The position numbers and the translations under genes are program-made. From contig DATEZQ010000003.1 of the NCBI GenBank assembly GCA_035583355.1, forward strand, positions 65,844 through 129,843: DNA of 64,000 bases, given 5' to 3'. The stretch is from Minisyncoccota bacterium. GTDB taxonomy: Bacteria; Patescibacteriota; Minisyncoccia; Phycocordibacterales; UBA6899. Each line of letters starts with the position of its first letter. Position 1 is the stretch's first letter. This document shows, in pieces, positions 1 to 64,000 of the stretch. The notes below the pieces were generated by a model. The model was not told the origin of the DNA. It did not search any database and saw nothing but the letters and a program-made list of their open reading frames with translations.

Positions 1-99
1 CACCGCAGCAAGCTGTTCACGAAGCAGAGGATCACGTGCTATACGCTTCTTGAGACGCACAACATCAGCTTCTGTCTTAAGTTCTTCAAAAATCCCCAT
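1..99 (-). CDS. 5' end of an unidentified gene running off the window (ATG at 99..97; N-terminal peptide MGIFEELKTEADVVRLKKRIARDPLLREQLAAV)
   Basis: Hand translation of the minus strand gives an open frame from the ATG at 99 to the window edge. No clear RBS; identity unknown. Confidence 0.25.
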   Translation of the reverse strand, partial: MGIFEELKTEADVVRLKKRIARDPLLREQLAAV

Positions 100-226
100 A
101 GATAGTTTTTAAGGTAGCATAAAATGCCATACCTGTCCCTCAGATATATCTTCATTACATTGACATATTATATATTATGTTTCATAAAGAAAAAAAACAA
201 AACTACCAGTAAAGCGCTCAACCACA

Positions 227-263
227 ATGTCCTTTATAGAATTGTCATACTCATAAAGGACAT
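227..263. repeat. Perfect 11-bp inverted repeat (atgtcctttat ... ataaaggacat) with a 15-nt loop
   Basis: Read directly. It lies immediately upstream of tandem DnaA boxes in a 600-bp non-coding region. Confidence 0.7.
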
Positions 264-272
264 CAAATGGTT

Positions 273-291
273 TTATCCACAGCTATCCACA
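273..291 (+). promoter_or_regulatory. Tandem direct DnaA boxes: TTATCCACA (273..281) and CTATCCACA (283..291)
   Basis: One perfect consensus 9-mer plus a 1-mismatch copy, 1 nt apart. The site is far (about 24 kb) from the dnaA-linked origin, so it is a candidate DnaA-regulated promoter or titration site. Confidence 0.45.
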
Positions 292-714
292 AGAAGTCCT
301 TGATGACTTTCAATATGTCCTATATACTCTATACAGATACGAATCAGCTATGTGAACAATATGAGGCCTCAAAAATTTGGCCCAAATCATCACTAAAATA
401 GCAACAAAAAGTTCGACCCTGTTCTTTCCACAACAAAAAAATACGTTTTCCTCCAACAATTCAACCCCGAGTACGCTTTGCGACTTGGGGTTTCTCTTAT
501 CTGCGAGCGCTCTGGCTCACCATATCCCGCGTATAGCGCGCTCACGAAACAAACTAACAGCCACCAGGGTTGCCCCAACATATCGCCCCATCCACAGTCG
601 AGGCGTTATTACGCCCCAACTAGGCCGGGAGGCCGAATCAGACTCAGGAGCTCGAACAATTTCTCTTACGGCAGTAAAGGAAAAATCGCTCAGTTGAGCG
701 ATTTTCAATGTCCT

Positions 715-1488
715 TTACAGCTGTAAGAGAAATTGTTCGAGCGAGTATTCCAGGTCGCATTCTCCTCGATGGGCACGATGATACATGTCCTTGAGATCAT
801 CGAGGCGCGTACATATTTCCGTAGGCTTATACTTCTCCATTCCCCTGAGACCACTATTGTATGAATTTGCCTTTATTCCTGACGCAAGTGCATCAGCCTT
901 TGGAAGCGTAGCAACCGCGGTAAGCGTCTTAAATGCCCAAAAGAGCATTCCATGAAGAGCCTCCATCGCCTCACCCTTTCGCCTACTTTTTTCAAACTCT
1001 ACCCAGGCTGTCTTTCGATCGCGAACCATTGCAGCGTCCGCGAGCGCAAATGCGGAAAAATCATTCTTCTTTTCTTTTTTCGGTAGGGCAAATTGTGATA
1101 TTTCTCCATACTTTTCAAGCTTTGCGAGCAATGGCTTCTTTGGAGCAACTTCACGTATAAGAACGATATGGTCACTCGTAAGATCCTGTTTACTATAAAA
1201 CGCTTCTCCGGCAGGATTTGAGAGGATATCATCAAATATAATGATATTCTTGGGTGCAAACAAATTTCCCTCGACGAATGACTCCAATGCGGCCTCCTCA
1301 GTGAAGTTTTGGTCGTCAAATTTTACAAAATTAGCCCCAGGAACCTCTTCCTGTAGTCGCGCAACCGCGCTACGCAACGCCGAGCGGGCTGCGAGCGTAT
1401 CATCTCCAACAAATGCGAGCAACATACGGCTATTATATAGGCTTTTAAGGGTTATGGGAATACGGGGATAACTTAAATATTCTCTCAA
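715..1488 (-). CDS. holA: DNA polymerase III delta subunit-like protein (HolA-like), short form
   Basis: 257 aa. The N-terminal LLAFVGDDTLAARSAL region and the C-terminal AFALADAAMVRDRKTAWVEFEKSRRKGE region resemble HolA domains I and III. Assignment by family resemblance only. Confidence 0.45.
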   Translation of the reverse strand: MREYLSYPRIPITLKSLYNSRMLLAFVGDDTLAARSALRSAVARLQEEVPGANFVKFDDQNFTEEAALESFVEGNLFAPKNIIIFDDILSNPAGEAFYSKQDLTSDHIVLIREVAPKKPLLAKLEKYGEISQFALPKKEKKNDFSAFALADAAMVRDRKTAWVEFEKSRRKGEAMEALHGMLFWAFKTLTAVATLPKADALASGIKANSYNSGLRGMEKYKPTEICTRLDDLKDMYHRAHRGECDLEYSLEQFLLQL

Positions 1489-1530
1489 TTACTTAAGATT
1501 TTTGAGCAAACGCCATGCTATAATCAGCAC

Positions 1531-1977
1531 ATGAATGGACACCCCATCTTACGTTTCTTTGTCTATGCACTTTTCGCACTTCTCGTCATCTCGTCAGTCA
1601 TGCTCGCAATGCCTGGGGCTTTTTCTCCTGCCCGTGACCACAATAAAGACACAGCAGGAATAGCGCTCCCCGAGGGTCAACACCGCTTCCGTCTTAATCA
1701 AACGGTGAGTGTTCGCGGAATTTCATTCACGCTCACTAGAGTCGAGAGCGACGACCGCTGCCCTGAAGGCACACAATGCATGGTAAGGGGAAGCGCAACT
1801 CTTGTAATGCACGTCAATACGAGCGCAACCGAGGAAGACATTCGCATCGACACCAACATTCCAACACTTTACGCTCTATTCTCTATTCGTGTAGTGAGCC
1901 TTACTCCGATCCCCACCAATGGTGATGTGGCAACTGAAGCGGTCATTGAGATTCTCGACACCTCAACCAATCAATAA
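1531..1977 (+). CDS. Hypothetical N-terminally membrane-anchored or secreted protein (148 aa), leaderless
   Basis: Hydrophobic N-terminus FFVYALFALLVISSVMLAMPGA. An extended -10 tgcTATAAT at 1515..1523 sits 7 nt before the ATG with no SD, which indicates a leaderless mRNA. Confidence 0.55.
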   Translation: MNGHPILRFFVYALFALLVISSVMLAMPGAFSPARDHNKDTAGIALPEGQHRFRLNQTVSVRGISFTLTRVESDDRCPEGTQCMVRGSATLVMHVNTSATEEDIRIDTNIPTLYALFSIRVVSLTPIPTNGDVATEAVIEILDTSTNQ

Positions 1978-2003
1978 AAACTCACGCATCGCGTGAGTTT
2001 TTA
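1976..2003. terminator. Bidirectional rho-independent terminator (aaaaactcacgc-atc-gcgtgagttttt) between convergent genes
   Basis: Perfect stem flanked by A and T runs. It overlaps the stop codons of both convergent ORFs. Confidence 0.7.
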
Positions 2004-3149
2004 TATGTATTGCCTTATTTCACTCCAAATACGTTGATCCATTCCTCCATCAATCTTGAAGATTGCCACACCATAAAGACCATAACGCTCAGCAAGTAAC
2101 AACTTCTTTTTCACCGCAACGGCATCGGTAAAAGTAATGAAATACTGTACATTATCTTTTTTATAACCAAACTGAAGCTCACCCGCTGCATTGCGTAGTG
2201 GTGTTGTATTGTATTGTCTCGCTCGTTTTACCGCATCACCATAATTCAAGGCACCAACATGTGTATACGTTGTATGTGCTCCATTCTTTTTTGCAGAATA
2301 TACATTTCCGTATGTTGGTATACCAAGAACAAGTTTCTTGCGGTCAATTTCATAAATAGCCTCCTTGATTGTTTTTTCTACCCAAGCGTTGTCTGCAACT
2401 GGTCGATAGAAAACATCTCCATTCTCAAATACAAGTGTTTGATCATCATCTCTTTGATCATATGCCATAATTCGCACCGAATCACAGTATTTATTGAGCG
2501 TAGCATAATCACTTGCGTGAGACATACCGCGAGGAAGCTGCCACAAACGATCTTCAGCAGGTGTGCGCGCCTCAACCGTACACTGCAAAATCTTCTGTTC
2601 TTTAGCGAGTGCGATAGATAACTCTTTTATGAACAAGGAATACGCATCTCGTGTGCGCAACCATTTACCTTCATAATCGATATCAATTCCATCATATTTT
2701 TCATTTTTTACTGCTGCAAGTATCATCGCAATGTGTGCCTTTCGGAGCGTGCTACTCCCGAGTGTTAGATCAATCTGCTCTGGATTAAACCAGGCAATAG
2801 TGGGCACCACCTTTATCCTTACTCCGTGGGTGCTCGTACTCAATTGCCCCCACAAGCCACGATCGCCTGAGAACCTATCAAATAATGTTCCATCTGGGTT
2901 CACCTCGAACGAAAAAGGGCTAATTGTTGTAAATGACTCGCGATGCATCTGCACCTCCTTTACACCACCTTCCTTCGCCCAGAAAGGTACCCAGCCATGC
3001 AAAGTAAGCGTACGCAAAGGAACAACCTGCGCGACTCTGCTTTCGGGCAAGGACGTGGTGATATTTAGTTGAGAAGCCAAATTTGCTCCAGGAATTCCCA
3101 CAACTGCAGCAAGTAGTAGGGTGATGATCTGCGTCGTCATACTTATCAT
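2001..3149 (-). CDS. Secreted glycoside hydrolase family 18-like protein (paralog 1). The ORF track extends to 3197; the likely start is the internal Met at 3149
   Basis: Signal peptide MISMTTQIITLLLAAVVGIPGA. GH18 catalytic motif DGIDIDYEG (DxxDxDxE). Collinear similarity to the ORF at 3893..4996. Confidence 0.7.
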   Translation of the reverse strand: MISMTTQIITLLLAAVVGIPGANLASQLNITTSLPESRVAQVVPLRTLTLHGWVPFWAKEGGVKEVQMHRESFTTISPFSFEVNPDGTLFDRFSGDRGLWGQLSTSTHGVRIKVVPTIAWFNPEQIDLTLGSSTLRKAHIAMILAAVKNEKYDGIDIDYEGKWLRTRDAYSLFIKELSIALAKEQKILQCTVEARTPAEDRLWQLPRGMSHASDYATLNKYCDSVRIMAYDQRDDDQTLVFENGDVFYRPVADNAWVEKTIKEAIYEIDRKKLVLGIPTYGNVYSAKKNGAHTTYTHVGALNYGDAVKRARQYNTTPLRNAAGELQFGYKKDNVQYFITFTDAVAVKKKLLLAERYGLYGVAIFKIDGGMDQRIWSEIRQYI

Positions 3150-3185
3150 ATATATAGTATACTGCACACCCTCCCCTTTGAAAAT

Positions 3186-3208
3186 AAAAAAGCGCACTGC
3201 GCTTTTTT
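3186..3208. terminator. Rho-independent terminator (aaaaaagcgc-act-gcgctttttt)
   Basis: Palindromic GC stem with flanking A and T runs, directly downstream of the minus-strand gene ending at 3207. Confidence 0.7.
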
Positions 3209-3773
3209 ATACTCGTGACTTTAGACGCTCTAGGTCAGCAATCGCCATCTTAAGCATAACCTCAATCTTGTCGAGTGTAGGTTTCTCTTCTTTTTCATCA
3301 TGTTCTTGGATATCGTCGATATCTTCGGAAATCTCGTCGATATCCTTTGAGATTTCGTCGATATCTTCGGAAATCTCATCAACATCCTTTGAGATCTCAT
3401 CGACATCCTCGGAAATCTCGTCGATATCGTCTCCAATTTCTCGAACCTCAGCTTGGATACTATCGATATCTTCCTCAACACCCTCCAGACTTTCTGTATG
3501 GCGATTAACCGACATCTGGATAAAAATGGAGAGGTAGATTGCCTCGAGTGATACTGCGGTTGTGAGCACAAGCATTACCGTTGAGGAATTTGCCCCGAGC
3601 ATGACAAAAACAAAGGAAGCACAAAAGAGGAGGGTGTGGACCACAAGTGATGCCGGTGAACCAATCCACGTTGTTGCCTTCTCGGCGATAGAACGCACGC
3701 GGGGCACCTTTTCAGTTACTATATTTATACTTTCTTTTATTTTCACCATAAATGTATTATACTCCAATTTCAA
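3207..3773 (-). CDS. DUF1003-like small membrane protein with a C-terminal acidic heptad-repeat array ([E/K]D[I/V]DEIS repeated about 6 times)
   Basis: Two TM segments, then IQMSVNRHTE (reminiscent of the DUF1003 core), then tandem acidic heptads encoded by 21-bp DNA repeats, then a coiled-coil tail. Confidence 0.55.
   Translation of the reverse strand: MKLEYNTFMVKIKESINIVTEKVPRVRSIAEKATTWIGSPASLVVHTLLFCASFVFVMLGANSSTVMLVLTTAVSLEAIYLSIFIQMSVNRHTESLEGVEEDIDSIQAEVREIGDDIDEISEDVDEISKDVDEISEDIDEISKDIDEISEDIDDIQEHDEKEEKPTLDKIEVMLKMAIADLERLKSRV
3317..3440. repeat. Tandem 21-bp coding repeat (gatatcttcggaaatctcgtc / gatatcctttgagatttcgtc alternating, about 6 units)
   Basis: Read directly. Two alternating unit subtypes give an effective 42-bp period. 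The repeat lies inside the CDS 3207..3773 and is a potential slippage or recombination length-variation site. Confidence 0.8.
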
Positions 3774-3892
3774 GTCACAAAACCCGATCGGTATTGTTTC
3801 TCAATAGAGCAACAACGCATCTTAACACATTCAGCCTCTTTGGTCGAATATAAAGACGCTCGCTTGGATTTTTCAGTTAAGTACTATATGCT

Positions 3893-4996
3893 ATGACCAT
3901 GAAACGCGCACTTCTTTCACTTATCATACTTTTTTCTCTCCCCTCGCTTGCTTTTGCAGCAACAACAAAGACGGCTGCACCAAAGTTTTCCTTCCAAGCA
4001 TGGGTTGCCTATTGGGATAAAGCCTCGAGTACCGCACTCGCAAGCACATACGTAAATCAGCTCGACGAGTTGAGTCCTTTTAGTTTCACCGTAGAATCTG
4101 ATGGAACAATCATCGATAGCATGTACCTCCTTAAGGACCCTTGGCCAGCACTCTACAAGGCAGCTGCGACATCAAAAAAGAAGACGAAAATCATTCCATC
4201 GATTGCCTGGTTCAAGGGAAACGAAATCCACGCAACACTGAATGACAGGGTGAAGCGCACTGCGCACGTCCTCGACATCATTGGACTGGTCACGCGCAAC
4301 AATTTCGATGGCATCGATATTGACTATGAAGGCAAGATCCTTGAATCTCGAGACGGCTTCAGTGCCTTCGTAAAGGAGCTCGGCGTTGGACTCCATGCAA
4401 AGAAAAAACTTCTTGTGTGTACGATTGAGGCACGTACTCCTTATACCGACCGAAAACCGAATGCAACCGATAAGCCACAGTATGTGAACGATTACAAGGT
4501 CCTCGCGAAGTATTGTGATGAGGTTCGTCTTATGACCTATGACCAGCAAGACGACGACCGCACACTTGTGAGCGCGAAAAGTAAATACGCCTTCTATACA
4601 CCAGTTGCAGATCCTGACTGGGTTGCAAAGGTCGTCAATCTCGCAGCAAAGGAAATCCCAAAGAATAAGCTTGTGGTCGGTATCCCCACCTACGGCACTA
4701 TCTTCAAAATTTCCATAGATAAGGGCGGAAAGCAGCATATCAATAAAATGCGCTCGATCACCTATGCAGAAGCGCTCAAACTCGCTTCTGATAAAGGTAT
4801 CTACCCGGCGCGTGGTTCTTCAGGAGAACGCACCTTCCATTACACTAAAGATGGAGTGGAATATTCCGCATCATTCCAAGACGCAGAGTCCATTCGCATA
4901 AAGATCGCGAATGCGAAAAAACTTGGAGTAAAAGGTGTAGCGCTTTTCAAAATAGACGGCAAAGCAGATCAAGATTTTTGGAAATATATAAAATAG
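3893..4996 (+). CDS. Secreted glycoside hydrolase family 18-like protein (paralog 2)
   Basis: Signal peptide MTMKRALLSLIILFSLPSLAFAA. FDGIDIDYEG catalytic motif. Aligns along its length with the 2001..3149 product (TIEARTP, MTYDQQDDD / MAYDQRDDD, GIPTYG, ALFKIDG / AIFKIDG). Confidence 0.7.
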   Translation: MTMKRALLSLIILFSLPSLAFAATTKTAAPKFSFQAWVAYWDKASSTALASTYVNQLDELSPFSFTVESDGTIIDSMYLLKDPWPALYKAAATSKKKTKIIPSIAWFKGNEIHATLNDRVKRTAHVLDIIGLVTRNNFDGIDIDYEGKILESRDGFSAFVKELGVGLHAKKKLLVCTIEARTPYTDRKPNATDKPQYVNDYKVLAKYCDEVRLMTYDQQDDDRTLVSAKSKYAFYTPVADPDWVAKVVNLAAKEIPKNKLVVGIPTYGTIFKISIDKGGKQHINKMRSITYAEALKLASDKGIYPARGSSGERTFHYTKDGVEYSASFQDAESIRIKIANAKKLGVKGVALFKIDGKADQDFWKYIK

Positions 4997-5024
4997 TAAA
5001 AGCCCTGTATGGGGCTTTTACTTT
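4997..5024 (+). terminator. Rho-independent terminator (aaaagccc-tgtatg-gggctttt)
   Basis: Stem-loop with a T-run immediately after the TAG stop at 4994..4996. Confidence 0.65.
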
Positions 5025-5066
5025 ATAGTTTTGCGCATACTGGCTACTCTATAGCATTTTCTATAT

Positions 5067-5092
5067 AAAAAAGGGCAAGCGAACTTGCCCTT
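5067..5092 (-). terminator. Rho-independent terminator (aagggcaag-cgaa-cttgccctt) for the minus-strand gene ending at 5098
   Basis: Perfect 9-bp stem with a GNRA-like loop. The A-run on plus becomes a U-run on minus. Confidence 0.65.
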
Positions 5093-5097
5093 ACTGC

Positions 5098-5727
5098 TTA
5101 GAAATATTTGACTTCGGAATTCAGAAAGACTTCACCTTTGAGCTCCTCGGGGCTCATCGTGATGAGTGCGAAGTTGAAGCCGGTCTCTTTGACATGCGAC
5201 TCATCGAGCCACCAATTCGGATGCTTCGCGAGTCCCGCGAGCATGCTGCACTTCCCTTTCTGTGCGTCACTGAAACAGAACTCGACACAGGCGGAACCGC
5301 ATGTCTCGACCTTCAGCGAGACACGGTCGACAGGAAGGATGGTCTCCATCTCATCACCATTGCATTCCCAGAAGAAACGCAGACGCTTTGGGTCAGGCGA
5401 CCCATCAGCAAGCGGAGGATGATCGACGAAGTAGGTGTAGCTGTTGGCATCGGTTTTACGGAGGCCATGCTTCCCCACAAGGGAGAGCTCCTTGAGCCGC
5501 TCATCGCGACTTCCCGGGAACAGCACATAGAAGGCCCAGAACCCCGAGCCGAACATTCCGAAGCACACGAGCAGCATGAGCGCGAGGCGCGGATGGAGCA
5601 CGGGAAGCGGAATGAAATTCGGCACCAAGAGGGCCACGAAGAAGAATCCGAACACCTTCGCGAAGAACAGCAGACGATTACGCATAGATCCTCCTCGGAT
5701 CGAATGATACTGCGGTTGAACAGTCAC
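5098..5727 (-). CDS. Hypothetical membrane protein (2 to 3 N-terminal TM helices, Cys-containing C-terminal domain). The start is possibly the internal MRNRLL at 5685
   Basis: Long ORF with a hydrophobic N-terminal half. No recognisable family. Confidence 0.5.
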   Translation of the reverse strand: MTVQPQYHSIRGGSMRNRLLFFAKVFGFFFVALLVPNFIPLPVLHPRLALMLLVCFGMFGSGFWAFYVLFPGSRDERLKELSLVGKHGLRKTDANSYTYFVDHPPLADGSPDPKRLRFFWECNGDEMETILPVDRVSLKVETCGSACVEFCFSDAQKGKCSMLAGLAKHPNWWLDESHVKETGFNFALITMSPEELKGEVFLNSEVKYF

Positions 5728-5876
5728 TACCTTGCGGTATTGTCTTTCCTGTCCAAGTTATACTACAAGCGCCTGAAATAGCAAACGCATGCAACCTGGA
5801 GAGAATAAATGCAAATCACTTACATCAGGAAGTATTTAATGGCTGAACAGAGGCCTTATATATAATGTAATAAAAC

Positions 5877-5904
5877 TTGACATTACTAACAAATCTGTTA
5901 TAAT
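5877..5904 (+). promoter_or_regulatory. Strong sigma70-type promoter: TTGACA (5877..5882), 16-nt spacer, TATAAT (5899..5904)
   Basis: Consensus hexamers read directly. Predicted TSS near 5911. It drives a roughly 370-nt transcript with no long ORF. Confidence 0.6.
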
Positions 5905-6053
5905 GTAGATACAAGTGAATAGGTGTTTTACTTCTCGAAGAGCATGTGAGCGTTCACCAGCGCCCTCATGTCCTCCTCGAGGGGGTGGTGCGATTAGCAA
6001 TCACCAAGCACGTACATTGTCTGTATGTGTCCTCCTCAAAGAAAAAAGCTATG

Positions 6054-6209
6054 AAAATCTTTCAGGCTCTGGGGTGGGGATTGTTCTTTCTCATCGTTAG
6101 AAACATGATGCCTGAAGTTTTTAGCAGCTTCACGCATTCCCTCACCACGTTCTTTCATGTCTTAGACATCGGTCTTGCCAATGCTCAATCACTGAACATC
6201 GGCATGTAA
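6054..6209 (+). CDS. Candidate small hydrophobic protein (52 aa; MKIFQALGWGLFFLIVRN...) downstream of a roughly 140-nt leader
   Basis: The ORF sits between a strong promoter and a terminator that starts 8 nt after its stop. There is no SD. CCTCCTC motifs in the leader at 5970..5976 and 6023..6029 are directly observed. The region could alternatively be a non-coding RNA. Confidence 0.3.
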   Translation, partial: KIFQALGWGLFFLIVRNMMPEVFSSFTHSLTTFFHVLDIGLANAQSLNIGM

Positions 6210-6216
6210 CCATTCC

Positions 6217-6244
6217 AAGAAGCGCCATCCGGCGCTTCTTTTCT
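6217..6244 (+). terminator. Rho-independent terminator (aagaagcgcc-atcc-ggcgcttctt plus a T-run)
   Basis: Perfect 10-bp stem directly after the small ORF stop. Confidence 0.65.
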
Positions 6245-6253
6245 ATTCCAAAC

Positions 6254-6283
6254 AAAAAACAACAGAGGTCCTGTTGTTTTTTT
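6254..6283. terminator. Bidirectional rho-independent terminator (aaaaaacaacag-aggtc-ctgttgttttttt)
   Basis: Perfect stem with A and T runs on both sides. On the minus strand it would terminate the polA transcript after element C. Confidence 0.7.
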
Positions 6284-6293
6284 GAATTTGTAA

Positions 6294-6416
6294 AAACAAA
6301 GAATTGGGATGAAATTTGCCTTTCTGGAACCGCGCGAATTCTAGCGAGCCGTATGCATAATACGGTGAGCGAATCGCGCGGCGAAGAAAGGTAAAGTTCG
6401 CCCAATTATTTGTTTT
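6294..6416. ncRNA. Candidate structured RNA element, copy C (three nested stems plus apical hairpin ccgta-tgcataa-tacgg)
   Basis: Same architecture and junction motifs (atgaaa, GAATTC-tAGCGAG-hairpin-TGAGCG, CGAA) as the copies at 11298 and 16563, with compensatory stem changes. Located 17 nt downstream of the polA stop. Confidence 0.5.
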
Positions 6417-6432
6417 TTGTTCGCCAAATTTT

Positions 6433-8862
6433 TTATTTCTTAGTGAGTGAGCCCCAGCGCTGACCACTGGCACACGTAACAAGTAAAGGTATTGATGCGC
6501 CGGGGGTGTTACGATGCACTCCCTCCATCGCCTCCTTAATGATCTCCTTTGCACGCTTCACCACCTCAGGCTTATCAACGACTTCGAAGATCAGCTCGTC
6601 ATGTACTTGGAGCAAGAGCTGTATCTCCTTTTCAAGCCCAGCGGCCTTAATTGCAGTATCAACAGCAATCATCGCTTTCTTCACAAGATCTGCGGCAGTA
6701 CCCTGGAGTGGCGCATTCATGGCCATACGCTCCGCCATCGCTTTAACGAATGGGATCTTCGACTTCAGGTTTTGGAATGGGCGCCTTCGTCCAAACATTG
6801 TTGTGGTATACCCCAACTTCGTCGCTTCCTTGAGTACATTCTCGAGATATGCACGAATGGTTGGGAATGCTGCGAAGTACTGATCGTGAAATTCCTGTGC
6901 CTCACTGCGCGGAACACCGAGTGATGTGGCGAGTGCAGACACTCCCATGCCATAGAGGATTCCGAAGTTAATGGTCTTCGCGCGTCTGCGCTGCATATCA
7001 CTCACCTTATCCTCTGGCACATTGAATACACGAGATGCAACAGCAGCATGGATGTCCGCCCCACTTTCAAATATATCGCGAAGATGTTTATCTCCAGAAA
7101 GCATCGCAAGTACACGAAGCTCAATCTGTGAGTAATCGAATGCGAGTAAGAGCTTCCCTCTTGGTGCGATGAATGCGTCGCGAATCAACTCCCCATATCC
7201 ATCGCGCACGGGAATATTTTGGAGATTTGGATCAGTCGATGAGAAGCGACCAGTGACTGTTCCGTCTTGATGCAACTTCGTATGCACACGATTCTGCTCA
7301 TCAGCGAGTGGTGGTAGCGCATCGATATAGGTCGTGAGTACTTTTTGGATCTCGCGATATTCAAGAATCTTCTCAATAACGGGATGTGCATCTTTCATTT
7401 TCTCAAGCTCAGATTCTTTCGTAGAGCGCGCGCCACCTCCTGCAGTCTTACGAATCCCCTTCTCGGAAATCCCGAGCTTCTCGAACAAGACAACTCCAAG
7501 CTGCTTTGGCGAATTAATATTGAACTCCTCACCCGAAAGCGTATAGATTGTCTTACGAATACGCTCAATCTTCGTGTGATATTCTTTCGATAATTTCGCT
7601 AAGTGATCCTTGTCGAGCATAATACCACGCGACTCAAGTTCTTGAATGATAGGTATAAGCGGAAGCTCTATCTCCTCATAGAGTTTTTTGAGATCGAGCT
7701 TCTTAAGCTCTATCTCAAGTTTTTCCATGGCGGCAATAAGTGATGTTGTGTTCGTGTAGCTACAGATGGTCTCCTTTGTTGCGCCACCCTTCTCAGAATC
7801 AATAAGCCAATAGGCGATTTGCGCCTTACGTAACAGTACAGCATCATGCGGCTCATCATCAAAAGGCGCCGGAATGACTATCGCCTCTTTTTCTACAGGA
7901 ACCCCTTTTACCTCAGCAGCAAGCGCCTTAAGACGTGCCCCCAATGTACGAAATTCAAGTTCTTGGAAAAGTGCAAGTGCTTTGTCGACCGTAAATGCAT
8001 CGATCCAGGTATCCTTAGGTAATTCATATTTGATTGGCGCATCACGACGAATTGTTGCAAGCATCTTTGAAAATACTGCATTATCCGCCCCCTCCTTGAG
8101 GAGTTTAATGGTACGCGGCTTCAGACCTTCCTTGAGCATTCCCTCTTCGTCCTTTTCAAGTCGAGCATATATATCCTCTACTGAACCAAATCGTGAAACG
8201 ATATCCGACGCAGTCTTCTCACCAATACCATCAACACCGGGAATGTTATCCGATGTGTCACCACAAAATCCCTTATAGTCAGGCAAGAGTGCAGGCACAA
8301 AACCATATCGTTCTTTGACCGCAGCGGCATCATATACGACAACATCAGAGAGTCCCTTGCGTAGTGTGAATACGCGCACGCGCTCGCCATCGACGAGCTG
8401 TAATGAATCAGCATCTCCAGTTACAATAACAACTTCAAGGTCTTTGATATCTTTTGTTTGCTCGACAATCGTACCGAGCATATCATCACCCTCGAAGCCC
8501 GGTGCATCATAAATTGGGATATGGAGCGCCGCAAAAACATCTCGAGAGCGCTGAAGTTGCGCCTTGAGTTCATCGTCTGCTTTTACACGCGTGCCTTTAT
8601 AATCAGCATACTCAACATGACGAAAAGTTTTACCGGGAAGATCATAACATGCGGCGATGTAATCTGGACGGTAATCACCGATTGCACGAATGAGCATCGT
8701 GAGGAGTCCATAGAGTCCCCCTGTTGGTTCTCCTTGCTTGGTCGACATATCAGGGAGTGCATGATACGCGCGATGAATAAGTGCGTGTGCGTCAAAGAGC
8801 ACTAAACGCTTTTTCCCTGTTTTCTTCATGAGGACATTATACAGGGTTAACGTAATCGGCAA
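6433..8862 (-). CDS. polA: DNA polymerase I (5'-3' exonuclease, 3'-5' exonuclease-like and polymerase domains)
   Basis: 809 aa. N-terminal LVLFDAHALIHRAYHALP (5'-3' exonuclease). C-terminal RRRAKTINFGILYGM and LLQVHDELIFEV polymerase motifs. Confidence 0.92.
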   Translation of the reverse strand: MPITLTLYNVLMKKTGKKRLVLFDAHALIHRAYHALPDMSTKQGEPTGGLYGLLTMLIRAIGDYRPDYIAACYDLPGKTFRHVEYADYKGTRVKADDELKAQLQRSRDVFAALHIPIYDAPGFEGDDMLGTIVEQTKDIKDLEVVIVTGDADSLQLVDGERVRVFTLRKGLSDVVVYDAAAVKERYGFVPALLPDYKGFCGDTSDNIPGVDGIGEKTASDIVSRFGSVEDIYARLEKDEEGMLKEGLKPRTIKLLKEGADNAVFSKMLATIRRDAPIKYELPKDTWIDAFTVDKALALFQELEFRTLGARLKALAAEVKGVPVEKEAIVIPAPFDDEPHDAVLLRKAQIAYWLIDSEKGGATKETICSYTNTTSLIAAMEKLEIELKKLDLKKLYEEIELPLIPIIQELESRGIMLDKDHLAKLSKEYHTKIERIRKTIYTLSGEEFNINSPKQLGVVLFEKLGISEKGIRKTAGGGARSTKESELEKMKDAHPVIEKILEYREIQKVLTTYIDALPPLADEQNRVHTKLHQDGTVTGRFSSTDPNLQNIPVRDGYGELIRDAFIAPRGKLLLAFDYSQIELRVLAMLSGDKHLRDIFESGADIHAAVASRVFNVPEDKVSDMQRRRAKTINFGILYGMGVSALATSLGVPRSEAQEFHDQYFAAFPTIRAYLENVLKEATKLGYTTTMFGRRRPFQNLKSKIPFVKAMAERMAMNAPLQGTAADLVKKAMIAVDTAIKAAGLEKEIQLLLQVHDELIFEVVDKPEVVKRAKEIIKEAMEGVHRNTPGASIPLLVTCASGQRWGSLTKK

Positions 8863-8944
8863 CAGTAAGGGAAAGTATTACAGCACATAGCCATTTTATG
8901 TATATCTCCTGTCGTATATTCCATTTTCCATATATAATAACTTC

Positions 8945-9448
8945 ATGATAAAAGGCCATGAATATACCATTGATTCACTCAATGCACTCGACGACTTTGT
9001 TGCTCATGAATTCCTCCCCTTTCTCACCCCAAGCGACGATGGCGCAACAGTAATCGCACTCACCGGAGATCTCGGCTCAGGAAAAACTGCATTCGTGAAG
9101 TCTGTTGCAAAACAATTCGGGATTACTGACCACATCGTTTCCCCCACATTCATTATCGCAAAATTCTATCCACTTCCTGGATCCGAGAAACCCGAAGAAC
9201 TCTTCGAAAATGCCCAAGAAGAACGTGCGCATCCACATTTCCATGAACTCGTGCATATTGATGCCTACCGCATGGAGGATCCGAAGGAAGCAGAAGTACT
9301 CAGACTCCCTGAGCTTCTCAATGATGAACGTAAGATCATCTTCATTGAGTGGCCCGAGCAGCTTGGTGCTGAACTCCCAAAGGGAAATATCACCCTACAA
9401 TTCAAGTTTGTCGATGAAACGACACGCACTATCACACAAACAAACTAA
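8945..9448 (+). CDS. tsaE: tRNA threonylcarbamoyladenosine biosynthesis protein TsaE (YjeE)
   Basis: P-loop VIALTGDLGSGKTAFVKSVA followed by SPTFII, typical of TsaE. Confidence 0.8.
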   Translation: MIKGHEYTIDSLNALDDFVAHEFLPFLTPSDDGATVIALTGDLGSGKTAFVKSVAKQFGITDHIVSPTFIIAKFYPLPGSEKPEELFENAQEERAHPHFHELVHIDAYRMEDPKEAEVLRLPELLNDERKIIFIEWPEQLGAELPKGNITLQFKFVDETTRTITQTN

Positions 9449-9451
9449 ACA

Positions 9452-9477
9452 AAAACTCGCCCAGTGGCGAGTTTTTG
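9452..9477. terminator. Bidirectional rho-independent terminator (aaaaactcgcc-cagt-ggcgagttttt)
   Basis: Perfect 11-bp stem between the convergent tsaE and the 9483..11099 gene. Confidence 0.7.
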
Positions 9478-9482
9478 TTTAA

Positions 9483-11099
9483 TTATGAGGATACAGTATA
9501 CGCTCCCGGCAAACCAAATTCTTCAACTTCTTCACCCTTCACTGAGTCGAGCTCCTGCTCGAACTGATGAATGACCGGGCTTTCGGGCTGCATCTGTGGG
9601 ACTACAACCATAACGGGTGCGGTCTGCTTACTAGCGAGATCAGCCTTGATAGAAAGTGCGGCGGCCTTTGCTTTTTCCTCTGCCTCTTTAAGACGAGCCT
9701 GCGTAGCAATGTACCACTCCTTTGCACGAATTGCACCAATAACACTTGCAATCGCAACATTGAGGATGATAAGCCACATAATCATCGTAGTAGGAAATGT
9801 TCCTGATGATGTAGTCTTGTTTGAAGATGAGTTACTAAAGAGTGATCCAGACTTTGCTGCTGCAACACCGGCAACCATCTGTTCATTATTCTTTGTCGTG
9901 AAGATGAGCTTTGCATTTACTGAAGGAATACCCTTTGCATCCGCAGTTGTCATAGTGACAATACTGAATGAACGCGCATCACCCTTCTTGATTGCACCAA
10001 TCGGGAGCACGTACGTACGTGAACCATCTTTTCCTTCCTTCACGAGCAACTCGTTAGCAGTAGAATCGCCGATATAAATGAGTGTGCTTGGGAGCACCAC
10101 CTCAAACTGCGCCTTCTTCGCCGCATCGATGCGGTTATATGCATAGGCGAGCTTATACTCGATAGTCTGGTGTGTGCCCGCCTTGCCTACAGCCTTCACG
10201 GAGACCGTAACATCCTTCACTGTAGAGCCAACGCTACCAGAGAGATCACTACCTGAAACCTTTGTATCGGTGGTATCCTTTTTTGTTGTGTTTGTATCTG
10301 AAGATCCGCCGAATGACCCAAAAAGGCCACCATTTGATCCTGAACTTGCACTACGTGTTGCATTTGTCTTTGTATCCACTGCTCCTGCGGTCTGGTTCTT
10401 CTTCTCTTCCACGACAGGCTTTACTCCCGTGGTCTTGAAGCTCTTGATTGAACCACGTACGATTCCTCGATCATTTTCTGCAGCAATACGATAGTAATAC
10501 GTAGTACCCGGGGTAAGACCGTGGAGCTCTGTCTTCACTTCACCACCATCACGATTTGCTGCGTGATCTGAAGTAAGTGCACCGACATTCTTATCTGTTC
10601 CCCACTCAAACCAATAACGTGCAGCACCATTATGAGGAGCGACATATCCGTGCATGGTCACACCAATATCCTTAAGCGAAGTCACGCCCCTTGTCTGTGC
10701 GATAACAATCGCTTCAGCCGGAACATCATATGACTTTGTAGTAAAATATATTGTCTTACCTGCAATATGGTCCTTCTGGTTCTCTGCAACAACACGATAG
10801 AAATACTGTGTTGAAGGAGCAAGGCCGCGGAGCGTATAGGTGCCCGTACGTGTATAACGTGTACCAACGGTGCGCTCAGGTGACTTAAAGACAGTGTCTT
10901 CAACACTACCCGAAACACCCCATTCAAACCAATACACATTGTCAGGAGTATCACCAGCAGTGATGTCAGCTGAAATCTGCGCACTATTGTACGTGATTTG
11001 CACTACAGGCTTCGTTTCCACAGAAAGTGAACCAGCCGCAAAGACGGTGGCAGGAAGCACGAGAGAGAATATTGAGATAAGGTAGATTATCTTTTGCAT
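9483..11099 (-). CDS. Surface protein: signal peptide, two fibronectin type III-like domains, Ser/Thr/Gly-rich linker, further domain, C-terminal TM anchor and charged cytoplasmic tail
   Basis: Signal MQKIIYLISIFSLVLPATVFA. Two Fn3-like blocks with Y.WFEWG...T.Y.YR..AEN signatures. TM MIMWLIILNVAIASVIGAI near the C-terminus. Confidence 0.65.
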   Translation of the reverse strand: MQKIIYLISIFSLVLPATVFAAGSLSVETKPVVQITYNSAQISADITAGDTPDNVYWFEWGVSGSVEDTVFKSPERTVGTRYTRTGTYTLRGLAPSTQYFYRVVAENQKDHIAGKTIYFTTKSYDVPAEAIVIAQTRGVTSLKDIGVTMHGYVAPHNGAARYWFEWGTDKNVGALTSDHAANRDGGEVKTELHGLTPGTTYYYRIAAENDRGIVRGSIKSFKTTGVKPVVEEKKNQTAGAVDTKTNATRSASSGSNGGLFGSFGGSSDTNTTKKDTTDTKVSGSDLSGSVGSTVKDVTVSVKAVGKAGTHQTIEYKLAYAYNRIDAAKKAQFEVVLPSTLIYIGDSTANELLVKEGKDGSRTYVLPIGAIKKGDARSFSIVTMTTADAKGIPSVNAKLIFTTKNNEQMVAGVAAAKSGSLFSNSSSNKTTSSGTFPTTMIMWLIILNVAIASVIGAIRAKEWYIATQARLKEAEEKAKAAALSIKADLASKQTAPVMVVVPQMQPESPVIHQFEQELDSVKGEEVEEFGLPGAYTVSS

Positions 11100-11105
11100 T
11101 CAAAC

Positions 11106-11133
11106 ATTCTACCATAATTATCATAATTGTCAA
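11106..11133 (-). promoter_or_regulatory. Putative promoter for the 9483..11099 gene (minus-strand TTGACA, 16-nt spacer, TAGAAT; short leader)
   Basis: Reverse complement reads cTTGACAattatgataattatggTAGAATgtttgaATG. Confidence 0.4.
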
Positions 11134-11297
11134 GCACTCAAAGGTCCATATTCCTAGCCTCCCCCTACCCTCAAACCCCTATAAATATAGCGATACTCCG
11201 GATTTTCCTCATAAATACCTCTTCAATTAACCCTATCTCTATACTTTATATATTGAAAAAGCCTTACAAATAAAGGGAATTTGAATTTCCACCCAGC

Positions 11298-11426
11298 AAA
11301 AAACCGCAGATTTTGGGTGCAGGTTGCCGTGCTGGAGACATGCGAACTCAAGCGAGATGGGCTCGGTGCCCATCGAGTGAGTCGCATGCCGAAGCATGGC
11401 AAGATGCGCCAAAATATACGGTTTTA
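11298..11426. ncRNA. Candidate structured RNA element, copy A (three nested stems plus apical hairpin gatgggc-tcggt-gcccatc)
   Basis: Abuts the pilB stop codon. Core AAGCGAG-hairpin-CGAGTGAGTC is shared with copy B. Stems covary with copies B and C. Confidence 0.5.
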
Positions 11427-13082
11427 CCTAGAGTCTATAAGCCCCACTGCGTCAGCGACCTCGCTGAGCGCAGTAACCCCATTTATAGCCTTTACGATTC
11501 CATCCTGTCTCATAGAGAGTAGCCCCTGTGGCTTTGCGGCCTCAACAATCTCATGCTCTGATGGATTTTTTGCAATAATCGCTTCAATTGCGCGATCCAT
11601 ACGGATTCCTTCGTAAATCGATATGCGCCCCTTGAATCCAATACCACTGCAAACCTCACAGCCTTTTGGACGGTAGAGTTGTCCAGAATATTTTAAATCT
11701 GGACGATACTTCGTAATCTCAGGAATCTCTCGCGCAAGTGCTTCTGCTTCATAACCCTCAGGAACATACGCCTCTTTACAATTTGGGCAAAGCTTACGCA
11801 CGAGACGCTGTCCAATCATAAAGTTAAGCGATGAGGGAAGAATTTTTGGATTCACTCCAATATCAATGAAGCGTGGAATAGCTCCCGCAGCAGAATTTGT
11901 ATGGAGTGTCGAAAGTACGAGATGTCCCGTAAGTGCTGCCTCTACGGCTACGCTTGCGGTTTCATTGTCACGAATTTCTCCAACCATCACAACATCAGGA
12001 TCTTGACGCACTGCAGCACGAAGCCCGGCTGCGAAATCGTAACCCTTACTATGATCAATCTGCGTTTGAGCGATACCGGTAACGTGATACTCGACAGGAT
12101 CCTCAATTGTTATTATTTTTATCTCAGGATCAAGCAACTTCTTCAGTGTCGCATACAGCGTCGTTGTCTTACCGGAACCTGTTGGCCCAGTTGTCACGAT
12201 CATACCATTAGGCTTACTGATCTCTTCAAGCATGATCTTGTAAAAGACCTCATCCATTCCAAGCGCCTCAAGCGGAACATTAATGGATTTAGGATTAAGG
12301 AGTCGCATCACGATTGACTGATTGTATGTTGAGGGCACGATTGAGACACGCACTTCAATATTGGTATCTCCGAGATGAATAGTGAATCGTCCATCTTGTG
12401 CCTCTGCAGTAACATTGAGCTTAATACCCGACATCAACTTCAATCGTGCGAGCATTTTCCTGTATGCCTCACTACTGATGTTTGCAACATCATAAAGTAT
12501 GCCATCAAGTCGATAACGAATACGCACCGAAAACTCTTCGGGTTCGATATGAATATCCGATATCCCCAATGCAACAGCACAGCCCATAACAATCTCTGCG
12601 ATTTGCGAAGTTGCGTGTGGACTATTCTGCTTCTTTATCTCCTCAAGCGCTCCGGTCACATCCTTGATCTGCTTGACCACACTAGAATATTTTCGGACCG
12701 TCTCTTCAGAAATACCGAGCGCTCCACCTGTTGTCGCAGTCGTATGTTGAGTTTCTTTATATACCTCAAGGGCTTTTGTAATCGCAAACTCTGAAGCAAG
12801 AAAAATTTCTGAATCAAGACCGTGGGTCTTTAAAAATGCAATAATGCCCTGGAGCTCAGGGTTATTCGGTGTCTGTGCGGCGATATGTGCTGTATGCCCA
12901 TCGAGGTCAAAAATAACAACACGCGCACGACGCGCAGTCTCTTCGTCAATGAGATGAAGGGCGGTGTTCTTAATAATGATAGCGTTGAGATTCACATAGC
13001 CAAGTTTGTAGCGTTCAGCCAAAATCTGCGCGAGGTCCTCAGCTTCGCGCTCACGGTGTTCAATAATTGGATCAATACCCAT
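11424..13082 (-). CDS. pilB: Type IV pilus assembly ATPase PilB (GspE family). The ORF track extends to 13310; the likely start is the internal Met at 13082
   Basis: Walker A GPTGSGKTTTLYA, Walker B region DPDVVMVGEIRD, His box LVLSTLHTN, and C-terminal tetracysteine CPNC...CEVC. The start is adjusted to avoid a 134-nt overlap with tdk. Confidence 0.85.
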   Translation of the reverse strand: MGIDPIIEHREREAEDLAQILAERYKLGYVNLNAIIIKNTALHLIDEETARRARVVIFDLDGHTAHIAAQTPNNPELQGIIAFLKTHGLDSEIFLASEFAITKALEVYKETQHTTATTGGALGISEETVRKYSSVVKQIKDVTGALEEIKKQNSPHATSQIAEIVMGCAVALGISDIHIEPEEFSVRIRYRLDGILYDVANISSEAYRKMLARLKLMSGIKLNVTAEAQDGRFTIHLGDTNIEVRVSIVPSTYNQSIVMRLLNPKSINVPLEALGMDEVFYKIMLEEISKPNGMIVTTGPTGSGKTTTLYATLKKLLDPEIKIITIEDPVEYHVTGIAQTQIDHSKGYDFAAGLRAAVRQDPDVVMVGEIRDNETASVAVEAALTGHLVLSTLHTNSAAGAIPRFIDIGVNPKILPSSLNFMIGQRLVRKLCPNCKEAYVPEGYEAEALAREIPEITKYRPDLKYSGQLYRPKGCEVCSGIGFKGRISIYEGIRMDRAIEAIIAKNPSEHEIVEAAKPQGLLSMRQDGIVKAINGVTALSEVADAVGLIDSR

Positions 13083-13144
13083 AGCTACATAATAACATAC
13101 ACGGAAAGATAAAACCGTCACAAGAACAGTGCTGAAGGAATAAG

Positions 13145-13167
13145 AAAAGGGCCCAATGGGCCCTTTT
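13145..13167. terminator. Rho-independent terminator (aaaagggccc-aat-gggccctttt) downstream of tdk
   Basis: Perfect palindrome between the tdk stop and the pilB start. Confidence 0.65.
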
Positions 13168-13176
13168 GGTCTACAT

Positions 13177-13788
13177 CTAACCCCTCGGGATGGAGTGACA
13201 TCGGCGACAACGTGCCTCGTACACCTTTTTATCTGTACCCGCGTCAGCCTCAATGCGCTCCTTCGAGAAAATATTCTTCTGGGTGAAACTTGCGGGGCTT
13301 GAGCATTCAAAACAGAATGCCTTTGTCTTCACCACTTCGTTTGCAAGTGCAAGGAAAGTTGCTACTGTCGCGAATGGACGACGCATGAAATCGAGGTCGA
13401 GACCAACAACTACGACCTGAAAATCCTTATCCTTATGCTCTTCAAGAAGGTTTGTCACCTCCTCAACAAGCCATTCCCCAAAGAACTGCACCTCATCAAT
13501 TGCAATGATGTGCGGATCCTGTTCATGCACCAACCGCCTGAACGTTTCCGCATCACTTACTGTGTGAGCAGGATGCTTCGCCGCAACGATGAATTTCTCG
13601 GAATCCTCTGGATCAAGGATGCGTGTCACCACATGATCCTCATAGCGCGTATCTACAGGTGACTTGATCACCAAGATGCGCTTTTTCACGATTTGCGCCC
13701 GCTTAATAAGACGCAGCAATTCCTCTGACTTGCCAGAGTACATAGGTCCTACAATTGCGGTAAGGGTTGCTTCTTGTGAGTTTTGCAT
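13177..13788 (-). CDS. tdk: Thymidine kinase
   Basis: P-loop GPMYSGKSEEL and C-terminal zinc ribbon CFEC...CRRCH, typical of type II Tdk. Confidence 0.85.
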   Translation of the reverse strand: MQNSQEATLTAIVGPMYSGKSEELLRLIKRAQIVKKRILVIKSPVDTRYEDHVVTRILDPEDSEKFIVAAKHPAHTVSDAETFRRLVHEQDPHIIAIDEVQFFGEWLVEEVTNLLEEHKDKDFQVVVVGLDLDFMRRPFATVATFLALANEVVKTKAFCFECSSPASFTQKNIFSKERIEADAGTDKKVYEARCRRCHSIPRG

Positions 13789-13931
13789 GGTGTGCTCCTT
13801 TATGTCTATGTTTACGATAACATGCCTATGTACTCAAAAGTATTTACATGCCTGTGGAGGAGATGTTATAGCACAACAGTAGAGCACATATTTTTCTAAA
13901 TACAAAATAACCACCCCGAATTATTGAGTGG

Positions 13932-14933
13932 TTATTTTAAATCAAAACCAAGATGCGTATATGCCTTCGGGGTCACGGTGCGACCTCGCGGTGTGCGCTC
14001 AATGAACCCTAGTTTAAGTAGGTATGGCTCATACACCTCCTCAATAGTTGCCATCTCCTCTGCCGTTGCAGCCGCGAGTGTGTTGAGTCCAACTGGTCCG
14101 CCATTAAATTTTTCTATCATGACCGTCAACAATTCACGGTCGGGAGTTCCAAGGCCAAGCTCGTCCACCTCAAGTAAAGCAAGTGCCTCGCGCACCACCT
14201 TCTCATCGAGTGGCACCTTGTGTACCTGTGCAAAATCTCGAGCACGCTTCAAAAAATGATTAGCGGTACGTGGTGTAAAACGAGCACGCTGCGCGATTGC
14301 GAGCGCTGCCCCCGGCTCAAGGCTCACGCCCAAGATATCCGCAGAACGCGTTACAATGCGTGCTATTTCATCGTTCGTATAGAACTCGAGACGAAACACG
14401 CCTCCACCAAAACGGGAGCGTAGTGGGGCAGATAATGCAGCAATACGTGTTGTCGCAGCAATGAGTGTAAATGCAGGGAGTTCAAGCTGAATAGTACGCG
14501 CCGATGGCCCCTTTCCAATAATGATATCAAGTACTCCTGATTCCATTGCTGGATAAAGCACCTCTTCAACCATCTTATTTAAACGGTGAATTTCATCAAT
14601 AAAGAGAATATCACCGGGATTCATGTTCGTTAGGAGTGAGGCAAGGTCGCCCACCTTTTCAATTGCAGGACCTGAGGTCACCTTGAGCTGCGACTTACTT
14701 TCCGATGCAATAAGATGTGCAAGTGTGGTTTTACCAAGTCCTGGAGGTCCATAAAACAATAGGTGTTCTGGAGGATGACCACGCTCCTTTGCTGCAGTAA
14801 GAAGGATATTCAAATTCTGTTTAATATGCTCCTGCCCCACATAATCACCCCACGACGAAGGCCTGAGTTTTTGATCAAGGAAAAGAGAATCATTCTTTCC
14901 GTTCGGTAAAATATTAGAGAGTTCACTTGACAT
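13932..14933 (-). CDS. ruvB: Holliday junction branch migration helicase RuvB
   Basis: LLFYGPPGLGKTTLAHLIA Walker A, DEIHRL Walker B, and a C-terminal winged-helix region. Confidence 0.92.
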   Translation of the reverse strand: MSSELSNILPNGKNDSLFLDQKLRPSSWGDYVGQEHIKQNLNILLTAAKERGHPPEHLLFYGPPGLGKTTLAHLIASESKSQLKVTSGPAIEKVGDLASLLTNMNPGDILFIDEIHRLNKMVEEVLYPAMESGVLDIIIGKGPSARTIQLELPAFTLIAATTRIAALSAPLRSRFGGGVFRLEFYTNDEIARIVTRSADILGVSLEPGAALAIAQRARFTPRTANHFLKRARDFAQVHKVPLDEKVVREALALLEVDELGLGTPDRELLTVMIEKFNGGPVGLNTLAAATAEEMATIEEVYEPYLLKLGFIERTPRGRTVTPKAYTHLGFDLK

Positions 14934-15284
14934 AAAATTTGTTTATGATATACTGCTTCCGGTTTAAAGTTGCACAGAAACAGGTTGTCTTGCGCACTTC
15001 TCTCACAGTATAACAGGAGAAATAGCGATGCTCCTATCGCGCTATATTCTCTTGTCCCAAGAAAGACTTGACAACTTTAAATTATCATGATATAGTTCAT
15101 GAGCAAACAAGTTCGCTGTTCTCACCCTCAAACGATTAGAGCCCCACAGGCTTCCATGATGTAGCTCCAAAGACTTATTGGTTCGGCGCGCAAGCGACCG
15201 TTGCTGGCAAACTCTTCAGGAATGCATTTCACCATAGATTCCGGTCTATGGTAATCGATTGAGGGTAAGGACCACGAAAGCAAG

Positions 15285-15314
15285 AAAAACTCGCGCAAGC
15301 GAGTTTTTCTTTTG
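15285..15314. terminator. Bidirectional rho-independent terminator (aaaaactcgc-gcaa-gcgagttttt)
   Basis: Perfect 10-bp stem with a GNRA-like loop and T-run, inside the 640-bp ruvB-upstream spacer. Confidence 0.6.
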
Positions 15315-15359
15315 TATTAACACAAATATACGCCAATGAAACAGCGAGGAATTTTTCGC

Positions 15360-15450
15360 AAGTTGCCTTTACTGGAATGAGCACCGCAAGCGAGGTGTAT
15401 GTGTTATACATTGAGCGCGGAGCGGAATGAAGCAAAGGCAAATTGTGGAA
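15360..15450. ncRNA. Degenerate fourth copy (D) of the structured element (ttgcctttactgg ... AAGCGAG-hairpin-TGAGCG ... aagcaaaggcaa)
   Basis: Retains the P2-like arm pair, the AGCGAG / TGAGCG junctions and an apical hairpin (tgtat-gtgtt-ataca). The outer stem is poorly conserved. Confidence 0.3.
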
Positions 15451-15522
15451 AATAACCGCTGCTGTAATATTGCAAGCGGAACGGTGCATTTGCGCAAGCG
15501 GGTGCCAGGCACCGCTTAAAAT

Positions 15523-15557
15523 AAAATACCAACTGCGCGCAGCTGGTATTTTATTTA
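15523..15557 (-). terminator. Rho-independent terminator (aaaataccaactgcgc / gcgcagctggtatttt) downstream of the acidic protein gene
   Basis: Long near-perfect stem (one mismatch) with a U-run on the minus strand. Confidence 0.6.
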
Positions 15558-15570
15558 TCGCGCAAATGCG

Positions 15571-15885
15571 CTAGAATCCTTCTTCGAGCGGATCCTCGTC
15601 GGCCTTAAAGTTATAACGAGCCTCATCATCCTCGTCTGTATAGAAATCTTCCTCATCATCCTCTTCCTCATCTTCACCAACTTCTGGCTTCAAGGTATCT
15701 CCGAACTCATCAGTAAGAGAACCAAACTCATCCTCCTCTACAGGGAGCACGTCTTCATGGAGTGCATCGATATCAACCTCAACCAATTCCTCGTCTTCAA
15801 GAAAATCATCGCCCGTTGGGCCGAATTTGGTTTGCTCTTCTTCAAGCTCATCATCGGGCAAAATGCCTACTGCGTCGTCACTCAT
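15571..15885 (-). CDS. Highly acidic small protein (104 aa, about 45% Asp and Glu). It occupies the position where ruvA is normally found
   Basis: Sequence MSDDAVGILPDDELEEEQTKF...EDEEEDDEEDFYTDEDDE. No HhH or RuvA motifs. Confidence 0.55.
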   Translation of the reverse strand: MSDDAVGILPDDELEEEQTKFGPTGDDFLEDEELVEVDIDALHEDVLPVEEDEFGSLTDEFGDTLKPEVGEDEEEDDEEDFYTDEDDEARYNFKADEDPLEEGF

Positions 15886-15967
15886 GGCGTCTTAATGTAT
15901 TTAATCCTAATAGATTAATTGGAATATAACACTGAAAATTGATTTTGTGCAAGCCTAAAAATAAAGC

Positions 15968-15976
15968 TGTGGATAA
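15968..15976 (-). promoter_or_regulatory. Isolated perfect DnaA box (TGTGGATAA) just downstream of ruvC
   Basis: Exact 9-mer consensus. A single occurrence could be chance. Confidence 0.25.
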
Positions 15977-15984
15977 CTAACGTT

Positions 15985-16494
15985 TTAGAGTACCCCACTT
16001 CGGATCATTGTGGCTCGATGTGCGTTTTCGGCGAGCGCAGCAAGTCCGAGTGCAATAGCATCAAACTCATCATCAAGCCTTTTTTCCATTGGTAGTTTTG
16101 TAAGTTTTTCTACCATAAACATCATCTGTGCCTTTGTCGCTTTTCCATAACCCGTCAGCGCAATCTTCGCTGCACCAGGATGCACTTCATGAATAGGAAC
16201 GTGAGCTTTTGTTGCTGCGTAGAGTAATGCACCGCGCACCTCCGCCACTTGGAGTGCAGTCTTTGCATTATTTGAAAAAAATAATCCTTCAATCACAAAA
16301 AGCTCCGGCTTATGTATTTCGATCAAGTGGGCAATAGTTTCGACGACTGTCGTTAGGCGATCAACGAATGCAGATTTTGCAGGTGTTTCAATACATGTCG
16401 AGAAGCGCACCTCTGCACCCCTTCCATCACCATCTAATACTGCGACACCACATCTCCCAAACCCTGGATCAACTGCGAGGACTTTCATAAACAC
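15985..16494 (-). CDS. ruvC: Crossover junction endodeoxyribonuclease RuvC
   Basis: MKVLAVDPGFGRCGVAVLD N-terminus with catalytic Asp, plus HLIE..KPELFVIEGLFF core. Confidence 0.9.
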   Translation of the reverse strand: MFMKVLAVDPGFGRCGVAVLDGDGRGAEVRFSTCIETPAKSAFVDRLTTVVETIAHLIEIHKPELFVIEGLFFSNNAKTALQVAEVRGALLYAATKAHVPIHEVHPGAAKIALTGYGKATKAQMMFMVEKLTKLPMEKRLDDEFDAIALGLAALAENAHRATMIRSGVL

Positions 16495-16562
16495 AGAGTA
16501 CCACAGAATCGAGTGGAATAAAAAGTTGTACTTGGTAAATTTTTTTGAAACAAAAAACCACA

Positions 16563-16692
16563 GATTTTGGATGAAATTTGCTTTGTTGGAGGTAAATGAA
16601 CTCTAAGGAGATGGGCTCGGTGCCCATCGACTGAGTCATTTACCGAAACAAAGCAAAGCTCGCCAAAATATGTCGTTTACCTGAAAAATTAA
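16563..16692. ncRNA. Candidate structured RNA element, copy B (three nested stems plus apical hairpin gatgggc-tcggt-gcccatc)
   Basis: Lies in the 295-bp yebC-ruvC intergenic region. Its apical hairpin is identical to copy A, and P2 and P3 carry compensatory substitutions. Confidence 0.5.
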
Positions 16693-16769
16693 AACAGCCA
16701 CGCTTTAGTGGCAGTTTTAATTGAGTTGATTTGACTCGCGGTGGCGAGACCTCTACAGGCAAGAACGCC

Positions 16770-16800
16770 TGGTCCCCGAAGGGGCGTTCTTACTCTACAT
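16770..16800. other. Strong nested hairpin (aagaacgcc-tggtccccgaagg-ggcgttctt) overlapping the yebC stop codon
   Basis: Perfect 9-bp outer stem with an inner cccc-gaa-gggg stem. Not followed by a clean U-run on the minus strand. Confidence 0.4.
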
Positions 16801-17323
16801 TCGTATATACGTCCTGGACTTCTTCGCAAGACTCCAGCTCATCCACAAGCTTCTCAAGCGCCTCCAGATCCGCATCTTCAAGATCCATTGTTGAGTTTGG
16901 ACTATATTCTCCATCGGGATGACGAGTGAAAGCCCAAGTTGCTGAACCCGCTGATGCAAGTGCAAAACCATTTTTTGAAAGGATGTGCTTTATTTCTTGC
17001 GCAGCCTTGTTGCGATTACTTGTAAGTGCAACAATGATCATTGCACACGCTCCTGGTCCGTATGCCTCATAAATAAGCTCTTCTGACGCAACCATATCAC
17101 TCGACTGTCCTTTCTTTAGGGCGCGATCAATCGTATCCTTTGGCATATTCTCCTTCTTTGCCTTATCAATAAGCACTTTCACGCTTGCGGCATTTACATC
17201 GCCCTTCAAACGTTTCACTTCATTAGCAATAAGGGAACCATACTTTCCGAAAATTTTACTCTTCTTTGCATCCTCTGACCCTTTTTGTCTTTTGATCTGT
17301 GCCCACTTATTATGTCCTGACAT
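16790..17323 (-). CDS. yebC: YebC/PmpR-family transcriptional regulator, short (177 aa) form
   Basis: MSGHNKWAQIKRQKGSEDAKKSKIF N-terminus and YEAYGPGACAMIIVALTSNRNKAAQE core match the YebC family. Confidence 0.8.
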   Translation of the reverse strand: MSGHNKWAQIKRQKGSEDAKKSKIFGKYGSLIANEVKRLKGDVNAASVKVLIDKAKKENMPKDTIDRALKKGQSSDMVASEELIYEAYGPGACAMIIVALTSNRNKAAQEIKHILSKNGFALASAGSATWAFTRHPDGEYSPNSTMDLEDADLEALEKLVDELESCEEVQDVYTNVE

Positions 17324-17342
17324 GTGTTTTGAGTTTTTGCTA

Positions 17343-18746
17343 TTAATCGACAGTGATCTTCACGAATCGATGTTTCCCCACCTTCAGCACTAACGTCTCA
17401 TGAACTATTTGCTGAGAATCTGCGAGTTTATCTTCTCCATTCCTGCGTAATGCTCCCGCTTCAATAAGTCTACGAAACTCTGTTTTTGATGGAACAAACT
17501 TTTCTCGCAAGAGAATATCCACAAGAAGCTCTCCTTTCACTGCTTTTACTTCATGAATATCATCAGGGAGTCCTCCTTTTGCAAACGTTGCATCGAATTC
17601 CTGGCGCGCTGCTTCTGCTGCGGCTCGTCCATGATAAATCTCAGTAATCTGCTGTGCGAGATTCATCTTTGCTTCCTTTGGGTGAAGTTTTCCATTCTTA
17701 ATCTGTAAAAGAATCTCTTTCACCTCAGTAATAGGAGTAAATGTACACAGTGTGTAGTACGACTCCATAACAGAATCAGGAATAGACATCATCTTCCCAA
17801 ACATCTCAGTAGGTCCATCAATAATGCTTACATAATTATCAAGAGACTTACTCATTTTCTCTTTTCCATCGAGACCGACGAGGAGCTCAAATGAGAGCAC
17901 AGCTTGGGGTTCACGGTGATTCATCTCCATCACTCGGCGTCCCATAAGAAGGTTAAATGTCTGATCAGTACCACCAACTTCAAGATCACAACTTCCATAA
18001 ATACGTGCGAGCATGTCTGAGTCTATACCCTGAATGATCGGGTAAAGCATCTCGTGCATATAAAGAGATTCTCCTTCTTTGATTCGCTTCTGAAACATAT
18101 CACGCTCTGAAAGCTGTGCGAGTGTGATATGTTTTACTGTCCAGAGTAAGTTTGTAAGAGAAACAGAACTAATAAGACTGTTTCCCATCTTTGCTTGCAT
18201 GCGCGTTTCTTGATACGCAGCCATTTTCCCCATCAAAGAATTTGGGGTGAATGTAATGTGCTGTCCATGTTCATTAAATTCAATAACTGCATCATCAGGA
18301 AGATTAAGGTCTGTTGCGGAAAGAAACCAGTCTGAATTTCTTATCCAAGTAAACACTTCTTTATCAGTACGAAGGATTTTTCCAACCTGAGCAAGATAGG
18401 TGTGCATGTTTTCTTCAACCGCATGCTGCTCAATCTCTGGACGGACCTTACTTTTACCTGTCGGATCTCCAATTTGTGCAGTATAGTCACCAATAAGGAA
18501 AATAACCTTACAACCAAGATCCTGCATTTGCCGTAATTTTCGTAACACTACCGCGTGTCCGAGGTGAATATCGGGGCGTGTTGGATCGACACCAAACTTG
18601 ATGTAAATATCCTTATCATATTTCCCCTCTGCTTTTGCAATGAGTTTTTCTCGGAATTTATTCCCTGGATCCACAAAACTACCAACTCCGCGAGTAAGCA
18701 TGTCATCGACAAGACCAAGCAATTGCTCATGAGAAAGTGTCGTCAT
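17343..18746 (-). CDS. tyrS: Tyrosyl-tRNA synthetase with C-terminal S4 domain
   Basis: Class I HIGH-type motif HLGH, KMSKS motif, and a C-terminal S4-like RRLIEAGALRRNGE region. Confidence 0.88.
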   Translation of the reverse strand: MTTLSHEQLLGLVDDMLTRGVGSFVDPGNKFREKLIAKAEGKYDKDIYIKFGVDPTRPDIHLGHAVVLRKLRQMQDLGCKVIFLIGDYTAQIGDPTGKSKVRPEIEQHAVEENMHTYLAQVGKILRTDKEVFTWIRNSDWFLSATDLNLPDDAVIEFNEHGQHITFTPNSLMGKMAAYQETRMQAKMGNSLISSVSLTNLLWTVKHITLAQLSERDMFQKRIKEGESLYMHEMLYPIIQGIDSDMLARIYGSCDLEVGGTDQTFNLLMGRRVMEMNHREPQAVLSFELLVGLDGKEKMSKSLDNYVSIIDGPTEMFGKMMSIPDSVMESYYTLCTFTPITEVKEILLQIKNGKLHPKEAKMNLAQQITEIYHGRAAAEAARQEFDATFAKGGLPDDIHEVKAVKGELLVDILLREKFVPSKTEFRRLIEAGALRRNGEDKLADSQQIVHETLVLKVGKHRFVKITVD

Positions 18747-18819
18747 AGACCAATACTAGCAAAAATGGCTCCATTGCGCAAAATACACGAATTTTATATG
18801 TGGGTTATAATAAATACAT

Positions 18820-19086
18820 ATGACTGGTCCGATTAACCACTTTGAAGGATTGCTTGCAAAATACAAAGAGAAATTAGACACTCTCGATAATAATCGTCGA
18901 GATATCACCCAAGTAATCAAAGAAATCACCGGGGTAACAATAACTGAAAAAGAATTTGAGGTACGCGACCATACTCTTTTTCTCCACATCCATTCAGCAA
19001 AAAGACAAGTAATCTATTTCAAAAAAGAAGAACTCCTTCTCGCACTCCAACAACTTCCACAAAAACTCATCATGGATATCAAATAA
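18820..19086 (+). CDS. Hypothetical small protein (88 aa)
   Basis: ORF with a TATAAT at 18804..18809 about 10 nt upstream, followed by a terminator-like hairpin at about 19088..19120. Confidence 0.45.
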   Translation: MTGPINHFEGLLAKYKEKLDTLDNNRRDITQVIKEITGVTITEKEFEVRDHTLFLHIHSAKRQVIYFKKEELLLALQQLPQKLIMDIK

Positions 19087-19122
19087 AACACCGCCCAAGT
19101 GAGCGATGTTTTATTTTTTACT

Positions 19123-21714
19123 TTATTGTACTGATGTCTCTAATGCTGTTTGATCAATGAAGTTCTCCTCCATTGATGTTTCACCAGAAATTCCATCTGC
19201 ATCAACCGCTACAACACGTATTGTGTGAATACCTGCAGAAAGTTGGTGTTCTGCTGGTGAAAATGCAAATTCATAAGGTGGTTGTCGTACTGAACCAAGA
19301 AACTGCCCATCAAGGAAGAAGTCGACACGCTCAACCGTTTTTACTGAGGTAACCTTCGTTTGCACCTTATATTTATCAAGGAGTGAAACAACCTTATCAG
19401 CGTTCGCTTCATCAATAATTATTTCGACGGATGGTCCTGTTTGTTCACGCATTGTACTATTAGCTACAGTAATAAGTGCGGAACCAGGAATACCATTCTC
19501 TTTAAGCCATTTTTGTGCTGAAAACTCCCATCGCGCAAACTGTTCATCGTTTCCAGGATTCGAGGGAACAGGTCCTGTAGGATCATCTTTGTTTACAAAA
19601 AACAGAATATCATGTGCTTCACCAACATTTGGTATCAACTTTTGTTCCCTAAACTGTACTGGAACACTCGCATCAGCAATAACCCCTGTACGTGTATCAA
19701 TATCATATGGTGTTGTACTCATCCATACTCCACGGAGCGCGGGTTTTGTATTTGGGGCAATTGGATCAGGAGGTACAAAACGTTCATCTTTTGGAAAACG
19801 CTCTGGGAATTTTTTAAACACCTCATCAAGATAGTCGCGCCAAATTGGGGCCACTGCGAAACCTGCGGCCTTTTTCACCATGGGGGTATTATCATGATTT
19901 CCTGCCCACACTACAGCAACAACTGAAGGTGTGTACCCAATAACCCAATAATCTCTTGAGTCATTCGTTGTACCTGTCTTTACTGCAACTTGCCTGTCTG
20001 AAAAATGAAGTGCTGAATCTACGCCATAAGCGGGCGTACGCGCAACATTATCAGAAAGCACATCAGAAAGTAATCGTGTAACCTGAGGAGGAAGCACCTC
20101 ACGTGGTTCACTAGTATACTCTTTTATGATTTTTCCATCCTTATCCTCAACACGTTCAATCATTTGCGCTGGCTGTAATACTCCTTCATGGGCAAAAGCT
20201 CCATATGCCTGCGCCATCTCAAGTGGAGAAACTTCACCGGCTCCAAGCACTAAAGAGAGTCCGAATCGGTCTGCATGATCAAGCGTAGTAATACCGAGAT
20301 CTTTTGCAAGTGCGAGTGACTTCTTTATTCCTACAAGATAAAGCATTTTTACCGCTGGAACATTGAGTGATTGTGCAAGTGCATTACGAAGTGATATTGG
20401 ACCGTGATATGTTCCGTCATAATTCTTTGGTCGATAACACTCGGTATTATTTTCTGGAATCTTTGTTGCATCAATATCACAACGCGTATCAAAACTTGTC
20501 TGAGCATCAAACACTACAGTACTCGGGAGATATCCCTCACGGAAGGCTTCAGAATAAATAATTGGTTTGAATGATGAACCCGGCTGGCGTCGTCCATCAT
20601 TTACCACATTAAACATTCCATAACCCTTCTCACGATAATCACGAGAACCTACCAGTGCGAGCACTTGTCCTGTTTTTGGATCAAGTGAAACAAGGGCTGA
20701 ATTATCAGCATTGAAGTTTGATTGTAGTGTATTACGATGTTTTGCAATAGTATCCTCAGCAATACGCTGCAAATCAAGATCAAGTGTAGTAATAACCTTT
20801 AAACCTCCATTTTTCACATACTCCTCTCCATATTCATCCTCAAGACGCTGCTTCACCTCCATAACAAAGTGTGGGGCCTCGAGACTTCCTCCGAAATCTT
20901 GAGGGGTATCAAATCTCACCACCTCTCCTCGTGCCTGCTTTTCTTGATCTGCAGTAATCATCCCTAGTTCCTTCATGCGCTTTAGAACCAAGTTTTTACG
21001 CGCATTAAGTGCTGCTACATCGCCACCATGAGGGCGAAGTCGTGTTGGGGATTGTGGAAGAGCAGCGAGATACGCTGCCTCAGCTAAATCAACAGCACTC
21101 GCATGCTTTCCAAAATACCCCATTGACGCTTCTTCAACTCCAACAATATTTCCTCCATAAGGAGCATCATTAAGATAGAGTTCAAGAATTTCATTCTTAC
21201 TTTTTACTCGCTCGAGCTTTATAGCAAGAATCCACTCTTTCACTTTTCGAGTGATTGTCTTCTCTTGAGAGAGCAGTGCGTTTTTCACCACCTGTTGTGT
21301 AATTGTTGATCCTCCTTGAGCATAACCACCACTTGTAAAATTCGCATAAACTGCACGAAGAATTGCTCGTGGTTTTATCCCTGAATGCTGATAGAACTCT
21401 GCATCCTCAATAGCGATTGTCGCTTGCTGGATGTTTGTATTTATCTTATCAAGCGGCACAATTGTGCGCTGAATATCACCATAAACATCATAAAGAACAT
21501 ATTGTCCTGTATGATCATAAATCTTCGTTGACTGTGAACGGAACCGGGTATCCAAGAGTTGGAAATCTGGTATCTGTAAAGTGAGTGCCCAAGCAAGAAA
21601 AACACTTGTTATGAGTGTTCCAATAAGAAAAAACCATGTGAAAAAGTACTGAAACCAATACATTTTCCCTAATTTTTTCCTCCTGTGTGGTGGTATTGCA
21701 ATTGGTGAGTGCAT
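19123..21714 (-). CDS. Bifunctional class A penicillin-binding protein (transglycosylase plus transpeptidase), PBP1A-like
   Basis: N-terminal signal anchor. GT51 motif EDAEFYQHSGI. Transpeptidase SSFKP and KTGTTND motifs. Confidence 0.85.
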   Translation of the reverse strand: MHSPIAIPPHRRKKLGKMYWFQYFFTWFFLIGTLITSVFLAWALTLQIPDFQLLDTRFRSQSTKIYDHTGQYVLYDVYGDIQRTIVPLDKINTNIQQATIAIEDAEFYQHSGIKPRAILRAVYANFTSGGYAQGGSTITQQVVKNALLSQEKTITRKVKEWILAIKLERVKSKNEILELYLNDAPYGGNIVGVEEASMGYFGKHASAVDLAEAAYLAALPQSPTRLRPHGGDVAALNARKNLVLKRMKELGMITADQEKQARGEVVRFDTPQDFGGSLEAPHFVMEVKQRLEDEYGEEYVKNGGLKVITTLDLDLQRIAEDTIAKHRNTLQSNFNADNSALVSLDPKTGQVLALVGSRDYREKGYGMFNVVNDGRRQPGSSFKPIIYSEAFREGYLPSTVVFDAQTSFDTRCDIDATKIPENNTECYRPKNYDGTYHGPISLRNALAQSLNVPAVKMLYLVGIKKSLALAKDLGITTLDHADRFGLSLVLGAGEVSPLEMAQAYGAFAHEGVLQPAQMIERVEDKDGKIIKEYTSEPREVLPPQVTRLLSDVLSDNVARTPAYGVDSALHFSDRQVAVKTGTTNDSRDYWVIGYTPSVVAVVWAGNHDNTPMVKKAAGFAVAPIWRDYLDEVFKKFPERFPKDERFVPPDPIAPNTKPALRGVWMSTTPYDIDTRTGVIADASVPVQFREQKLIPNVGEAHDILFFVNKDDPTGPVPSNPGNDEQFARWEFSAQKWLKENGIPGSALITVANSTMREQTGPSVEIIIDEANADKVVSLLDKYKVQTKVTSVKTVERVDFFLDGQFLGSVRQPPYEFAFSPAEHQLSAGIHTIRVVAVDADGISGETSMEENFIDQTALETSVQ

Positions 21715-21777
21715 AAGTGTAGACTGTTTTACATTATATCACTTCTCATCGCAAGTCATAAATCATGAAGTAATAAT

Positions 21778-21810
21778 AAAACCTATAATACGTTACATAT
21801 TATAGGTTTA
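21778..21810 (-). terminator. Rho-independent terminator (aacctataat-acgttacat-attataggtt) downstream of dnaN
   Basis: Perfect 10-bp stem, U-rich on the minus strand. Confidence 0.55.
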
Positions 21811-21817
21811 ATGAGTT

Positions 21818-22957
21818 TTACCCTCGCATTGGCATAAGTAGATAACGGAATGAACCATCAGCTACCCCTTCAATAACGATAGGCCTTCCGGGACCTGCAC
21901 ACTTAAATACCACTGAATCAGTTGCAATAACACTGAGCACATCATTTAAGTAACGTGTATTTAAAAGATATTCTACAGATTCACCAGTGAGTACGGATTC
22001 GATCTGTTGCGAAGTCTCACCAACTTCATCGTTTCGGGCTTCTACTTCAAATACCCCTTCAGAAGGCATGATTTTTAGTCTAACCTGGTGTAATTTACCC
22101 GAAAAAACAGTTGTAATCTTTAATCGATCAATAAGATCTTGTTTTAATAGCGTCGCTTCCGAAGTTACCTGTTTTGGAATAATCTGATGATAATCAGGGA
22201 AAATACCATCAACAAGACGTGTTGTAAGACGGAAACGTCCACAAACAAACGTAAGCTGCGTGCGTGAGAAGTAGATATTCACCTGTTCATCAACACCTTC
22301 AAGTGCGCGACTGATCTCAGTAACATTCTTCGAAGGAATAAGCACGCGAATCTCTTCTTCAGGTACTGACTTAAGAGGAACCTTCTTTTCTGCGAGTCTC
22401 GAGGAGTCGGTCGCTACAAAATACAGCGTACCGTGCTCTATAGTCATCAACACTGATGCAAACTCGGGTTTAACGTCAGTTACCGCTGCGGCATATGAGG
22501 TGGCCTTAAAAGCGCTAATAAGGGTCTTTGCGGGCAAGGTGATATGTGTCCCCTTTTCAAGAAAGGGAAGGGTTGGAAAATCCTCATATCCATAACCCTT
22601 AATGAGTGTGGAGTAGTTCTCACCGGTGATTGTAAGATGTTCACCAACTTGCTCGAGGGTGACATTACGTTCCTGTGGGAGATTATTTAGGAATGAGCCC
22701 AATGTATCTGCGGGGATGGCAAGTACTCCTTCACGCTCAACACGTGCAGGGAGCTCGATCTCAATACCGAGATCGAGATTCGTTGCACGCAATCGCAACG
22801 ACGTATTGTTTGCAATAAGAAGTACGTAGCGCAAAACAGGAAGTGTTGCTTGCTTCGCTGTGAATCGTTCAGCAGTTAAGAGTGCGTCCTTCAGATTTAG
22901 TTTTACACATTCGAGCTTCATATTCTTTATATATAAATTCATTATTATTAAGAGCAC
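21818..22957 (-). CDS. dnaN: DNA polymerase III beta sliding clamp
   Basis: 379 aa with a three-domain clamp-like organisation. Lies immediately downstream of dnaA. Confidence 0.85.
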   Translation of the reverse strand: MLLIIMNLYIKNMKLECVKLNLKDALLTAERFTAKQATLPVLRYVLLIANNTSLRLRATNLDLGIEIELPARVEREGVLAIPADTLGSFLNNLPQERNVTLEQVGEHLTITGENYSTLIKGYGYEDFPTLPFLEKGTHITLPAKTLISAFKATSYAAAVTDVKPEFASVLMTIEHGTLYFVATDSSRLAEKKVPLKSVPEEEIRVLIPSKNVTEISRALEGVDEQVNIYFSRTQLTFVCGRFRLTTRLVDGIFPDYHQIIPKQVTSEATLLKQDLIDRLKITTVFSGKLHQVRLKIMPSEGVFEVEARNDEVGETSQQIESVLTGESVEYLLNTRYLNDVLSVIATDSVVFKCAGPGRPIVIEGVADGSFRYLLMPMRG

Positions 22958-23401
22958 TGTGGGTATGTGTATAGAAGTGATTTAGTGAGGCTAGTTAAGC
23001 ATCTTTTTCATTTCATTACTGTGGATAAACTGCCGAGCAGAATGACTTATCAACAGTAGGGAGACATACCAACAATCTCATCCCCATTACTCTTCTAGAA
23101 TACCTTAAAGTTACCCACTTGGAAACACACAGGAAAACACTCACTCTCCACCATCTCTCCCCAATGTGCGTAAGTATGTTAAAAGGTGACAGCTGAAAAA
23201 CCATTACATAGCAACCTCTTTTGCAAGTATTGGAGTATATTCAATGTAGTTCATTTGTACATGAAGTTACATATAAAACTAATTTGAATTATTTCATTTC
23301 TACCACTTAGAATACTAGTATCAAGAAGATATTTTTTAAGAAAGTCCTAATATATATTTATTGATACTTTCCTTCTAATTTAAAAAGCGCTTACGCGCTT
23401 T
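22958..23401. promoter_or_regulatory. oriC part II (dnaA-dnaN intergenic): DnaA boxes at 23020..23028 (TGTGGATAA) and 23047..23055 (TTATCAACA, 1 mismatch), plus a long AT-rich tract at about 23200..23380 (candidate DUE)
   Basis: Boxes and AT-rich tract read directly. This arrangement is typical of bipartite Firmicutes-type origins. Confidence 0.6.
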
Positions 23402-23405
23402 TTAA
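23384..23405. terminator. Rho-independent terminator (aaaaagcgc-ttac-gcgcttttt) overlapping the dnaA stop
   Basis: Perfect palindrome with flanking A and T runs. Confidence 0.65.
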
Positions 23406-24817
23406 AAGAGTGCTCTGATTTGTTCAATTTCTTGAAGAAGAATACCGTCTGTTTTCACATCGTTCTTTACCTTTTCACAACTATGGATGACTGTGGTGTG
23501 GTCCCTACCACCTAGTTTTTGTCCAATTAGTGGATATGAGATATTGAAATCCTCTCGAAGGATGAACATAAGGATCTGGCGAGGGCGGACGACTTCCTTT
23601 CGGCGCGTCTTCTCGTAAATATGTTTTTCATCGATATTATAGAAACCTGAGATAACGCGAACTATATCTTTGATTGATACAGGGCGTGTTGGCTTCGTAT
23701 TGTTCTTGATGAGTGATTTAATATCCATCACCGAGAGTTCACGTTGTTTCAATTGTGCCTGGCAAATAACTAGATTCAATGTTCCCTCAAGCTCACGAAT
23801 GGAAGCCTGTATGGTTTCTGCAACATAACGAAGGATTTCATCACTCAAGATGACACCTTGCTGGTGTGACTTCTCTTGGAGGATAGCGAGACGTGATTCA
23901 TAGTCAGGCATTGTTATTTCTACAATCATTCCTGCACCGAATCGTGATTTTAGGCGATCCTCAAGGCCATTGATGTAGTTCGGATGCCTATCTGAAGAGA
24001 AAATGATTTGCTTATTGTTTCCATGGAGTGCTTCGTAGAGATGGAAAAGCTCCTCTTGAGTCTTCTCTTTACCTGCAAAGAATTGAATATCATCCATGAT
24101 GAGCACATCGTGTTTACGATAACGCTCTTTGAATTCCGCATGCTTTCCTGATTGCACCGCAGAAACATAATCATTCGCGAAACGCTCAGAACTGATGTAT
24201 TGAATGCGCTTTCCTGGAAAGTTCTTCTTAATACCATTTCCTAATGCTTGTGTAAGGTGGGTCTTTCCGATACCTGTTTGTCCGTAGATGAACAGTGGGT
24301 TGTACATGATACCGGGCTTTCGGAGGACTGCTTGAGATGCGGCGAATGCAAGCTCATTGAATGGTCCCGTAATGAAGTTTTCGAAGGTATAACGAGGATT
24401 TAAGCCGTCTTCTTTGTTTACATAAGCCTCTGCAAGAGGAAGTTCCCCCGCCATACTCATTGAATTCGCACGTGCTTTCTGGGTGAACTCAGTCTTTTCG
24501 AGCTGTAGATCACGGCCGGCCTGATTTGGAGTGATATTCTTCGCAATTACGAAATCGATTGCACGGATTTCTGGAGAAATATTGCGAAGGATACGAAGAA
24601 TTGTGGAATTATACTTATTTGCGAGCCAGTCGCGTGCAAACTCATTGGTTGTGCCGATAAAAGCAGTACCCTGTTCGATTCGGGTGATCTTTGTATTTTT
24701 GAACCATGTAGTGAAGTTCGCTGGTGAAACTTCGAGTTCAATATCTACAAGCGCACGTGTCCACAATTCCTTATTCTCCATGATCATAGGTATAATTGAG
24801 TTTTGGTACCCCAACAT
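23402..24817 (-). CDS. dnaA: Chromosomal replication initiator protein DnaA
   Basis: AAA+ Walker A GQTGIGKTHL, Walker B VLIMDDIQF, and C-terminal DNA-binding domain GGRDHTTVIHSCEKV. Confidence 0.95.
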   Translation of the reverse strand: MLGYQNSIIPMIMENKELWTRALVDIELEVSPANFTTWFKNTKITRIEQGTAFIGTTNEFARDWLANKYNSTILRILRNISPEIRAIDFVIAKNITPNQAGRDLQLEKTEFTQKARANSMSMAGELPLAEAYVNKEDGLNPRYTFENFITGPFNELAFAASQAVLRKPGIMYNPLFIYGQTGIGKTHLTQALGNGIKKNFPGKRIQYISSERFANDYVSAVQSGKHAEFKERYRKHDVLIMDDIQFFAGKEKTQEELFHLYEALHGNNKQIIFSSDRHPNYINGLEDRLKSRFGAGMIVEITMPDYESRLAILQEKSHQQGVILSDEILRYVAETIQASIRELEGTLNLVICQAQLKQRELSVMDIKSLIKNNTKPTRPVSIKDIVRVISGFYNIDEKHIYEKTRRKEVVRPRQILMFILREDFNISYPLIGQKLGGRDHTTVIHSCEKVKNDVKTDGILLQEIEQIRALF

Positions 24818-25068
24818 TGATTTCTAAACACCGAGTCCAATTTGATTCAGTGGTCAAAAATTTTTTGTAAGCGTACAAGGGCCGGTTAACGTGTGCACAT
24901 TATAGCGGAGGGAATGCCATTTGCGCTATGGGCGCTTTTGTTCATAACCCTGTGGATAACGTGTTGATATGAAGATTACGTGAAAAGACTGCGCATAGCA
25001 AGTTGACGCTACCGATTATGTAATTTCACATAATAAAAAACAAAACAATTTTATGTTTTGTTTTTTTT
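24818..25068. promoter_or_regulatory. oriC part I (upstream of dnaA): perfect DnaA box at 24951..24959 plus AT-rich tract at 25021..25068
   Basis: TGTGGATAA read directly. A T-rich run (acaaaacaattttatgttttgttttttttc) flanks it. Confidence 0.55.
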
Positions 25069-25287
25069 CTAAGGCATATCAACGAGATTTTTTTGCCACG
25101 GATGACAGCGGGTGATACGAAGTAACCCTTTCCCTACCCCTTTCACAGCACCATGTTTTTCTATTGCAAGCTCCATGTACTCCGAACAAGTGGGGTGCAT
25201 TGCACAAGTACTTCTTCCACTTGAAAAGATACTCTTATCAGGAGAAAGAAAAGTTTGATAGAAGCGAATGATGTATTTAGTGAGCAT
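25069..25287 (-). CDS. yidD: Membrane protein insertion efficiency factor YidD. The ORF track extends to 25455; the start taken is the Met that overlaps the rnpA stop
   Basis: FYQTFLSPDKS...CAMHPTCSEYMELAIEKHG matches the YidD signature. It overlaps the rnpA stop by 11 nt. Confidence 0.7.
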   Translation of the reverse strand: MLTKYIIRFYQTFLSPDKSIFSSGRSTCAMHPTCSEYMELAIEKHGAVKGVGKGLLRITRCHPWQKNLVDMP

Positions 25288-25672
25288 GTTGCTTGTGAAG
25301 CACCTCGAGAAACTCTTTAAGGTCGCTTGCAATCGCTGCAAAGGTGATGTCTTGTGTGTGTACAACTGGGAACACAAGGAAAAATCCAAATGGAGTAGTG
25401 TCAAGCTTAGGAAGTTCATCGCGCAAGAGGCTGAATACGCGTCGCTTGAACACATTGCGTGTTATTTTCGTGCGATAGTATTTTTTTGCTGCAATAATAG
25501 CAATGCGTGCGCGCTCTCCCCTCTTGTGGATAGCACGAACACGGAGGACTTTACCGGTCCACTGGAAGCTTGGGAGGCGTGAATCCGGGAAATCTGCTCT
25601 TTGTATACGCCTTAATGAGGAAAGCATGGGATTAGTATAACAAATTGTCCATGCCTTGCTAGACATGGACAA
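25277..25672 (-). CDS. rnpA: Ribonuclease P protein component
   Basis: Basic 131-aa protein immediately downstream of rpmH, with an RNR-like basic region (ARIAIIAAKKYYRTKITRNVFKRR). Confidence 0.8.
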   Translation of the reverse strand: MSMSSKAWTICYTNPMLSSLRRIQRADFPDSRLPSFQWTGKVLRVRAIHKRGERARIAIIAAKKYYRTKITRNVFKRRVFSLLRDELPKLDTTPFGFFLVFPVVHTQDITFAAIASDLKEFLEVLHKQHAH

Positions 25673-25686
25673 TGAGTAGGGTTATT

Positions 25687-25824
25687 TTAAACCGTTACGA
25701 GGCGCTTGCGGCCGAGTGCGCGGCGACGTGCAAGGATAGCACGGCCAGTCGGGGTTGCCTTGCGAGCAAGAAAACCATGAGAACGCATACGCTTAAGCTT
25801 CTTTGGCTGGTACGTCTGAGACAT
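25687..25824 (-). CDS. rpmH: 50S ribosomal protein L34 (45 aa), missed by the ORF track
   Basis: Hand translation of the minus strand gives [45 protein letters not shown]. The overlapping ORF 25695..25916 is in a different frame on the same strand. Confidence 0.9.
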
Positions 25825-26006
25825 AATATGGGTACTCTATAACAAATTCTGGAAAAAAGCAAGCCCTTGGCTATAAATATAGCTATTTCAGGTACTCTTT
25901 TATAAAATCGAGGCAAAACGCATTCATTTATTATCTTTTGTGCTTACGGAGGTTTCTTTGTTTAGGGCTCGCAAAACAGCTTACTATCTGATAGTATTCA
26001 CCTAAC

Positions 26007-26744
26007 ATGAAAACATTTTGGATGGCCTTTGTTTATAAGCCGATCTATAACGCATTTTTCTTCCTTTTATGGCTTACACCTGGGCATTACGTTGGTATTG
26101 CCATTATTGCGCTTACCCTACTTGTACGTTTCGCTATTTATCCGCTTACGCTGAAATCTATTAAAGCGCAGCGCGCAATGAAGGAGCTTGATCCGAAAAT
26201 TAAAGCTCTAAAAGAGAAGCATAAGGATGATAAAACTGCGCAGTCGATGGCAATGATGGAGCTCTACAAGCAAGAGAATGTTTCGCCAATGAGTGGGTGT
26301 TTGCCTCTCTTGATTCAGATCCCTATTATTTCTACTCTCTTTTTCGTGCTTAAGGGTATAGCGGTGGTTAACACCGACCTTATCTACAGTTTTACGCCGC
26401 ATGTTGCTCAGCCAAACTTGTATTTCCTCGGACTTGATCTTGCGGGAACAAGTATTATCCTTGCACTCCTTGTTGGACTCACCCAGTTTTACTCCACACA
26501 CCTTTCAATGGGTGTAAAAGCAGTAAAAGCACCACTTGCTGCGGGAGAAAAACCCTCATTTGCAGATGACTTTCAAGATTCAATGCAGATGAATATGCGC
26601 TATTTCCTTCCTGCACTCCTTGCTTTTACAGCATATAAACTCTCGGCTGCAGTTGCGTTATATTGGGTAACGAGTAATATGTTTACTATCGGACAGGAGC
26701 TTCTCGTAAAATATAAGAGCGAGAAGAAGGTTAAAGGAAGCTAA
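26007..26744 (+). CDS. yidC: Membrane protein insertase YidC/Oxa1 family (short form)
   Basis: FAIYPLTLKSIKAQRAMKELDPKIKALKEKHKDDK..MELYKQENVSPMSGCLPLLIQIPI matches the YidC core. Confidence 0.85.
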   Translation: MKTFWMAFVYKPIYNAFFFLLWLTPGHYVGIAIIALTLLVRFAIYPLTLKSIKAQRAMKELDPKIKALKEKHKDDKTAQSMAMMELYKQENVSPMSGCLPLLIQIPIISTLFFVLKGIAVVNTDLIYSFTPHVAQPNLYFLGLDLAGTSIILALLVGLTQFYSTHLSMGVKAVKAPLAAGEKPSFADDFQDSMQMNMRYFLPALLAFTAYKLSAAVALYWVTSNMFTIGQELLVKYKSEKKVKGS

Positions 26745-26754
26745 TTCTACTCAT

Positions 26755-27225
26755 ATGGAGCAAACCATGAATACAATTATTCGCACGATGATCGAAAAGA
26801 TGGGTGCAACTGTGACGGAAGTTCGTGAAGAACATGATGTTACTGGTGGTGTGATTTATCACGTCGATACTCCAAACAGTGCGGTGCTTATCGGTCCTGA
26901 TGGCGAAACTCTTAAGGCTATCAACTTTCTTGCAAAGCGTATTGCTGAATATAAAGAACTTCCAACAACATTCCATGTTGATATTGGAGGATACGAAGAG
27001 GCTCGTCGCAAGAAGATTGCAACTGTTGCAAAAATTTATGCAGAACGTGCGCGCTACTTTAAGGCATCAGTTCCTATGGAGCCGATGAATCCTTATGATC
27101 GTCTTATTGTACATGCCACATTGCAGGAAATTTCAGATGTGACTACTTCGTCGGAAGGAGTTGGTCTCAATCGTCATGTTGTTGTATTCTATAAAGCTCC
27201 GGAAACTGAAACCGGTTTCAATTAA
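26755..27225 (+). CDS. jag: Jag-like KH/R3H RNA-binding protein
   Basis: Sits directly after yidC. KH-like GPDGETLKAINFL and R3H-like YDRLIVHATL motifs. Confidence 0.7.
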   Translation: MEQTMNTIIRTMIEKMGATVTEVREEHDVTGGVIYHVDTPNSAVLIGPDGETLKAINFLAKRIAEYKELPTTFHVDIGGYEEARRKKIATVAKIYAERARYFKASVPMEPMNPYDRLIVHATLQEISDVTTSSEGVGLNRHVVVFYKAPETETGFN

Positions 27226-27250
27226 AAAACACAGCAAAGCTGTGTTTTTT
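27224..27250. terminator. Bidirectional rho-independent terminator (aaaaacacagc-aaa-gctgtgttttt)
   Basis: Perfect 11-bp stem between the convergent jag and the 27253..28668 gene. Confidence 0.7.
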
Positions 27251-27252
27251 AA

Positions 27253-28668
27253 TTAATATAGTGGAAAACCTTGATCGGATGCTTCTGTTTTAGGAAGTAC
27301 AGGTGCCTTTATTCCTTCACAAAGTAGTTGCCCAGATACATAACCACCATTTTTGCTCGTGTTCTTAATACAACGATCATCGAGTTCCGTTTTTCCATCT
27401 GAAGCAATCTTATTGCACCACCACCAACCTGGAGTTTGATTACCATTCATACAGATATGGAAGTGAGCGCCCGTATAGTGTGCAGATGCACCTGGTGTGC
27501 TCTCGTCAGTGTACCAAACATCATCATAGAGGTAACGTACATTGTTAGAGAATGAACGAGAAATGTATTCTGCTTTTGTCTTCAAGAAGAGGTCAAGATC
27601 TGGGGTTTTATTGATGTCCATCACATCAGGGTGGTTTGGTCCATGAGTGTTGTGTCCAGGCTCTGTTCCCCCATTGACGAGTACTGGGCAGCTCCACTTA
27701 TTTGACTCAGTACAGTTATCTTGTTTTGTAAACTGTCTTCCGAGGTTAATAAGTTTGTTAAGGATTTCATCATTAAGTCCTGCGAGGTTGGTGCATGAGG
27801 TAGCAACAGCGTTTGGACAAGATGGTTTATTTGTGAAAATATGCTGGCTTGCGAGTCTTTCTCTAGCATCTTGTTCCGCGAATGACATTGCGGCGCCAAA
27901 AATTTGAGAGCACTCTTTTGTTTCAATTTTTAACTCCTTTGGTTCCGGTGCATCCTTAAGTGCCTTAAGTGTGTCTTCACAACTTCTCTGATCACCGAAT
28001 GGTCCCCTCCAAAAATAATGCTTTTCAGTTGAGGTAAGGAAATACCAGCCCTTACCGTTAATACCCTCTCGTATTACGCGCGGGTTTGCTATTGTTCCAT
28101 CGGCATTTAAGATAGGGCTTCCATCGGGATTTACTGGTGCTCCTGTTGCAGCATCAAAGAGCTGTAGCTTGAATTTTGCTTGCGCAGTAGAGGAGGCAAT
28201 AAGAAGATTCTCAGTGACTAATTTAGGGTTTAGTGTGTTAAGGAAAATCCAAGATCCTGCAATAAGTCCAAGCCCCCCAACAATTGCAATCATTTCACTG
28301 CGTACTTTTGAGAATGCGTTTACTTTTTCTGCACTTGTGATGATAGTGAAGCCTACCATGACAAGTCGGACGACACCGATCACTCCTCCGATACCAATAA
28401 GGAAGCGTACCCATTTCTTCAGATAGTCCGATAGTGCATTATCGTCACGCAGGTCCACTGTGCCACTGAAGTATCCCGTGAGGGGTGCGATATACGTATA
28501 GCGACCGTTTGCCTCATCAATTTGCTCCTGAGGTGTTCCGGGATCAGAAGTCACCTGTGTCGGTGTTCCTGGTGCACCCTGAGCATGAACTACTAGTGGT
28601 GCAAGAATGGGGATGCTCAAGGTAAACAGGAGAAGTGTTGCCGCAGAAAGTTTTTTTAATATTTTCAT
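27253..28668 (-). CDS. Secreted or membrane protein: signal peptide, two TM helices (pilin or VirB2-like hydrophobic hairpin) and a Cys- and His-rich C-terminal domain
   Basis: Signal MKILKKLSAATLLLFTLSIPILAPLVVHA. TM segments LIGIGGVIGVVRLVMVGFTIITSA and IAIVGGLGLIAGSWIFL. C-terminal domain with at least 12 Cys and HNTHGPNHPD and HYTGAHFH motifs. Confidence 0.55.
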   Translation of the reverse strand: MKILKKLSAATLLLFTLSIPILAPLVVHAQGAPGTPTQVTSDPGTPQEQIDEANGRYTYIAPLTGYFSGTVDLRDDNALSDYLKKWVRFLIGIGGVIGVVRLVMVGFTIITSAEKVNAFSKVRSEMIAIVGGLGLIAGSWIFLNTLNPKLVTENLLIASSTAQAKFKLQLFDAATGAPVNPDGSPILNADGTIANPRVIREGINGKGWYFLTSTEKHYFWRGPFGDQRSCEDTLKALKDAPEPKELKIETKECSQIFGAAMSFAEQDARERLASQHIFTNKPSCPNAVATSCTNLAGLNDEILNKLINLGRQFTKQDNCTESNKWSCPVLVNGGTEPGHNTHGPNHPDVMDINKTPDLDLFLKTKAEYISRSFSNNVRYLYDDVWYTDESTPGASAHYTGAHFHICMNGNQTPGWWWCNKIASDGKTELDDRCIKNTSKNGGYVSGQLLCEGIKAPVLPKTEASDQGFPLY

Positions 28669-28670
28669 AA

Positions 28671-29978
28671 CTATTCGGTTATTGTTGTTTCTGCTCCTGT
28701 TTCACTACTGGTTTGGACTGCTGTGCCATTAAGTTTATACATCCAAAGGTGATCGTTTGTTCTATTTTTGAAATATACAGCCGTTTGTGTTGGAAGTAAT
28801 GAAACCATGTCGATAGAAGTCTTGAAGTTTACTGGATTGACAAGGAATTTCTCCGTGTGTGTAGGGAGGTTGTAGAGCCATAGACTATCTGATGATTGAG
28901 TAATTCCTTTATACCAATCATCAGGAGTATTTTGGTAGACAATATCTGATGCCCCGCAATAGAGTATCGTTGTGTCACTCGTCCATGCACATTTTTCTGC
29001 AATTGCCGCGAATGGGAGAATGGTTGGATCACGTGATGAGTCTGGTGTCGACTCTCTTATTTCCGCAGTGAATTGATCCCCGAAGAGTGCTGCTGAGTAT
29101 GCGACATCCCCCTCAGGTGAAAGAAGAGTTGTTTGACCAGTGTTTGCTTTTACACTCAGGACTAACCCGCCTTTTTCGATACGATATGTGCCACTTTTCG
29201 CATATCGAGAAGCTTTTGCAGAAAGATAGACTGTACCATTATTTGTTATGGCAGGAATCCACTCCGTGAGCGGGAGTGTTGCCTGGCGTACGAGTTTTTG
29301 TGTAGCAACGTCAAGCACGTCAATGTTTGCGCCAAGCGGGTCTTTAATTACAAGTACTACTTTTTGTTTATTTGGGCTTGCTGCATACTCAAGTATGTTA
29401 TCTGCAAGCGCTATTGGTCCATTAAGTGTTAAAGGGTACTCGTTTCCCTGCTGCTCGACGATTGTATATAACCTAGTCTTAATGGTGTCACGATTATCAA
29501 GTGAACGAAGAATGAGGCTTGCATCGCTCAAGAAGATTCCGTCGTGTACTTGGAGGATTGGTTGATCGCTCATTACTTTTGCAACACCAGTATTTATGTT
29601 GATTTCAACAAGACGCCCTTTTGCTCTGTCAAACCCGCGAATCGTATATCCGTTTGGGAGTATGGTATATCCTGCAAGGGGACCGTTGTATATTTCAATT
29701 AGTTTTGGGGCTTCAACTCCAACACCAGATCCACTACCCTGCGTGGGTGATTCCCCTTTTGGTATATCGGAAGCACCTTGTTCAATTACATTTCCACCAA
29801 TTGGGAAAGTTCCTCCTTCGGGCGCCACTTTTCCTTTTGTGAGAAATATATAGAGGAAATAGATTCCACCAAGTACAAGAAGGATAAGAATACTCAGTAG
29901 TAAAATATTACGTATTTTTTTCTTACGTATATCTTGCTCACTTGGAGCCTGGTTTAATTGTGGTGTAATGTCATCCAT
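28671..29978 (-). CDS. Membrane-anchored protein with a predicted beta-propeller-like periplasmic domain
   Basis: N-terminal TM ILLLSILILLVLGGIYFLYIFL followed by a repetitive beta-rich sequence. No catalytic motifs recognised. Confidence 0.5.
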   Translation of the reverse strand: MDDITPQLNQAPSEQDIRKKKIRNILLLSILILLVLGGIYFLYIFLTKGKVAPEGGTFPIGGNVIEQGASDIPKGESPTQGSGSGVGVEAPKLIEIYNGPLAGYTILPNGYTIRGFDRAKGRLVEININTGVAKVMSDQPILQVHDGIFLSDASLILRSLDNRDTIKTRLYTIVEQQGNEYPLTLNGPIALADNILEYAASPNKQKVVLVIKDPLGANIDVLDVATQKLVRQATLPLTEWIPAITNNGTVYLSAKASRYAKSGTYRIEKGGLVLSVKANTGQTTLLSPEGDVAYSAALFGDQFTAEIRESTPDSSRDPTILPFAAIAEKCAWTSDTTILYCGASDIVYQNTPDDWYKGITQSSDSLWLYNLPTHTEKFLVNPVNFKTSIDMVSLLPTQTAVYFKNRTNDHLWMYKLNGTAVQTSSETGAETTITE

Positions 29979-29981
29979 AAA

Positions 29982-30941
29982 TTAGTTTTCTGAGAATATC
30001 CAAGCAAATGCACCTTTTGCGAGCTGCATCACGTTGACTGTGTTTTGTGCAGTGTAGTTTATTGAAATTTTACCTGATGTTTTTTTGTCTTCTGACCGCG
30101 AGAGTGTTACTCGTTCAAATGCGCGTCCGAAGCCCTCTTGGATATTCTTGCCTCCCGCTTCCCAGTTATATTGTATTTCCCCTCGATCTCGTTCACTGAG
30201 TGCGACACCATAGGGTACTGCGAGCACTGAAAGTTCTACCCCGTTGTTTTTTACTTGTCCCTGTAACGTAGACTGCGTGCGGACCCCTTCGAGTGGAGAG
30301 ATTTCATAGAAAAGCGCTGAGGGAACATATGAAGTGATGCGTATGTTCTCGGATATGGTCAATTCTCCTAGTTTCGCTTCAACAGTGATGGGTGTCGCAG
30401 TTTTTTCCCAAGCGCCAAGGAACTGGGCACTTGTACGATTCACACCCTTTGCAAGTGTAATAGTACTATCTTTTTTCCAATTGAATTCCGGAAATACTCC
30501 TGTGTTGTTTTGTCCGAAAAATGGAACAGCATAGGTGCGCACAATGCTTTCATGAGAAGGAAGTGCTTTGCCGTGAAAAAATGGCGGAACACTCGTTTGC
30601 GCCTCCCAGAGTACATCAATGATCGCAGGTGTGAGTGTGAGCGCTTCTTTGTAGGCCCTATCACCTACAGTGATTGCTGCCGTCACGTTGATGGGAACAC
30701 CAACAGGGCCGAGTGTGACCGTTTGGGAGGTACGACCAAGTCCTTCGCCGAGAAGTTGTCCATTCACAGACCAAATAATCTGTGCGCCCCCAAGATCAAC
30801 AAAAGATGAAGCAGCGCGTACGGTTATTGTTTGGTTTGGCGCAAGATTGCCTTCACTCGTGAGATTGATGACACCCCGGGCGAAAACAGCGCTTGGAGCG
30901 AGGAGGCCGATAGTGAGTATTGTGAGAAATATGTTTTTCAT
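29982..30941 (-). CDS. Secreted hypothetical protein (320 aa). The ORF track extends to 31091; the likely start is the internal MKNIFLTILTIGLL
   Basis: A signal peptide appears only from the internal Met. The adjusted start removes the overlap with the upstream gene. Confidence 0.5.
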   Translation of the reverse strand: MKNIFLTILTIGLLAPSAVFARGVINLTSEGNLAPNQTITVRAASSFVDLGGAQIIWSVNGQLLGEGLGRTSQTVTLGPVGVPINVTAAITVGDRAYKEALTLTPAIIDVLWEAQTSVPPFFHGKALPSHESIVRTYAVPFFGQNNTGVFPEFNWKKDSTITLAKGVNRTSAQFLGAWEKTATPITVEAKLGELTISENIRITSYVPSALFYEISPLEGVRTQSTLQGQVKNNGVELSVLAVPYGVALSERDRGEIQYNWEAGGKNIQEGFGRAFERVTLSRSEDKKTSGKISINYTAQNTVNVMQLAKGAFAWIFSEN

Positions 30942-30948
30942 ATGTATA

Positions 30949-31782
30949 TTATGCAGCTTGTTTGAGTGGGGGCGATTTTGATTCCATGCTGTTTCTTGGA
31001 GTGAATGCAATAACGTTCCGTGTTGCGCGCTGAGCATTTGCAAGTGATGCACTTTCTCCAGCGAGCATTCTTTGGCGAGCAATGGCTGCATCCTGCTCGC
31101 TCTGCCACACTGCTTCTTGTTCTTCGAGTGCCTCTATTGCTTTTTGTTTTGCTTCTTTATTTGCAAGAATGCGTACAATAATGAATGATACCGTTCCTGC
31201 AGGAAGGAATCCTGCAATAGGAAGAAATTCAATAATTGTAGAAACTGATTGGGTCATCACCTTCTGCTTGTTCATTGGAACACCATTCACATATAAGTAC
31301 AATTGAGTGCTTGCAAGTACGAGCAGGTCAAGCATTGTGCTAATACACCACACGATAATACCAAGAATGATTGTAAGGTCTGCAAAGAGTTCAATAATTT
31401 CGATGATAATATCAAGAACGTCTTTTGCGATAACAAGCAAGAGGACTCCATAGAAGCCAGGACCAGACATTGGTTTTTTATAACTGAAGTTCTCGCGTGC
31501 CTTTCGCATCATTTGCTCACGCTCCCTTATCTCGTGCCCGATCCTTGTCTGCTCGCGGTAGTTTTCTCGTTGCCCTATATCAATGTTCAGACTCTGTTGC
31601 GCAAGCATTGCCCCTCTTGTGTCGGCAATGACACCCGCAGTCTTTGGCGAGACTTGTACCGACTTCCGAGCGGTAAGCCGCTTTCCCGCAAGGTCACTGG
31701 TATTCAGTTTAGCTCCTACGGGTTGTGCCATAGTCATATTATACAGCATATTTTCACGAGTTGCCCACATATTTAAGATCAA
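30949..31782 (-). CDS. Hypothetical integral membrane protein (central TM cluster, C-terminal coiled-coil-like tail)
   Basis: Hydrophobic stretches GFYGVLLLVIAKDVLDIIIEII, LTIILGIIVWCISTMLDLLVL and IIEFLPIAGFLPAGTVSFIIVRIL. Directly downstream of VirB4. Confidence 0.5.
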   Translation of the reverse strand: MILNMWATRENMLYNMTMAQPVGAKLNTSDLAGKRLTARKSVQVSPKTAGVIADTRGAMLAQQSLNIDIGQRENYREQTRIGHEIREREQMMRKARENFSYKKPMSGPGFYGVLLLVIAKDVLDIIIEIIELFADLTIILGIIVWCISTMLDLLVLASTQLYLYVNGVPMNKQKVMTQSVSTIIEFLPIAGFLPAGTVSFIIVRILANKEAKQKAIEALEEQEAVWQSEQDAAIARQRMLAGESASLANAQRATRNVIAFTPRNSMESKSPPLKQAA

Positions 31783-31803
31783 AAAACAACACCTCGTGTT
31801 GTT

Positions 31804-33567
31804 TTAAGTTCCGCTAATTTGTGCTTTTGCGCGCTTGATGGCGAGCATTTGTGCGGGGTCTGACGATACGATTTGGTCCTCAGTATATGATGCATATACC
31901 TTCATTGCTACATGCTTAAGACCTGCAAAGAAGATGCCTTCTCCAACTCCCGATTCTAGGAGAAGATATTTCTCTTCGTCGGTAAGGTGAAATGCACTCT
32001 GTACAGTATCAATGGTCATTGGTGACTGTTTGAGGAGAATCTGGATCGATGAATTTGTGAGAATGGGTAGTCCGTAAGGTGACTTTAGGAAGTCATTGAC
32101 GTCTTGGGTGATTGTTGCAATACCAAGGTAGTATTTACGCCCTCGCTTTGCAAGACCGAAGAGGAAGGATGCAGTATCTTCTGATTTCATCATGATCCAT
32201 GCCTCATCAACAATAAGCAATCGCTTGCGAAGTTCTTTGCGCACTGCGGTCCAAATATGGTGCGTAATGATGTGCATTGCGACCGTCTTAAGCTCGTCCT
32301 CCATGTTTCGGATCGAGAAGACGGTAAAGCGCTTTGTGATGTCGACGTTTGTTGGCTGATTAAGGAAGCCAGACCATGTACCACGAGTGAATTTCTCCAT
32401 GCGTTGGAGCAGGTTTTCGGTACCCTCCATCCCTGAAAGTACCATCTCGAGGTCGGTTAAGAGCGGTGGCTCAATCTCTGCCCACTGTGAATTCTCATTT
32501 ATATCCTTCATCGCATAGGTCTCCGAAATCGCGCGATCCATGATTCCATCTTCAACAGGAGAAAGACCTCCAAGCATAACTCGGAAAAGTCCGATAAGGA
32601 AAATGATATTTGAGCGAAGTACGTCACCAAATGATTCATCCTCTCCAGGCATAGGAAGGTCAAACGGGTTGATGTGGTGCTCTGAGGTGAGTGAGATGTT
32701 GAAGTAGCGTCCTCCGGTTGCTTCTGCAAGATAGAGATATTCTTGCTCTGGGTCGATGACGATGACATCAGCATCGAACATCAGTGTACGGATGACTTCA
32801 AGCTTTGTGGTGTATGATTTTCCTGATCCTGAACTTGCGAACATGACCGAGTTGTAGTTTGGCATCGAGAAACGGTCAAATAGGACAAGTGATGCATTGT
32901 GTCGATTGATCCCCCATAGAATTCCTTTGTCTGAGGTTAGGTCAAATGAAACAAATGGGAAGATCGAAGATAATGGTGCCGAGTTGAGCTTGTAGTGTAC
33001 TTCAAGTTCATCAGTTGCAATAGGAAGCACCGAACGGAACCCCTCTTCTTGCTGGAAGATGGTTGGTTTCACATAGACCATTTTTGCATCGAGGATAGAC
33101 TTCACTTCGCCTTCAACACGATCGAGATCCGCTTTGTCATTGGCATAAATGGTGATATATAGGCCGACATCAAATAGTTTTTCTGATGCTTGCTGGAGTC
33201 CATCACGCAAATCCTCGAGATCTTGATATGCAGTATCGAGCATAGGATCACGTACGAGACCTTTTGATTCTCGGTCTGATATCTGACTCTGTACCTCAGC
33301 AACTTTCTTTTGGAATGCATGAAGCGCCTCCTCCGTTGAGATAGGGTGAATATGAATCGAGATGTCGAATGCTTTGTCGAGATTAATAATTGGTGTGAAC
33401 CAGTCTTGGGTGAGATTGCGCGGGTACGAGATGACGAACATTGTACGCGCCATTTTTGATCCAATGTAGAGTTCGTTTGGGGTGATCTTGACTGCAGCGG
33501 GTGCGAGAATATCCTTGAGTGAGGCATCACTTGAGCCAAGAGCATCCTGGGAGAGCATGTTTTCCAT
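31804..33567 (-). CDS. virB4: VirB4/TrbE/PrgJ-family type IV secretion ATPase, C-terminal ATPase part (587 aa)
   Basis: Walker A FASSGSGKSYTTK, Walker B RLLIVDEAWIMMK, and YPRNL...W region typical of VirB4. Confidence 0.8.
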   Translation of the reverse strand: MENMLSQDALGSSDASLKDILAPAAVKITPNELYIGSKMARTMFVISYPRNLTQDWFTPIINLDKAFDISIHIHPISTEEALHAFQKKVAEVQSQISDRESKGLVRDPMLDTAYQDLEDLRDGLQQASEKLFDVGLYITIYANDKADLDRVEGEVKSILDAKMVYVKPTIFQQEEGFRSVLPIATDELEVHYKLNSAPLSSIFPFVSFDLTSDKGILWGINRHNASLVLFDRFSMPNYNSVMFASSGSGKSYTTKLEVIRTLMFDADVIVIDPEQEYLYLAEATGGRYFNISLTSEHHINPFDLPMPGEDESFGDVLRSNIIFLIGLFRVMLGGLSPVEDGIMDRAISETYAMKDINENSQWAEIEPPLLTDLEMVLSGMEGTENLLQRMEKFTRGTWSGFLNQPTNVDITKRFTVFSIRNMEDELKTVAMHIITHHIWTAVRKELRKRLLIVDEAWIMMKSEDTASFLFGLAKRGRKYYLGIATITQDVNDFLKSPYGLPILTNSSIQILLKQSPMTIDTVQSAFHLTDEEKYLLLESGVGEGIFFAGLKHVAMKVYASYTEDQIVSSDPAQMLAIKRAKAQISGT

Positions 33568-33577
33568 AGTATGTATG

Positions 33578-34189
33578 TTATTTTACAACCGCTGTTTCAA
33601 GTTCTCCGGGGTTGAATTTTTTATAAAAGATCTCGGTCACCTCTTCTGTTCCAAGCGGTGCGGTGCGAATATCACAACCCGAAAGACCTTGCTGGACTAC
33701 TGCGACGCGTTGTTCGAGCTGCATGCGTGCTTCTTCAAATGAACGTGCTGAGTCCACAGGTATTGCTCCACTTGCATTCCCTTTTGCGTCCTTCTTTACA
33801 CTTGATGCAAAAGGAACCACAACGAAGAAGCTCTTCGACATGATATTCGTACGATTAGTAAAATCGCGAATGAACGCAATATACTCATGCACTTGGATTT
33901 TCATTGCGTCGACAAGTTGCGCCTTTTCACGCTCCTCAAGGAGTCTTAGGTAGGGACGAATATCAAGACGTTTACTTTGAACAACGATTTGTATCGAGAA
34001 GTCGAGACTATTGAGAAAGTTTTGAAATTGGCCGAGAAGCGCAGTCTGTTCATCTGCGGATTTAAGTCCAAAATTAAGAGTTGAGGTGATGAGAATACGA
34101 CGAAGCTCGCCATTTTCAAGCACGATAATACCATCGCGAATTTCGCGAATAGGAACAAAGTTTTGTGCTGGTTTTCCTGGAACTGCCAT
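33578..34189 (-). CDS. virB4: VirB4 N-terminal domain encoded as a separate ORF (frame differs from the downstream ATPase ORF; 10-nt gap). The start is likely MAVPGK (the ORF track extends to 34270)
   Basis: IREIRDGIIVLENGELRRILITSTLNFGLKSADEQ...FQNFLNSLDFSIQIVVQSKR matches the VirB4/TraC N-terminal domain. The combined length 230 + 587 aa equals a typical single VirB4. Confidence 0.6.
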   Translation of the reverse strand: MAVPGKPAQNFVPIREIRDGIIVLENGELRRILITSTLNFGLKSADEQTALLGQFQNFLNSLDFSIQIVVQSKRLDIRPYLRLLEEREKAQLVDAMKIQVHEYIAFIRDFTNRTNIMSKSFFVVVPFASSVKKDAKGNASGAIPVDSARSFEEARMQLEQRVAVVQQGLSGCDIRTAPLGTEEVTEIFYKKFNPGELETAVVK

Positions 34190-34259
34190 ACGAATATTAT
34201 AACATGCCCTCTGGGCGCCTAATAAAAACATACCCCTTGCAAGTGAAGGGGTATGTTTT

Positions 34260-34667
34260 TTACATATCAACTTTCCAGTTCAGTTCACCTAGTCTGCTTG
34301 AGCTTGGGGCAGAGGCCTCGGCTGCAGTGCTTTTTGTTGTCTTGTAGCGCGACATATCAACAACACGCTTTTTTTCTGCAGTCTTCTTCTGCGGGCGCCA
34401 GATGTAAAGTCTTGGTCTGATGTAGTAGAAGAATGCAGCAGCGACGATATTGATGAATGGGCGATTGTTATATTTGTAGAAAGCGAGTAGCCCACCGAAA
34501 GAAAGTAGCCCAATTGCTACAAGTACCCCTATGGCTGAGACGGGGATCGCAGTATACGCTACATAGGCAAGTGCAACTGTTCCCGCAATATAAAGAAACT
34601 GCTTTAGGGTCAGTGGTCCAACGATCTTGTCTTCAATGTCAATGAATTGTGGTACTTGGAATTGCAT
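34260..34667 (-). CDS. PrgI/VirB3-like small membrane protein
   Basis: 135 aa. IDIEDKIVGPLTLKQFLYIAGTVAL followed by two TM helices and FINIVAAAFFYYIRPRLYIWR, resembling PrgI-family proteins encoded upstream of VirB4 in Gram-positive T4SS. Confidence 0.5.
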   Translation of the reverse strand: MQFQVPQFIDIEDKIVGPLTLKQFLYIAGTVALAYVAYTAIPVSAIGVLVAIGLLSFGGLLAFYKYNNRPFINIVAAAFFYYIRPRLYIWRPQKKTAEKKRVVDMSRYKTTKSTAAEASAPSSSRLGELNWKVDM

Positions 34668-34697
34668 GGAGGTTTACTGCCTTTTTAATGAGGTAGT

Positions 34698-35354
34698 TTA
34701 GATGGGTTCACGATACGCATCTGCGCGCATGTTGCCGAGCTTCGCATTGAGCGGGGATTGGAGGGGTGCCTCGACAAGTGGGTGTGGAACCGGTGCTGCT
34801 GGAGGCTTTGGTGCTGCTTGAGGGAGTGGTACCTGCGCGAAGTGGGTAGTCATCGGAGACGGGACACTTCCTTCAAGAGGAACACTCTCCCTATACTGAA
34901 TCGTTGCAGCAAGTTGTTCTGCTGGGGCCGGGTCTGCAGAGGGTGCGACTGTCATTTCAGGCTCACTCATTAACTGACTTTCTTCAATGATCTGTGTTTG
35001 GCGGGGCTTATGAGGTACTTTAAGCCTACGTGCGATTTTGCTATCCTCGATACGGTGCAGTGATGCGAGTTGTGGCTTTACGGCAGAAAAAATACGCTTA
35101 TTGATCTCTAGGGCGAGATGGAGTGCCTCTTCTTGGTCAAGATAGAGCTCATCCATAAGGAATGGAATAAACTCCTTCGGTTCCATAACCCCAGAGAGGA
35201 CACGAATGGTGGCACGTACAATTTCACCGCGCCAGCCTTCAGGAATCTCAAATTTATCGCTCACTTCGTCGATAACATAAATGACATCATCTGCTTCGAT
35301 GAGGGCACGGAGCTCAACAGGGAGAGCACTCAGTCGCGAGAGTACTGGGTTCAT
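34698..35354 (-). CDS. Hypothetical protein with a Pro/Ala-rich C-terminal tail
   Basis: 218-aa ORF at the head of the minus-strand cluster. No family recognised. Confidence 0.45.
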   Translation of the reverse strand: MNPVLSRLSALPVELRALIEADDVIYVIDEVSDKFEIPEGWRGEIVRATIRVLSGVMEPKEFIPFLMDELYLDQEEALHLALEINKRIFSAVKPQLASLHRIEDSKIARRLKVPHKPRQTQIIEESQLMSEPEMTVAPSADPAPAEQLAATIQYRESVPLEGSVPSPMTTHFAQVPLPQAAPKPPAAPVPHPLVEAPLQSPLNAKLGNMRADAYREPI

Positions 35355-35399
35355 GTGTATATTATAGCAAGAAATACGTTACTATTTGGCCTAAATACA

Positions 35400-35428
35400 T
35401 TGACAAATTGCTTAATATATGGTATATT
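35400..35428 (+). promoter_or_regulatory. Sigma70-type promoter: TTGACA (35400..35405), 17-nt spacer, TATATT (35423..35428), plus a GGAGG RBS 6 nt before the ATG at 35457
   Basis: Read directly. Confidence 0.55.
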
Positions 35429-35456
35429 GTCAAAGGATATTTCCTTGGAGGATTTC

Positions 35457-36017
35457 ATGAATCGCATGTTGCGTTTCGTATTTGGGCCCGTATTCTTTCT
35501 GTATTACATCTTCTCGACATACTCAAGTTACAAAAGATATGCAGGTGGCGGCGATTTGCGTGGGCAAGCGTTCGAGGTGGTGGGTACGGTATGGCTTGTC
35601 GCGGCCCTGCTGGTGTTCATCATCCTGCTGCGAAATTGCCTTGGGAAGACGGCATCTGCTCGGCCGAGCTATGTAAGTCTTATCACAAGTGCGCTTCTTG
35701 TATATTTTGCGACCAAATGGCTCGCCGGACTCTGGATCTGGATGTCGGTGCGTTCTACGGGGAGCCTCACTGGTTTCCTTGGAAACATTCCCCTCCTCTT
35801 TCTTTCATTTTTCTTGCTTTGTGTTGTTCCGGTATCCTTTGGGTTTTTCATCAAGGCACACGCAGCAACAAAAGAAAAGAAGGGTGCACCAAAGCCTCCA
35901 GAGTCTCCTCGCTATGTACGCGAGGAAATCGTGAAGACCAGGAGTGGCTTAAAGATGAAAAAGATAGTGAAAGCCTTCAAGGGTAAGACGGTTATCGACT
36001 ATGAGCTTGCCTCGTAG
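35457..36017 (+). CDS. Hypothetical integral membrane protein (186 aa, 4 TM) with a Lys-rich C-terminus. The ORF track starts at 35118; the start is taken at the RBS-preceded ATG
   Basis: Preceded by GGAGG and the promoter above, and followed by a terminator at 36034..36056 (cgggcc-ttt-ggcccg plus T6). Confidence 0.6.
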   Translation: MNRMLRFVFGPVFFLYYIFSTYSSYKRYAGGGDLRGQAFEVVGTVWLVAALLVFIILLRNCLGKTASARPSYVSLITSALLVYFATKWLAGLWIWMSVRSTGSLTGFLGNIPLLFLSFFLLCVVPVSFGFFIKAHAATKEKKGAPKPPESPRYVREEIVKTRSGLKMKKIVKAFKGKTVIDYELAS

Positions 36018-36033
36018 TGCGACGCAGAATTAA

Positions 36034-36056
36034 AGCGGGCCTTTGGCCCGTTTTTT
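36034..36056 (+). terminator. Rho-independent terminator (cgggcc-ttt-ggcccg plus tttttt)
   Basis: GC stem with a T-run 17 nt after the stop. Confidence 0.65.
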
Positions 36057-36103
36057 ATATCAAAAAAACATCATAATGTGATGTTTTTTTGAACAAGAAT
36101 TGA

Positions 36104-38728
36104 TTATTTTTTCTTCTTCCCGCCTTTGCCAGAAAGAGCACTGAGAAGCTTCTCCTTCTGTTTTTTGTTTGTTGTGATACTGTCGATATCCGCAATCGCT
36201 TTTTCTGCTGCTGCCTCAATCGCACTATCTCCCCTATCAGACGCGCTTCTTACGTATGCTGCAAGCGCACCAGGATGGATGTTTCTTAATACGTCGGGAT
36301 CGAAGACCACATTTGGAGTAAGTTCTTTGATCTCGCGTGCATCCATTGCCTTGATTGTTTCAGTGATTGCATTTTTATCTGCATCTGACCTACTTGCTCC
36401 TGCTGCGGGAAGAGATGCAGTCACGGACTGTGTGAGGTCTTCTTTGAAATCGATATTGAAACCACTTGTGCCCTTCACCGCACTATTTGCAAGATAGGTC
36501 TTTACTGCTTCGCTTCCAGTCTTTCTCAATTCTTTTGCCATGACATCGAGTTTATCAACTTGCTCTTTTGTATAAGCAGTTTGACTGAGAATTAATTTCT
36601 CTATTGCTCCAAGGTGTGCGGCGTTGAGTGCGTTGTTCTTTGCAAGGAGGTCAAGTGTTTCTACATCAAGGGTTGCAACATCATCAGTCTTTACGTTGCG
36701 TACTGCATCGATGAGTGCCTTCTGCTTCTCTTGCTGTTTCTCGATCTGCACAAGCTTTTCTTTTGCAACCTGTTTTGCTTCAGCGGTGGTAGCTCTATTG
36801 TATGCTTCCTGCGCATCCTTATGCGCATTCTTGTCATACTTTGCTGCTTCCTTAATGTGATCTTTGTTGTTAAGCAAGCCCTTTGATTCCTCTGTGCGAA
36901 TCTGAGAGTTGATTTTGTCATTAATCTCCTTGAACTCTTTCTTGCCTCCCGTGTCACCAAAGATTTGTGTAAGCGCTTCTTTTTGCTTAACGGGATTATC
37001 CTTGAACTGTTTCTCGATTGCACCAACAACCGCCTTGCGTGCATCTTTACCTTCATCGCCCTCAAAGCGTGTTTTGCCCATGCCAAGTGTTGTCTGAAGC
37101 ATTGCTGCTGCTGCGCGTGGATCATCTCCATAACGAGCAACGATATCTTTAACCAACTCTGCTTCACGTGCCTTGAGTGCATTCTCTGATGCAGCCTTGC
37201 CACCGCCTGCAACCTGCAGACCGCTTCCGAGTCCGGCAGCAACGCTACCAAGTTTACCTCCCTTTGCTGTGCCATAACTTGCGACACGAGCGCCTACAGC
37301 ACCGACGCCAGCGAGACCACTGCCATCCTTTGCAAAGGTTCGTGATCCGGCTTTGCCTGCGCCCATGCCACCCATTTGACCTTCTGCGAATCCATATGCA
37401 CGAGATGCGCGTACGTCGAATGAAGATTGCGCCGCCTTTTCTCCGCCGCGCACCAGAAGGTTTCCTGCGGTCTTACTTATGCCTCCTCTATTGATCATGT
37501 CTCTTGTGAATTGAGACTTCGAGAGTGCTCCACCTGCTGCTCCAATAGTGCTTCTTCCTGCCCAAGCAGCACCAGAAGAAATCTTCCCCATTGCGAGTCC
37601 GCTCAACTTTGAGCCATAGCTGGCTGCCTGACCTCCAACCGCTTTGGAGTATTTGAGCGCCATTACCATAAGCAAGGTAATGATGATGTAGTTGATGATG
37701 ATGGAGAAGCTGCCTGATTCGGCAGTAAGCGCCTTTGCAAGTGAGGCGCCCGAGCCCTTCACTCCGAACATGTCTGAGGTGCGTACAAAGACCACCGTTA
37801 CATAGGTGATGAGCAAGAATATGATTGGAAAGAGTGCTTGAGCCTGTAGTGCGTTGGTCCACTCTGACTTAATCTTATTGATTGCAGAAAAATTGAGTGT
37901 GTACGAGAGGAAATAGAGTGGCGAGGTTAGCATGAGAATCATCAAGATTCCAATGCGAACAATGAACATAAACGCAGACGCGAAGAAAATGAGTGTGGTA
38001 ATCATCATGAATAGCGCTCCTCCGAGATAGATGATGACACGATTGAGTGGAGCAAGCTTCACACCATTTTGATCAAGTGCACTCTGTAGATTAAGACCAT
38101 CTGCGAGTGCATGTGCGGGTCCATAGAGGATTTGTCCCGCACCTGACCCGGTTGTTGAGCTGGAGGTCGTGGTCGAAACTTTGTAGTAGAGACCACGTGC
38201 GACCATGTTTGATGCATCAATGACGACCTTCGTGAAAAAGAGGCTGAAATTGATAAGGAGTGCAGCGATGACGAGATTCTTAAGTGCTTTCTGTGTGCCA
38301 CTCGTATCAATGTCAGAGAGACTGAGTAGTTGCTTGAACGCAATGGCGAGTACTGCGAAGATGAATGTGGAGTTAACGAGGTCACGTGCGAAGGTCCAGC
38401 CGATATTGATGAACTTCATTCCCGAGTAGGTACTTCCTCTTGTGGAGAAATCTATTGCGAAATCGAAGAGGTAGGCCGAGAGTGCGAAGACAAGGCCCAC
38501 AACTTTGAATATAACCCATGCGAGCCCCGCAAGTATCTCACCTATTCCATCAAGGATGCCATCAGTAAGCCAGTTCGCTTCTGCGAGTGCGGGACTGACA
38601 TGGTGTTGTTGTAAAACGATAGGAATCAAGAAAAGCGCAATCATGAGAGTCGCCAACGGAAAAAATCGCGCCGGTGTGCGCGCCTTTTCTAGTGTGGCTT
38701 GCATGAATTTACGTAGCATTTCCTCCAT
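36104..38728 (-). CDS. VirB6/TrbL-like polytopic membrane protein with a long Gly/Ala-rich and coiled-coil C-terminal extension (874 aa)
   Basis: At least 7 predicted TM helices in the first 420 aa, then a hydrophilic region with GxGxG repeats and a KEKLVQIEKQQEKQKALIDAV coiled coil. Family assignment by architecture only. Confidence 0.4.
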   Translation of the reverse strand: MEEMLRKFMQATLEKARTPARFFPLATLMIALFLIPIVLQQHHVSPALAEANWLTDGILDGIGEILAGLAWVIFKVVGLVFALSAYLFDFAIDFSTRGSTYSGMKFINIGWTFARDLVNSTFIFAVLAIAFKQLLSLSDIDTSGTQKALKNLVIAALLINFSLFFTKVVIDASNMVARGLYYKVSTTTSSSTTGSGAGQILYGPAHALADGLNLQSALDQNGVKLAPLNRVIIYLGGALFMMITTLIFFASAFMFIVRIGILMILMLTSPLYFLSYTLNFSAINKIKSEWTNALQAQALFPIIFLLITYVTVVFVRTSDMFGVKGSGASLAKALTAESGSFSIIINYIIITLLMVMALKYSKAVGGQAASYGSKLSGLAMGKISSGAAWAGRSTIGAAGGALSKSQFTRDMINRGGISKTAGNLLVRGGEKAAQSSFDVRASRAYGFAEGQMGGMGAGKAGSRTFAKDGSGLAGVGAVGARVASYGTAKGGKLGSVAAGLGSGLQVAGGGKAASENALKAREAELVKDIVARYGDDPRAAAAMLQTTLGMGKTRFEGDEGKDARKAVVGAIEKQFKDNPVKQKEALTQIFGDTGGKKEFKEINDKINSQIRTEESKGLLNNKDHIKEAAKYDKNAHKDAQEAYNRATTAEAKQVAKEKLVQIEKQQEKQKALIDAVRNVKTDDVATLDVETLDLLAKNNALNAAHLGAIEKLILSQTAYTKEQVDKLDVMAKELRKTGSEAVKTYLANSAVKGTSGFNIDFKEDLTQSVTASLPAAGASRSDADKNAITETIKAMDAREIKELTPNVVFDPDVLRNIHPGALAAYVRSASDRGDSAIEAAAEKAIADIDSITTNKKQKEKLLSALSGKGGKKKK

Positions 38729-38844
38729 GAGAAAGATTCCCTTCCGTGGGCTTCTTTCCTTGTTATCTATTATAACAGAGATTGTGATTATTGTTCGCGG
38801 AATAATATATTCCTGTGGAGAAAAACCACGGCATTGCCGTGGTT

Positions 38845-40488
38845 TTATGGTGTCGTCGGTGTTGTTGTTGCAGTTGAGTCATCCTCAATGAATGTTCCGT
38901 TTCCATCAATCATTTCCTGGTTGAGCATCGTGCGATCATAGATCTTGAGCATTGCTCCTGTTGCCCAATCAACAGTTCCTGATTGAATGTCGAAGTAGCC
39001 ATTCTGTATCGAATTGAAGAAATCGCCAATCAGCTTATTGATATCCTGATCAGGGACGAAGTCTTGAGTATTTACCTCTGAGAGTCCCTTATCGAAGATA
39101 CTTGTTGATTGTGCCCCGTTCTTATCTGCTGCAGTCAAGTCACCCTCTGATTTTGCCTCAATAAATTGCTTGTCTTGCTGTCCAGCATATTCAGAGATGC
39201 GATCGCCAATGACCTTGGAAGCTGTGACAATCTTTGAGTAGCGAATATCACAGTTCGGATCATCAGGATCACACTTGCGGTCGGGGAGAATACCGCCACC
39301 TGCGATATAATCGGTCTTTGTCTGCTCCTTGATTTCGGCAAGTTGTCTCGATTGTGCATTTTGGAGGGCAAGGCGTGCACCAGGGCCAGTGTTCTGGTCG
39401 TTCAGCATTAAGTCCTGCCAAATCTTGAGCCCATCCTGCTGCCCCGAATTCATATCTTTGAGGTAGGTGTTGTAGTCTGATTCCTTCGCAAATAAGCCAT
39501 TTTCTGGATCAGTAGGGTCTGTGAGCGTACAGCTTACTTGTTCGCCAAGTGCATCAAGTGGATCGACTGCTTCCTGGTGGCCAGCCTGCAAGAGAGCACG
39601 TGCGGCATCGTATTTTGCAGGTGCACATATTTGGAGTGAGTCTGGTGCATCAGACTTTCCAAGAATTCGTTGCTGCAAGGTGCGTGTGCGTGATTCTGCG
39701 AGTGAGTTCGCGTATTGTGTGGGTTGTCCACCAATAAGTGAGAAGTTCTCTTCTGAGATCACATTGCCTTCACTGTCCTTGATGGTGCGTGAGAGGCCCT
39801 GTTGTGCTATTTCAAGATTTGCCTTCGCAATGATACCCGAAGTACGCTGTGCAAGGCTTGTCGCCTGTGCGGACTCAATGTAATCTCGAAGCATGCTGTG
39901 GATCTGAAGGTTGAGCGCAAGCTTATTTTGCTCAACGAGCTCTTGGAGGAGACAGGAGAGCGAGGTGGAGTTGTTGACTTGAACAGTACTGTAGTCCCCT
40001 GCTGATTCGTCGATGACACCCTTCGTGTAGAGAACGTTCCATGCACTGTTTTCATCCAGTCCTGTGGCGGTATTACTGCTTGTAATGGGGCGTAGTGAAC
40101 AGCCTTTTAGGGTTGGGTCCTCATTATCAGGGTCTGCGGGATCAATCATTTTACCACCAGCACTAAATGGATTTTTGCCCGGGAGAAAGAGCTCCGCGGT
40201 CTCTCCGGGTGCCGGATTGAGCGAGAGAAGTGCGCGGAGTGATCCTTGCTCGTCGTCGTGGATCAGTTTTTCAAACTTAGTCGCATAGGCATCGAATGCA
40301 GCCTTTTGACTAGCGGTATTTTGCTGAATCGAGGCAAGTGTTGCTCCCGCAGCACCATCAACAACGGGCACATAAAGTCCGAGCGCTTCTGCCTTTTCCG
40401 GAGCTCCATATGCAAAAACCAAGCCGAGAAGCAAGGTCGAAAAAAGTATTGAATGTGCGCGTGTACGCATACGTACAGTATACCACAT
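38845..40488 (-). CDS. Secreted hypothetical protein (about 540 aa)
   Basis: Signal peptide from the internal MRTRAHSILFSTLLLGLVFAYGA. Thr-rich C-terminus. Confidence 0.5.
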   Translation of the reverse strand: MWYTVRMRTRAHSILFSTLLLGLVFAYGAPEKAEALGLYVPVVDGAAGATLASIQQNTASQKAAFDAYATKFEKLIHDDEQGSLRALLSLNPAPGETAELFLPGKNPFSAGGKMIDPADPDNEDPTLKGCSLRPITSSNTATGLDENSAWNVLYTKGVIDESAGDYSTVQVNNSTSLSCLLQELVEQNKLALNLQIHSMLRDYIESAQATSLAQRTSGIIAKANLEIAQQGLSRTIKDSEGNVISEENFSLIGGQPTQYANSLAESRTRTLQQRILGKSDAPDSLQICAPAKYDAARALLQAGHQEAVDPLDALGEQVSCTLTDPTDPENGLFAKESDYNTYLKDMNSGQQDGLKIWQDLMLNDQNTGPGARLALQNAQSRQLAEIKEQTKTDYIAGGGILPDRKCDPDDPNCDIRYSKIVTASKVIGDRISEYAGQQDKQFIEAKSEGDLTAADKNGAQSTSIFDKGLSEVNTQDFVPDQDINKLIGDFFNSIQNGYFDIQSGTVDWATGAMLKIYDRTMLNQEMIDGNGTFIEDDSTATTTPTTP

Positions 40489-40535
40489 GAGAATAAATAC
40501 GATTCACCTTGCTGTGCATAGGTGAATCGTATTCA

Positions 40536-41408
40536 TTAGCGATTTAAGCTTGTATTGATTTTGTTGATCTGCTTCTGGCACAATGCGATTTGTCGGTTCG
40601 TTTGATCTTGAAGATTCTTGAGATAGCGCTGTCGTGCTTTGATTTTTGCATCGATGGTTTTTTCGAGATTCTTGTAACGCGTCAGGATTTTCTCTAGATG
40701 CTTGATGCGTTGAATAGTGCCACCCCTAGTGAGCAAGAGCACTGTCTTGCGCAAGCCCATTGCTACCGTCTTGAGCGAAGCAGTGTCAAGCGATAGACTC
40801 ATTGATGAGTAGATATTCGCTATCGCAAGGCCATCACTAACAATATCATCGGTGAGTACGAATGCGGACTCAATGACGAATTCATAGTCCTCGACGAGCT
40901 GGTCGAACATCGCAGTAATTTCATTCACTGATTTTTCTACCATAAGCGCAACCCCATCCAAGTTATTCGCCATCATGTCGAGCGTGTTTGCAGTACAAAG
41001 GAGTGAGCGGGTGAGATTATCTCCAGGACTGATGTCACGCACATAAGGCTTAATGGTCATTTCACCACGATAGGTACCCTTCGTGCCATAGTAGATTGCA
41101 GTGATTTTATAGATATTTGGCTCGAGCGCTGTACTCCCCTTCCCTGTGCGGAATGAATAGTAGGGGTAGTTTGACTCAGGGTTTACCAACTCGTCGTTGA
41201 CACGCCACTCGATAGTTGCCTCATCTGCAATTTCTCCGCGCGGAATTACTAGGGAGAGAATGACGCGCTGGAATGCTGCAGGGTATGAGGGGGAAGAGCG
41301 AATGACAAGTGGCTTTGGTTCCTGCGCAAGTGCCTTCATTGGGAATGCAAAAGCAATTGGCGCTATCGTAAGCGAGGTGGTGATGAGGAATGTGATAAGT
41401 CTTTTCAT
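40536..41408 (-). CDS. Secreted hypothetical protein with a C-terminal coiled coil
   Basis: Signal MKRLITFLITTSLTIAPIAFAFPMKALA. Confidence 0.5.
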   Translation of the reverse strand: MKRLITFLITTSLTIAPIAFAFPMKALAQEPKPLVIRSSPSYPAAFQRVILSLVIPRGEIADEATIEWRVNDELVNPESNYPYYSFRTGKGSTALEPNIYKITAIYYGTKGTYRGEMTIKPYVRDISPGDNLTRSLLCTANTLDMMANNLDGVALMVEKSVNEITAMFDQLVEDYEFVIESAFVLTDDIVSDGLAIANIYSSMSLSLDTASLKTVAMGLRKTVLLLTRGGTIQRIKHLEKILTRYKNLEKTIDAKIKARQRYLKNLQDQTNRQIALCQKQINKINTSLNR

Positions 41409-41420
41409 AGATGTATATTG

Positions 41421-42404
41421 CTATTTTGCTTTCGTGCTTGTTGCTGTGGTTGCTTGTCCTGCCCAGCGGAAGTAGTAGCCTGGTTCGCTTGCAAGAAAGG
41501 TGATGTCCTTGTCATGGAGCACATTTACGATCCCCGCGTAACCCCTGATGATTGGAAGCGTTTGTGCAAGATATGTTTGCCAACCCGCTCCTCCAATAAC
41601 TGGGTTCGAGAAGAGTTTTGTGGTGAGGTAGAGTGAGCGACTCATGACGTCGTACCCATTTACAATATTGAGGTGATGCTCTGCAAATATCGAAGGTGTG
41701 GGGAGTTTGAGGAGGTCATTTGTGAAATTGCGATATGCAATTGCGGAGAGCTCAAGTCGTTGTAAGTCGCTCTGCTTCTTTGTTTCAAGCGCTTTCTTCA
41801 AGATGTCCGCTTCTGCTTCGACGTCCTTGCTTGTGTATATTTGAATAATCTTCCCGAAATCATTTGCATAGGTACGTAATGTTTCTGGAGAATTGTCAGA
41901 AATGACGGCAAGGTCGCTCAGGGTGCGCCGAGGTTGTACTTGGCTCGCATCGAAACTTTTCACGAGGTCTTGCACTGTGCTCGAGCGGATCTTTTCCACT
42001 TCTTTCGAAAGAAACTCCGAATAGAATTTTTTCTTTGCTTCGTCGACATCAGTTGTCGTTGCGTTTCCGAGTGACAGTACATACAAGATATCATCAGGGC
42101 CTTTTTTGGTAGGGTTATGTCCCGTGCGTACTTCTGCTCCGTCTTGTACACCATCACCATCGGTATCAGGGTTCGTGGGATCGGTGCCATATACTGCCTC
42201 TTCCCAATCAGGGAGCCCATCATTATCAGTATCAGTTTCTTGTTGCATCAGTGCGGTGGCAGGGGCTGCTTCATCAATCTTGCCACTTGGCTTACCTGAA
42301 TCTTTTGAGGGGAGCATGTAGATACCAACACCCACGATTCCTGCGGCCACAAAAGTGCTCAAAACGAGTGGAGAAGAGAGGTGCGTGCGTATGCGCTCAA
42401 TCAT
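41421..42404 (-). CDS. Membrane-anchored protein with Asp-rich calcium-binding-type repeats (thrombospondin type 3-like DxDxDGxxD)
   Basis: N-terminal TM helix, then TDTDNDGLPDWEEAVYGTDPTNPDTDGDGVQDGAE. Confidence 0.5.
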   Translation of the reverse strand: MIERIRTHLSSPLVLSTFVAAGIVGVGIYMLPSKDSGKPSGKIDEAAPATALMQQETDTDNDGLPDWEEAVYGTDPTNPDTDGDGVQDGAEVRTGHNPTKKGPDDILYVLSLGNATTTDVDEAKKKFYSEFLSKEVEKIRSSTVQDLVKSFDASQVQPRRTLSDLAVISDNSPETLRTYANDFGKIIQIYTSKDVEAEADILKKALETKKQSDLQRLELSAIAYRNFTNDLLKLPTPSIFAEHHLNIVNGYDVMSRSLYLTTKLFSNPVIGGAGWQTYLAQTLPIIRGYAGIVNVLHDKDITFLASEPGYYFRWAGQATTATSTKAK

Positions 42405-42505
42405 AGGTACAATTATAACATGTATGACTGGAGGTTGTAGTGGTTTTGTGTCCCCGCGTTACTTGTGCTGTTTCCCCGCGCACTGCAATGGAGTATAATA
42501 GATCT

Positions 42506-43729
42506 ATGCGAAACACTACATACGCAATGATTTTTTTGATAGCAATCATGGTGGGAATCATGACCTCTCCCTTGGTGGGCGATGCGGCTTGTGCTCCAAT
42601 TTCTCGTACACTACGTGTGGGAATGCAGGGTGAAGATGTGCGCGCACTTCAAAAGTTTCTAAATGATGATGTCGACTCTATGATTGCCACAACAGGTGTG
42701 GGGTCACCTGGAAATGAGTCCACGGTATTCGGGCCTGCAACATTGCGTGCCGTAATGAAATTTCAAGCAGCAAATAAGGAGCAGATCCTTATTCCTGCTG
42801 GAGTGACGGAACCTACGGGTATTATCGGAAAGATGATGCGTGGCGTGGTCAATCAGTACCTTTGTGCTAATCCAAGTCTTGGAGTTGAGGGTGCAGAAGT
42901 AAGTACCTCATCAAGTAAAACGAGTAGTGATCCACTCGATACCCCACAGAACAGGAAGAGAATTGCTGAGCTTCAAGCACGCTCTGATGCGATTTTTGCA
43001 GAAAATGACAAGAAACTTACAGACGCACTCCAATCAATAAAGCAGCGTTATGCTGTTATTGACGCAAAAATGACAGAAGCCACAAAAGCAATCGATAAGG
43101 TACACAAGATGGAAGAAGTGTTTAATGCACTCAGTGATCCTTCAACGGCGATTGTTCCTGGAGTGAAAGGAGGAGTGTTTGGTCTCGCGGATCCACTCCA
43201 AATAAGTGTTATCGTTCCTAGTGTTGCATATAGGGGTGATCGCATTGGTATTATTGGTTCAGGATTCCTTGAGAACAATAAGCTTCATATTGCAGATAAG
43301 GTGATTGACATGGAAATGCCAAATAAGGAGGGTACGGTATCCTTTGCTCGCCTTCCCGCAGATCTTCCAATGGGGCGTAATACGGCATTTGTAGAAAATA
43401 GTAAGGGGAAGAGCGATCCTGTACCGTTTTTCATAGCCGAAAAACAGACTGCAGCACCAGTTATTTCGAGTTTTACTCCTGCGGCTACAGGAATAGGAAA
43501 GACAGTTACTCTTAGGGGGACGAATTTCCTTGCAAAGAATGATATCTATACTTCCCTTGGTGTGATAAACAATGTTTCTTCATCTGATGGTACAACACTG
43601 ACGTTCACTGTGCAGGCAGAGCCGGCTCTTGTTGGCACTGATGGAAAGCTTATCGATAAGCTTCCATACACTGTGCTTGTCGGAAATGATAGAGGGCTCT
43701 CAGGGGTCGTGCAAATCCCTATGGAATGA
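42506..43729 (+). CDS. Secreted protein with a peptidoglycan-binding (PG_binding_1-like) domain and IPT/TIG domains. The ORF track starts at 42440
   Basis: LRVGMQGEDVRALQKFLN...TVFGPATLRAVMKFQ matches PG_binding_1. C-terminal PVISSFTPAATGIGKTVTLRGTNF is IPT/TIG-like. Confidence 0.65.
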   Translation: MRNTTYAMIFLIAIMVGIMTSPLVGDAACAPISRTLRVGMQGEDVRALQKFLNDDVDSMIATTGVGSPGNESTVFGPATLRAVMKFQAANKEQILIPAGVTEPTGIIGKMMRGVVNQYLCANPSLGVEGAEVSTSSSKTSSDPLDTPQNRKRIAELQARSDAIFAENDKKLTDALQSIKQRYAVIDAKMTEATKAIDKVHKMEEVFNALSDPSTAIVPGVKGGVFGLADPLQISVIVPSVAYRGDRIGIIGSGFLENNKLHIADKVIDMEMPNKEGTVSFARLPADLPMGRNTAFVENSKGKSDPVPFFIAEKQTAAPVISSFTPAATGIGKTVTLRGTNFLAKNDIYTSLGVINNVSSSDGTTLTFTVQAEPALVGTDGKLIDKLPYTVLVGNDRGLSGVVQIPME

Positions 43730-43797
43730 TATTGGGACACCACACATACTTGTGTGGTGTTTTTATTTCACTGAGCCTATTGTGTTATAATTGCAGC

Positions 43798-46500
43798 ATG
43801 AAATATTCCGCATTTATCATCGGACTTTTATTCCCTGTATTCGCTTTTGCGAGCTGTACAGACTTTCCTCGTGATATGAAGGCAGGCATGAAGGGGTCGG
43901 ATGTCTTTGCACTCCAGCGCATACTTAATAATGATGTACGCACATTAGTCGCAAAGACTGGTCCTGGTTCTCCGGGATATGAGCAAGATGTTTTTAATGA
44001 TAAGACAACCATTGCACTCAAGGCATTTCAAGAGTTTTATGGATTAACGAGTGCAATCCCGGGAGTTGCTGACGTGCCTACGCGCATCAAGCTTTCTCGA
44101 TTATCGTGTGAGATCGATGTCGCTCCACCCCAGCCAGTTGTCGCGACGAGCACAAAACTTGGCTCAGGTATTTGTGCTGCAATCACACTCGCGCCACTAC
44201 CAAGGCCAAAAGTCGTTTTGGAGCAGCCTATTACCATGAAGGTGCGCAGGGGGGAGACTTTTTCCCTCTTCGGAAAAAACTTCACTGAGAATAATACGAT
44301 TGATGTTGATGGAAAAAGTCTCTGTTTGAAATCAAGCAGTGACGGTGGTCGTCGTATTGATATTATGATTCCTCGCGATGCTGCGCTCGGAAGTCAGTAT
44401 ATTCGCGTGACTAATAAATATGGTGTCAGTAATTTGATCAAGGTGCAGATTCTTGAGGCTGCTGACAGTGCGCGAGGGACAAGTGAGTGTCTCAATATCA
44501 CCCGAACACTCGTTGAGGGTAGTAAGGGTAAAGACGTACTTGCACTGCAAAAGTTCCTTAATAGTGATTCACGCACGCAGATTGATGTGGAAGGTTCGGA
44601 GAGTATTGGAAAAGAGACAGAAGTTTTTAGCGCAAAGACGAAGATGGGCGTCAAGCTATTTCAGAAGCTTTACGCGGCAGATATCTTGAGACCAGCGGGG
44701 CTTGTGCAACCGAACGGTGTGATAGGTGCGCTTGCGCGAAAGAAGATTAGCGCGCTTACCGATTGTCCAGTAGAGGTTACACTTCCACCGTCAAAGGAGA
44801 GGCCGGTGCTCACTGGTGTGTCCCCTGCTACTGCTTCTGCGGGTGATCAGATTATCATTCGTGGAAATAATTTTGCATCGCAGAATACGGTGCTCTTTGG
44901 AGGAAAGGTGTTTGGTCCATATGCAAGCACAGAGGGAAAAACGATTATACTTACTCTTTCTTCAAAGGTACCTGCAGGCAAACAGGATATCAAAGTGAAG
45001 ACGAGTGCGGGAACAAGTAACGCAGTTGGATTTACGGTCACTACTTCAAACAGTAAGGCTCCAAAGATCATAACGATTGATCCACTCCGTGCAAAACCAG
45101 GAGCTTCGATTCGTATTACTGGTTCTGGATTTACTGATGCAGGAAATGAGGTGACGAGCGTGGATGGAAGTATTGCGGTCAAGGGTATCGCCGCAAGCGC
45201 AGCGGGGACCGTACTCAGTTTCCAGGTTCCCACGTCAGCTACCGTAGGTACACAAGTTATCAGGGTAGTTAATAGTAATGGACAGAGTAATACACGCACC
45301 TTCTCGATTGAAGTTGAGAAAGTTATTCCTCCTCCGACGATTGACGCACTCACTCCCCCAATCACGAAGCAGGGTGGCACAGTGATGATTGAAGGTCACA
45401 ACTTCTTTGAACCTGTTACGGTTTATATCGACAAGGTCCCCCTTGCGAGCGCTCAAAGAGCCGGTGGTAGTACACGTATCGTGCTTACGGTGCCACCACT
45501 TACGGCTACGGGGACGCATCAGGTAAGTGTAAGTACTGATAAGGGAGAGAGCAATCCTAAGCAGCTCGAAGTACTCGACATAAATTCAGATATGCCAGTA
45601 ATCGAACGCATTGATCCCGCTTCTGGTCCCCTTGGTACAGCAATAACAATAACCGGACGTAACTTCAAGCAATCGAATTTTGTAAATCTTGATGGTGCGT
45701 TTTCTGGAAATGCTCCTTCAGGCGGTGATGGAACTCTTTCGACATTCACTTTGCGCTTTGGCACCACTGGTGCACACATGCTTACACTGACAAATATTGC
45801 AGGACAAAGTAATGCAGTTCCGTTTACAATTACTGAAAAGGAAGAAGTCGCGTTGCCACCAGTTATAAACACAATTCTTCCTGAAACGACGATTGCAGCG
45901 GGAACCTTCCAGTTGTTTGGTAGTAATTTCGGCTCAAAAGCAACGGTGCATATTGGTTCCATGACACTTCCAGAGTCGGTTACGACATCAAGTGGTGTCA
46001 TATCCGTGAATACTCCAACAAGCTTAACTCCAGGCACCTACCAAGTGTGGATCGTAAATACAGGAGGAACAAGCAATAAGGTTAATCTCACAATCACGAC
46101 GAGTGGTGGCGGTGGAGGTGGTGGTGGCGGTGGTGGAGGAGGTGGCTATGATCCACGCCGAAAGCCAGTCATCTACAGTCTTAATCCAAACAAGGTTGAT
46201 CGCGTAAAATGCCTTGCAAGCGGAGGAATACGCTTCACGATAAATGGAACGAACTTCTCTACTTCATCAGTAAATGTCATTAAGGCCGGCCTTGGCGGAG
46301 AGCAGCAGATGGTGTCCCCAAATGGTTCAACGTTGTATTTCCAAGCAGGCGACTTCAAGGACGCAATTCCATGTATCAAGCCCTCGATGAAACCGACGGA
46401 TGATCTCGATGTTTATGTTTACGTACAAAATATGTATGGTACCAGTGAGGGAAAGATCTTTACCGTAAAAGGTCTCGATCCCCTCTCGTCACCATTCTAA
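43798..46500 (+). CDS. Large secreted surface protein with multiple PG-binding-like domains, at least 6 IPT/TIG-like domains and a poly-Gly linker. The ORF track starts at 43726; the start is taken at MKYSAF after a TATAAT
   Basis: Two PG_binding_1-like modules (MKGSDVFALQRILN..., SKGKDVLALQKFLN...). Repeated P.I..I.P..G..G..I.I.G.NF IPT signatures. GGGGGGGGGGGGGG at the DNA tract 46104..46146. Confidence 0.65.
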   Translation: MKYSAFIIGLLFPVFAFASCTDFPRDMKAGMKGSDVFALQRILNNDVRTLVAKTGPGSPGYEQDVFNDKTTIALKAFQEFYGLTSAIPGVADVPTRIKLSRLSCEIDVAPPQPVVATSTKLGSGICAAITLAPLPRPKVVLEQPITMKVRRGETFSLFGKNFTENNTIDVDGKSLCLKSSSDGGRRIDIMIPRDAALGSQYIRVTNKYGVSNLIKVQILEAADSARGTSECLNITRTLVEGSKGKDVLALQKFLNSDSRTQIDVEGSESIGKETEVFSAKTKMGVKLFQKLYAADILRPAGLVQPNGVIGALARKKISALTDCPVEVTLPPSKERPVLTGVSPATASAGDQIIIRGNNFASQNTVLFGGKVFGPYASTEGKTIILTLSSKVPAGKQDIKVKTSAGTSNAVGFTVTTSNSKAPKIITIDPLRAKPGASIRITGSGFTDAGNEVTSVDGSIAVKGIAASAAGTVLSFQVPTSATVGTQVIRVVNSNGQSNTRTFSIEVEKVIPPPTIDALTPPITKQGGTVMIEGHNFFEPVTVYIDKVPLASAQRAGGSTRIVLTVPPLTATGTHQVSVSTDKGESNPKQLEVLDINSDMPVIERIDPASGPLGTAITITGRNFKQSNFVNLDGAFSGNAPSGGDGTLSTFTLRFGTTGAHMLTLTNIAGQSNAVPFTITEKEEVALPPVINTILPETTIAAGTFQLFGSNFGSKATVHIGSMTLPESVTTSSGVISVNTPTSLTPGTYQVWIVNTGGTSNKVNLTITTSGGGGGGGGGGGGGGYDPRRKPVIYSLNPNKVDRVKCLASGGIRFTINGTNFSTSSVNVIKAGLGGEQQMVSPNGSTLYFQAGDFKDAIPCIKPSMKPTDDLDVYVYVQNMYGTSEGKIFTVKGLDPLSSPF
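46104..46146 (+). repeat. (GGN)14 simple-sequence tract encoding poly-Gly
   Basis: agtggtggcggtggaggtggtggtggcggtggtggaggaggtggc read directly. In-frame and potentially slippage-prone. Confidence 0.8.
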
Positions 46501-46559
46501 GGTAATGAAAAACTGCCCCATCTATGGAGCAGTTTTTCATTGATGCTATAATACGTTAC

Positions 46560-47678
46560 ATGAATACACGATATGGAATTTACTTAGGAGCGTTAGTGTT
46601 GTCTGGGGTGCTTCCAATTGTTGCCAGTGCTGCGTGCATTCCTTTGATAGGGACGCTACAGTTAGGCACAAAGAGCGAGGAAGTGCGCATGCTTCAGCAG
46701 TTTCTCAATACACGCGCTTCAACAACGGTTGCGTACATAGGGAGTGGCTCTATAGGTAATGAGACAAATTACTTTGGTCCAGCAACAAAAAATGCAGTAG
46801 TAAAATTTCAGACAATATTTGCAAATGAGGTGCTCGTTCCTGCAGGGCTTTCAGAGGCGACCGGTATTGTCGGAAAGTTTTCTCGTGAGGAAATAAATAA
46901 GCAGCTCTGTGCGCAGGGGGGTGTGAAGCCAGTAACAACAACTACGGTTACCCAAAAGGCTGCACAAGAAAATTTTGCAAAAGAGATCGCATTACGTTCG
47001 GAGGCATTGGCTGAAAAGATTAATGCACTCCGTCTGAGTGTAGCTACAAACATTGCAAAAACACAAAGCTCCTTTGCGGGAACAACACTTGTTCCTCAAT
47101 CAAGTATTACCCCACCCGCACTAGACTCATCGAGTAAGGATCTCCCTCTCCAGATATTCACCATTGACCCCTTTATTGCTAAGATCGGCGATAGGGTCAC
47201 AATCAAAGGGACGGGAATCGTTGCGGGCACAAGTGTACGCATTGGCGGTACTGCTTATCCACTCACGATAGTGAGTGATGGAAGTGCTGCGACATTTGAG
47301 ATAAAGACAGGGTTTCCTCTTGGAAAGTACTATGCAACTCTCGAAAATAGTGGAAAGAAAAGCAATGATCGCGTGTTTGTGGTTGTGGCAGATACAACAA
47401 AAATTCCTGTGATTGAAGGCATTTCTCCCGATACAGGAAATATCGGTACGACCATTACTCTTACGGGTCAAAATTTTGCCGCAAAGAATGATATCTTCAC
47501 CTCAATCGGTACGATATATGATGTACGTTCATCGGATGGAAAAACACTAAGCTTCCCTGTTACTGCAGATACGACATATCTTAATAACAATGGGAAAATA
47601 ATCCCATACCTTGCGTATTTCGTTGCCGTCGTCAACGAGAATGGAATCTCTGGGTTTAAAGAGTTTAAAATACGATAA
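46560..47678 (+). CDS. Secreted protein with a PG-binding-like domain and IPT/TIG domains, paralogous to 42506..43729. The ORF track starts at 46524
   Basis: LQLGTKSEEVRMLQQFLN...NYFGPATKNAVVKFQ, and C-terminal PVIEGISPDTGNIGTTITLTGQNFAAKNDIFTSIG nearly identical in pattern to the 42506 protein. Confidence 0.65.
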   Translation: MNTRYGIYLGALVLSGVLPIVASAACIPLIGTLQLGTKSEEVRMLQQFLNTRASTTVAYIGSGSIGNETNYFGPATKNAVVKFQTIFANEVLVPAGLSEATGIVGKFSREEINKQLCAQGGVKPVTTTTVTQKAAQENFAKEIALRSEALAEKINALRLSVATNIAKTQSSFAGTTLVPQSSITPPALDSSSKDLPLQIFTIDPFIAKIGDRVTIKGTGIVAGTSVRIGGTAYPLTIVSDGSAATFEIKTGFPLGKYYATLENSGKKSNDRVFVVVADTTKIPVIEGISPDTGNIGTTITLTGQNFAAKNDIFTSIGTIYDVRSSDGKTLSFPVTADTTYLNNNGKIIPYLAYFVAVVNENGISGFKEFKIR

Positions 47679-47680
47679 TT

Positions 47681-48046
47681 ATGAAAAAAACAATTGCACT
47701 CACGCTTGGTCTTGCCATGCTCGCACTGCTTCCCTCTGTTGCAGCAGCAACGACTGGTCTCATCCCTTTTGGGGGAAATGTGATGTGGACGATTCCTTGT
47801 ACGTGCAGTGGAAATGTCCTTGTGTATGTAGGGCCACCAAACTTTGGGAGCTTCATGTATCAGCCGACGATTCCAGGGATTCCCGCAGGTACCGATGTGT
47901 TTATGAATTATCTTCCAATGAAAGTTGGTTCATATGTCCTCGGCCTTGCTGAGCCAGCGCCAATGACTTGTCTTGTGTATGCTGGGGTCTCCTGTGTAAC
48001 GGCGGGTGCGGGAGGAATGATGCTTACCGTGGGGACATCACTCTAA
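47681..48046 (+). CDS. Small secreted Cys-containing protein (121 aa)
   Basis: Signal MKKTIALTLGLAMLALLPSVAAA. Four Cys. Last gene of the surface-protein operon. Confidence 0.5.
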   Translation: MKKTIALTLGLAMLALLPSVAAATTGLIPFGGNVMWTIPCTCSGNVLVYVGPPNFGSFMYQPTIPGIPAGTDVFMNYLPMKVGSYVLGLAEPAPMTCLVYAGVSCVTAGAGGMMLTVGTSL

Positions 48047-48050
48047 TTAT

Positions 48051-48082
48051 AAAAAACACACCTCAGTTGAAGTGTGTTTTTT
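48051..48082. terminator. Bidirectional rho-independent terminator (aacacac-ctcagttgaa-gtgtgtt with A and T runs)
   Basis: Lies between the convergent surface-protein operon and ksgA. Confidence 0.6.
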
Positions 48083-48908
48083 ATAATTGTTCGATTTCAC
48101 GAGCAAGCATTATCCAGTCTGCGAGCTTAAGATCTTCAGCGCGTACCTTTTCATTGATTCCGCAGCGTTCAAATATAAGTTGGAGCCGAGTTCGGTCTAC
48201 CTTGAGAACATTCACGAGGTTTGTGAGGAGCATTTTGCGGCGACTTGCAAGGCCGGCATGGGTCAACATAAAGAATGTTTTCTCCGAGAAGCCCGAAATA
48301 TTTTTGCGCGAGATGTCCTCAATAGCAATAATGGATGAATCAACTTTTGGTGGAGGGAGGAAAGCTCCTTTGGGAACCTTTGCAACAATGCGTGGTTTGC
48401 CATAAAGCATGGCCGCAAGTGCAAGGTTTCCATATTTTCCATCACGTCCCACAAGCTGCTCTGCGACTTCCTTTTGTATGAGATAGACCATGAGGGTTGG
48501 CTGTCGTACGGGCGGAGTCGTCTCGAGAAACATGCGGAACAATAGGCCGGTAATGTAGTATGGAATATTTGCGATGAGTTTGTAGGGTTTGTTTCCGATG
48601 TGTGATTTTCCGAAAAGTACACGCAATAGTTCTGGATTACGAACATCCCCTTCAAGTAATTGGAATCGCCCCTCCCCTTCCTCTTTCTTGAACCGTTCAT
48701 GGAGGATAGGAATGCAACGTTGGTCCATCTCTATGGCAATGATATGTGCACCAGTCGACAGAAGTGCCTCGGTGAGGACTCCTTCACCAGGTCCGATTTC
48801 GAGAATGACATCCCCTGGGACAATGTGACCCGCTTCAACAATCTCCCTAATTGCTTTATCAGAACGGAGAAAGTGTTGGCCTAGGGTTTTCTTTGCTTCG
48901 ATACTCAT
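48081..48908 (-). CDS. ksgA: 16S rRNA (adenine1518/1519-N6)-dimethyltransferase KsgA/RsmA
   Basis: LGQHFL, VLEIGPGEGVLT SAM-binding motif, and NIPY motif. Confidence 0.9.
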   Translation of the reverse strand: MSIEAKKTLGQHFLRSDKAIREIVEAGHIVPGDVILEIGPGEGVLTEALLSTGAHIIAIEMDQRCIPILHERFKKEEGEGRFQLLEGDVRNPELLRVLFGKSHIGNKPYKLIANIPYYITGLLFRMFLETTPPVRQPTLMVYLIQKEVAEQLVGRDGKYGNLALAAMLYGKPRIVAKVPKGAFLPPPKVDSSIIAIEDISRKNISGFSEKTFFMLTHAGLASRRKMLLTNLVNVLKVDRTRLQLIFERCGINEKVRAEDLKLADWIMLAREIEQL

Positions 48909-48985
48909 GGGATTACTCTAACACAAATTATCATATTGCATATAAAAATAGAGATACCATTTATCATGGGATCTCTATTCTTATC

Positions 48986-49501
48986 TTATCGACAAATGAA
49001 CTCGGGATTGTTGTTGCTGAGTGATGATTCCGTAATTGCCACCATGTTACGCACAGGGAGTTCCTTCCAATATGCCAGCTGAGGACCCTTGGGGTTCGTG
49101 GTGTAACAATAGTAGCGGTAGGCATAGGTTCCCGCAGGTGCATTGTCACCCGTCATGTTGTTGATCGGGTCAACGGGAACTTTTTGCATAAAGGGACTCG
49201 TGCCCGTTGAGAGGAATGAGAGAAAGTCTCCCTGGGAACTGTAGTCCCACCCACCAGCATTTGAGAACGTAGTGCTTGATGCTATGCCGCAAGATGAACC
49301 ATTGGTGATTGGTAAGCAGCCATAGGTGTCGTAATACAAATTGAGTGCGGTGTAGATTTGACGAATATCTGCTGCGCGGCGCGCATCACGACTTTTTGAT
49401 TTTGTTGAAACTAATGTCGCGAGTACGATCGACGAGAGCAGTGCGATTATAGCGATGACTACAAGTAGTTCAATGAGTGTAAAACCAGCGCGTTTTTTCA
49501 T
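48986..49501 (-). CDS. Type IV pilin-like protein (prepilin N-terminal cleavage and methylation motif)
   Basis: MKKRAG|FTLIELLVVIAIIALLSSIVL class III signal. Confidence 0.8.
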   Translation of the reverse strand: MKKRAGFTLIELLVVIAIIALLSSIVLATLVSTKSKSRDARRAADIRQIYTALNLYYDTYGCLPITNGSSCGIASSTTFSNAGGWDYSSQGDFLSFLSTGTSPFMQKVPVDPINNMTGDNAPAGTYAYRYYCYTTNPKGPQLAYWKELPVRNMVAITESSLSNNNPEFICR

Positions 49502-49519
49502 GGTGATATTGTATCGTAT

Positions 49520-51511
49520 TTACCACTGAAATACATCATCATCGAAAGGATCATCAAGGAGGCTGAACTTACGTTTTGGCTGTTCGAGCTTCGGCGGTGT
49601 TTCTCGCTCGATGAGTGACTCGTCGATATCGTCGAGAAATTCACTTGGAAGGGTGTAGTTGCGACTGCCGAAGATGGTGCGCATTGCTGCATGAGAAAGA
49701 AAGACTTTTTTTGCAGCGCGGGTGAGTGCTACATAAAAGAGACGGCGCTCCTCTTCTTGTGCTTCGGGTGAATCATGTTCACGCATCTTGTTTGAAGGGA
49801 AGAGATCTTGCTCCATGCCCGTCACAAATACATAATCGAACTCAAGCCCCTTGCTTGCATGGACGGTCATGAGGCGTACCGCATCGGCGTTACTCATGCG
49901 ATCCTGATCGCTTTCGAGCGCAAGGTCTTCGAGGTACTGGGTGATCCCCTCTGTGCCATCAAAGATATCATAGCGCTTTGCGACGGTGACCAATTCAAGT
50001 ACGTTGCCAAGTCGTTCTATATCTTCATCATCACCTGTTTTGAGCATATTTCCTATTCCACTTTCCTCGATGACAGTCATCAATAGTTGTGAGGGTTTTT
50101 GTACGAGTGCAGCCGCGCGAATACGCTCAAGGATGTCATAGAATTTTTTCACCTTGACCTGCATTGCATTGCTTAAGAGGTGCACTTCATTTGAAAGGAC
50201 TTTTTCGAGTGTTTTTTCACCGATGCCACGTGCGGGGACATTGATGATGCGTGTGAGGTCGAGTTTGTTCTCGGGGTTAAGCGCAGCGCGTAGGTACGCA
50301 AGCGCATCCTTCACCTCCTTGCGATCGTAGAAGCGAGTGCCGAGGACTTGATAGGGGATGCCTGCGAATAGCATTGCTTCTTCAAGTACACGACTCTGTA
50401 CGTTCGTGCGATAGAGGATAGCGATATCGCTTGCCTTGATACCGCTCCCCATAAGAGCAGCTATTTTTTGTGCAATGCGACGAGCCTCATCGATTTCATC
50501 AAATCCTTCGATAATCGTCAGCTTCTCACCCTCATTGTTCTCTGTGAAAAGTACTTTGTCTTTTCGAAGCTCATTCTTTTCGATTACACTATTTGCCGCT
50601 TGCAAAATATTCTTTGTTGAACGGTAATTTTGCTCAAGGAGGATAACCTGTGCATTGGGATAGTCTTTTTCAAAATCCAAAATATTAGCAATCGACGCCC
50701 CTCTCCAGCTATAGATTGATTGATCGGAGTCCCCCACCACACAAATATTACGTCGCTCTCCTGCGAGGAGCTGTGTGAGTGTATATTGCACCGCATTCGT
50801 ATCTTGGTATTCGTCGACGTGGATATACTGCCATTTTCTATTGTAGTACGCACGGATTTCGGGATGTGTCTGCAGGAGACGTACGGTCTTCTCGAGGAGG
50901 TCGTCAAAATCGAGCGCATTCGCTTTGCGTAGTGATTGCTCGTAGAGCTTCATCGTGCGCTCATAAAGCTGTCCCCGGAAATGATCACGCACGGTGGCCG
51001 CAATAGTTTCTGCTGTGCCCATGTTCCCCTTATGCCTACTGATAGCTCCGAGAATCTTTGCGGGGTCATGCTCCTTCGGGTCGAGACTTTGCGCTTTTAG
51101 GGCCTCTTTGATGAGTTTCTTCGCATCATCTTGGTCGATGATTGTTGCCCCTTTTGCGATTCCAATCGCGGTTCCATGCTCTCTCAGGATGGCGATGCCA
51201 AGAGCATGAAAAGTGCTGACCCAGGGGATATTTGCTCCACGGTTAAAAGTGGGTACATGCTCTCTGCCAAGCATTTGGAGGACACGCTCGCGCATTTCTT
51301 TAGCTGCTTTGTTGGTGAACGTGATCGCGAGAATGGCATCTGGTGCCACGCCTTTTTCAATGAGATGTCCGATGCGATGAGTGATCGTCTTCGTTTTGCC
51401 GGCTCCTGCTCCTGCAACGATAAGCACCGGCCCCTCAGTGGCGAGGACCGCTTTTTGCTGTTGTGGGTTAAGTCCCTGCTGCATCTTATCCATTACGACA
51501 TATATTCGCAT
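49520..51511 (-). CDS. pcrA: ATP-dependent DNA helicase PcrA/UvrD/Rep family
   Basis: Motif I AGAGAGKTKTITHRIG, motif II VDEYQDTN, and motif VI VALTRAAKKVFL. Confidence 0.85.
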   Translation of the reverse strand: MRIYVVMDKMQQGLNPQQQKAVLATEGPVLIVAGAGAGKTKTITHRIGHLIEKGVAPDAILAITFTNKAAKEMRERVLQMLGREHVPTFNRGANIPWVSTFHALGIAILREHGTAIGIAKGATIIDQDDAKKLIKEALKAQSLDPKEHDPAKILGAISRHKGNMGTAETIAATVRDHFRGQLYERTMKLYEQSLRKANALDFDDLLEKTVRLLQTHPEIRAYYNRKWQYIHVDEYQDTNAVQYTLTQLLAGERRNICVVGDSDQSIYSWRGASIANILDFEKDYPNAQVILLEQNYRSTKNILQAANSVIEKNELRKDKVLFTENNEGEKLTIIEGFDEIDEARRIAQKIAALMGSGIKASDIAILYRTNVQSRVLEEAMLFAGIPYQVLGTRFYDRKEVKDALAYLRAALNPENKLDLTRIINVPARGIGEKTLEKVLSNEVHLLSNAMQVKVKKFYDILERIRAAALVQKPSQLLMTVIEESGIGNMLKTGDDEDIERLGNVLELVTVAKRYDIFDGTEGITQYLEDLALESDQDRMSNADAVRLMTVHASKGLEFDYVFVTGMEQDLFPSNKMREHDSPEAQEEERRLFYVALTRAAKKVFLSHAAMRTIFGSRNYTLPSEFLDDIDESLIERETPPKLEQPKRKFSLLDDPFDDDVFQW

Positions 51512-51753
51512 AGTATGGCAAGTTTGTCGAAAATGGCTTTATAAAGCCGTTATTCTCTGGAACATTCGGAGTTATGCACTTTTCCATTATACGGCTCATA
51601 TGAGCCATTTCATCGGCAGTGTTCAATTAATATGGCTTAACATAGCCATTTTTTACTCACTTTTCGAGTCCAAAAGTCATTGACTGAACGTGTGGCCTAG
51701 GATACCCTTATATAACTGACGCAGTTTTTGTTGTCTGAGAAATACCCTCTCCA

Positions 51754-52857
51754 ATGAAATTGCTCCTACCGACCGAATGCCCCCGACTGCACGATTTAAC
51801 TCAATGGCTTATTCTATCAAAGAACACAAAAATACACATCGGAAATGTATCTATCCGAAGTGTTATATTCTTCGCTCTCCCTCTTAGTTTGGCTCTTCTC
51901 ATCGCACCTGTAGCACACGCAGGCATTCTCGACGAACTCGTCAAGAAGGTTTTTGCGACTTCTTCTGTGGGTGATCATAAATTTACAGCACAGAGCGTCC
52001 CTTTGCTCACTGCTGCAGTTGGTCAGACTGGAGCGGTGGAAGACTATATGATTTCAGATGAAGGAGCGCTGCTTGCCGCATCGGGTCCAGGCGGAGCCGC
52101 AGCTGAGCTCACTGATCTTCAAGTTGAGACCGCCGCTGGTGCTATTAGCACTTACGTTGTTGAGGATAATGATACGATTTCTTCTATTGCAGAGAAGTAT
52201 GGTATTTCTGTGAATACAATTTACTGGGCTAATGGGCTCAATCGTAAAAGCAAGCTGAAGATTGGTCAAACATTGGTGATTCTTCCTATTACTAGTGTCC
52301 AGCACAAGGTGGTAAAGGGTGATACGATCTCAAAAATTGCAAAACGCTATAATGGCGATGCGGATGAAATCATTGCGTACAATGGCCTCGAGGATGGAAC
52401 ACTTACCGCAGGTGAGACAATCATCATTCCTGATGGAGAAATGCCTGCTGCGCCGCTCCCTGCAAAGGTAGCAAGTCGTATAAAGAGCAATCTCGATAGT
52501 GGTCCAGATATGGCAGGGTATTATATTCTTCCTGTGCTTGGCTGCAGAAGGTCTCAGGGAATCCATGGACATAATGGCGTTGACCTTGCATGTCCGATTG
52601 GTACTCCATTGCGTGCAGCAGCTCCTGGTACTGTCATCGTCGCAAATACGAGTGGATGGGGTGGTGGTTATGGTAAGTATGTCGTCATCAAGCATGCAAA
52701 TGGTACACAAACCGTCTATGGACATATGTCGAGCGTGAGTGTTCGCCCTGGTGAAACAGTTGGCCGTGGTGAGTCTATTGGTGCGACGGGAAATTCTGGA
52801 AAATCGACGGGCCCTCATCTACACTTTGAGGTGCGTGGCGCACGTAATCCATTTTAA
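51754..52857 (+). CDS. Secreted peptidoglycan hydrolase: two LysM domains plus an M23 (LytM) metallopeptidase domain
   Basis: LysM: YVVEDNDTISSIAEKYGISVNTIYWANGL and HKVVKGDTISKIAKRYNG. M23: HNGVDLACPIGTPLRAAAPGTV...GHMSS...HLHFEV. Confidence 0.8.
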   Translation: MKLLLPTECPRLHDLTQWLILSKNTKIHIGNVSIRSVIFFALPLSLALLIAPVAHAGILDELVKKVFATSSVGDHKFTAQSVPLLTAAVGQTGAVEDYMISDEGALLAASGPGGAAAELTDLQVETAAGAISTYVVEDNDTISSIAEKYGISVNTIYWANGLNRKSKLKIGQTLVILPITSVQHKVVKGDTISKIAKRYNGDADEIIAYNGLEDGTLTAGETIIIPDGEMPAAPLPAKVASRIKSNLDSGPDMAGYYILPVLGCRRSQGIHGHNGVDLACPIGTPLRAAAPGTVIVANTSGWGGGYGKYVVIKHANGTQTVYGHMSSVSVRPGETVGRGESIGATGNSGKSTGPHLHFEVRGARNPF

Positions 52858-52887
52858 AAAACAATCACATTGTGATTGTTTTTTTAT
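52856..52887. terminator. Bidirectional rho-independent terminator (aacaatca-cattg-tgattgtt with A and T runs)
   Basis: Overlaps the M23 gene stop. Convergent with the pilin gene. Confidence 0.65.
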
Positions 52888-54225
52888 TTAAGGGAGATCG
52901 CTGATGCGTTCAATAGTGACCCATGTGTCAAATCCTGATGATCCAAGATTTGTTGTGCCTCCGCGCCAAATCGTGACACCCACTGCAAGTGTATCTCCTG
53001 CAGCTAGGTCGAGTGTATTTGCGCCCGTTAGGGTTACTCCCGCTGTCCCTGACATAACGACATAGTATGAGTTCAGGCGCCTATAGTCTGCACCATTTTT
53101 CATTGTATTCAGCCATATACTTGCCCCTGCATTTCCCCAGGCATACGCTGCTGTTGCGATTGCCGCACTAATGCGATAGATGCCACTCGTTGGTGCGGTG
53201 AATTTCCAGTTTGATCCGGTGGTCACCGTGTTGAGTGTGTCTGATACTTTTGAGTTGTAGTTAACAATGACGGGCACCCCATGGGTTGTTGCTTGCCCCA
53301 GCGTGCCTATGTAGTGTACGTAGACTGGTGAAGAAGTTTGGCCACCACCTGCGTTCACCCACTGTGTCCCATTACAGTATTGCATCGCATGCGCATTGTA
53401 ATTGTAGCGCATGGTACCTTCTCCCCCCGCTTGCCCTGCTGCACATGTCGTAACAACATCACTTCCTCCTGCACGCACTCCACCTGCAACGTCTAGTGTT
53501 GTTCCGGGAGTCATTGTGCCAATACCTAATCGCTGGTTGAGAATGTCCCAGAATAAATTATTTGTTCCAGATATATGTGTTGCGTCGGTGTAATAGGAGA
53601 CTTGGCCATTTGATGCAGTTTGCGCAAATACTATTGATGGGCCCGAGAAGATACTCCCTCCGAACTGATCTGCCACTGCGGTTGAAGTTGAACTTCCCTG
53701 TGCAACGCTTGATCCAACGCCGAAGATATAGTTGAAACCGAGTGATGATGCCGTGTTCCCATCGCACCCCGCACGAACGGTATTTTCGGGATGCTTCAAG
53801 CTGTCCTGTTCAACCTTGAGAAATACGTTGAATTGCTTACCATCGTCACAAAGTCCGACGTAGTAGTTGTCATCCTGAAAGACCTGATCAAAAAGGCTTC
53901 CCGATGAGTAGACCCCCTCGCCCTTTAGCGCAGAGACGAGCGATGTTGCATAGTCAGCCGTTCCTGACTTTGTTGCGAGTCCGCCACCACTGCTTTGATA
54001 TCCCGCACCCGATACTTTGTATGTGCCCTTTGCGGATTCATGTTCTTCGAGCGCGATGCTGAGTTGTCTTGCATTCGCTATTCGCGAGGCGTCACGCGCC
54101 CGCTTGCGCGCTTCAACAGCCGATGAAAATACAGCGCTTGAGATGAGGGATACGATTGAAATGACAACGAGTAATTCAATAAGAGTGAACCCATTACTAA
54201 GTTTATTCACTAGTGATACTTTCAT
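52888..54225 (-). CDS. Large type IV pilin-like protein (about 445 aa) with a prepilin leader. The ORF track extends to 54243
   Basis: MKVSLVNKLSNG|FTLIELLVVISIVSLISSAVF, then a long Gly/Ser/Thr-rich globular region. Confidence 0.65.
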   Translation of the reverse strand: MKVSLVNKLSNGFTLIELLVVISIVSLISSAVFSSAVEARKRARDASRIANARQLSIALEEHESAKGTYKVSGAGYQSSGGGLATKSGTADYATSLVSALKGEGVYSSGSLFDQVFQDDNYYVGLCDDGKQFNVFLKVEQDSLKHPENTVRAGCDGNTASSLGFNYIFGVGSSVAQGSSTSTAVADQFGGSIFSGPSIVFAQTASNGQVSYYTDATHISGTNNLFWDILNQRLGIGTMTPGTTLDVAGGVRAGGSDVVTTCAAGQAGGEGTMRYNYNAHAMQYCNGTQWVNAGGGQTSSPVYVHYIGTLGQATTHGVPVIVNYNSKVSDTLNTVTTGSNWKFTAPTSGIYRISAAIATAAYAWGNAGASIWLNTMKNGADYRRLNSYYVVMSGTAGVTLTGANTLDLAAGDTLAVGVTIWRGGTTNLGSSGFDTWVTIERISDLP

Positions 54226-54283
54226 TTGTATAGTATAGCACAAATTAGCAATGCACCCCTAGTCCTGATGTCTACGTGAATAT

Positions 54284-54310
54284 AACAAAACCCCTCAAGG
54301 GGGTTTTGTT
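54284..54310 (-). terminator. Rho-independent terminator (aacaaaacccc-tcaa-ggggttttgtt) downstream of the ZIP gene
   Basis: Perfect stem read directly. Confidence 0.6.
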
Positions 54311-54312
54311 AT

Positions 54313-55068
54313 TTAGAATGCAGCTATATGTATGATTGCGTAGAGTGTTGCTGCGCCAAGTACAGTCATGATAGTGGTCAGCATCTTTGGGTGGTTGTGA
54401 TGTGATTCTGGAATCAGATCCGATGCACCGATATAGAGGAAGAATCCCGAGAAAAGTGCGAGTAAAAGCCCAAGCGCACTTTCGGGGACCGTAACGAAGT
54501 AGGCAATGAAAATTCCAAGTGATGGAGTCAATGCATCTACGGCAAGCCAGCGTAGCGCTTTCTTGCGCGTACCACCATTTTTGATCACCATGGAGACAGT
54601 GTTGATACCATCAGAGAAATCATGTGCAAGAACGGCGAGTGCGACTACTGCACCGACCGCAGGTGAGACTTTGAGCGCAAGTCCGATGCCGAGTCCGTCG
54701 AGCATGCTGTGCACCGATAGGCTGCCTGCCCCGAAGTGACCCCGTCCATGACTGTGGGTATGACCCTCTTCTGCTTCGTGTGAATGTAGGCTGATTGTTC
54801 GATCGATGATGAGGTACGTCAGAAATCCGATTGCAATGTAGAGCGCAATGTGCTCTGTGGTATACGCAGCACCTGCGAGGTCAAATGATTCAGGAATAAG
54901 ATCAAAGAATGCAACACCGATAACTGCTCCAGCTGCGAAGCCTAAGATGAGGTGGAGGCGATCGCGCATATGGAGCGCGAAGAGTCCTCCTATTGTGGTG
55001 GCTATTGCTGTAGCGATAGCAAGGTAAATTGGAAGCATAATTTTAAGAGTAGCAGAAACACCTATTCT
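54313..55068 (-). CDS. ZIP-family metal (zinc/iron) transporter. The ORF track extends to 55203 and overlaps comM; the start is taken at the internal MLPIYLAI
   Basis: His-rich loop HSHEAEEGHTHSHGRGH and the conserved LAHDFSDGINT and SLGIFIA TM motifs of ZupT/ZIP. Confidence 0.75.
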   Translation of the reverse strand, partial: RIGVSATLKIMLPIYLAIATAIATTIGGLFALHMRDRLHLILGFAAGAVIGVAFFDLIPESFDLAGAAYTTEHIALYIAIGFLTYLIIDRTISLHSHEAEEGHTHSHGRGHFGAGSLSVHSMLDGLGIGLALKVSPAVGAVVALAVLAHDFSDGINTVSMVIKNGGTRKKALRWLAVDALTPSLGIFIAYFVTVPESALGLLLALFSGFFLYIGASDLIPESHHNHPKMLTTIMTVLGAATLYAIIHIAAF

Positions 55069-55081
55069 CTGCAATAAAGTG

Positions 55082-56617
55082 TTAAAGTTGCTCAAATTTT
55101 GGCCTGTAAGAGAGTGCCTCAAGAATATGTTTTTCCTCAATGTTTTCTGTACATTCAAGATCGGCGATTGTACGTGCAAGGCGAATAGTACGATGAAGTG
55201 CACGCCCTGAAAGATTAAGCCTCAGCGCAGATTGAGCAAGTAGCGCACGGCAGCTCGAGGAGAGCGGTGCGTAATCTGTGAGATCAGCCCCACGGAGGTG
55301 CGCATTTCTGCAGCCTTCTCCTTGGCGTCGTTCTGCATGTTGGTGTGCCCGTTTTACTTTATCGCGAAGTTCTGCAAGGATTCCTTTGTCCACAGTGGTT
55401 TCATTGAGCAATTCTTCGTGATTAACTCGCGGAACTTCGATCCACATGTCTATGCGATCGACGATTGGACCAGAGAGTTTGCGCCGGTATCGCGCAAGGT
55501 GACTTGGTTGGCAAGTACAGAGCCGCTTTGTGTCCCCAGCAAATCCACACGGGCATGGATTCATCGCAGCAACAAGTATGAAGCGCGTTGGGTATTGTGC
55601 GACCCCTTTTGCACGTGCGATACGTACATATCCTTCTTCGAGTGGTTCGCGTAAGGCTTCAATGATTGCATTATTAAATTCAGGAAATTCATCAAGAAAA
55701 AGTACACCATTATGCGCAAGCGTGATTTCCCCTGGTCGCAACTGAGGGCCACCTCCGATAATGGCAACTGCTGATGCAGTATGGTGCGGCGAGCGAAATG
55801 GCGGAAATGCAATATATGAATTGCGAAGCGTGCCCGCAAGCGAATGGATCATTGTTGTCTCAAGAGCTTTTTCTTTGGAGAGTTGCGGAAGAAGTTCAAT
55901 GACTGCGCGCGCGAGTAGTGTTTTTCCTGTCCCTGGTGGGCCATAGAGTGCTATGTTATGGCCGCCCGCTGCTGCGATGAGTAATCCACGCTTTGCAGTT
56001 TCTTGTCCCTTAATATCAATATAACTTTCACCAAGAGGGCGCTCTTCTTCGAGTGTGGTCGGTGTCGTGGCAATAAGTTCTCTCCTGGCGGGATTGTCTT
56101 TCATGGCAAGGTGGCGGGCAATCTCATCTAGTGTGTGTGCTCCGTAGACAGTAACGTCTTGGACAAGTGCTGCCTCCCCCTCATTTTCTTTAGGAACGAA
56201 TAGCTCGGTAATTCCTAGGCGTGCTGCGGAGTGCGCAGCAGCGAGTGCACCACGAATTGGCCTGATAGTGCCATCAAGGCCAAGTTCACCAATAAATGCC
56301 ATATTGTTTGTGTCGCCACGAATAGTTTTTGTACTTTTGAGTACTCCAATAGCAATAGGCAGATCGAATGCTGGTCCATGTTTTGGTAATTCTGCGGGCG
56401 CGAGTGAAATCGTCATATTTCCAATCACGCCTAGGGTGTTGAAATGGCGTGTATTGCGGAGTGCCGAGAGCACACGCTCTTTTGACTCAGCAACGGCTTT
56501 GTCCCCCAGCCCGACGATATTAAAGTGAAATTCTTTTCCGTGATTATCAACGTCTACTTGTACGAGGTGCGCTCCACCCGCATCTACTTGAAATGAAGAA
56601 GTGCGTGAAAAACTCAT
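55082..56617 (-). CDS. comM: Mg-chelatase-like AAA+ protein YifB/ComM (competence-related). The start is taken at the internal MSFSRTSS (the ORF track extends to 56725)
   Basis: N-terminal Lon-protease-like domain, Walker A LYGPPGTGKTLLARAV, and C-terminal Mg-chelatase ChlI-like region. Confidence 0.85.
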   Translation of the reverse strand: MSFSRTSSFQVDAGGAHLVQVDVDNHGKEFHFNIVGLGDKAVAESKERVLSALRNTRHFNTLGVIGNMTISLAPAELPKHGPAFDLPIAIGVLKSTKTIRGDTNNMAFIGELGLDGTIRPIRGALAAAHSAARLGITELFVPKENEGEAALVQDVTVYGAHTLDEIARHLAMKDNPARRELIATTPTTLEEERPLGESYIDIKGQETAKRGLLIAAAGGHNIALYGPPGTGKTLLARAVIELLPQLSKEKALETTMIHSLAGTLRNSYIAFPPFRSPHHTASAVAIIGGGPQLRPGEITLAHNGVLFLDEFPEFNNAIIEALREPLEEGYVRIARAKGVAQYPTRFILVAAMNPCPCGFAGDTKRLCTCQPSHLARYRRKLSGPIVDRIDMWIEVPRVNHEELLNETTVDKGILAELRDKVKRAHQHAERRQGEGCRNAHLRGADLTDYAPLSSSCRALLAQSALRLNLSGRALHRTIRLARTIADLECTENIEEKHILEALSYRPKFEQL

Positions 56618-57000
56618 AGAAGAGAGGATGATTCGTTGACTGATTGCGTGTGTAATATACACGTGCGCGCAGCAGGGTTCGCTTCGAGTCGCGCGAGTGG
56701 AATTTCTTCCCCACAAAATACACAACTCCCATAGGTCCCCTCACTGAGGGAGAGTAGTGCGGCATGAATCTCCTGGTAGCGTTTTTCAAGTTCCGCCTCA
56801 AGCATTACTCGTGACGAGAAGTTCTCGATCTGGGAGGCGCGGTCAGCCTCATCACCTTGCTCGATGTGCTCTTCATCGGTACTTGCGTCGAAGTCGTATT
56901 GGTCATCAGGGTGGACATGTCCAAGGCTGAGCAGTGTATTGCGCAGGCGCATGCGTTCGTCGAGTAGTAGTCTCTTTTGCTTACTATAGTCTCTAATCAT
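56614..57000 (-). CDS. DksA/TraR-family-like small protein (incomplete C4 zinc finger)
   Basis: Coiled-coil N-terminus then CVFCGEEIPLARLEANPAARTCILH. Only 3 Cys align to the usual CxxC...CxxC. Confidence 0.5.
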   Translation of the reverse strand: MIRDYSKQKRLLLDERMRLRNTLLSLGHVHPDDQYDFDASTDEEHIEQGDEADRASQIENFSSRVMLEAELEKRYQEIHAALLSLSEGTYGSCVFCGEEIPLARLEANPAARTCILHTQSVNESSSLL

Positions 57001-57073
57001 ACTAGTATACTAACGTATACTTACAATCGAGCAATGCAGTATGTGGGGACAAGATGTGCATAAAAAATGACCG

Positions 57074-57817
57074 TTATGAGCGGTCATTTTCGAGAGCAGC
57101 ACCAAAGCTTTCTTTGTCACTTGCAACGATGAGCAGGTCACCTTTCATTCCCCAAATTAGAATCGGTTCATTGCTACTTGTGGTAATAGCACGTGCGTCC
57201 ACTCCTTCGATTTTTCTGGAGACAAAACGAATTTTCGAGAGCATACGCACTTCGCTAATGCTCATTGTGGGGTGCGCAAGATTCATCATTGTTGTGACCA
57301 GTAGCGACTCATGCTGGAGCATTGCGGCATAGGTAGCGTCACTACTCGGCGTGGAAATCACGATTGTTCCATGGACAGATGCGTCACGCATCACGAAGTA
57401 TCGCTGTTCTTTGAGTAGGTGTCCAAGGCTTGGGGGAAGTTCTGATCCCAAAAAATGTGTAAACAATGTTTCTCCAGAAATTTCTGTATGGTTTCTTTCG
57501 AATATGATTTCTCTCGTTACTCGTTCACCAAAGTCCGAAGAAAGAATGATATTTTTGAGTGAAGGAAGATCGTTTGCTGGAGAGGTGAGCTCATGATGAA
57601 CGGCGCCTTTTTGTGGTATCAGTCGAGGGAGAGGAATTGCGCGGAGTGCACTTTCGCCGACGCTTGCAACCTTTGTGCCAAGTTTTCCAGCGTATGTTCC
57701 GTAGTTGATACGGAGCACCGGGGCTCCGATAAGCGCGTAGAGTCCTACGCCAAAAGTCGTTGCGAAAATGAGCAACGCAATTCTGAAGATTTTCGACATG
57801 GCATCGTGCTCGTGCAT
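57074..57817 (-). CDS. Hypothetical N-terminally membrane-anchored protein (247 aa)
   Basis: Single N-terminal TM IALLIFATTFGVGLYALIGA. No family recognised. Confidence 0.45.
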   Translation of the reverse strand: MHEHDAMSKIFRIALLIFATTFGVGLYALIGAPVLRINYGTYAGKLGTKVASVGESALRAIPLPRLIPQKGAVHHELTSPANDLPSLKNIILSSDFGERVTREIIFERNHTEISGETLFTHFLGSELPPSLGHLLKEQRYFVMRDASVHGTIVISTPSSDATYAAMLQHESLLVTTMMNLAHPTMSISEVRMLSKIRFVSRKIEGVDARAITTSSNEPILIWGMKGDLLIVASDKESFGAALENDRS

Positions 57818-57902
57818 GATCTCGTTACTGTCATTATGAGGGATAGCATATATTGCGTCAATGCTTCTTTGTTACTTGAGAAATTCCTAAATATACGATA
57901 AA

Positions 57903-58415
57903 ATGGCGCCAGTTCAGTTCTTTTTGGAGCACCGCATGCGCGAAGCGCTGTTTTTTCTTTCACTCACGATGCTTGTGACTCTTTATGGTGTACTCGGATA
58001 TCGATGGGGAGTGCTCGTTGCACTTACACTTCTTGTGTCCTCATTCTGGATATTGATCATACAAAGCAGGAGAACATTTTTCAATTTCGGTACAATGCTA
58101 CTGGTCTGCCTTATTCTGTATAAGGGAGTTTCGGGCGCAGCGCTTTCAAGGCACATGCTCGTCTCTGTGACGATAGCGACGATAACACTTGTGCTTGCCT
58201 ATAGTGGTACGAGTAGCGATGTGGATATCGCACCTACGTTTGCAGTATTTGTTGCAATCATGCTCTTTCTGCATACGTTTCTGCATCTTGCAATTCCTCT
58301 TAAGTTTTGCTTTGGAGCAATTATATTTCTTACGATCGCATCAGTGGTCGACGATTGGAACGCGAGGCGTCGTCTGCCTGAACTGGAAGATGAGGTGCCA
58401 TGCAGGTCAGAATAA
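57903..58415 (+). CDS. Hypothetical integral membrane protein (170 aa, about 5 TM)
   Basis: Hydrophobic throughout. Followed by the terminator at 58421..58442 (acggatc-att-gatccgt plus T-run). Confidence 0.5.
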   Translation: MAPVQFFLEHRMREALFFLSLTMLVTLYGVLGYRWGVLVALTLLVSSFWILIIQSRRTFFNFGTMLLVCLILYKGVSGAALSRHMLVSVTIATITLVLAYSGTSSDVDIAPTFAVFVAIMLFLHTFLHLAIPLKFCFGAIIFLTIASVVDDWNARRRLPELEDEVPCRSE

Positions 58416-58448
58416 ATATTACGGATCATTGATCCGTTTTTTATTATG

Positions 58449-58474
58449 AAAAACACGCTCGCGCGTGTTTTTTG
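58449..58474 (-). terminator. Rho-independent terminator for pnp (acacgc-tcgc-gcgtgt with A and T runs), adjacent to a second plus-strand terminator at 58421..58442
   Basis: Two back-to-back hairpins between convergent genes. Confidence 0.6.
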
Positions 58475-58476
58475 AG

Positions 58477-60639
58477 TTATTCAGCCTCTGGGGTATCAGC
58501 TGTCTGAGGCTTTTCAATGACTGCATCTTTTGGCTTGCGATCATCATAGCGGTGTTCGTCGGCTCGCTTGATAGAGAGTGCGAGTCGTCCGCGTTCATCG
58601 GTTTCGCCGACATAGATTGGTACGATCTCGCCGACCATGAGGAGGTCACTTGGCTTTGCGACCTTCCATGGTGCAATCTCTGAAACATGTACCATTCCCT
58701 CTGCTCCGCGTCCGAGCTTCACAAATGCACCGAAGTCAGTGAGCTTCACAACTTCACCCTGCGCACGCATGCCACGTACCCATTCCTTGGTGAGGTCAGC
58801 GATCCACTCGTATGCTTTCTCGGCGCTCCCGTTCTTTCCGGTCACATACACTGTGCCGTCGTCTTCGATGTCAATCTCTGCTCCGGTTATATCGCGGATT
58901 TCCTTTACGGTCTTTCCGCCCGAGCCAATGACACCTCCGATCTGCTCTGGTTTAATCTTGAGGACCATGATCTTTGGAGCACGTGGAGAAATATTTTTTC
59001 TTGGCGCTGCGATCGCTTCCTCCATTGTTTTCAAGATGGTGAGACGTGCAGCCTTTGCCTTTATGAATGCCTCGCGGAGGATCGGTAGCGGAATTCCATC
59101 GACCTTCACGTCCATTTGAATTGCAGTCACTCCATCGCGGGTTCCTGCGACCTTGAAGTCCATATCGCCGTGGTGGTCTTCTGGTCCTTGGATGTCGGTA
59201 AGCACTTTGTACTTATCTTTGTTGTCCATCATGAGTCCTGAGGCAATACCTGCAACAGGCTTGGTGATTGGTACACCTGCGTCCATGAGCGCAAGGGTTG
59301 ATCCACAGGTCGATGCCATCGAAGTCGAGCCGTTTGAGGCAAGTGCTTCAGAGACGATGCGAATCGTATATGGAAATGCGTCTTGCGAAGGGAGGACTGG
59401 GAGCAATGCCTTTTCTGCAAGTGCACCGTGTCCGATCATACGACGATTCGTACTTCCTACGCGTCCTACTTCTCCTGAAGAGTATGGTGGGAAGTTGTAG
59501 TGATGCATATAGCGCTTCTTGCCGACGATCTCAATGCCTTCAATGAGCTGTGCGGCATCAGGTCCGCCAAGTGTAAGTACAGAAAGGACGTGTGTACCTC
59601 CGCGGTAGAATACTCCCGTACCATGATGTACTGCAGAGATCCCTCCTGCTTGTGCAAAGAGTGGACGCACCGTGTCGAAGTCTCGCCCGTCGGGACGCAA
59701 GTTTTGATCAATCGCTTTGCGATGGAGTAACTGATTTACTTCTTCGTCGAAGTAGTATGCAGCAAGTGCTACATCCATCCCTTCTTGTGTTTTAACGAGC
59801 GTGAGCCATTCTTCCATGAGCTCGTACTCGAACTTACGTCCCGCAACATTCGCGAAAATGGTTTGTTCAAACTTTGGAAGAATATGTGCTGCGAAGAGTG
59901 CCTTGATCTCTGGCGTGACTTCTGCGAGTGTGATGACACGCTTCTGCTTACCAATCTCTGCAATGATCTTCTTTTGGAAATCTTCAAGCTTTGTTATCTC
60001 TTTGGTTGCGAGTTCAAGTGCCTCCATGATGAGATCTTCCCCAAGCTCCTTCCCTTCCATTTCGATCATGTTGATTGCGCCATCTTTTCCGCAGAGCGTG
60101 AGAATTGCATCGTAAGCAATCTCCTTTTCATCCGCGGTCTTTGATGCAGGCATCACAATCCATTGGTTGTCGTTACGTGCAATACGCACTGCACCAACAG
60201 GTCCTGCCCATGGGATCTCAGACACACAGAGTGCGAGCGAGGTTGCGTTGACTGCGAGGATGTCTGTCTCGAATTGATCGAGTGCAAGGACGGTCGCGAC
60301 GACCTGTACTTCGTAGCGCATGCGCTGATCGAAGAGTGGACGAATAGTACGGTCGATGATGCGACCTGAAAGGATTGCGCTGTCTGCTGGTCGGCCTTCG
60401 CGACGAGTGTACTGACTACCCAGGATCTTCCCTGCTGCGTAGAAGCGCTCTTCGTAATCAACGGTGAGCGGAAAGAAATCTCCCCCTTCTTTTGGCTTCT
60501 TACCCATGACGCAGGTTGCGAGGACTGCGGAATCGCCGTAACGAATGATCACGGAGCCTTGAGCTTGCTCTGCAAGATCAGTAAACTCGGCAACAAGTGG
60601 CCTCCCACCAATATCAATAGAATAGGTGTGTTTTTGCAT
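58477..60639 (-). CDS. pnp: Polyribonucleotide nucleotidyltransferase (PNPase). The start is taken at the internal MQKHTYSIDIGG (the ORF track extends to 60723)
   Basis: Two RNase PH domains, KH domain (ISPRAPKIMVLKIKPEQIGGVIGSGGKTVKEI) and S1 domain (GEVVKLTDFGAFVKL). Confidence 0.9.
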   Translation of the reverse strand: MQKHTYSIDIGGRPLVAEFTDLAEQAQGSVIIRYGDSAVLATCVMGKKPKEGGDFFPLTVDYEERFYAAGKILGSQYTRREGRPADSAILSGRIIDRTIRPLFDQRMRYEVQVVATVLALDQFETDILAVNATSLALCVSEIPWAGPVGAVRIARNDNQWIVMPASKTADEKEIAYDAILTLCGKDGAINMIEMEGKELGEDLIMEALELATKEITKLEDFQKKIIAEIGKQKRVITLAEVTPEIKALFAAHILPKFEQTIFANVAGRKFEYELMEEWLTLVKTQEGMDVALAAYYFDEEVNQLLHRKAIDQNLRPDGRDFDTVRPLFAQAGGISAVHHGTGVFYRGGTHVLSVLTLGGPDAAQLIEGIEIVGKKRYMHHYNFPPYSSGEVGRVGSTNRRMIGHGALAEKALLPVLPSQDAFPYTIRIVSEALASNGSTSMASTCGSTLALMDAGVPITKPVAGIASGLMMDNKDKYKVLTDIQGPEDHHGDMDFKVAGTRDGVTAIQMDVKVDGIPLPILREAFIKAKAARLTILKTMEEAIAAPRKNISPRAPKIMVLKIKPEQIGGVIGSGGKTVKEIRDITGAEIDIEDDGTVYVTGKNGSAEKAYEWIADLTKEWVRGMRAQGEVVKLTDFGAFVKLGRGAEGMVHVSEIAPWKVAKPSDLLMVGEIVPIYVGETDERGRLALSIKRADEHRYDDRKPKDAVIEKPQTADTPEAE

Positions 60640-60784
60640 AACGTTGTTTCCACGCCATATTGCGCAACGAATTTTTTCGGTGCGATAATGACGCAGAAGT
60701 TTCTTAATTGTTAATAGTGTCATTATAGCACCACAGAAAAAAAGCGGGATGCTTGCGCATTCCGCTCTTGTGGTTCGGTGTAAT

Positions 60785-61248
60785 TCATCTCATTTTCGGA
60801 AATGGAATCCTGCCCAAAGAATGTGCCCAAAGGCGAATTAATTCCGCGTGGAGATTGTCGATCTCACCATGGAGCTTCGTGGCCTCATCGAGGCTCCCCG
60901 TGCGTGCTTCGAGCGCCTCGACACCGTCGCGAATTTGCTGGAGTTTTACCCCGTCCTCTCCTTCGGATGGCATTTCGTGTAGTGAGCCGGGAGGCATGCG
61001 TTTTGGTTCGTATTTTCCAGGATCTTCGCGACTTCAGCGATTTGGTTGCGCATCCCTTTCAAATGTAGCCTGTTGTAGTAACGAGTCGTAACTCTGCCGA
61101 TCAGGGTGATAAGCGCAATGATCACAAAGAAGATAAGTATGTTCACGGAAAGGAATATGAGCGAAGGAATGCGTGCGTTCAGTGAAAGGATGTGAAATGC
61201 AACGACGAATATACCGGTGAGGAAAAGTCTCTTTGTGACGGTTTGCAT
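60785..61248 (-). CDS. Possible frameshifted gene: small 2-TM membrane protein (60946..61248) fused in a different frame to a coiled-coil tail (60785..60997)
   Basis: Two minus-strand ORFs overlap by 52 nt in different frames. Each alone is short. No homology anchor. Confidence 0.3.
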
Positions 61249-61349
61249 GGCAAACTCCTGTAGAAAAGTGCGACTTTCTCAACTCTAGCATTGGTGACAT
61301 CTGCGTCAAGAAGTATGAAAAACTCGCCACGAATGTGGCGAGTGAAATG

Positions 61350-62687
61350 CTATTGCTCGAAAGGCCTACAGACCTTTGACTTTGCGACCCAAAAGCCAAG
61401 TTTAAACTTAATGGGTGTCGAAGCTTTCTTGATGACTTGTTGTATATCGACCTTCTCGGGTACGGGGAGGTTGGTCATTGAGATCGCACTCAGCTTTGCA
61501 ACGAGTCTTTCGTCAGCGTGCTTCGGGCGTTCCCTCCACCACTCGCGCACCTCATCGCGTCGGCTCGCACAGAAGTTGCTCATCCCAGACTTGATCGCAT
61601 TTGCGAATTTCGATTCAATGAATCGAGTGATTCCAAAGACAATCAGGAATATGACGAGAACAATAACAGTCCCGATGGCTGCCCGCAGCATTTCCCCGGG
61701 GTAGCGTCTAAAGAGATGGAACATATGAAATGGTAGCCAGATGAGGAATAGGGCTATGCATGGAGTAAGGCAGATGGGGATATGCTTCGCCTTCTCCCAT
61801 TTGCCCGTTTTCTTGTTTACGCCCGCATCTTTATAGCGACGCCAATATTTGCATGCAACCATTTTCCAGCTGAACGCACTGAGGTTCATCCACGCATTCT
61901 TGATCTTCGTAATCGGGTTCTTTGGGAGAAAACCGATAAATGCGACAAGAAGCCAGAACAGAAGTGTGTAGAGCGTCAGAAAGATGCCCGTGATGGTTCT
62001 GCCGATGAGGAAAGAGATCAGAGTCGGAATGAACGCGAACCACTTGCGTTTCCGATAAGCACACTCATCAGCTGGTCCGCGTTCGAAATATCGGTTGCTC
62101 CAGTTCCAGACGAATTTCCCAAACGGTGTTTTCGGTTTTGCCTCAAGTAGACCCTCGGGGAGCTCTACGTTGATCGCGACTGCATATGCACTCAAATTTG
62201 GCTTGTTGGTCTTCGACCATCCACGCTCGATGAAAGAGGAGTTGATGGGGGCTTCATAGCCACCACCAAGGCCATTGTTCATTGGCGCGATATAGCTCTC
62301 CGCGCTTTGCTGGGCGAGCTTTTTGTCGCCACAAAGCACAATGAAGACAAGGTGGTGATTGCCAGCTCGAAAGAGTTGCAGGTACTTCGCGAACTCAGAC
62401 ACCCTGACAATGTAGCGTCTCCCAAAGTGGTAGCGCTCTTTCTCTTCGAATGCTTCTTGACTGATATCATGATCACAGATCACGATATACTGGGGACGTT
62501 TCGCGATCAGTGCATCAGAGAGACGCCACTCGATCGGTATGGTCGCCGACTCAAGGGTGTCCTTTCCACCGTTGACGATGATGCTGATGCCGTCTTTCCA
62601 CTTACCATCTGATCCGGGCTTTTCTCCATGGATCCATTCTTCGCTCATGTAGCCTCCGTAGGGTATGTGAGGAGCTTCTGGTAGCAT
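61350..62687 (-). CDS. Hypothetical protein: N-terminal soluble domain (about 230 aa), central polytopic TM region, basic C-terminal tail
   Basis: Sequence YIVICDHDISQEAFEE...LVFIVLCGDKK, then 5 to 6 TM helices. No family recognised. Confidence 0.5.
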   Translation of the reverse strand: MLPEAPHIPYGGYMSEEWIHGEKPGSDGKWKDGISIIVNGGKDTLESATIPIEWRLSDALIAKRPQYIVICDHDISQEAFEEKERYHFGRRYIVRVSEFAKYLQLFRAGNHHLVFIVLCGDKKLAQQSAESYIAPMNNGLGGGYEAPINSSFIERGWSKTNKPNLSAYAVAINVELPEGLLEAKPKTPFGKFVWNWSNRYFERGPADECAYRKRKWFAFIPTLISFLIGRTITGIFLTLYTLLFWLLVAFIGFLPKNPITKIKNAWMNLSAFSWKMVACKYWRRYKDAGVNKKTGKWEKAKHIPICLTPCIALFLIWLPFHMFHLFRRYPGEMLRAAIGTVIVLVIFLIVFGITRFIESKFANAIKSGMSNFCASRRDEVREWWRERPKHADERLVAKLSAISMTNLPVPEKVDIQQVIKKASTPIKFKLGFWVAKSKVCRPFEQ

Positions 62688-62713
62688 ATTGCATTATGTA
62701 TACTGGTTTGTCA

Positions 62714-62757
62714 AAGAAAGAAAAACCGCCCCCCAATATGCTTTTTGTGGGGGCGGT
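62714..62757 (-). terminator. Rho-independent terminator (accgccccc ... gggggcggt, 9-bp GC stem) downstream of the WG-repeat gene
   Basis: Read directly. U-rich on the minus strand after the stem. Confidence 0.5.
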
Positions 62758-62761
62758 GTGG

Positions 62762-63313
62762 TCACTTCTCTCTACGACCAGTTTGATCGATGAGAAATTC
62801 TTCTCCATTTTTTACGACGCACGCATAGCCATCGTAGAATGGAGTTGCATAGTCGAAACGTTCCTTCGTAAGTAGTCTTCCGTCGGGGTAGATATATACG
62901 AAATGTCTCCCGATGCGCGCAACTGCAAATCCTTCTGCAAAGGTACGTGTCTCATCGAATCGCTGCTTGTACGCAGGAAGTCCATTGGGATGGATATGGA
63001 ACCATCCTGAGTCGTCACACGCGAGCGCGTAGCCTTCGCAGAATGGGCCCACGAGTGAATAGTGTTCATTGTATGCAGGTCGCCCATCTCTCCTAATGTG
63101 GAATTCATGAGCACCAATGCGTGCAAGAGCTAAACTTCCATAAAAATGTCCAACAAGGGTGTAGCCCCTCCCCACTCCATAAAGTGGAGCCCCGTCAGTC
63201 CTGATGTGAAAACATTTTCCAGAATGGTCACGCGCGCACGCGATCTTGTCTATGAAATTGCTCACCCAGGCGTACATCCTGAGCAACTCTCTGCGACTGA
63301 GTTCTTTGCTCAT
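62762..63313 (-). CDS. WG-repeat-containing protein (183 aa)
   Basis: At least four repeats of the F.EG.A.V...G....I..DGR..Y type (FYGSLALARIGAHEFHIRRDGRPAY, FCEGYALACDDSGWFHIHPNGLPAY, FAEGFAVARIGRHFVYIYPDGRLL, FYDGYACVVKNGEEFLIDQTGR). Confidence 0.6.
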   Translation of the reverse strand: MSKELSRRELLRMYAWVSNFIDKIACARDHSGKCFHIRTDGAPLYGVGRGYTLVGHFYGSLALARIGAHEFHIRRDGRPAYNEHYSLVGPFCEGYALACDDSGWFHIHPNGLPAYKQRFDETRTFAEGFAVARIGRHFVYIYPDGRLLTKERFDYATPFYDGYACVVKNGEEFLIDQTGRREK

Positions 63314-63372
63314 GACGTGTCCTCCTTCTCATCTCATTCAACACTGCCATTTTTCATAATATCCGTCAATAA

Positions 63373-63406
63373 AAAGAATGACACGAATACATCGTGTCAT
63401 TCTTTT
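63373..63406 (-). terminator. Rho-independent terminator (aaagaatgacacga-atacat-tcgtgtcattcttt, perfect 14-bp stem) overlapping the NYN gene stop
   Basis: Read directly. Confidence 0.6.
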
Positions 63407-64000
63407 AGAGCGCATACGCTCGCTTTGTTGTAGTGTCGTTGTCTTCTGGTCCAAGGCCTGGATTATCGGTGATGGCTATCGCCACCTCAGTCACACCTGT
63501 TCCATAATTATCCCATTCCCTAATGCGCTTCTCCCTGCGGGGGTTTATCATGAGATACTTGTCAGGATTTTCTGAAAGGTCGAAAAAGTCGTCCGCAAGT
63601 TCTTTGAGTTTCATTGAGCATGAGCGACCAAAAGCCATGACTTCAGTCTGAATACCCGTTTGCGCCTTAAGATGCTCAACGAGCGGAGCAAAGCTGCCAT
63701 CGCCGGAGACGATGATGATCGCATCGAGGCGTGATGCCATGCGTATTGCATCAAGAGTCATCTCAACATCCCAGCTCGTACGCTTGAATTCCATTCCATA
63801 ATCTTGAATTTCTTTTTTACGCACTTCAATTCCAAGCTGATTGAGCGCGCTAAAGAATGAACCCTCGCTTCCATTTGGAGTCGTGATGACATAGGCAAGT
63901 GCACGGATGAGTTGCCTCCCTGCAACTGCTTCCTTGAGAATCGCAGCAAAGTCTACCCTGCTTCCATGAAGATGCTTCGCACTATGATATAAGTTTTGCG
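63405..64000 (-). CDS. NYN-domain (LabA-like) protein, partial; the gene continues beyond the window end. The ORF track calls 63405..63824 from a GTG
   Basis: The in-frame upstream translation continues open to the window edge. LDAIIIVSGDGSFAPLVEHLKAQTGIQTEVMAFG is NYN-like. Confidence 0.55.
   Translation of the reverse strand, partial: QNLYHSAKHLHGSRVDFAAILKEAVAGRQLIRALAYVITTPNGSEGSFFSALNQLGIEVRKKEIQDYGMEFKRTSWDVEMTLDAIRMASRLDAIIIVSGDGSFAPLVEHLKAQTGIQTEVMAFGRSCSMKLKELADDFFDLSENPDKYLMINPRREKRIREWDNYGTGVTEVAIAITDNPGLGPEDNDTTTKRAYAL

Follow-up and report, generated by a model that had tools for sequence, protein, structure and literature searches.

A hairpin that recurs between genes, with stems that change in sequence and keep their pairing, raises the question of whether it is a structured RNA, a signal in the mRNAs of its neighbours, or a repeat that spreads through the genome. 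The initial annotation of the 64-kb window (the whole stretch of DNA that was analysed) had described three full copies and one degenerate copy of a ~125-nt element and had proposed them as a candidate novel structured RNA family.

Copies, fold and folding strand

An imperfect hairpin of ~128 nt occurs exactly four times in the window, each time on the + strand and at the annotated place. A covariance-model search with filters off on both strands found no fifth copy in the 64 kb. The extents, the + strand scores under the four-copy covariance model and the helices were as follows.

6292..6419, + strand: copy C, full element; 132.6 bits; MFE -65.3 kcal/mol, z -8.9
P0 6292-6298/6411-6417 and P1 6302-6308/6401-6407, + strand: outer helices of copy C
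P2 6315-6325/6385-6395, GGA/GA loop 6326-6328/6383-6384 and P3 6329-6336/6375-6382, + strand: middle of copy C
tandem GA 6346-6347/6367-6368 and P4 6348-6354/6360-6366, + strand: apex of copy C
11300..11427, + strand: copy A, full element; 136.5 bits; MFE -69.7 kcal/mol, z -7.3
P0 11300-11306/11419-11425, P1 11310-11316/11409-11415 and P2 11323-11333/11393-11403, + strand: helices of copy A
P3 11337-11344/11383-11390 and P4 11356-11362/11368-11374, + strand: inner helices of copy A
15340..15465, + strand: copy D, degenerate; 104.1 bits (model R1), 81.8 bits (model R2)
16554..16681, + strand: copy B, full element; 126.7 bits; MFE -60.9 kcal/mol, z -8.7

Each copy folds as a single long hairpin, with z-scores between -5.7 and -8.9 against dinucleotide shuffles. 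The annotated architecture was correct, including stems P1 to P4 and the conserved loops; the annotated ends were not, since a copy-specific outer stem, P0, extends the hairpin by ~10 nt on each side. The core unit is ~110 nt long (P1 to P4, ATTTTGG...CCAAAAT) and sits at the apex of P0. The P4 hairpin is identical in copies A and B. Copy D, at most 59% identical to any other copy, has a decayed P3 and GAACTC box and retains P0, P1, P2, P4 and the GGA/GA loops.

The proposed search for more copies succeeded, with pattern scans and the covariance model recovering ~40 beyond the window in related genomes and metagenomes of CPR bacteria, which are very small and have not been cultured. No known family matches the element: the window had no match in Rfam 15 at the gathering threshold, nothing overlapped any copy at E up to 10, and a scan of 12 related loci returned tmRNA only. 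Identity between copies within a genome averaged 68% and reached 85% at most, and the best match of a copy was often found in a different genome at a non-orthologous locus. Two subfamilies exist, whose members recur in different genomes at unrelated loci, and tandem, partial and degenerate copies occur.

The compensatory base changes noted in four copies proved real across 39 aligned copies. Indeed, 95.6% of pair cells were paired, compared with 71% in shuffles and 32-43% with slid partners; double changes were present at 47 of the 50 pairs, and the observed pairing values were reached by 0 of 500 shuffles. The accompanying statement that covariation is not expected from repeat amplification was too strong, as REPINs and integron attC sites are repeat families with a selected single-stranded hairpin and the same covariation pattern.

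The folding strand was resolved as the + (model) strand. This strand had 131 G-T against 23 A-C juxtapositions, pairs 30-108 and 31-107 were conserved wobbles (26 G-T, 0 A-C), and MFE was lower on the model strand in 39/39 copies (mean -64.3 versus -50.6 kcal/mol), upholding the argument from G-T pairs originally made for the plus strand. In canonical terminators of these genomes the sense strand folds at least as well as its complement, and the strand asymmetry of the element is therefore not an artefact of composition. These data show that selection preserves folding on one particular strand, which is antisense to the adjacent gene, and holds constant four purine-rich asymmetric loops, which are nearly invariant across diverged copies.

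Gene context and transcription signals

The folding strand was antisense to the neighbouring genes in ~37 of 39 copies, including those in ribosomal-protein operons, and orientation followed the gene even at convergent genes (L009, L034). In 31/37 copies the stop codon of the upstream gene fell between -5 and +3 relative to the end of the element, such that P0 usually starts at, or includes, this codon. The relevant features of the window are listed below.

6433..6435, - strand: polA stop codon, 14 nt before copy C (its P0) on the sense strand
6254..6283, - strand: canonical intrinsic terminator after copy C; sense MFE -12.5, antisense -12.0 kcal/mol
11424..11426, - strand: TAA stop codon of pilB (T2SSE ATPase; ORF 11424-13310, Pfam T2SSE), inside P0 of copy A, offset +1
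11298..11303, - strand: U6 tract immediately following copy A in the sense direction (A6 of the + strand)
15282..15311: bidirectional terminator that separates copy D from the conserved non-coding region ahead of ruvB
16552..16557, - strand: U6 tract immediately following copy B in the sense direction (A6 of the + strand)

Copy B is flanked by yebC and ruvC and copy D lies upstream of ruvB, so that the gene context, with polA and pilB, was as annotated. The association with DNA metabolism drawn from it was coincidental, as the upstream genes elsewhere include tuf, ribosomal-protein, tsf, release-factor, ndk, eno and other genes. Several copies have the next start codon at a distance of 13-17 nt or are flanked by coding sequence. 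One copy precedes a tmRNA gene by 3 nt and is sense-oriented. Within the window the folding strand is the leading-strand template.

On the sense strand the order is polA, copy C and the terminator at 6254..6283. The U6 behind copy A gives this copy a terminator-like tail. T-runs of at least 5 on the sense strand followed the hairpin in 10/39 copies, including A, B and C of the window, and were absent wherever a copy stands within a ribosomal-protein operon. For C, D and the L044 copies, the element is situated between a stop codon and a separate canonical terminator; at the eno site of L044 this terminator is intact, and the element lies outside it. Identity of the family as intrinsic terminators was rejected because of the scarcity of U-tracts and the separate terminators of C, D and the L044 copies. 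On the folding strand, no position-specific promoter signal was detected upstream (information content < 0.31 bit at every position), a -10-like hexamer was present 16-23 nt upstream in 13/36 copies versus 7 in a control window, and a T-run of at least 5 followed the hairpin in only 3/39. An independent sRNA gene was likewise rejected, on the missing fixed-distance promoter signal and the rarity of such T-runs.

Gain and loss of copies between close relatives

The closest sequenced relative is the sister genome SKS1.bin43, whose contig 11 is syntenic with window positions 5-19 kb and whose PolA is 86% identical. All four window sites are empty in this genome, which carries at least 13 copies elsewhere; the terminator at 15282..15311 is conserved there without copy D. 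In a more distant relative (PolA 74% identical) the stop codons of polA and eno are covered by copies, and another (73%) has none. Copies in the S10 operon are present in SKS1.bin43 and L015 and absent from L047 and L048, and the L4-L23 junction was met in both an empty and a filled form. With tuf, the variably occupied sites are polA, eno, L4-L23 and the S10 operon, a MITE-like presence/absence polymorphism. Copies at the same site are more diverged than the flanking coding sequence, with 94 double, 16 single and 28 broken pairs separating them. Copies thus come and go quickly between close relatives, like a small mobile element and not like a fixed RNA gene.

The outer stem and U-tract of the pilB site, TAAAACCGTA...TGCGGTTTTTT, recur in the empty allele of SKS1.bin43, where they enclose a different interior of 39 nt. 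Since the stem and tail are already present there, this site is consistent with targeting of a hairpin apex.

The claim of a novel structured RNA family therefore stands in part. The family is genuine, absent from Rfam and strongly covarying, and its behaviour is neither that of a set of ncRNA genes nor that of a conserved cis-regulator of repair genes: the folding strand has no upstream promoter signal and is antisense to flanking genes, the four sites are empty in the closest relative, and subfamilies recur at non-orthologous loci along with tandem, partial and degenerate copies.

The ends of the element are variable. The outer-stem consensus is loose (AARAC...GTYTT), many outer stems are unique, and the terminal triplets of 39 copies were AAC/GTT in 16, GAC/GTC in 6, AAT/ATT in 5 and other in the rest. 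No general target-site duplication was found, the longest flanking direct repeat averaging 5.2 nt versus 4.9 nt in shuffles. Gapped local alignment of flanks gave p < 0.05 in only 5/38 copies, two of which represent one orthologous locus and one a tandem artefact. Transposase, recombinase and reverse transcriptase domains were not found among window ORFs of at least 150 aa and four shorter ORFs adjoining copies. The absence of near-identical copies within any genome counts against a recently active mobile repeat.

Likeness to known systems and candidate explanations

Like REP/BIME elements and the REPINs mobilised by RAYT (an HUH Y1 transposase), the element forms many interspersed extragenic palindromes per genome at gene 3' ends or between cistrons, keeps its hairpin by compensatory change, is carried in mRNAs and is patchy between relatives; some REP/REPIN sequences act as terminators or stabilisers. 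In contrast to the REP doublet of 20-40-nt units, it is an uninterrupted hairpin of ~128 nt in which four asymmetric loops are conserved. The alignment revealed no repeated REP-type sub-unit or inverted doublet among the nested P0-P4, nor a 5' tetranucleotide (GTAG-type) head; orientation to the gene is near-uniform, the host is a CPR bacterium, and no RAYT gene was seen in the 64-kb window or in 8-22-kb pieces of relatives. The 127-bp enterobacterial ERIC/IRU and the Neisseria Correia elements are imperfect palindromes of similar length in transcribed intergenic regions, with hairpin effects on mRNA. Copies of both are found in either orientation and resemble one another far more closely within a genome; defined inverted terminal repeats and a TA duplication further mark the Correia elements. 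The element lacks these traits and has no detected sequence relationship to either, a distinction made without direct sequence comparison. Of classical MITE traits, it shows presence/absence polymorphism, and target-site duplication, near-identical copies and a related autonomous element (in the window) were not found. IS1397/ISKpn1 (REP loops), IS110-family elements (REPs) and group IIC introns (terminators, attC) target hairpins, and the element likewise lies inside one at pilB, but it is ~110 nt long without coding capacity and at the L044 eno site stands outside the terminator. Small hairpin repeats of mitochondria have spread into intergenic regions of a compact genome and have no transposase known for them, at least as outlined in PMC2800124; those belong to another domain of life and are unrelated in sequence, and the present element has strong strand asymmetry and conserved loops.

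We give about an even chance to the reading that these hairpins are a new family of interspersed, strand-specific structured repeats in CPR (Minisyncoccota/Paceibacterota), with REP/REPIN-, ERIC- and MITE-like behaviour. The hairpin and conserved loops of the folding strand would be the substrate of a putative trans-acting protein during copying or recombination, most likely as single-stranded DNA by analogy with integron attC bottom strands or REPINs. Insertion immediately downstream of a stop codon, or into the apex of a terminator hairpin, may be what these compact genomes tolerate with least harm. Near-uniform orientation could reflect strand-specific insertion, or survival with the reactive strand on the less exposed strand, which would be the transcribed template strand and also the leading-strand template. 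Within mRNAs, whether in 3' UTRs or between cistrons, the element would be carried along passively as a weaker reverse-complement hairpin that might double as a terminator where a U-tract follows. Against this reading stand the lack of a cognate enzyme among the window ORFs scanned and of a general target-site duplication, and the looseness of the terminal repeat; so do the sense-oriented copy beside tmRNA and the location of the folding strand on the leading-strand template, as IS200/IS605-type single-stranded DNA transposons have the opposite strand bias. Invariant loops and a well-paired, locus-specific P0 could also mean selection at each locus for a host function. More tentatively, and with a clearly smaller probability, the element may be a new single-strand-specific module in CPR, either the substrate of a new hairpin-recognising ssDNA recombinase or transposase, in which case cargo would be placed at the apex of hairpins behind stop codons, or a protein-bound structured RNA complementary to highly expressed genes or operons.

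Structured ncRNAs that are expressed from the folding (+) strand and run antisense to neighbouring gene 3' ends are an unlikely explanation, whether as cis-antisense regulators or as a multicopy trans-acting RNA with a protein that reads the GA-rich loops. The wobble asymmetry and nearly invariant purine-rich loops with tandem G-A (UGGAG/CGAA, CGAG/UGAG) are what folded RNA typically shows, the -10-like hexamer is found in about a third of copies, one copy adjoins and is co-oriented with a tmRNA gene, and copy D is just downstream of a + strand ncRNA-like unit. These features are set against the lack of a positional upstream signal and of an Rfam relative, the rare folding-strand T-runs, the nearby start codons or coding flanks at several copies, and the dispensability of all four window copies in the sister genome. 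A similarly low probability attaches to a cis-acting element of the sense mRNA, such as a 3'-exonuclease shield, an RNase III-type processing site or (part of) an intrinsic terminator. Position makes co-transcription with the upstream gene certain, since copies lie in 3' UTRs or between cistrons and the outer stem takes in the stop codon, and the distribution of sense T-runs, the copies between stop codon and terminator, and the gene-tied orientation favour such a role. However, on the sense strand the 131 wobbles become A-C mismatches (versus 23 G-U), the conserved loops are pyrimidine-only, real terminators of these genomes show the opposite asymmetry or none, and orthologous genes in close relatives manage without the element.

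Least probable by far are attC-like sites, that is, bottom-strand ssDNA hairpins for an integron-type tyrosine recombinase scattered behind chromosomal genes. As in attC, a single-strand-specific imperfect palindrome (57-141 nt) extends over the ORF 3' end and folds on the antisense strand, with conserved extrahelical bases and an unpaired spacer adjoining the outer stem. Conserved RYYYAAC/GTTRRRY boxes, a cassette array and, among window ORFs scanned, an integrase domain are missing, the AAC/GTT core is limited to 16/39 copies, and the neighbours (polA, pilB, ruvB, ruvC, tuf, ribosomal-protein genes) are housekeeping genes in conserved synteny, not cassettes. The element is also most conserved at its centre, the reverse of attC sites, in which conservation is highest at the ends.

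Copies of the element and conservation of its fold

The initial annotation reported four copies of a nested hairpin in the window. All four were present and could be aligned end to end, and the covariance model placed them as follows.

6292–6419, + strand, copy C
11300–11427, + strand, copy A
15340–15465, + strand, copy D (degenerate)
16554–16681, + strand, copy B

RNAalifold applied to the four copies recovered the proposed stems P1–P4 and added an outer stem, P0, lying about 10 nt beyond the original borders. Folded individually, every copy gave a single long, imperfect hairpin (z-scores -5.7 to -8.9 relative to dinucleotide shuffles). R1, the covariance model built from the four copies, scored them at 104–137 bits on the + strand and, run with filters off on both strands of the 64 kb, detected no copy besides these; R2, the model built from 39 copies, likewise returned four copies over the window and none more. 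A weak model match at 639–751 was rejected as a near-perfect palindrome unrelated to the element. The suggested comparison with known families gave no match of the copies to Rfam at the gathering score or at E up to 10, and neither tRNA genes nor Rfam families at the gathering score were found across the 64-kb window.

An IUPAC pattern of the conserved loops matched at 10 places in the MAG of the sister genome SKS1.bin43 (JAJZQJ01) plus one other CPR MAG of the genome collection. The remaining matches, at loci L005, L012, L014 and L016, were chance-like and did not match the model. A relaxed pattern matched 25 metagenome contigs, and element copies were absent from the viral contigs searched. 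The covariance-model search for further copies, also proposed earlier, found them in related genomes and metagenomes. No relevant report was found in the literature on repeats or structured RNAs of CPR/Saccharibacteria, or for the conserved 13-mer. PolA of the window is identical to a protein assigned to a Candidatus Paceibacterota MAG and encoded on a 259.5-kb contig; Candidatus Paceibacterota is now a synonym of the phylum Minisyncoccota, CPR.

Pairing statistics were taken over 39 aligned copies, and on this alignment the compensatory base changes claimed from the window alone proved real. Standard pairs occupied 95.6% of pair cells, versus 71% in column shuffles and 32–43% with slid partners, and double changes occurred at 47 of 50 pairs; none of 500 shuffles reached the observed measures. 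Four unpaired motifs were near-invariant, namely UGGAG opposite CGAA, a bulged A, GAACUC-NA-GC-GA-G and U-GA-GC-GAGU-C, and tandem G-A pairs are possible in two of them.

Several known motifs were considered for these sequences and rejected. A kink-turn was dismissed on inspection, the tandem G-A being flanked by a 1-nt or displaced 2-nt bulge and not the 3-nt bulge of a K-turn. The 9-mer in common with group II intron domain V (GAGCCGUAU) sits in the variable P4 stem of some copies only, and the Chi-like GCTGGAGG would have to be on the other strand to serve as a Chi site. A putative 11-codon ORF read from the folding strand (ATG...CTGGAG...GAACTCTAG) was rejected by alignment inspection because its ATG is missing in about one quarter of copies, one copy carries a frame-shifting base, and variation tracks pairing and not codon position.

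Shorter or diverged hairpins at three loci of relatives (L007 6052–6154, L008 1778–1880 and L010 1905–2028) keep the UGGAG/CGAA loop with different stems, e.g. GGAUUUUUCGYG...CGCGAAAAAGACAGCGG. The strict pattern probably misses part of the family.

The folding strand and the neighboring genes

The strand on which the element folds had been left open. G-T pairs outnumbered A-C mismatches by 131 to 23 on the + (model) strand. Wobbles were conserved at pair 22-116 (U-G in 34 of 39 copies, plus two G-U) and at pair 61-79 (G-U in 28 of 39), and pairs 30-108 and 31-107 together held 26 G-T and no A-C. The minimum free energy was lower on the model strand in 39/39 copies, with means of -64.3 versus -50.6 kcal/mol. 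A mutational or background bias behind the G-T excess was rejected, because the GC skew of the flanking DNA is opposite to the G-T bias of the element and in 13 canonical terminators of the same genomes the sense strand folds as stably as its complement or more so. With background excluded, the wobble counts and folding energies settle the question for the + strand. This asymmetry provides a clean, testable handle on whether the antisense strand acts as RNA or as single-stranded DNA.

The genes flanking the window copies are all on the - strand, and the folding strand is opposite to the neighboring genes in about 37 of the 39 copies. On the model strand the 3′ end of the element adjoins or overlaps a stop codon, which lies at -5 to +3 of the element end in 31 of 37 copies (TAA in 26, TAG in 11). 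A tie to DNA-metabolism or DNA-repair genes, proposed from the window, did not hold: the genes upstream of copies elsewhere include tuf (EF-Tu), rpsJ (S10), rplW (L23), rplD (L4), rpmC (L29), rplN (L14), rpsM (S13), tsf (EF-Ts), prfA/B (release factor), ndk, RNR (ribonucleotide reductase), lemA, prepilin peptidase and eno, and several copies lie inside S10/spc ribosomal-protein operons. The observation itself is confirmed and extended; its reading as a new structured RNA family linked to repair genes has partial support only.

At the ends of transcription units the hairpin is often followed directly by a T-run on the sense strand; 10 of 39 copies have one, A, B and C among them, and those inside ribosomal-protein operons have none. 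Copies C and D and those in locus L044 are followed by a separate canonical terminator. The only clear copy co-oriented with its neighbors is in L010 (6514–7551), where smpB is followed by 66 nt, the element in sense (folding-strand) orientation, 3 nt and the tmRNA gene; if transcribed from upstream, this copy would be part of a pre-tmRNA leader.

The position of the window copies relative to replication was read from the following genes.

21818–26744, dnaN and dnaA (-) and yidC (+), flanking a 1.2-kb gap at the cumulative GC-skew minimum

The gap is the probable replication origin. With dnaA, dnaN and yidC surrounding the skew minimum at about 23–25 kb, the four copies are all on the same side of the origin, at distances of 8–19 kb, with the folding strand serving as the template for the leading strand. 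To the right of the origin, at 27–42 kb and 48–63 kb, most genes are on the - strand, head-on to replication as judged by skew. The 27–42-kb block may be an inserted type IV secretion island, because it encodes a TraG/VirB4-like ATPase and many ORFs without a Pfam match.

Turnover of copies between relatives

Contig 11 of SKS1.bin43 is syntenic with window 5–19 kb (tyrS-yebC-ruvC-orf104-ruvB-tdk-pilB-fn3-tsaE-polA), and its PolA is 86% identical to that of the window. The model, run with filters off, found no copy on this contig at any of the four sites; elsewhere SKS1.bin43 has at least 13. At the pilB site, TAAAACCGTA...TGCGGTTTTTT is common to both genomes and encloses 39 nt folding as a sense-strand terminator in SKS1.bin43 and a 113-nt core instead in the window. 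In SKS1.bin43 the polA site holds a hairpin terminator and the yebC-ruvC site a 55-nt spacer with a simple terminator. At the orf104-ruvB site about 290 nt including copy D are missing from SKS1.bin43, and the following terminator and non-coding region are conserved. A relative with 74% PolA identity carries copies over the polA and eno stop codons, and both are absent from one with 73% identity. Copies after tuf, S10 and L23 are likewise present in some relatives and absent from others, and the L4-L23 junction is filled in one genome and reads TAAatcatATG in another.

Copies within a genome averaged 68% identity (maximum 85%), and the nearest relative of a copy was often at a different locus in another genome. 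Two subfamilies, GAAAU.../AAAGUUC and GCAGG.../AAGAUGC, cross genomes. Same-site copies diverged more than the flanking coding sequence (e.g. 78% vs 89% and 68.5% vs 91% identity), with 94 double changes, 16 single changes and 28 broken pairs, a ratio more suggestive of replacement or conversion than of stepwise compensation. Some copies are tandem, truncated or degenerate, and a shorter related variant exists. Flanking direct repeats or target-site duplications were not general among copies, and a scan of window ORFs of 150 aa or longer, together with four shorter ORFs adjoining copies, found no transposase, recombinase or reverse-transcriptase domain.

A significant flanking direct repeat was present at one locus only, the L23-L2 junction (L008 2849–3010; L015 3740–3930). 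The end of rplW, its final codons and stop, occurs there three times, in direct orientation, inverted as the 3′ arm of the outer stem, and in direct orientation again downstream, so that the 3′ arm could pair with either neighbor.

These data are consistent with a family of interspersed repeats evolving by birth and death, in which selection acts, on one strand, on a single-stranded hairpin and its asymmetric loops. The element and the upstream gene are certainly transcribed together, the mRNA containing the hairpin in its weaker, reverse-complement form. That the element acts primarily in this sense mRNA is nevertheless unlikely, as the wobble statistics speak against it. An antisense structured RNA, transcribed from the folding strand, is similarly improbable. 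The 50 positions preceding the element on the folding strand carried no position-specific signal, each having an information content below 0.31 bit; 13 of 36 copies had a -10-like hexamer between -25 and -12, versus 7 in a control window. Consensus promoter matches in the examined region were no commoner than in shuffles. In several copies the upstream flank is the start codon or coding sequence of the next gene. This lack of a promoter signal and the dispensability of the copies both speak against an antisense RNA.

Since the strand of the selected fold is neither mRNA nor lagging-strand template, we infer that the fold would be recognized by a protein while the element is copied or recombined, probably as single-stranded DNA. 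The uniform orientation might then come from a mechanism that acts on one strand, or from survival where the less exposed strand is the one that folds, as has likewise been argued for attC orientation in chromosomal integrons, and the 3′ hairpin apex or the position just past a stop codon may be the one place where a compact genome takes an insertion without harm.

Known repeat systems and other features of the window

The element behaves like the REP/REPIN, ERIC and MITE families but lacks a REP unit and has neither a general target duplication nor near-identical copies. Like integron attC sites it folds on the antisense strand and overlaps ORF ends, a rare combination, but its terminal boxes are not conserved, AAC/GTT being present in 16 of 39 copies, and neither a cassette array nor, among the window ORFs scanned, an integrase was found. 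It fails defining tests of each of these systems and is classed as a kind of interspersed palindromic repeat specific to a CPR lineage.

CPR genomes are very small and tightly packed and are thought to be repeat-poor. Copies of this element of about 128 nt occupy spacers within ribosomal-protein operons and follow core genes such as tuf and polA. Turning over between close relatives and yet keeping a precise one-strand fold, the element therefore speaks for some undescribed machinery of propagation or recognition in the lineage. It lengthens 3′ UTRs and is open to misannotation as an ncRNA gene or terminator. It probably also breaks assemblies, because the closest S10 homologues (proteins P0121–P0124, 89–99% identical) are all on contigs of 1.4–4.4 kb, which suggests that repeats in the S10 operon interrupt short-read assembly. 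Strand-specific selection without a transcript signal, in core operons of minimal genomes, is testable.

The rpsJ-rplC spacer (L008 4648–4967; L015 1688–1977; L047 10415–10818; L048 440–810) measures 290–400 nt in all relatives examined, whether or not the element is present. Part of it folds strongly (L015 1830–1977, z -7.7), and it may be a leader or another RNA.

A non-coding region of about 170 nt, situated upstream of ruvB (window 15095–15315, + strand; L042 3400–3625, - strand) was about 95% identical between the window and SKS1.bin43 in an alignment judged by eye, exceeding the nucleotide identity of coding flanks in other relative pairs. Its few differences are in loops or compensatory (3 pairs). 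With a long closing stem and an internal bubble it looks similar to 6S RNA; it had no match in Rfam. A promoter-like TTGACA-17-TATAGT (15068–15096, + strand) precedes it and a terminator (15282–15311) follows; copy D is on the same strand, 28 nt farther on.

Two near-perfect palindromes, each of about 40 bp and with no sequence relationship to the element, are centered on terminator-like hairpins at window 652–742 and L008 1895–1990 (MFE -71 and -52 kcal/mol, z -11 and -13). Their presence suggests ongoing mutation of these genomes by inverted duplication around hairpins.

One repeat was found within a coding sequence.

3295–3440, five tandem 21-nt (7-codon) repeats inside ORF 3207–3773 (- strand)

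This ORF has weak DUF948 and MCP-signal matches, and its 7-codon repeats are typical of a coiled-coil repeat protein.

What the first reader, a model, noticed from the sequence alone, without database searches (positions are those of the whole stretch)
27253..42404. Type IV secretion-like or DNA-uptake-like gene cluster without relaxase or coupling protein
The minus-strand cluster contains a PrgI/VirB3-like small membrane protein (34260..34667) immediately upstream of a VirB4-family ATPase (33578..34189 plus 31804..33567). It also contains a candidate VirB6/TrbL-like polytopic protein with a long Gly/Ala-rich and coiled-coil extension (36104..38728), two further membrane proteins, three secreted proteins, a membrane-anchored beta-propeller-like protein, a protein with an Asp-rich Ca-binding repeat, and a TM protein with a Cys- and His-rich ectodomain.

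No VirD4, relaxase, VirB11 or recognisable VirB9/VirB10 was seen. This suggests a minimised T4SS-like apparatus used for something other than conjugation, for example DNA uptake or host-cell interaction, as proposed for episymbiotic small-genome bacteria.

Most components are unannotatable by motif, so the system is probably poorly described.
Basis: partly seen in the sequence, partly recalled or inferred. Interest (0 to 1): 0.72.

Follow-up and report, generated by a model that had tools for sequence, protein, structure and literature searches.

The report
This is a real type IV secretion-like gene cluster next to the replication origin of a small-genome Parcubacteria/Paceibacteria bacterium, and it belongs to the relaxase-less "Patescibacteria T4SS" described in 2023-2025, so it is not a new kind of system.

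Summary
Thirteen ORFs lie at 27253-42404: twelve on the minus strand and one small gene on the plus strand.

**Core genes**
- A PrgI/VirB3 protein.
- A TrsD-like protein that matches the N-terminal part of VirB4.
- A 587-aa VirB4 ATPase.
- An 874-aa VirB6-fold protein with a long C-terminal extension.
- A VirB2/T4SS-pilin-like protein carrying a conserved Cys/His-rich C-terminal domain.

**Context**
- The cluster lies beside yidC-jag, about 2.4 kb from dnaA at its near end (VirB4 about 7 kb), and about 3.4 kb from the rpmH/rnpA/yidD ORFs.
- There is no relaxase, coupling protein, VirB11, integrase, tRNA gene or att-like repeat in the 64 kb window.
- Gene order is conserved in 80 Paceibacteria-type genome loci.
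- VirB4 is more conserved than DnaA in 42 of 43 of those loci.
- The "split" VirB4 is an ancestral two-gene arrangement, not a pseudogene. The same PrgI-TrsD-VirB4 order occurs on a Geobacillus plasmid.

All of this matches the Patescibacteria-clade T4SS, which derives from monoderm MPF-FATA conjugation machinery (PMC12102498; Wang 2023, PMC10633639).

**Not described in the papers read**
- Three conserved extracytoplasmic partners: a three-domain Ig-like protein, a TolB-like propeller protein and a TSP3 calcium-repeat protein.
- The C-terminal domain on the pilin-like protein.

Function is inferred, not shown: a non-conjugative, host-contact conduit.

The parts
41421..42404 (-). Membrane-anchored protein (one N-terminal TM helix) with bacterial TSP3 calcium-binding repeats and an unassigned C-terminal domain of about 220 aa. 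Conserved accessory gene at the upstream end of the cluster.
   Evidence: Pfam TSP3_bac 9.7e-13. TM helix at residues 13-31. Found in 36 of 80 related loci in the same position. A family profile against PDB matches only Ca-binding loops.
40536..41408 (-). Secreted or anchored 290-aa protein of unknown function, lineage-specific.
   Evidence: N-terminal hydrophobic segment at residues 4-22. No family hit. Present only in L001 and L002.
38845..40488 (-). Secreted 547-aa protein of unknown function, lineage-specific.
   Evidence: N-terminal hydrophobic segment. No Pfam, NCBIfam, PHROG or PDB hit. Present only in L001 and L002.
36104..38728 (-). Extended VirB6/TrbL-like polytopic membrane protein. 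Residues 1-360 form the VirB6 fold, 361-520 are Gly/Ala-rich, and 521-874 form a charged helical extension.
35457..36017 (+). Opposite-strand gene for a small membrane protein with several hydrophobic segments (about 186 aa) inside the cluster. Membership in the system is uncertain.
   Evidence: 38% identical homologue in L001 in the same relative position and orientation. Best promoter-like match of the region (11 of 12, with TG) at 35400-35428. Called as a 183-aa gene on the Logan contig of the same organism.
34698..35354 (-). 218-aa soluble Pro-rich protein of unknown function, lineage-specific.
   Evidence: No TM segment. No significant family hit. Found in 4 of 80 loci.
34260..34667 (-). 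PrgI/VirB3-like small membrane protein, the membrane anchor partner of VirB4.
   Evidence: Pfam PrgI 4e-9, above the gathering score. Two TM helices. Found in 74 of 80 loci upstream of TrsD-VirB4 (on the same strand in all but 4).
33578..34189 (-). TrsD-like protein that corresponds to the extreme N-terminal part of full-length VirB4 ATPases. A separate gene, 10 nt upstream of virB4.
   Evidence: NCBIfam hits, all below cut-off: TrsD 1.3e-5 (profile positions 26-200 of 201), VirB4_plasma 2e-7, CD1110 VirB4 positions 2-132, TIGR00929 positions 7-180. Precomputed Pfam TraC-like. 31% identity (1e-24) to the ORF between PrgI and VirB4 on Geobacillus plasmid pGspE55-1. A separate ORF in 77 of 80 loci, about 210 aa in most. 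No profile similarity to the VirB4 ORF's own N-terminus.
31804..33567 (-). VirB4-family ATPase, the signature motor of the T4SS.
   Evidence: Pfam P-loop_TraG 4.8e-25, AAA_10, DUF87, CagE_TrbE_VirB. PDB 4AG5 VirB4 4.5e-33. Walker A and B present. 65-97% identical in 80 of 80 Paceibacteria-type loci against 26% to a Firmicute plasmid VirB4.
30949..31731 (-). About 260-aa protein with three TM helices and charged flanks, lineage-specific, function unknown.
   Evidence: TM segments. No family hit. Present only in L001 and L002.
29982..30941 (-). Secreted protein of three tandem Ig/FnIII-like beta-sandwich domains. Conserved accessory gene downstream of virB4 (directly, or after the small lineage-specific gene 30949-31731 as here).
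   Evidence: Signal-peptide-like N-terminus. Found in 66 of 80 loci at this position. AlphaFold pLDDT 69.7, all-beta. Foldseek hits are generic multi-Ig/FnIII arrays, including the adhesins SiiE and InvD.
28671..29978 (-). Membrane-anchored protein with a probable TolB/PD40-type beta-propeller ectodomain. Conserved accessory gene. Some relatives carry a peptidoglycan-binding domain.
   Evidence: TM helix at residues 25-43. Found in 54 of 80 loci. A family profile gives consistent but weak TolB hits, E 0.03-0.3. Homologues in L004 and L013 have PG_binding_1 (about 2e-4, just below the gathering score), and the L004 homologue also has PD40 at 7e-3.
27253..28668 (-). VirB2/T4SS-pilin-like protein (signal peptide plus two hydrophobic helices) fused to a conserved extracytoplasmic Cys4 + Glu/His/Asp/HxH domain of unknown fold.
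   Evidence: TrbC 2.6e-4 and T4SS_pilin 0.07 on the N-terminal part, both below cut-off. 82 of 115 family members hit T4SS_pilin, best 4.7e-12. C-domain residues E336, H339 and D351 are invariant; four Cys, H342, E389, H402 and H404 are nearly invariant. At least 150 representative clusters. No PDB or Pfam match for the C-domain.

Best explanation
[quoted passage not shown] It descends from the conjugation machinery of monoderm bacteria (MPF-FATA, pGO1-like, with a separate TrsD).

**Shown here**
- It encodes a VirB4 ATPase with its TrsD-like N-terminal partner, a PrgI/VirB3 anchor, an extended VirB6-fold channel subunit and a VirB2-type pilin-like protein.
- Three extracytoplasmic partners are conserved across Paceibacteria: a triple Ig-like protein, a TolB-like propeller protein and a TSP3 calcium-repeat protein.
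- It is a fixed part of the region around the replication origin.
- It has no relaxase, coupling protein or mobile-element features within 64 kb.

**Inferred mechanism**
- VirB4, docked on VirB3 and VirB6 in the single membrane, powers assembly of a wall-spanning channel or short pilus-like structure built from the VirB2-like protein.
- The Ig-like, propeller and calcium-repeat proteins scaffold this structure in the cell wall or bind the host surface.
- The structure contacts the host cell of this presumably epibiotic bacterium and acts as a conduit for macromolecules.

**Direction of transport**
- The neighbourhood lacks a coupling protein, which is the receptor for cytoplasmic export substrates. 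From my own knowledge, the T4SS relatives that run on VirB4 alone (H. pylori ComB, Sulfolobales Ced) are importers.
- I therefore favour attachment and uptake of host material (about 40%) over protein export to the host (about 30%).

Confidence in the identity of the system is about 0.9. Confidence in the functional step is much lower.
For: **Core components**

**Relation to monoderm plasmids**
- The PrgI-TrsD-VirB4 order is collinear with Geobacillus plasmid pGspE55-1.
- Identity to that plasmid is 26% for VirB4 and 31% for the TrsD-like protein.

**Relation to Parcubacteria**
- The VirB4 homologues sampled (the 120 closest listed; the 80 best loci) are 65-97% identical. The named ones are Lloydbacteria, Paceibacterota or Nomurabacteria.

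**Synteny**
- The order g327...VirB6-PrgI-TrsD-VirB4-Ig-(pilin)-propeller-yidC-dnaA-dnaN recurs across 80 loci.
- dnaA lies 3.4-7.3 kb from virB4 in 43 of the 49 loci that have enough flank.
- VirB4 is more conserved than DnaA in 42 of 43 loci.

**Origin location**
- The cumulative GC-skew minimum falls at about 22-24 kb. Perfect DnaA boxes lie at 23020 and 24951.
- dnaA, dnaN, yidC and jag are identified. rpmH, rnpA and yidD are identified on the Logan contig of the same organism.

**No mobile-element features**
- No relaxase, T4CP, VirB11 or integrase hit. No tRNA genes. No flanking direct repeats. No GC discontinuity.

**Literature**
- PMC12102498 describes exactly this: a monophyletic Patescibacteria VirB4 clade nested in MPF-FATA; TrsD, PrgI, VirB6 and VirB2-like genes near virB4; dnaA/dnaN proximity in Paceibacteria; and relaxases nearly absent.
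- PMC10633639 shows that the T4SS genes, including the pilins, are essential for epibiotic growth of S. epibionticum.
- A 2026 preprint (10.64898/2026.06.21.733656) reports tubular structures at the parasite-host interface that may be T4SS pili, and acquisition of host RNA.
Against: - Nothing in the sequence shows what is transported, or in which direction.
- The window is only 64 kb. VirD4-like genes are reported elsewhere in most Patescibacteria genomes (PMC12102498), so a distant coupling protein cannot be excluded.
- The window's own pilin-like and VirB6-like proteins do not reach Pfam thresholds. Both assignments rest on relatives and on a predicted fold.
- The pilin-like protein carries a C-terminal domain of about 330 aa, which is hard to reconcile with packing into a canonical VirB2 filament.
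- No VirB8-like or clear VirB1-like protein was identified.
- The epibiotic lifestyle of this particular organism is assumed from its lineage.
- The essentiality data come from Saccharimonadia, not Paceibacteria.
Confidence: 0.85

Rival explanations
1. A protein-export T4SS. The apparatus injects or releases effector or toxin proteins into or onto the host bacterium, as effector-translocating T4SSs do.
For: - Wang 2023 (PMC10633639) suggests the Saccharimonadia system 'may instead export proteins'.
- Several secreted or surface proteins of unknown function are encoded in the cluster.
- All the core export-type parts (VirB3, VirB4, VirB6) are present.
Against: - No coupling protein or VirB11 in the window.
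- The in-cluster secreted proteins have Sec-type signal peptides, so they do not need a T4SS to leave the cytoplasm.
- No recognisable toxin or effector domain was found.
Confidence: 0.3
2. A dedicated DNA-uptake (competence) machine analogous to H. pylori ComB or the archaeal Ced system.
For: - It has VirB4 as its only ATPase and no relaxase.
- ComM, a PilB-like ATPase and type IV pilin genes lie in the same window.
- In class ABY1 the T4SS loci sit next to comF, recG and radA (PMC12102498).
Against: - In S. epibionticum, competence depends on type IV pili and ComEC.
- Deleting comEC abolishes transformation but not viability, while the T4SS is essential. The essential role is therefore not ComEC-dependent DNA uptake (PMC12857230).
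- No ComEC or ComEA gene is in this cluster.
Confidence: 0.12
3. An ordinary integrative conjugative element, or its decaying remnant, with VirB4 broken by a stop codon.
For: - A TAA stop and a 10-nt gap separate the two VirB4-related ORFs.
- VirB4 is related to plasmid VirB4 proteins.
Against: - The two-ORF arrangement is present in 77 of 80 related loci, and in a Geobacillus plasmid.
- VirB4 is under stronger conservation than DnaA.
- Synteny beside the replication origin is fixed across the lineage.
- There is no integrase, relaxase, T4CP, tRNA gene, att repeat or GC shift.
Confidence: 0.02

Closest known systems
Patescibacteria-clade T4SS, Paceibacteria arrangement (Quinonero-Coronel et al. 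2025, PMC12102498)
   Same: - VirB4 with adjacent TrsD, PrgI/VirB3, VirB6 and a VirB2-like pilin.
- No relaxase or nearby T4CP.
- Located next to dnaA and dnaN, with ksgA, rnpA and rpmH nearby.
- Vertically inherited within the class.
   Different: Nothing essential differs. That survey leaves unannotated the conserved Ig-like, propeller-like and TSP3 genes. In the text I read, it does not mention the C-terminal Cys/His domain on the pilin-like protein.
Southlakia epibionticum ML1 T4SS, SEML1_0006-0019 (Wang et al. 2023, PMC10633639)
   Same: - An origin-proximal chromosomal T4SS of Gram-positive type.
- It has VirB2-like pilins and no recognisable relaxase or coupling protein in the cluster.
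- It is the experimentally characterised reference and is essential for epibiotic growth.
   Different: - It belongs to a different class, Saccharimonadia.
- It has an array of six divergent pilins, and a peptidase and lysozyme directly downstream of virB4.
- Here there is a single pilin-like gene with a fused C-terminal domain, and a different set of accessory proteins.
Monoderm MPF-FATA conjugative T4SS, pGO1 subclass (TrsC/TrsD/TrsE); the PrgI-TrsD-VirB4 module of Geobacillus plasmid pGspE55-1
   Same: The same PrgI, TrsD-like and VirB4 gene order. Detectable homology: 26% and 31% identity. Monoderm architecture without VirB7, VirB9 or VirB10.
   Different: - Those systems are plasmid-borne.
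- From my own knowledge of Gram-positive conjugative T4SSs (not checked here for pGspE55-1, which PLSDB types as non-mobilizable): they are conjugative, carry a relaxase and T4CP, and lack VirB2 pilins.
- This cluster is chromosomal and origin-linked, has no relaxase, and carries a VirB2-like protein.
VirB6/TrwI of plasmid R388 and DotA of the Legionella Dot/Icm system (solved structures 7O3V, 8RT9, 9NGY)
   Different: About 10% sequence identity. This protein has a C-terminal Gly/Ala-rich and charged helical extension of about 500 aa (an 'extended VirB6'). No VirB5 partner was identified.
H. pylori ComB and Sulfolobales Ced DNA-import systems (from my own knowledge)
   Same: T4SS-related machines that use a VirB4-type ATPase, lack a relaxase and coupling protein, and move material inwards.
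   Different: No homology beyond VirB4-type parts was tested. ComB is a diderm VirB2-10 set. Ced is archaeal. The substrate here is unknown.

Membership tests
Patescibacteria-clade T4SS (PMC12102498) | VirB4 belongs to the monophyletic Patescibacteria clade | tested here: inconclusive
   - No tree was built.
- By similarity it fits. It is 65-97% identical to the VirB4 of 80 Paceibacteria/Parcubacteria genomes and to all 120 best database hits.
- It is 26% identical to a Firmicute plasmid VirB4.
- The paper places 2,425 of 2,474 patescibacterial VirB4 proteins in that clade.
Patescibacteria-clade T4SS (PMC12102498) | TrsD homologue encoded next to virB4 | tested here: met
   33578-34189 lies 10 nt upstream of virB4. 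NCBIfam TrsD 1.3e-5 over the whole model, plus VirB4 N-terminal models, all below cut-off. Precomputed Pfam TraC-like. Conserved in 77 of 80 loci.
Patescibacteria-clade T4SS (PMC12102498) | VirB3 (PrgI) homologue near virB4 | tested here: met
   Pfam PrgI 4e-9, 37.3 bits against a cut-off of 27. Two TM helices.
Patescibacteria-clade T4SS (PMC12102498) | VirB6 homologue near virB4 | tested here: met
Patescibacteria-clade T4SS (PMC12102498) | VirB2-like pilin near virB4 | tested here: met
   Signal peptide plus two hydrophobic helices. TrbC 2.6e-4, below cut-off. 82 of 115 family members hit T4SS_pilin, best 4.7e-12. Whether it polymerises is unknown.
Patescibacteria-clade T4SS (PMC12102498) | No relaxase associated; coupling protein not adjacent | tested here: met
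   No such Pfam family in any ORF of 120 aa or more in the 64 kb window. The rest of the genome was not available.
Patescibacteria-clade T4SS (PMC12102498) | Chromosomal location close to dnaA and dnaN (Paceibacteria) | tested here: met
   dnaA is at 23402-24817 and dnaN at 21818-22957. GC-skew minimum. DnaA boxes. The same holds in 43 of 49 related loci.
Patescibacteria-clade T4SS (PMC12102498) | Required for epibiotic growth | not testable with these tools
   Shown only for S. epibionticum by Tn-seq (PMC10633639).
Conjugative T4SS / integrative conjugative element | Relaxase and type IV coupling protein | tested here: not met
   None in the window.
Conjugative T4SS / integrative conjugative element | Integrase, att repeats, tRNA target or compositional island | tested here: not met
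   No integrase. No tRNA genes. Only short chance repeats inside genes. GC is 0.42-0.48, as in the flanks. Fixed synteny across the lineage.
Monoderm MPF-FATA T4SS (pGO1/pCF10/pIP501 type) | VirB8-like (PrgL/TraM) NTF2-fold bitopic protein | not tested
   - No sequence hit was found.
- The paper also rarely finds VirB8 outside class ABY1.
Monoderm MPF-FATA T4SS (pGO1/pCF10/pIP501 type) | VirB1-like peptidoglycan hydrolase in the cluster | tested here: inconclusive
   - There is no SLT, CHAP, NlpC or M23 hit inside the cluster.
- The C-terminal domain of 27253-28668 has a conserved E/H/H/D...E...HxH pattern that could be a metallohydrolase. It has no PDB or Pfam match; one relative scores Peptidase_M15_4 at 0.15, and one relative carries an SLT domain.
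- An M23-LysM peptidase lies 9 kb away at 51754-52857.

The most novel reading that the evidence does not exclude
The Paceibacteria version of the system may have an extracellular module found in no characterised T4SS.

- A VirB2-type membrane hairpin is fused to a conserved Cys4/His-Asp-Glu-HxH domain, a possible metallo-hydrolase. The family has at least 150 representative clusters.
- It works with a triple-Ig protein, a TolB-like propeller that binds peptidoglycan in some lineages, and a calcium-repeat protein.
- Together they would form an enzyme-armed, wall-spanning device that opens the host (or the cell's own) envelope and imports host macromolecules such as RNA. That would make this a feeding organelle rather than a secretion system.
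Probability: 0.15. Interest if true: 0.8.

Novelty: new member of a known kind. Interest (0 to 1): 0.3.

Why it matters
- The Patescibacteria T4SS is reported in 2,417 of 3,035 genomes surveyed from a huge, mostly uncultivated radiation (PMC12102498), and is the first T4SS shown to be essential for its bearer (PMC12857230).
- Its substrate and direction of transport are an open question that bears on how these tiny auxotrophic bacteria live off their hosts.
- This window adds no new kind of system. It gives a clean, complete Paceibacteria example.
- It shows that VirB4 here is conserved more strongly than DnaA.
- It points to four conserved but uncharacterised extracytoplasmic parts that would be natural targets for structure prediction and genetics: the Ig-like protein, the propeller protein, the TSP3 protein and the pilin C-terminal domain.

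Tried and rejected
1. **Pseudogene reading of the VirB4 split.** Rejected. The two-ORF form is conserved in 77 of 80 loci and on a Firmicute plasmid.
2. **TrsD as a duplicate of the N-terminus of the VirB4 ORF.** hhalign gave probability 0.2%. The two look like consecutive parts of a full-length VirB4, not paralogues. This is an inference from model positions.
3. **LAS/M15 zinc-peptidase identity for the pilin C-terminal domain.**
   - The motif idea came from reading the alignment.
   - A profile against PDB found nothing at E of 10 or less.
   - Pfam gave only one Peptidase_M15_4 hit, at 0.15. The single-sequence PDB hits were spurious alphaRep repeats.
   - It stays a hypothesis.
4. **tblastn of the VirB6-like N-terminus against plasmids.** No match.
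5. **PHROGs and NCBIfam on the unknown ORFs.** Nothing useful beyond TrsD.
6. **PDB searches for 41421-42404 (family profile) and 38845-40488 (single sequence).** Only calcium-loop similarity for the first and nothing for the second.
7. **The afdb50 fold library.** Unavailable.
8. **att-site search.** Only short chance repeats.
9. **Fold search of the Ig-like protein.** Only generic Ig/FnIII arrays, with no functional assignment.

Full report
**1. What is in the sequence**

The wider window is ordinary chromosome:
- On one side: polA, tsaE, a PilB-type ATPase, tdk, ruvB, ruvC, yebC, tyrS, a class A PBP, dnaN and dnaA.
- Between dnaA and the cluster: ORFs for yidD/rnpA/rpmH, then yidC and jag.
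- On the other side: three PG_binding_1+TIG proteins, ksgA, type IV pilins, a UvrD/PcrA-type helicase, an M23-LysM peptidase, a ZIP transporter, comM and pnp.

The cumulative GC skew has its minimum at about 22-24 kb. Perfect DnaA boxes flank dnaA at 23020 and 24951. The cluster therefore begins about 2.4 kb from dnaA, beside the replication origin. GC content is continuous with the flanks. There are no tRNA genes. There are no flanking direct repeats beyond short chance matches inside genes.

**2. Core T4SS parts**

- **VirB3.** 34260-34667 is a PrgI/VirB3 protein (Pfam 4e-9, above threshold; two TM helices).
- **VirB4.** 31804-33567 is a VirB4 ATPase.
  - Pfam gives P-loop_TraG 4.8e-25, AAA_10, DUF87 and CagE_TrbE_VirB.
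  - It matches the solved VirB4 C-terminal domain 4AG5 at 4.5e-33.
  - Walker A and B are intact.
- **TrsD-like protein.** The 203-aa ORF 33578-34189 ends with TAA, 10 nt before the virB4 start codon.
  - It matches the TrsD model over its whole length (1.3e-5).
  - It also matches the first 130-180 positions of three full-length VirB4 models (VirB4_plasma 2e-7, CD1110 1.8e-5, TIGR00929 0.06). All are below curated cut-offs.
  - A precomputed Pfam TraC-like hit is on record for the identical protein.
  - It shows no profile similarity to the N-terminus retained in the 587-aa ORF (hhalign probability 0.2%).
  - I infer that the two genes are consecutive parts of a VirB4, not duplicates.

The split is not damage:
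- All 120 listed VirB4 homologues are 558-612 aa.
- The TrsD-like ORF is separate in 77 of 80 related loci, about 210 aa in most.
- Geobacillus plasmid pGspE55-1 has the same PrgI, TrsD-like and VirB4 order, at 31% and 26% identity.

**3. VirB6**

The 874-aa protein has no Pfam hit of its own and no plasmid tblastn match. The VirB6 assignment rests on three results:
- Its N-terminal 400 residues have 34 database homologues, of which six hit Pfam TrbL/VirB6 (best 1.6e-6).
- An AlphaFold model built on that alignment has pLDDT 76.5 and pTM 0.71. Its three best Foldseek PDB hits are TrwI/VirB6 of R388, with E 6e-3 to 5e-2 and probability 0.97-1.0.

Residues 361-520 are 23% Gly and 19% Ala, and residues 521-874 are rich in Ala, Lys, Asp and Glu. 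This is an "extended VirB6" in the sense of PMC12857230. In the other loci it lies shortly upstream of PrgI. In this window two small genes lie between them. This is the position prgH holds in pCF10 (gene order from my own knowledge).

**4.

27253-28668 has a signal peptide and two hydrophobic helices, which is the VirB2/TrbC topology.
- The N-terminal part alone scores TrbC 2.6e-4 and T4SS_pilin 0.07, both below threshold.
- A full-library phmmer search with its C-terminal domain found at least 150 representative clusters.
- Of 115 members scanned, 82 hit Pfam T4SS_pilin (best 4.7e-12) and 7 hit TrbC.

The usual architecture of this family is therefore a pilin-like hairpin followed by this C-terminal domain.

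In the domain, E336, H339 and D351 are invariant. Four cysteines, H342, E389, H402 and H404 are nearly invariant. The pattern suggested a zinc hydrolase of LAS/M15 type to me, but I could not confirm it:
- No PDB match at E of 10 or less with a family profile.
- No Pfam match apart from one relative at Peptidase_M15_4 0.15.
- Spurious repeat hits only with the single sequence.

One relative carries an SLT lytic transglycosylase domain. The 2025 survey counts VirB2-like pilins but, in the text I read, does not mention this C-terminal domain.

**5. Accessory genes**

Three accessory genes are conserved with the core across Paceibacteria-type loci:
- **29982-30941** (66 of 80 loci). A secreted protein predicted as three Ig/FnIII-like sandwiches. 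pLDDT is 69.7 and the fold hits are generic.
- **28671-29978** (54 of 80 loci). One TM helix, then a probable TolB/PD40 propeller. TolB hits are consistent but weak, E 0.03-0.3. Relatives in two loci add a PG_binding_1 domain at about 2e-4, and one of them (L004) also scores PD40 at 7e-3.
- **41421-42404** (36 of 80 loci). One TM helix, TSP3 calcium repeats at 1e-12, and an unassigned domain.

Four genes are confined to the closest relatives: 30949-31731, 34698-35354, 38845-40488 and 40536-41408.

The plus-strand gene 35457-36017 is conserved in L001. It has the best promoter-like match of the region and is called as a gene on the Logan contig. A GC-rich terminator-like hairpin at 36036-36050 follows the VirB6-like gene. 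The cluster is therefore probably at least two transcription units.

**6. Comparative picture**

All 80 loci recovered from GTDB-species genomes with this VirB4 come from Parcubacteria/Paceibacteria-type MAGs: Paceibacterota, Nomurabacteria, Yonathbacteria, Vogelbacteria and Tagabacteria. Many carry a generic automated label.

The loci share the order (TSP3)...VirB6-PrgI-TrsD-VirB4-Ig-(pilin)-propeller-jag/yidC-dnaA-dnaN.
- dnaA lies 3.4-7.3 kb beyond virB4 in 43 of the 49 loci with enough flank.
- Median identity to the window across the 43 loci carrying all six genes is 68% for VirB4, 53% for DnaA, 51% for TrsD, 39% for PrgI, 35% for YidC and 34% for DnaN.
- VirB4 is the better conserved of the pair in 42 of 43 loci.

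That is the signature of a vertically inherited gene under strong constraint, not of a mobile element.

**7. Comparison with what is known**

Quinonero-Coronel et al. 2025 (PMC12102498) surveyed 3,035 Patescibacteria genomes. They report the following:
- A monophyletic Patescibacteria VirB4 clade nested in MPF-FATA.
- TrsD as the most abundant partner, with PrgI/VirB3, VirB6 and VirB2-like pilins near virB4.
- Almost no relaxases, and T4CP homologues mostly far from virB4.
- In Paceibacteria, proximity to dnaA, dnaN, rnpA, ksgA and rpmH.

Every one of these features is present here. The caveat is that I inferred clade membership from similarity, not from a tree.

Other relevant work:
- Wang et al. 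2023 (PMC10633639) showed that the Saccharimonadia counterpart, including its pilins, is essential for epibiotic growth. They noted the lack of relaxase and coupling protein.
- The 2025 review PMC12857230 calls it the first essential T4SS and speculates about uptake from the host.
- A 2026 preprint reports possible T4SS pili at a parasite-host interface, together with acquisition of host RNA.

The finding is thus a new member of a known kind.

**8. Mechanism**

Shown: the parts list, their conservation, the location beside the replication origin, and the absence of conjugation and mobile-element genes within 64 kb.

Inferred:
- VirB4, with TrsD, docks on VirB3 and VirB6. It powers assembly of a wall-spanning channel or pilus-like structure from the VirB2-like protein.
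- The Ig-like, propeller and calcium-repeat proteins scaffold it in the wall or bind the host.
- The structure mediates exchange with a host cell.

I favour attachment and uptake (about 40%) over protein export (about 30%), for three reasons:
- The receptor for cytoplasmic substrates is missing locally.
- The characterised VirB4-only relatives (ComB, Ced; my own knowledge) are importers.
- The essential role in S. epibionticum does not require its distant T4CP (PMC12102498).

A dedicated competence role is less likely. In S. epibionticum, competence needs type IV pili and ComEC, and comEC is dispensable for growth while the T4SS is not. A decaying conjugative element is effectively excluded.

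**9. Limits**

- Only 64 kb of the genome was available.
- Two structure predictions were allowed, so the propeller, TSP3, pilin C-domain and lineage-specific proteins remain unmodelled.
- The afdb50 library was unavailable.
- CONJScan profiles were not available.
- No experiment bears on function in Paceibacteria.

Noticed in passing
window 31804-33567 versus 23402-24817, across loci L001-L080: VirB4 is more conserved than the replication initiator DnaA. Median identity to the window is 68% against 53%, and VirB4 is higher in 42 of 43 loci that carry both. DnaN and YidC are at only about 34%.
   Followed up: yes
window 27253-28668 (residues about 262-420): The VirB2/T4SS_pilin-like protein carries a conserved C-terminal domain: four Cys plus E, H, H, D, E and HxH. 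The family has at least 150 clusters at 50% identity. It has no PDB or Pfam match. A metallo-hydrolase role is only a guess. The 2025 survey text I read does not mention this domain.
   Followed up: partly
window 35457-36017 (+), promoter-like site 35400-35428: A small membrane-protein gene with several hydrophobic segments sits on the opposite strand inside the cluster. It has a near-consensus extended -10 promoter-like site. It is conserved in L001 and is called as a gene on the Logan contig.
   Followed up: partly
window 42440-47678 (+); L003, L004, L013, L027: Three paralogous PG_binding_1 + TIG/IPT proteins are encoded divergently next to the cluster. In other genomes, similar genes sit inside or upstream of the cluster. 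A PG_binding_1 domain is fused to the propeller-protein homologue in at least L004 and L013, so these genes may belong to the system.
   Followed up: partly
window 11424-13310, 48986-49501, 52888-54243: Type IV pilus genes lie on both sides of the cluster. They are a PilB-type ATPase (T2SSE + MshEN) and two N-methyl pilins. One pilin has a weak BclA_C (C1q-like) C-terminal domain hit, below the Pfam cut-off.
   Followed up: no
window 2001-3197 and 3893-4996: Two glycoside hydrolase family 18 (chitinase-like) genes occur in a genome expected to be metabolically minimal.
   Followed up: no
window 51754-52857: An M23 peptidase with LysM repeats lies 9 kb from the cluster. It is a candidate stand-in for the missing VirB1-type wall hydrolase. 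PMC12102498 notes M23 and LysM domains on some VirB1 homologues.
   Followed up: no
window 22958-25068: Origin-region signals: perfect DnaA boxes at 23020-23028 and 24951-24959, and the cumulative GC-skew minimum at about 22-24 kb. Window-wide, the box count is not above chance: 23 observed against 15.6 expected.
   Followed up: partly
L081 (Geobacillus subterraneus plasmid pGspE55-1) 8567-17243: A Firmicute plasmid typed as non-mobilizable carries PrgI, a TrsD-like ORF, VirB4, a 907-aa unannotated protein and a large M23 peptidase, next to tad/T2SS-F-type genes. It is a monoderm relative of the core module.
   Followed up: partly
window 55082-56725 and 58477-60723: ComM (Mg-chelatase-like competence protein) and PNPase are both in the window. 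A 2026 preprint links PNPase and VirB4 to feeding on host RNA in this phylum.
   Followed up: no
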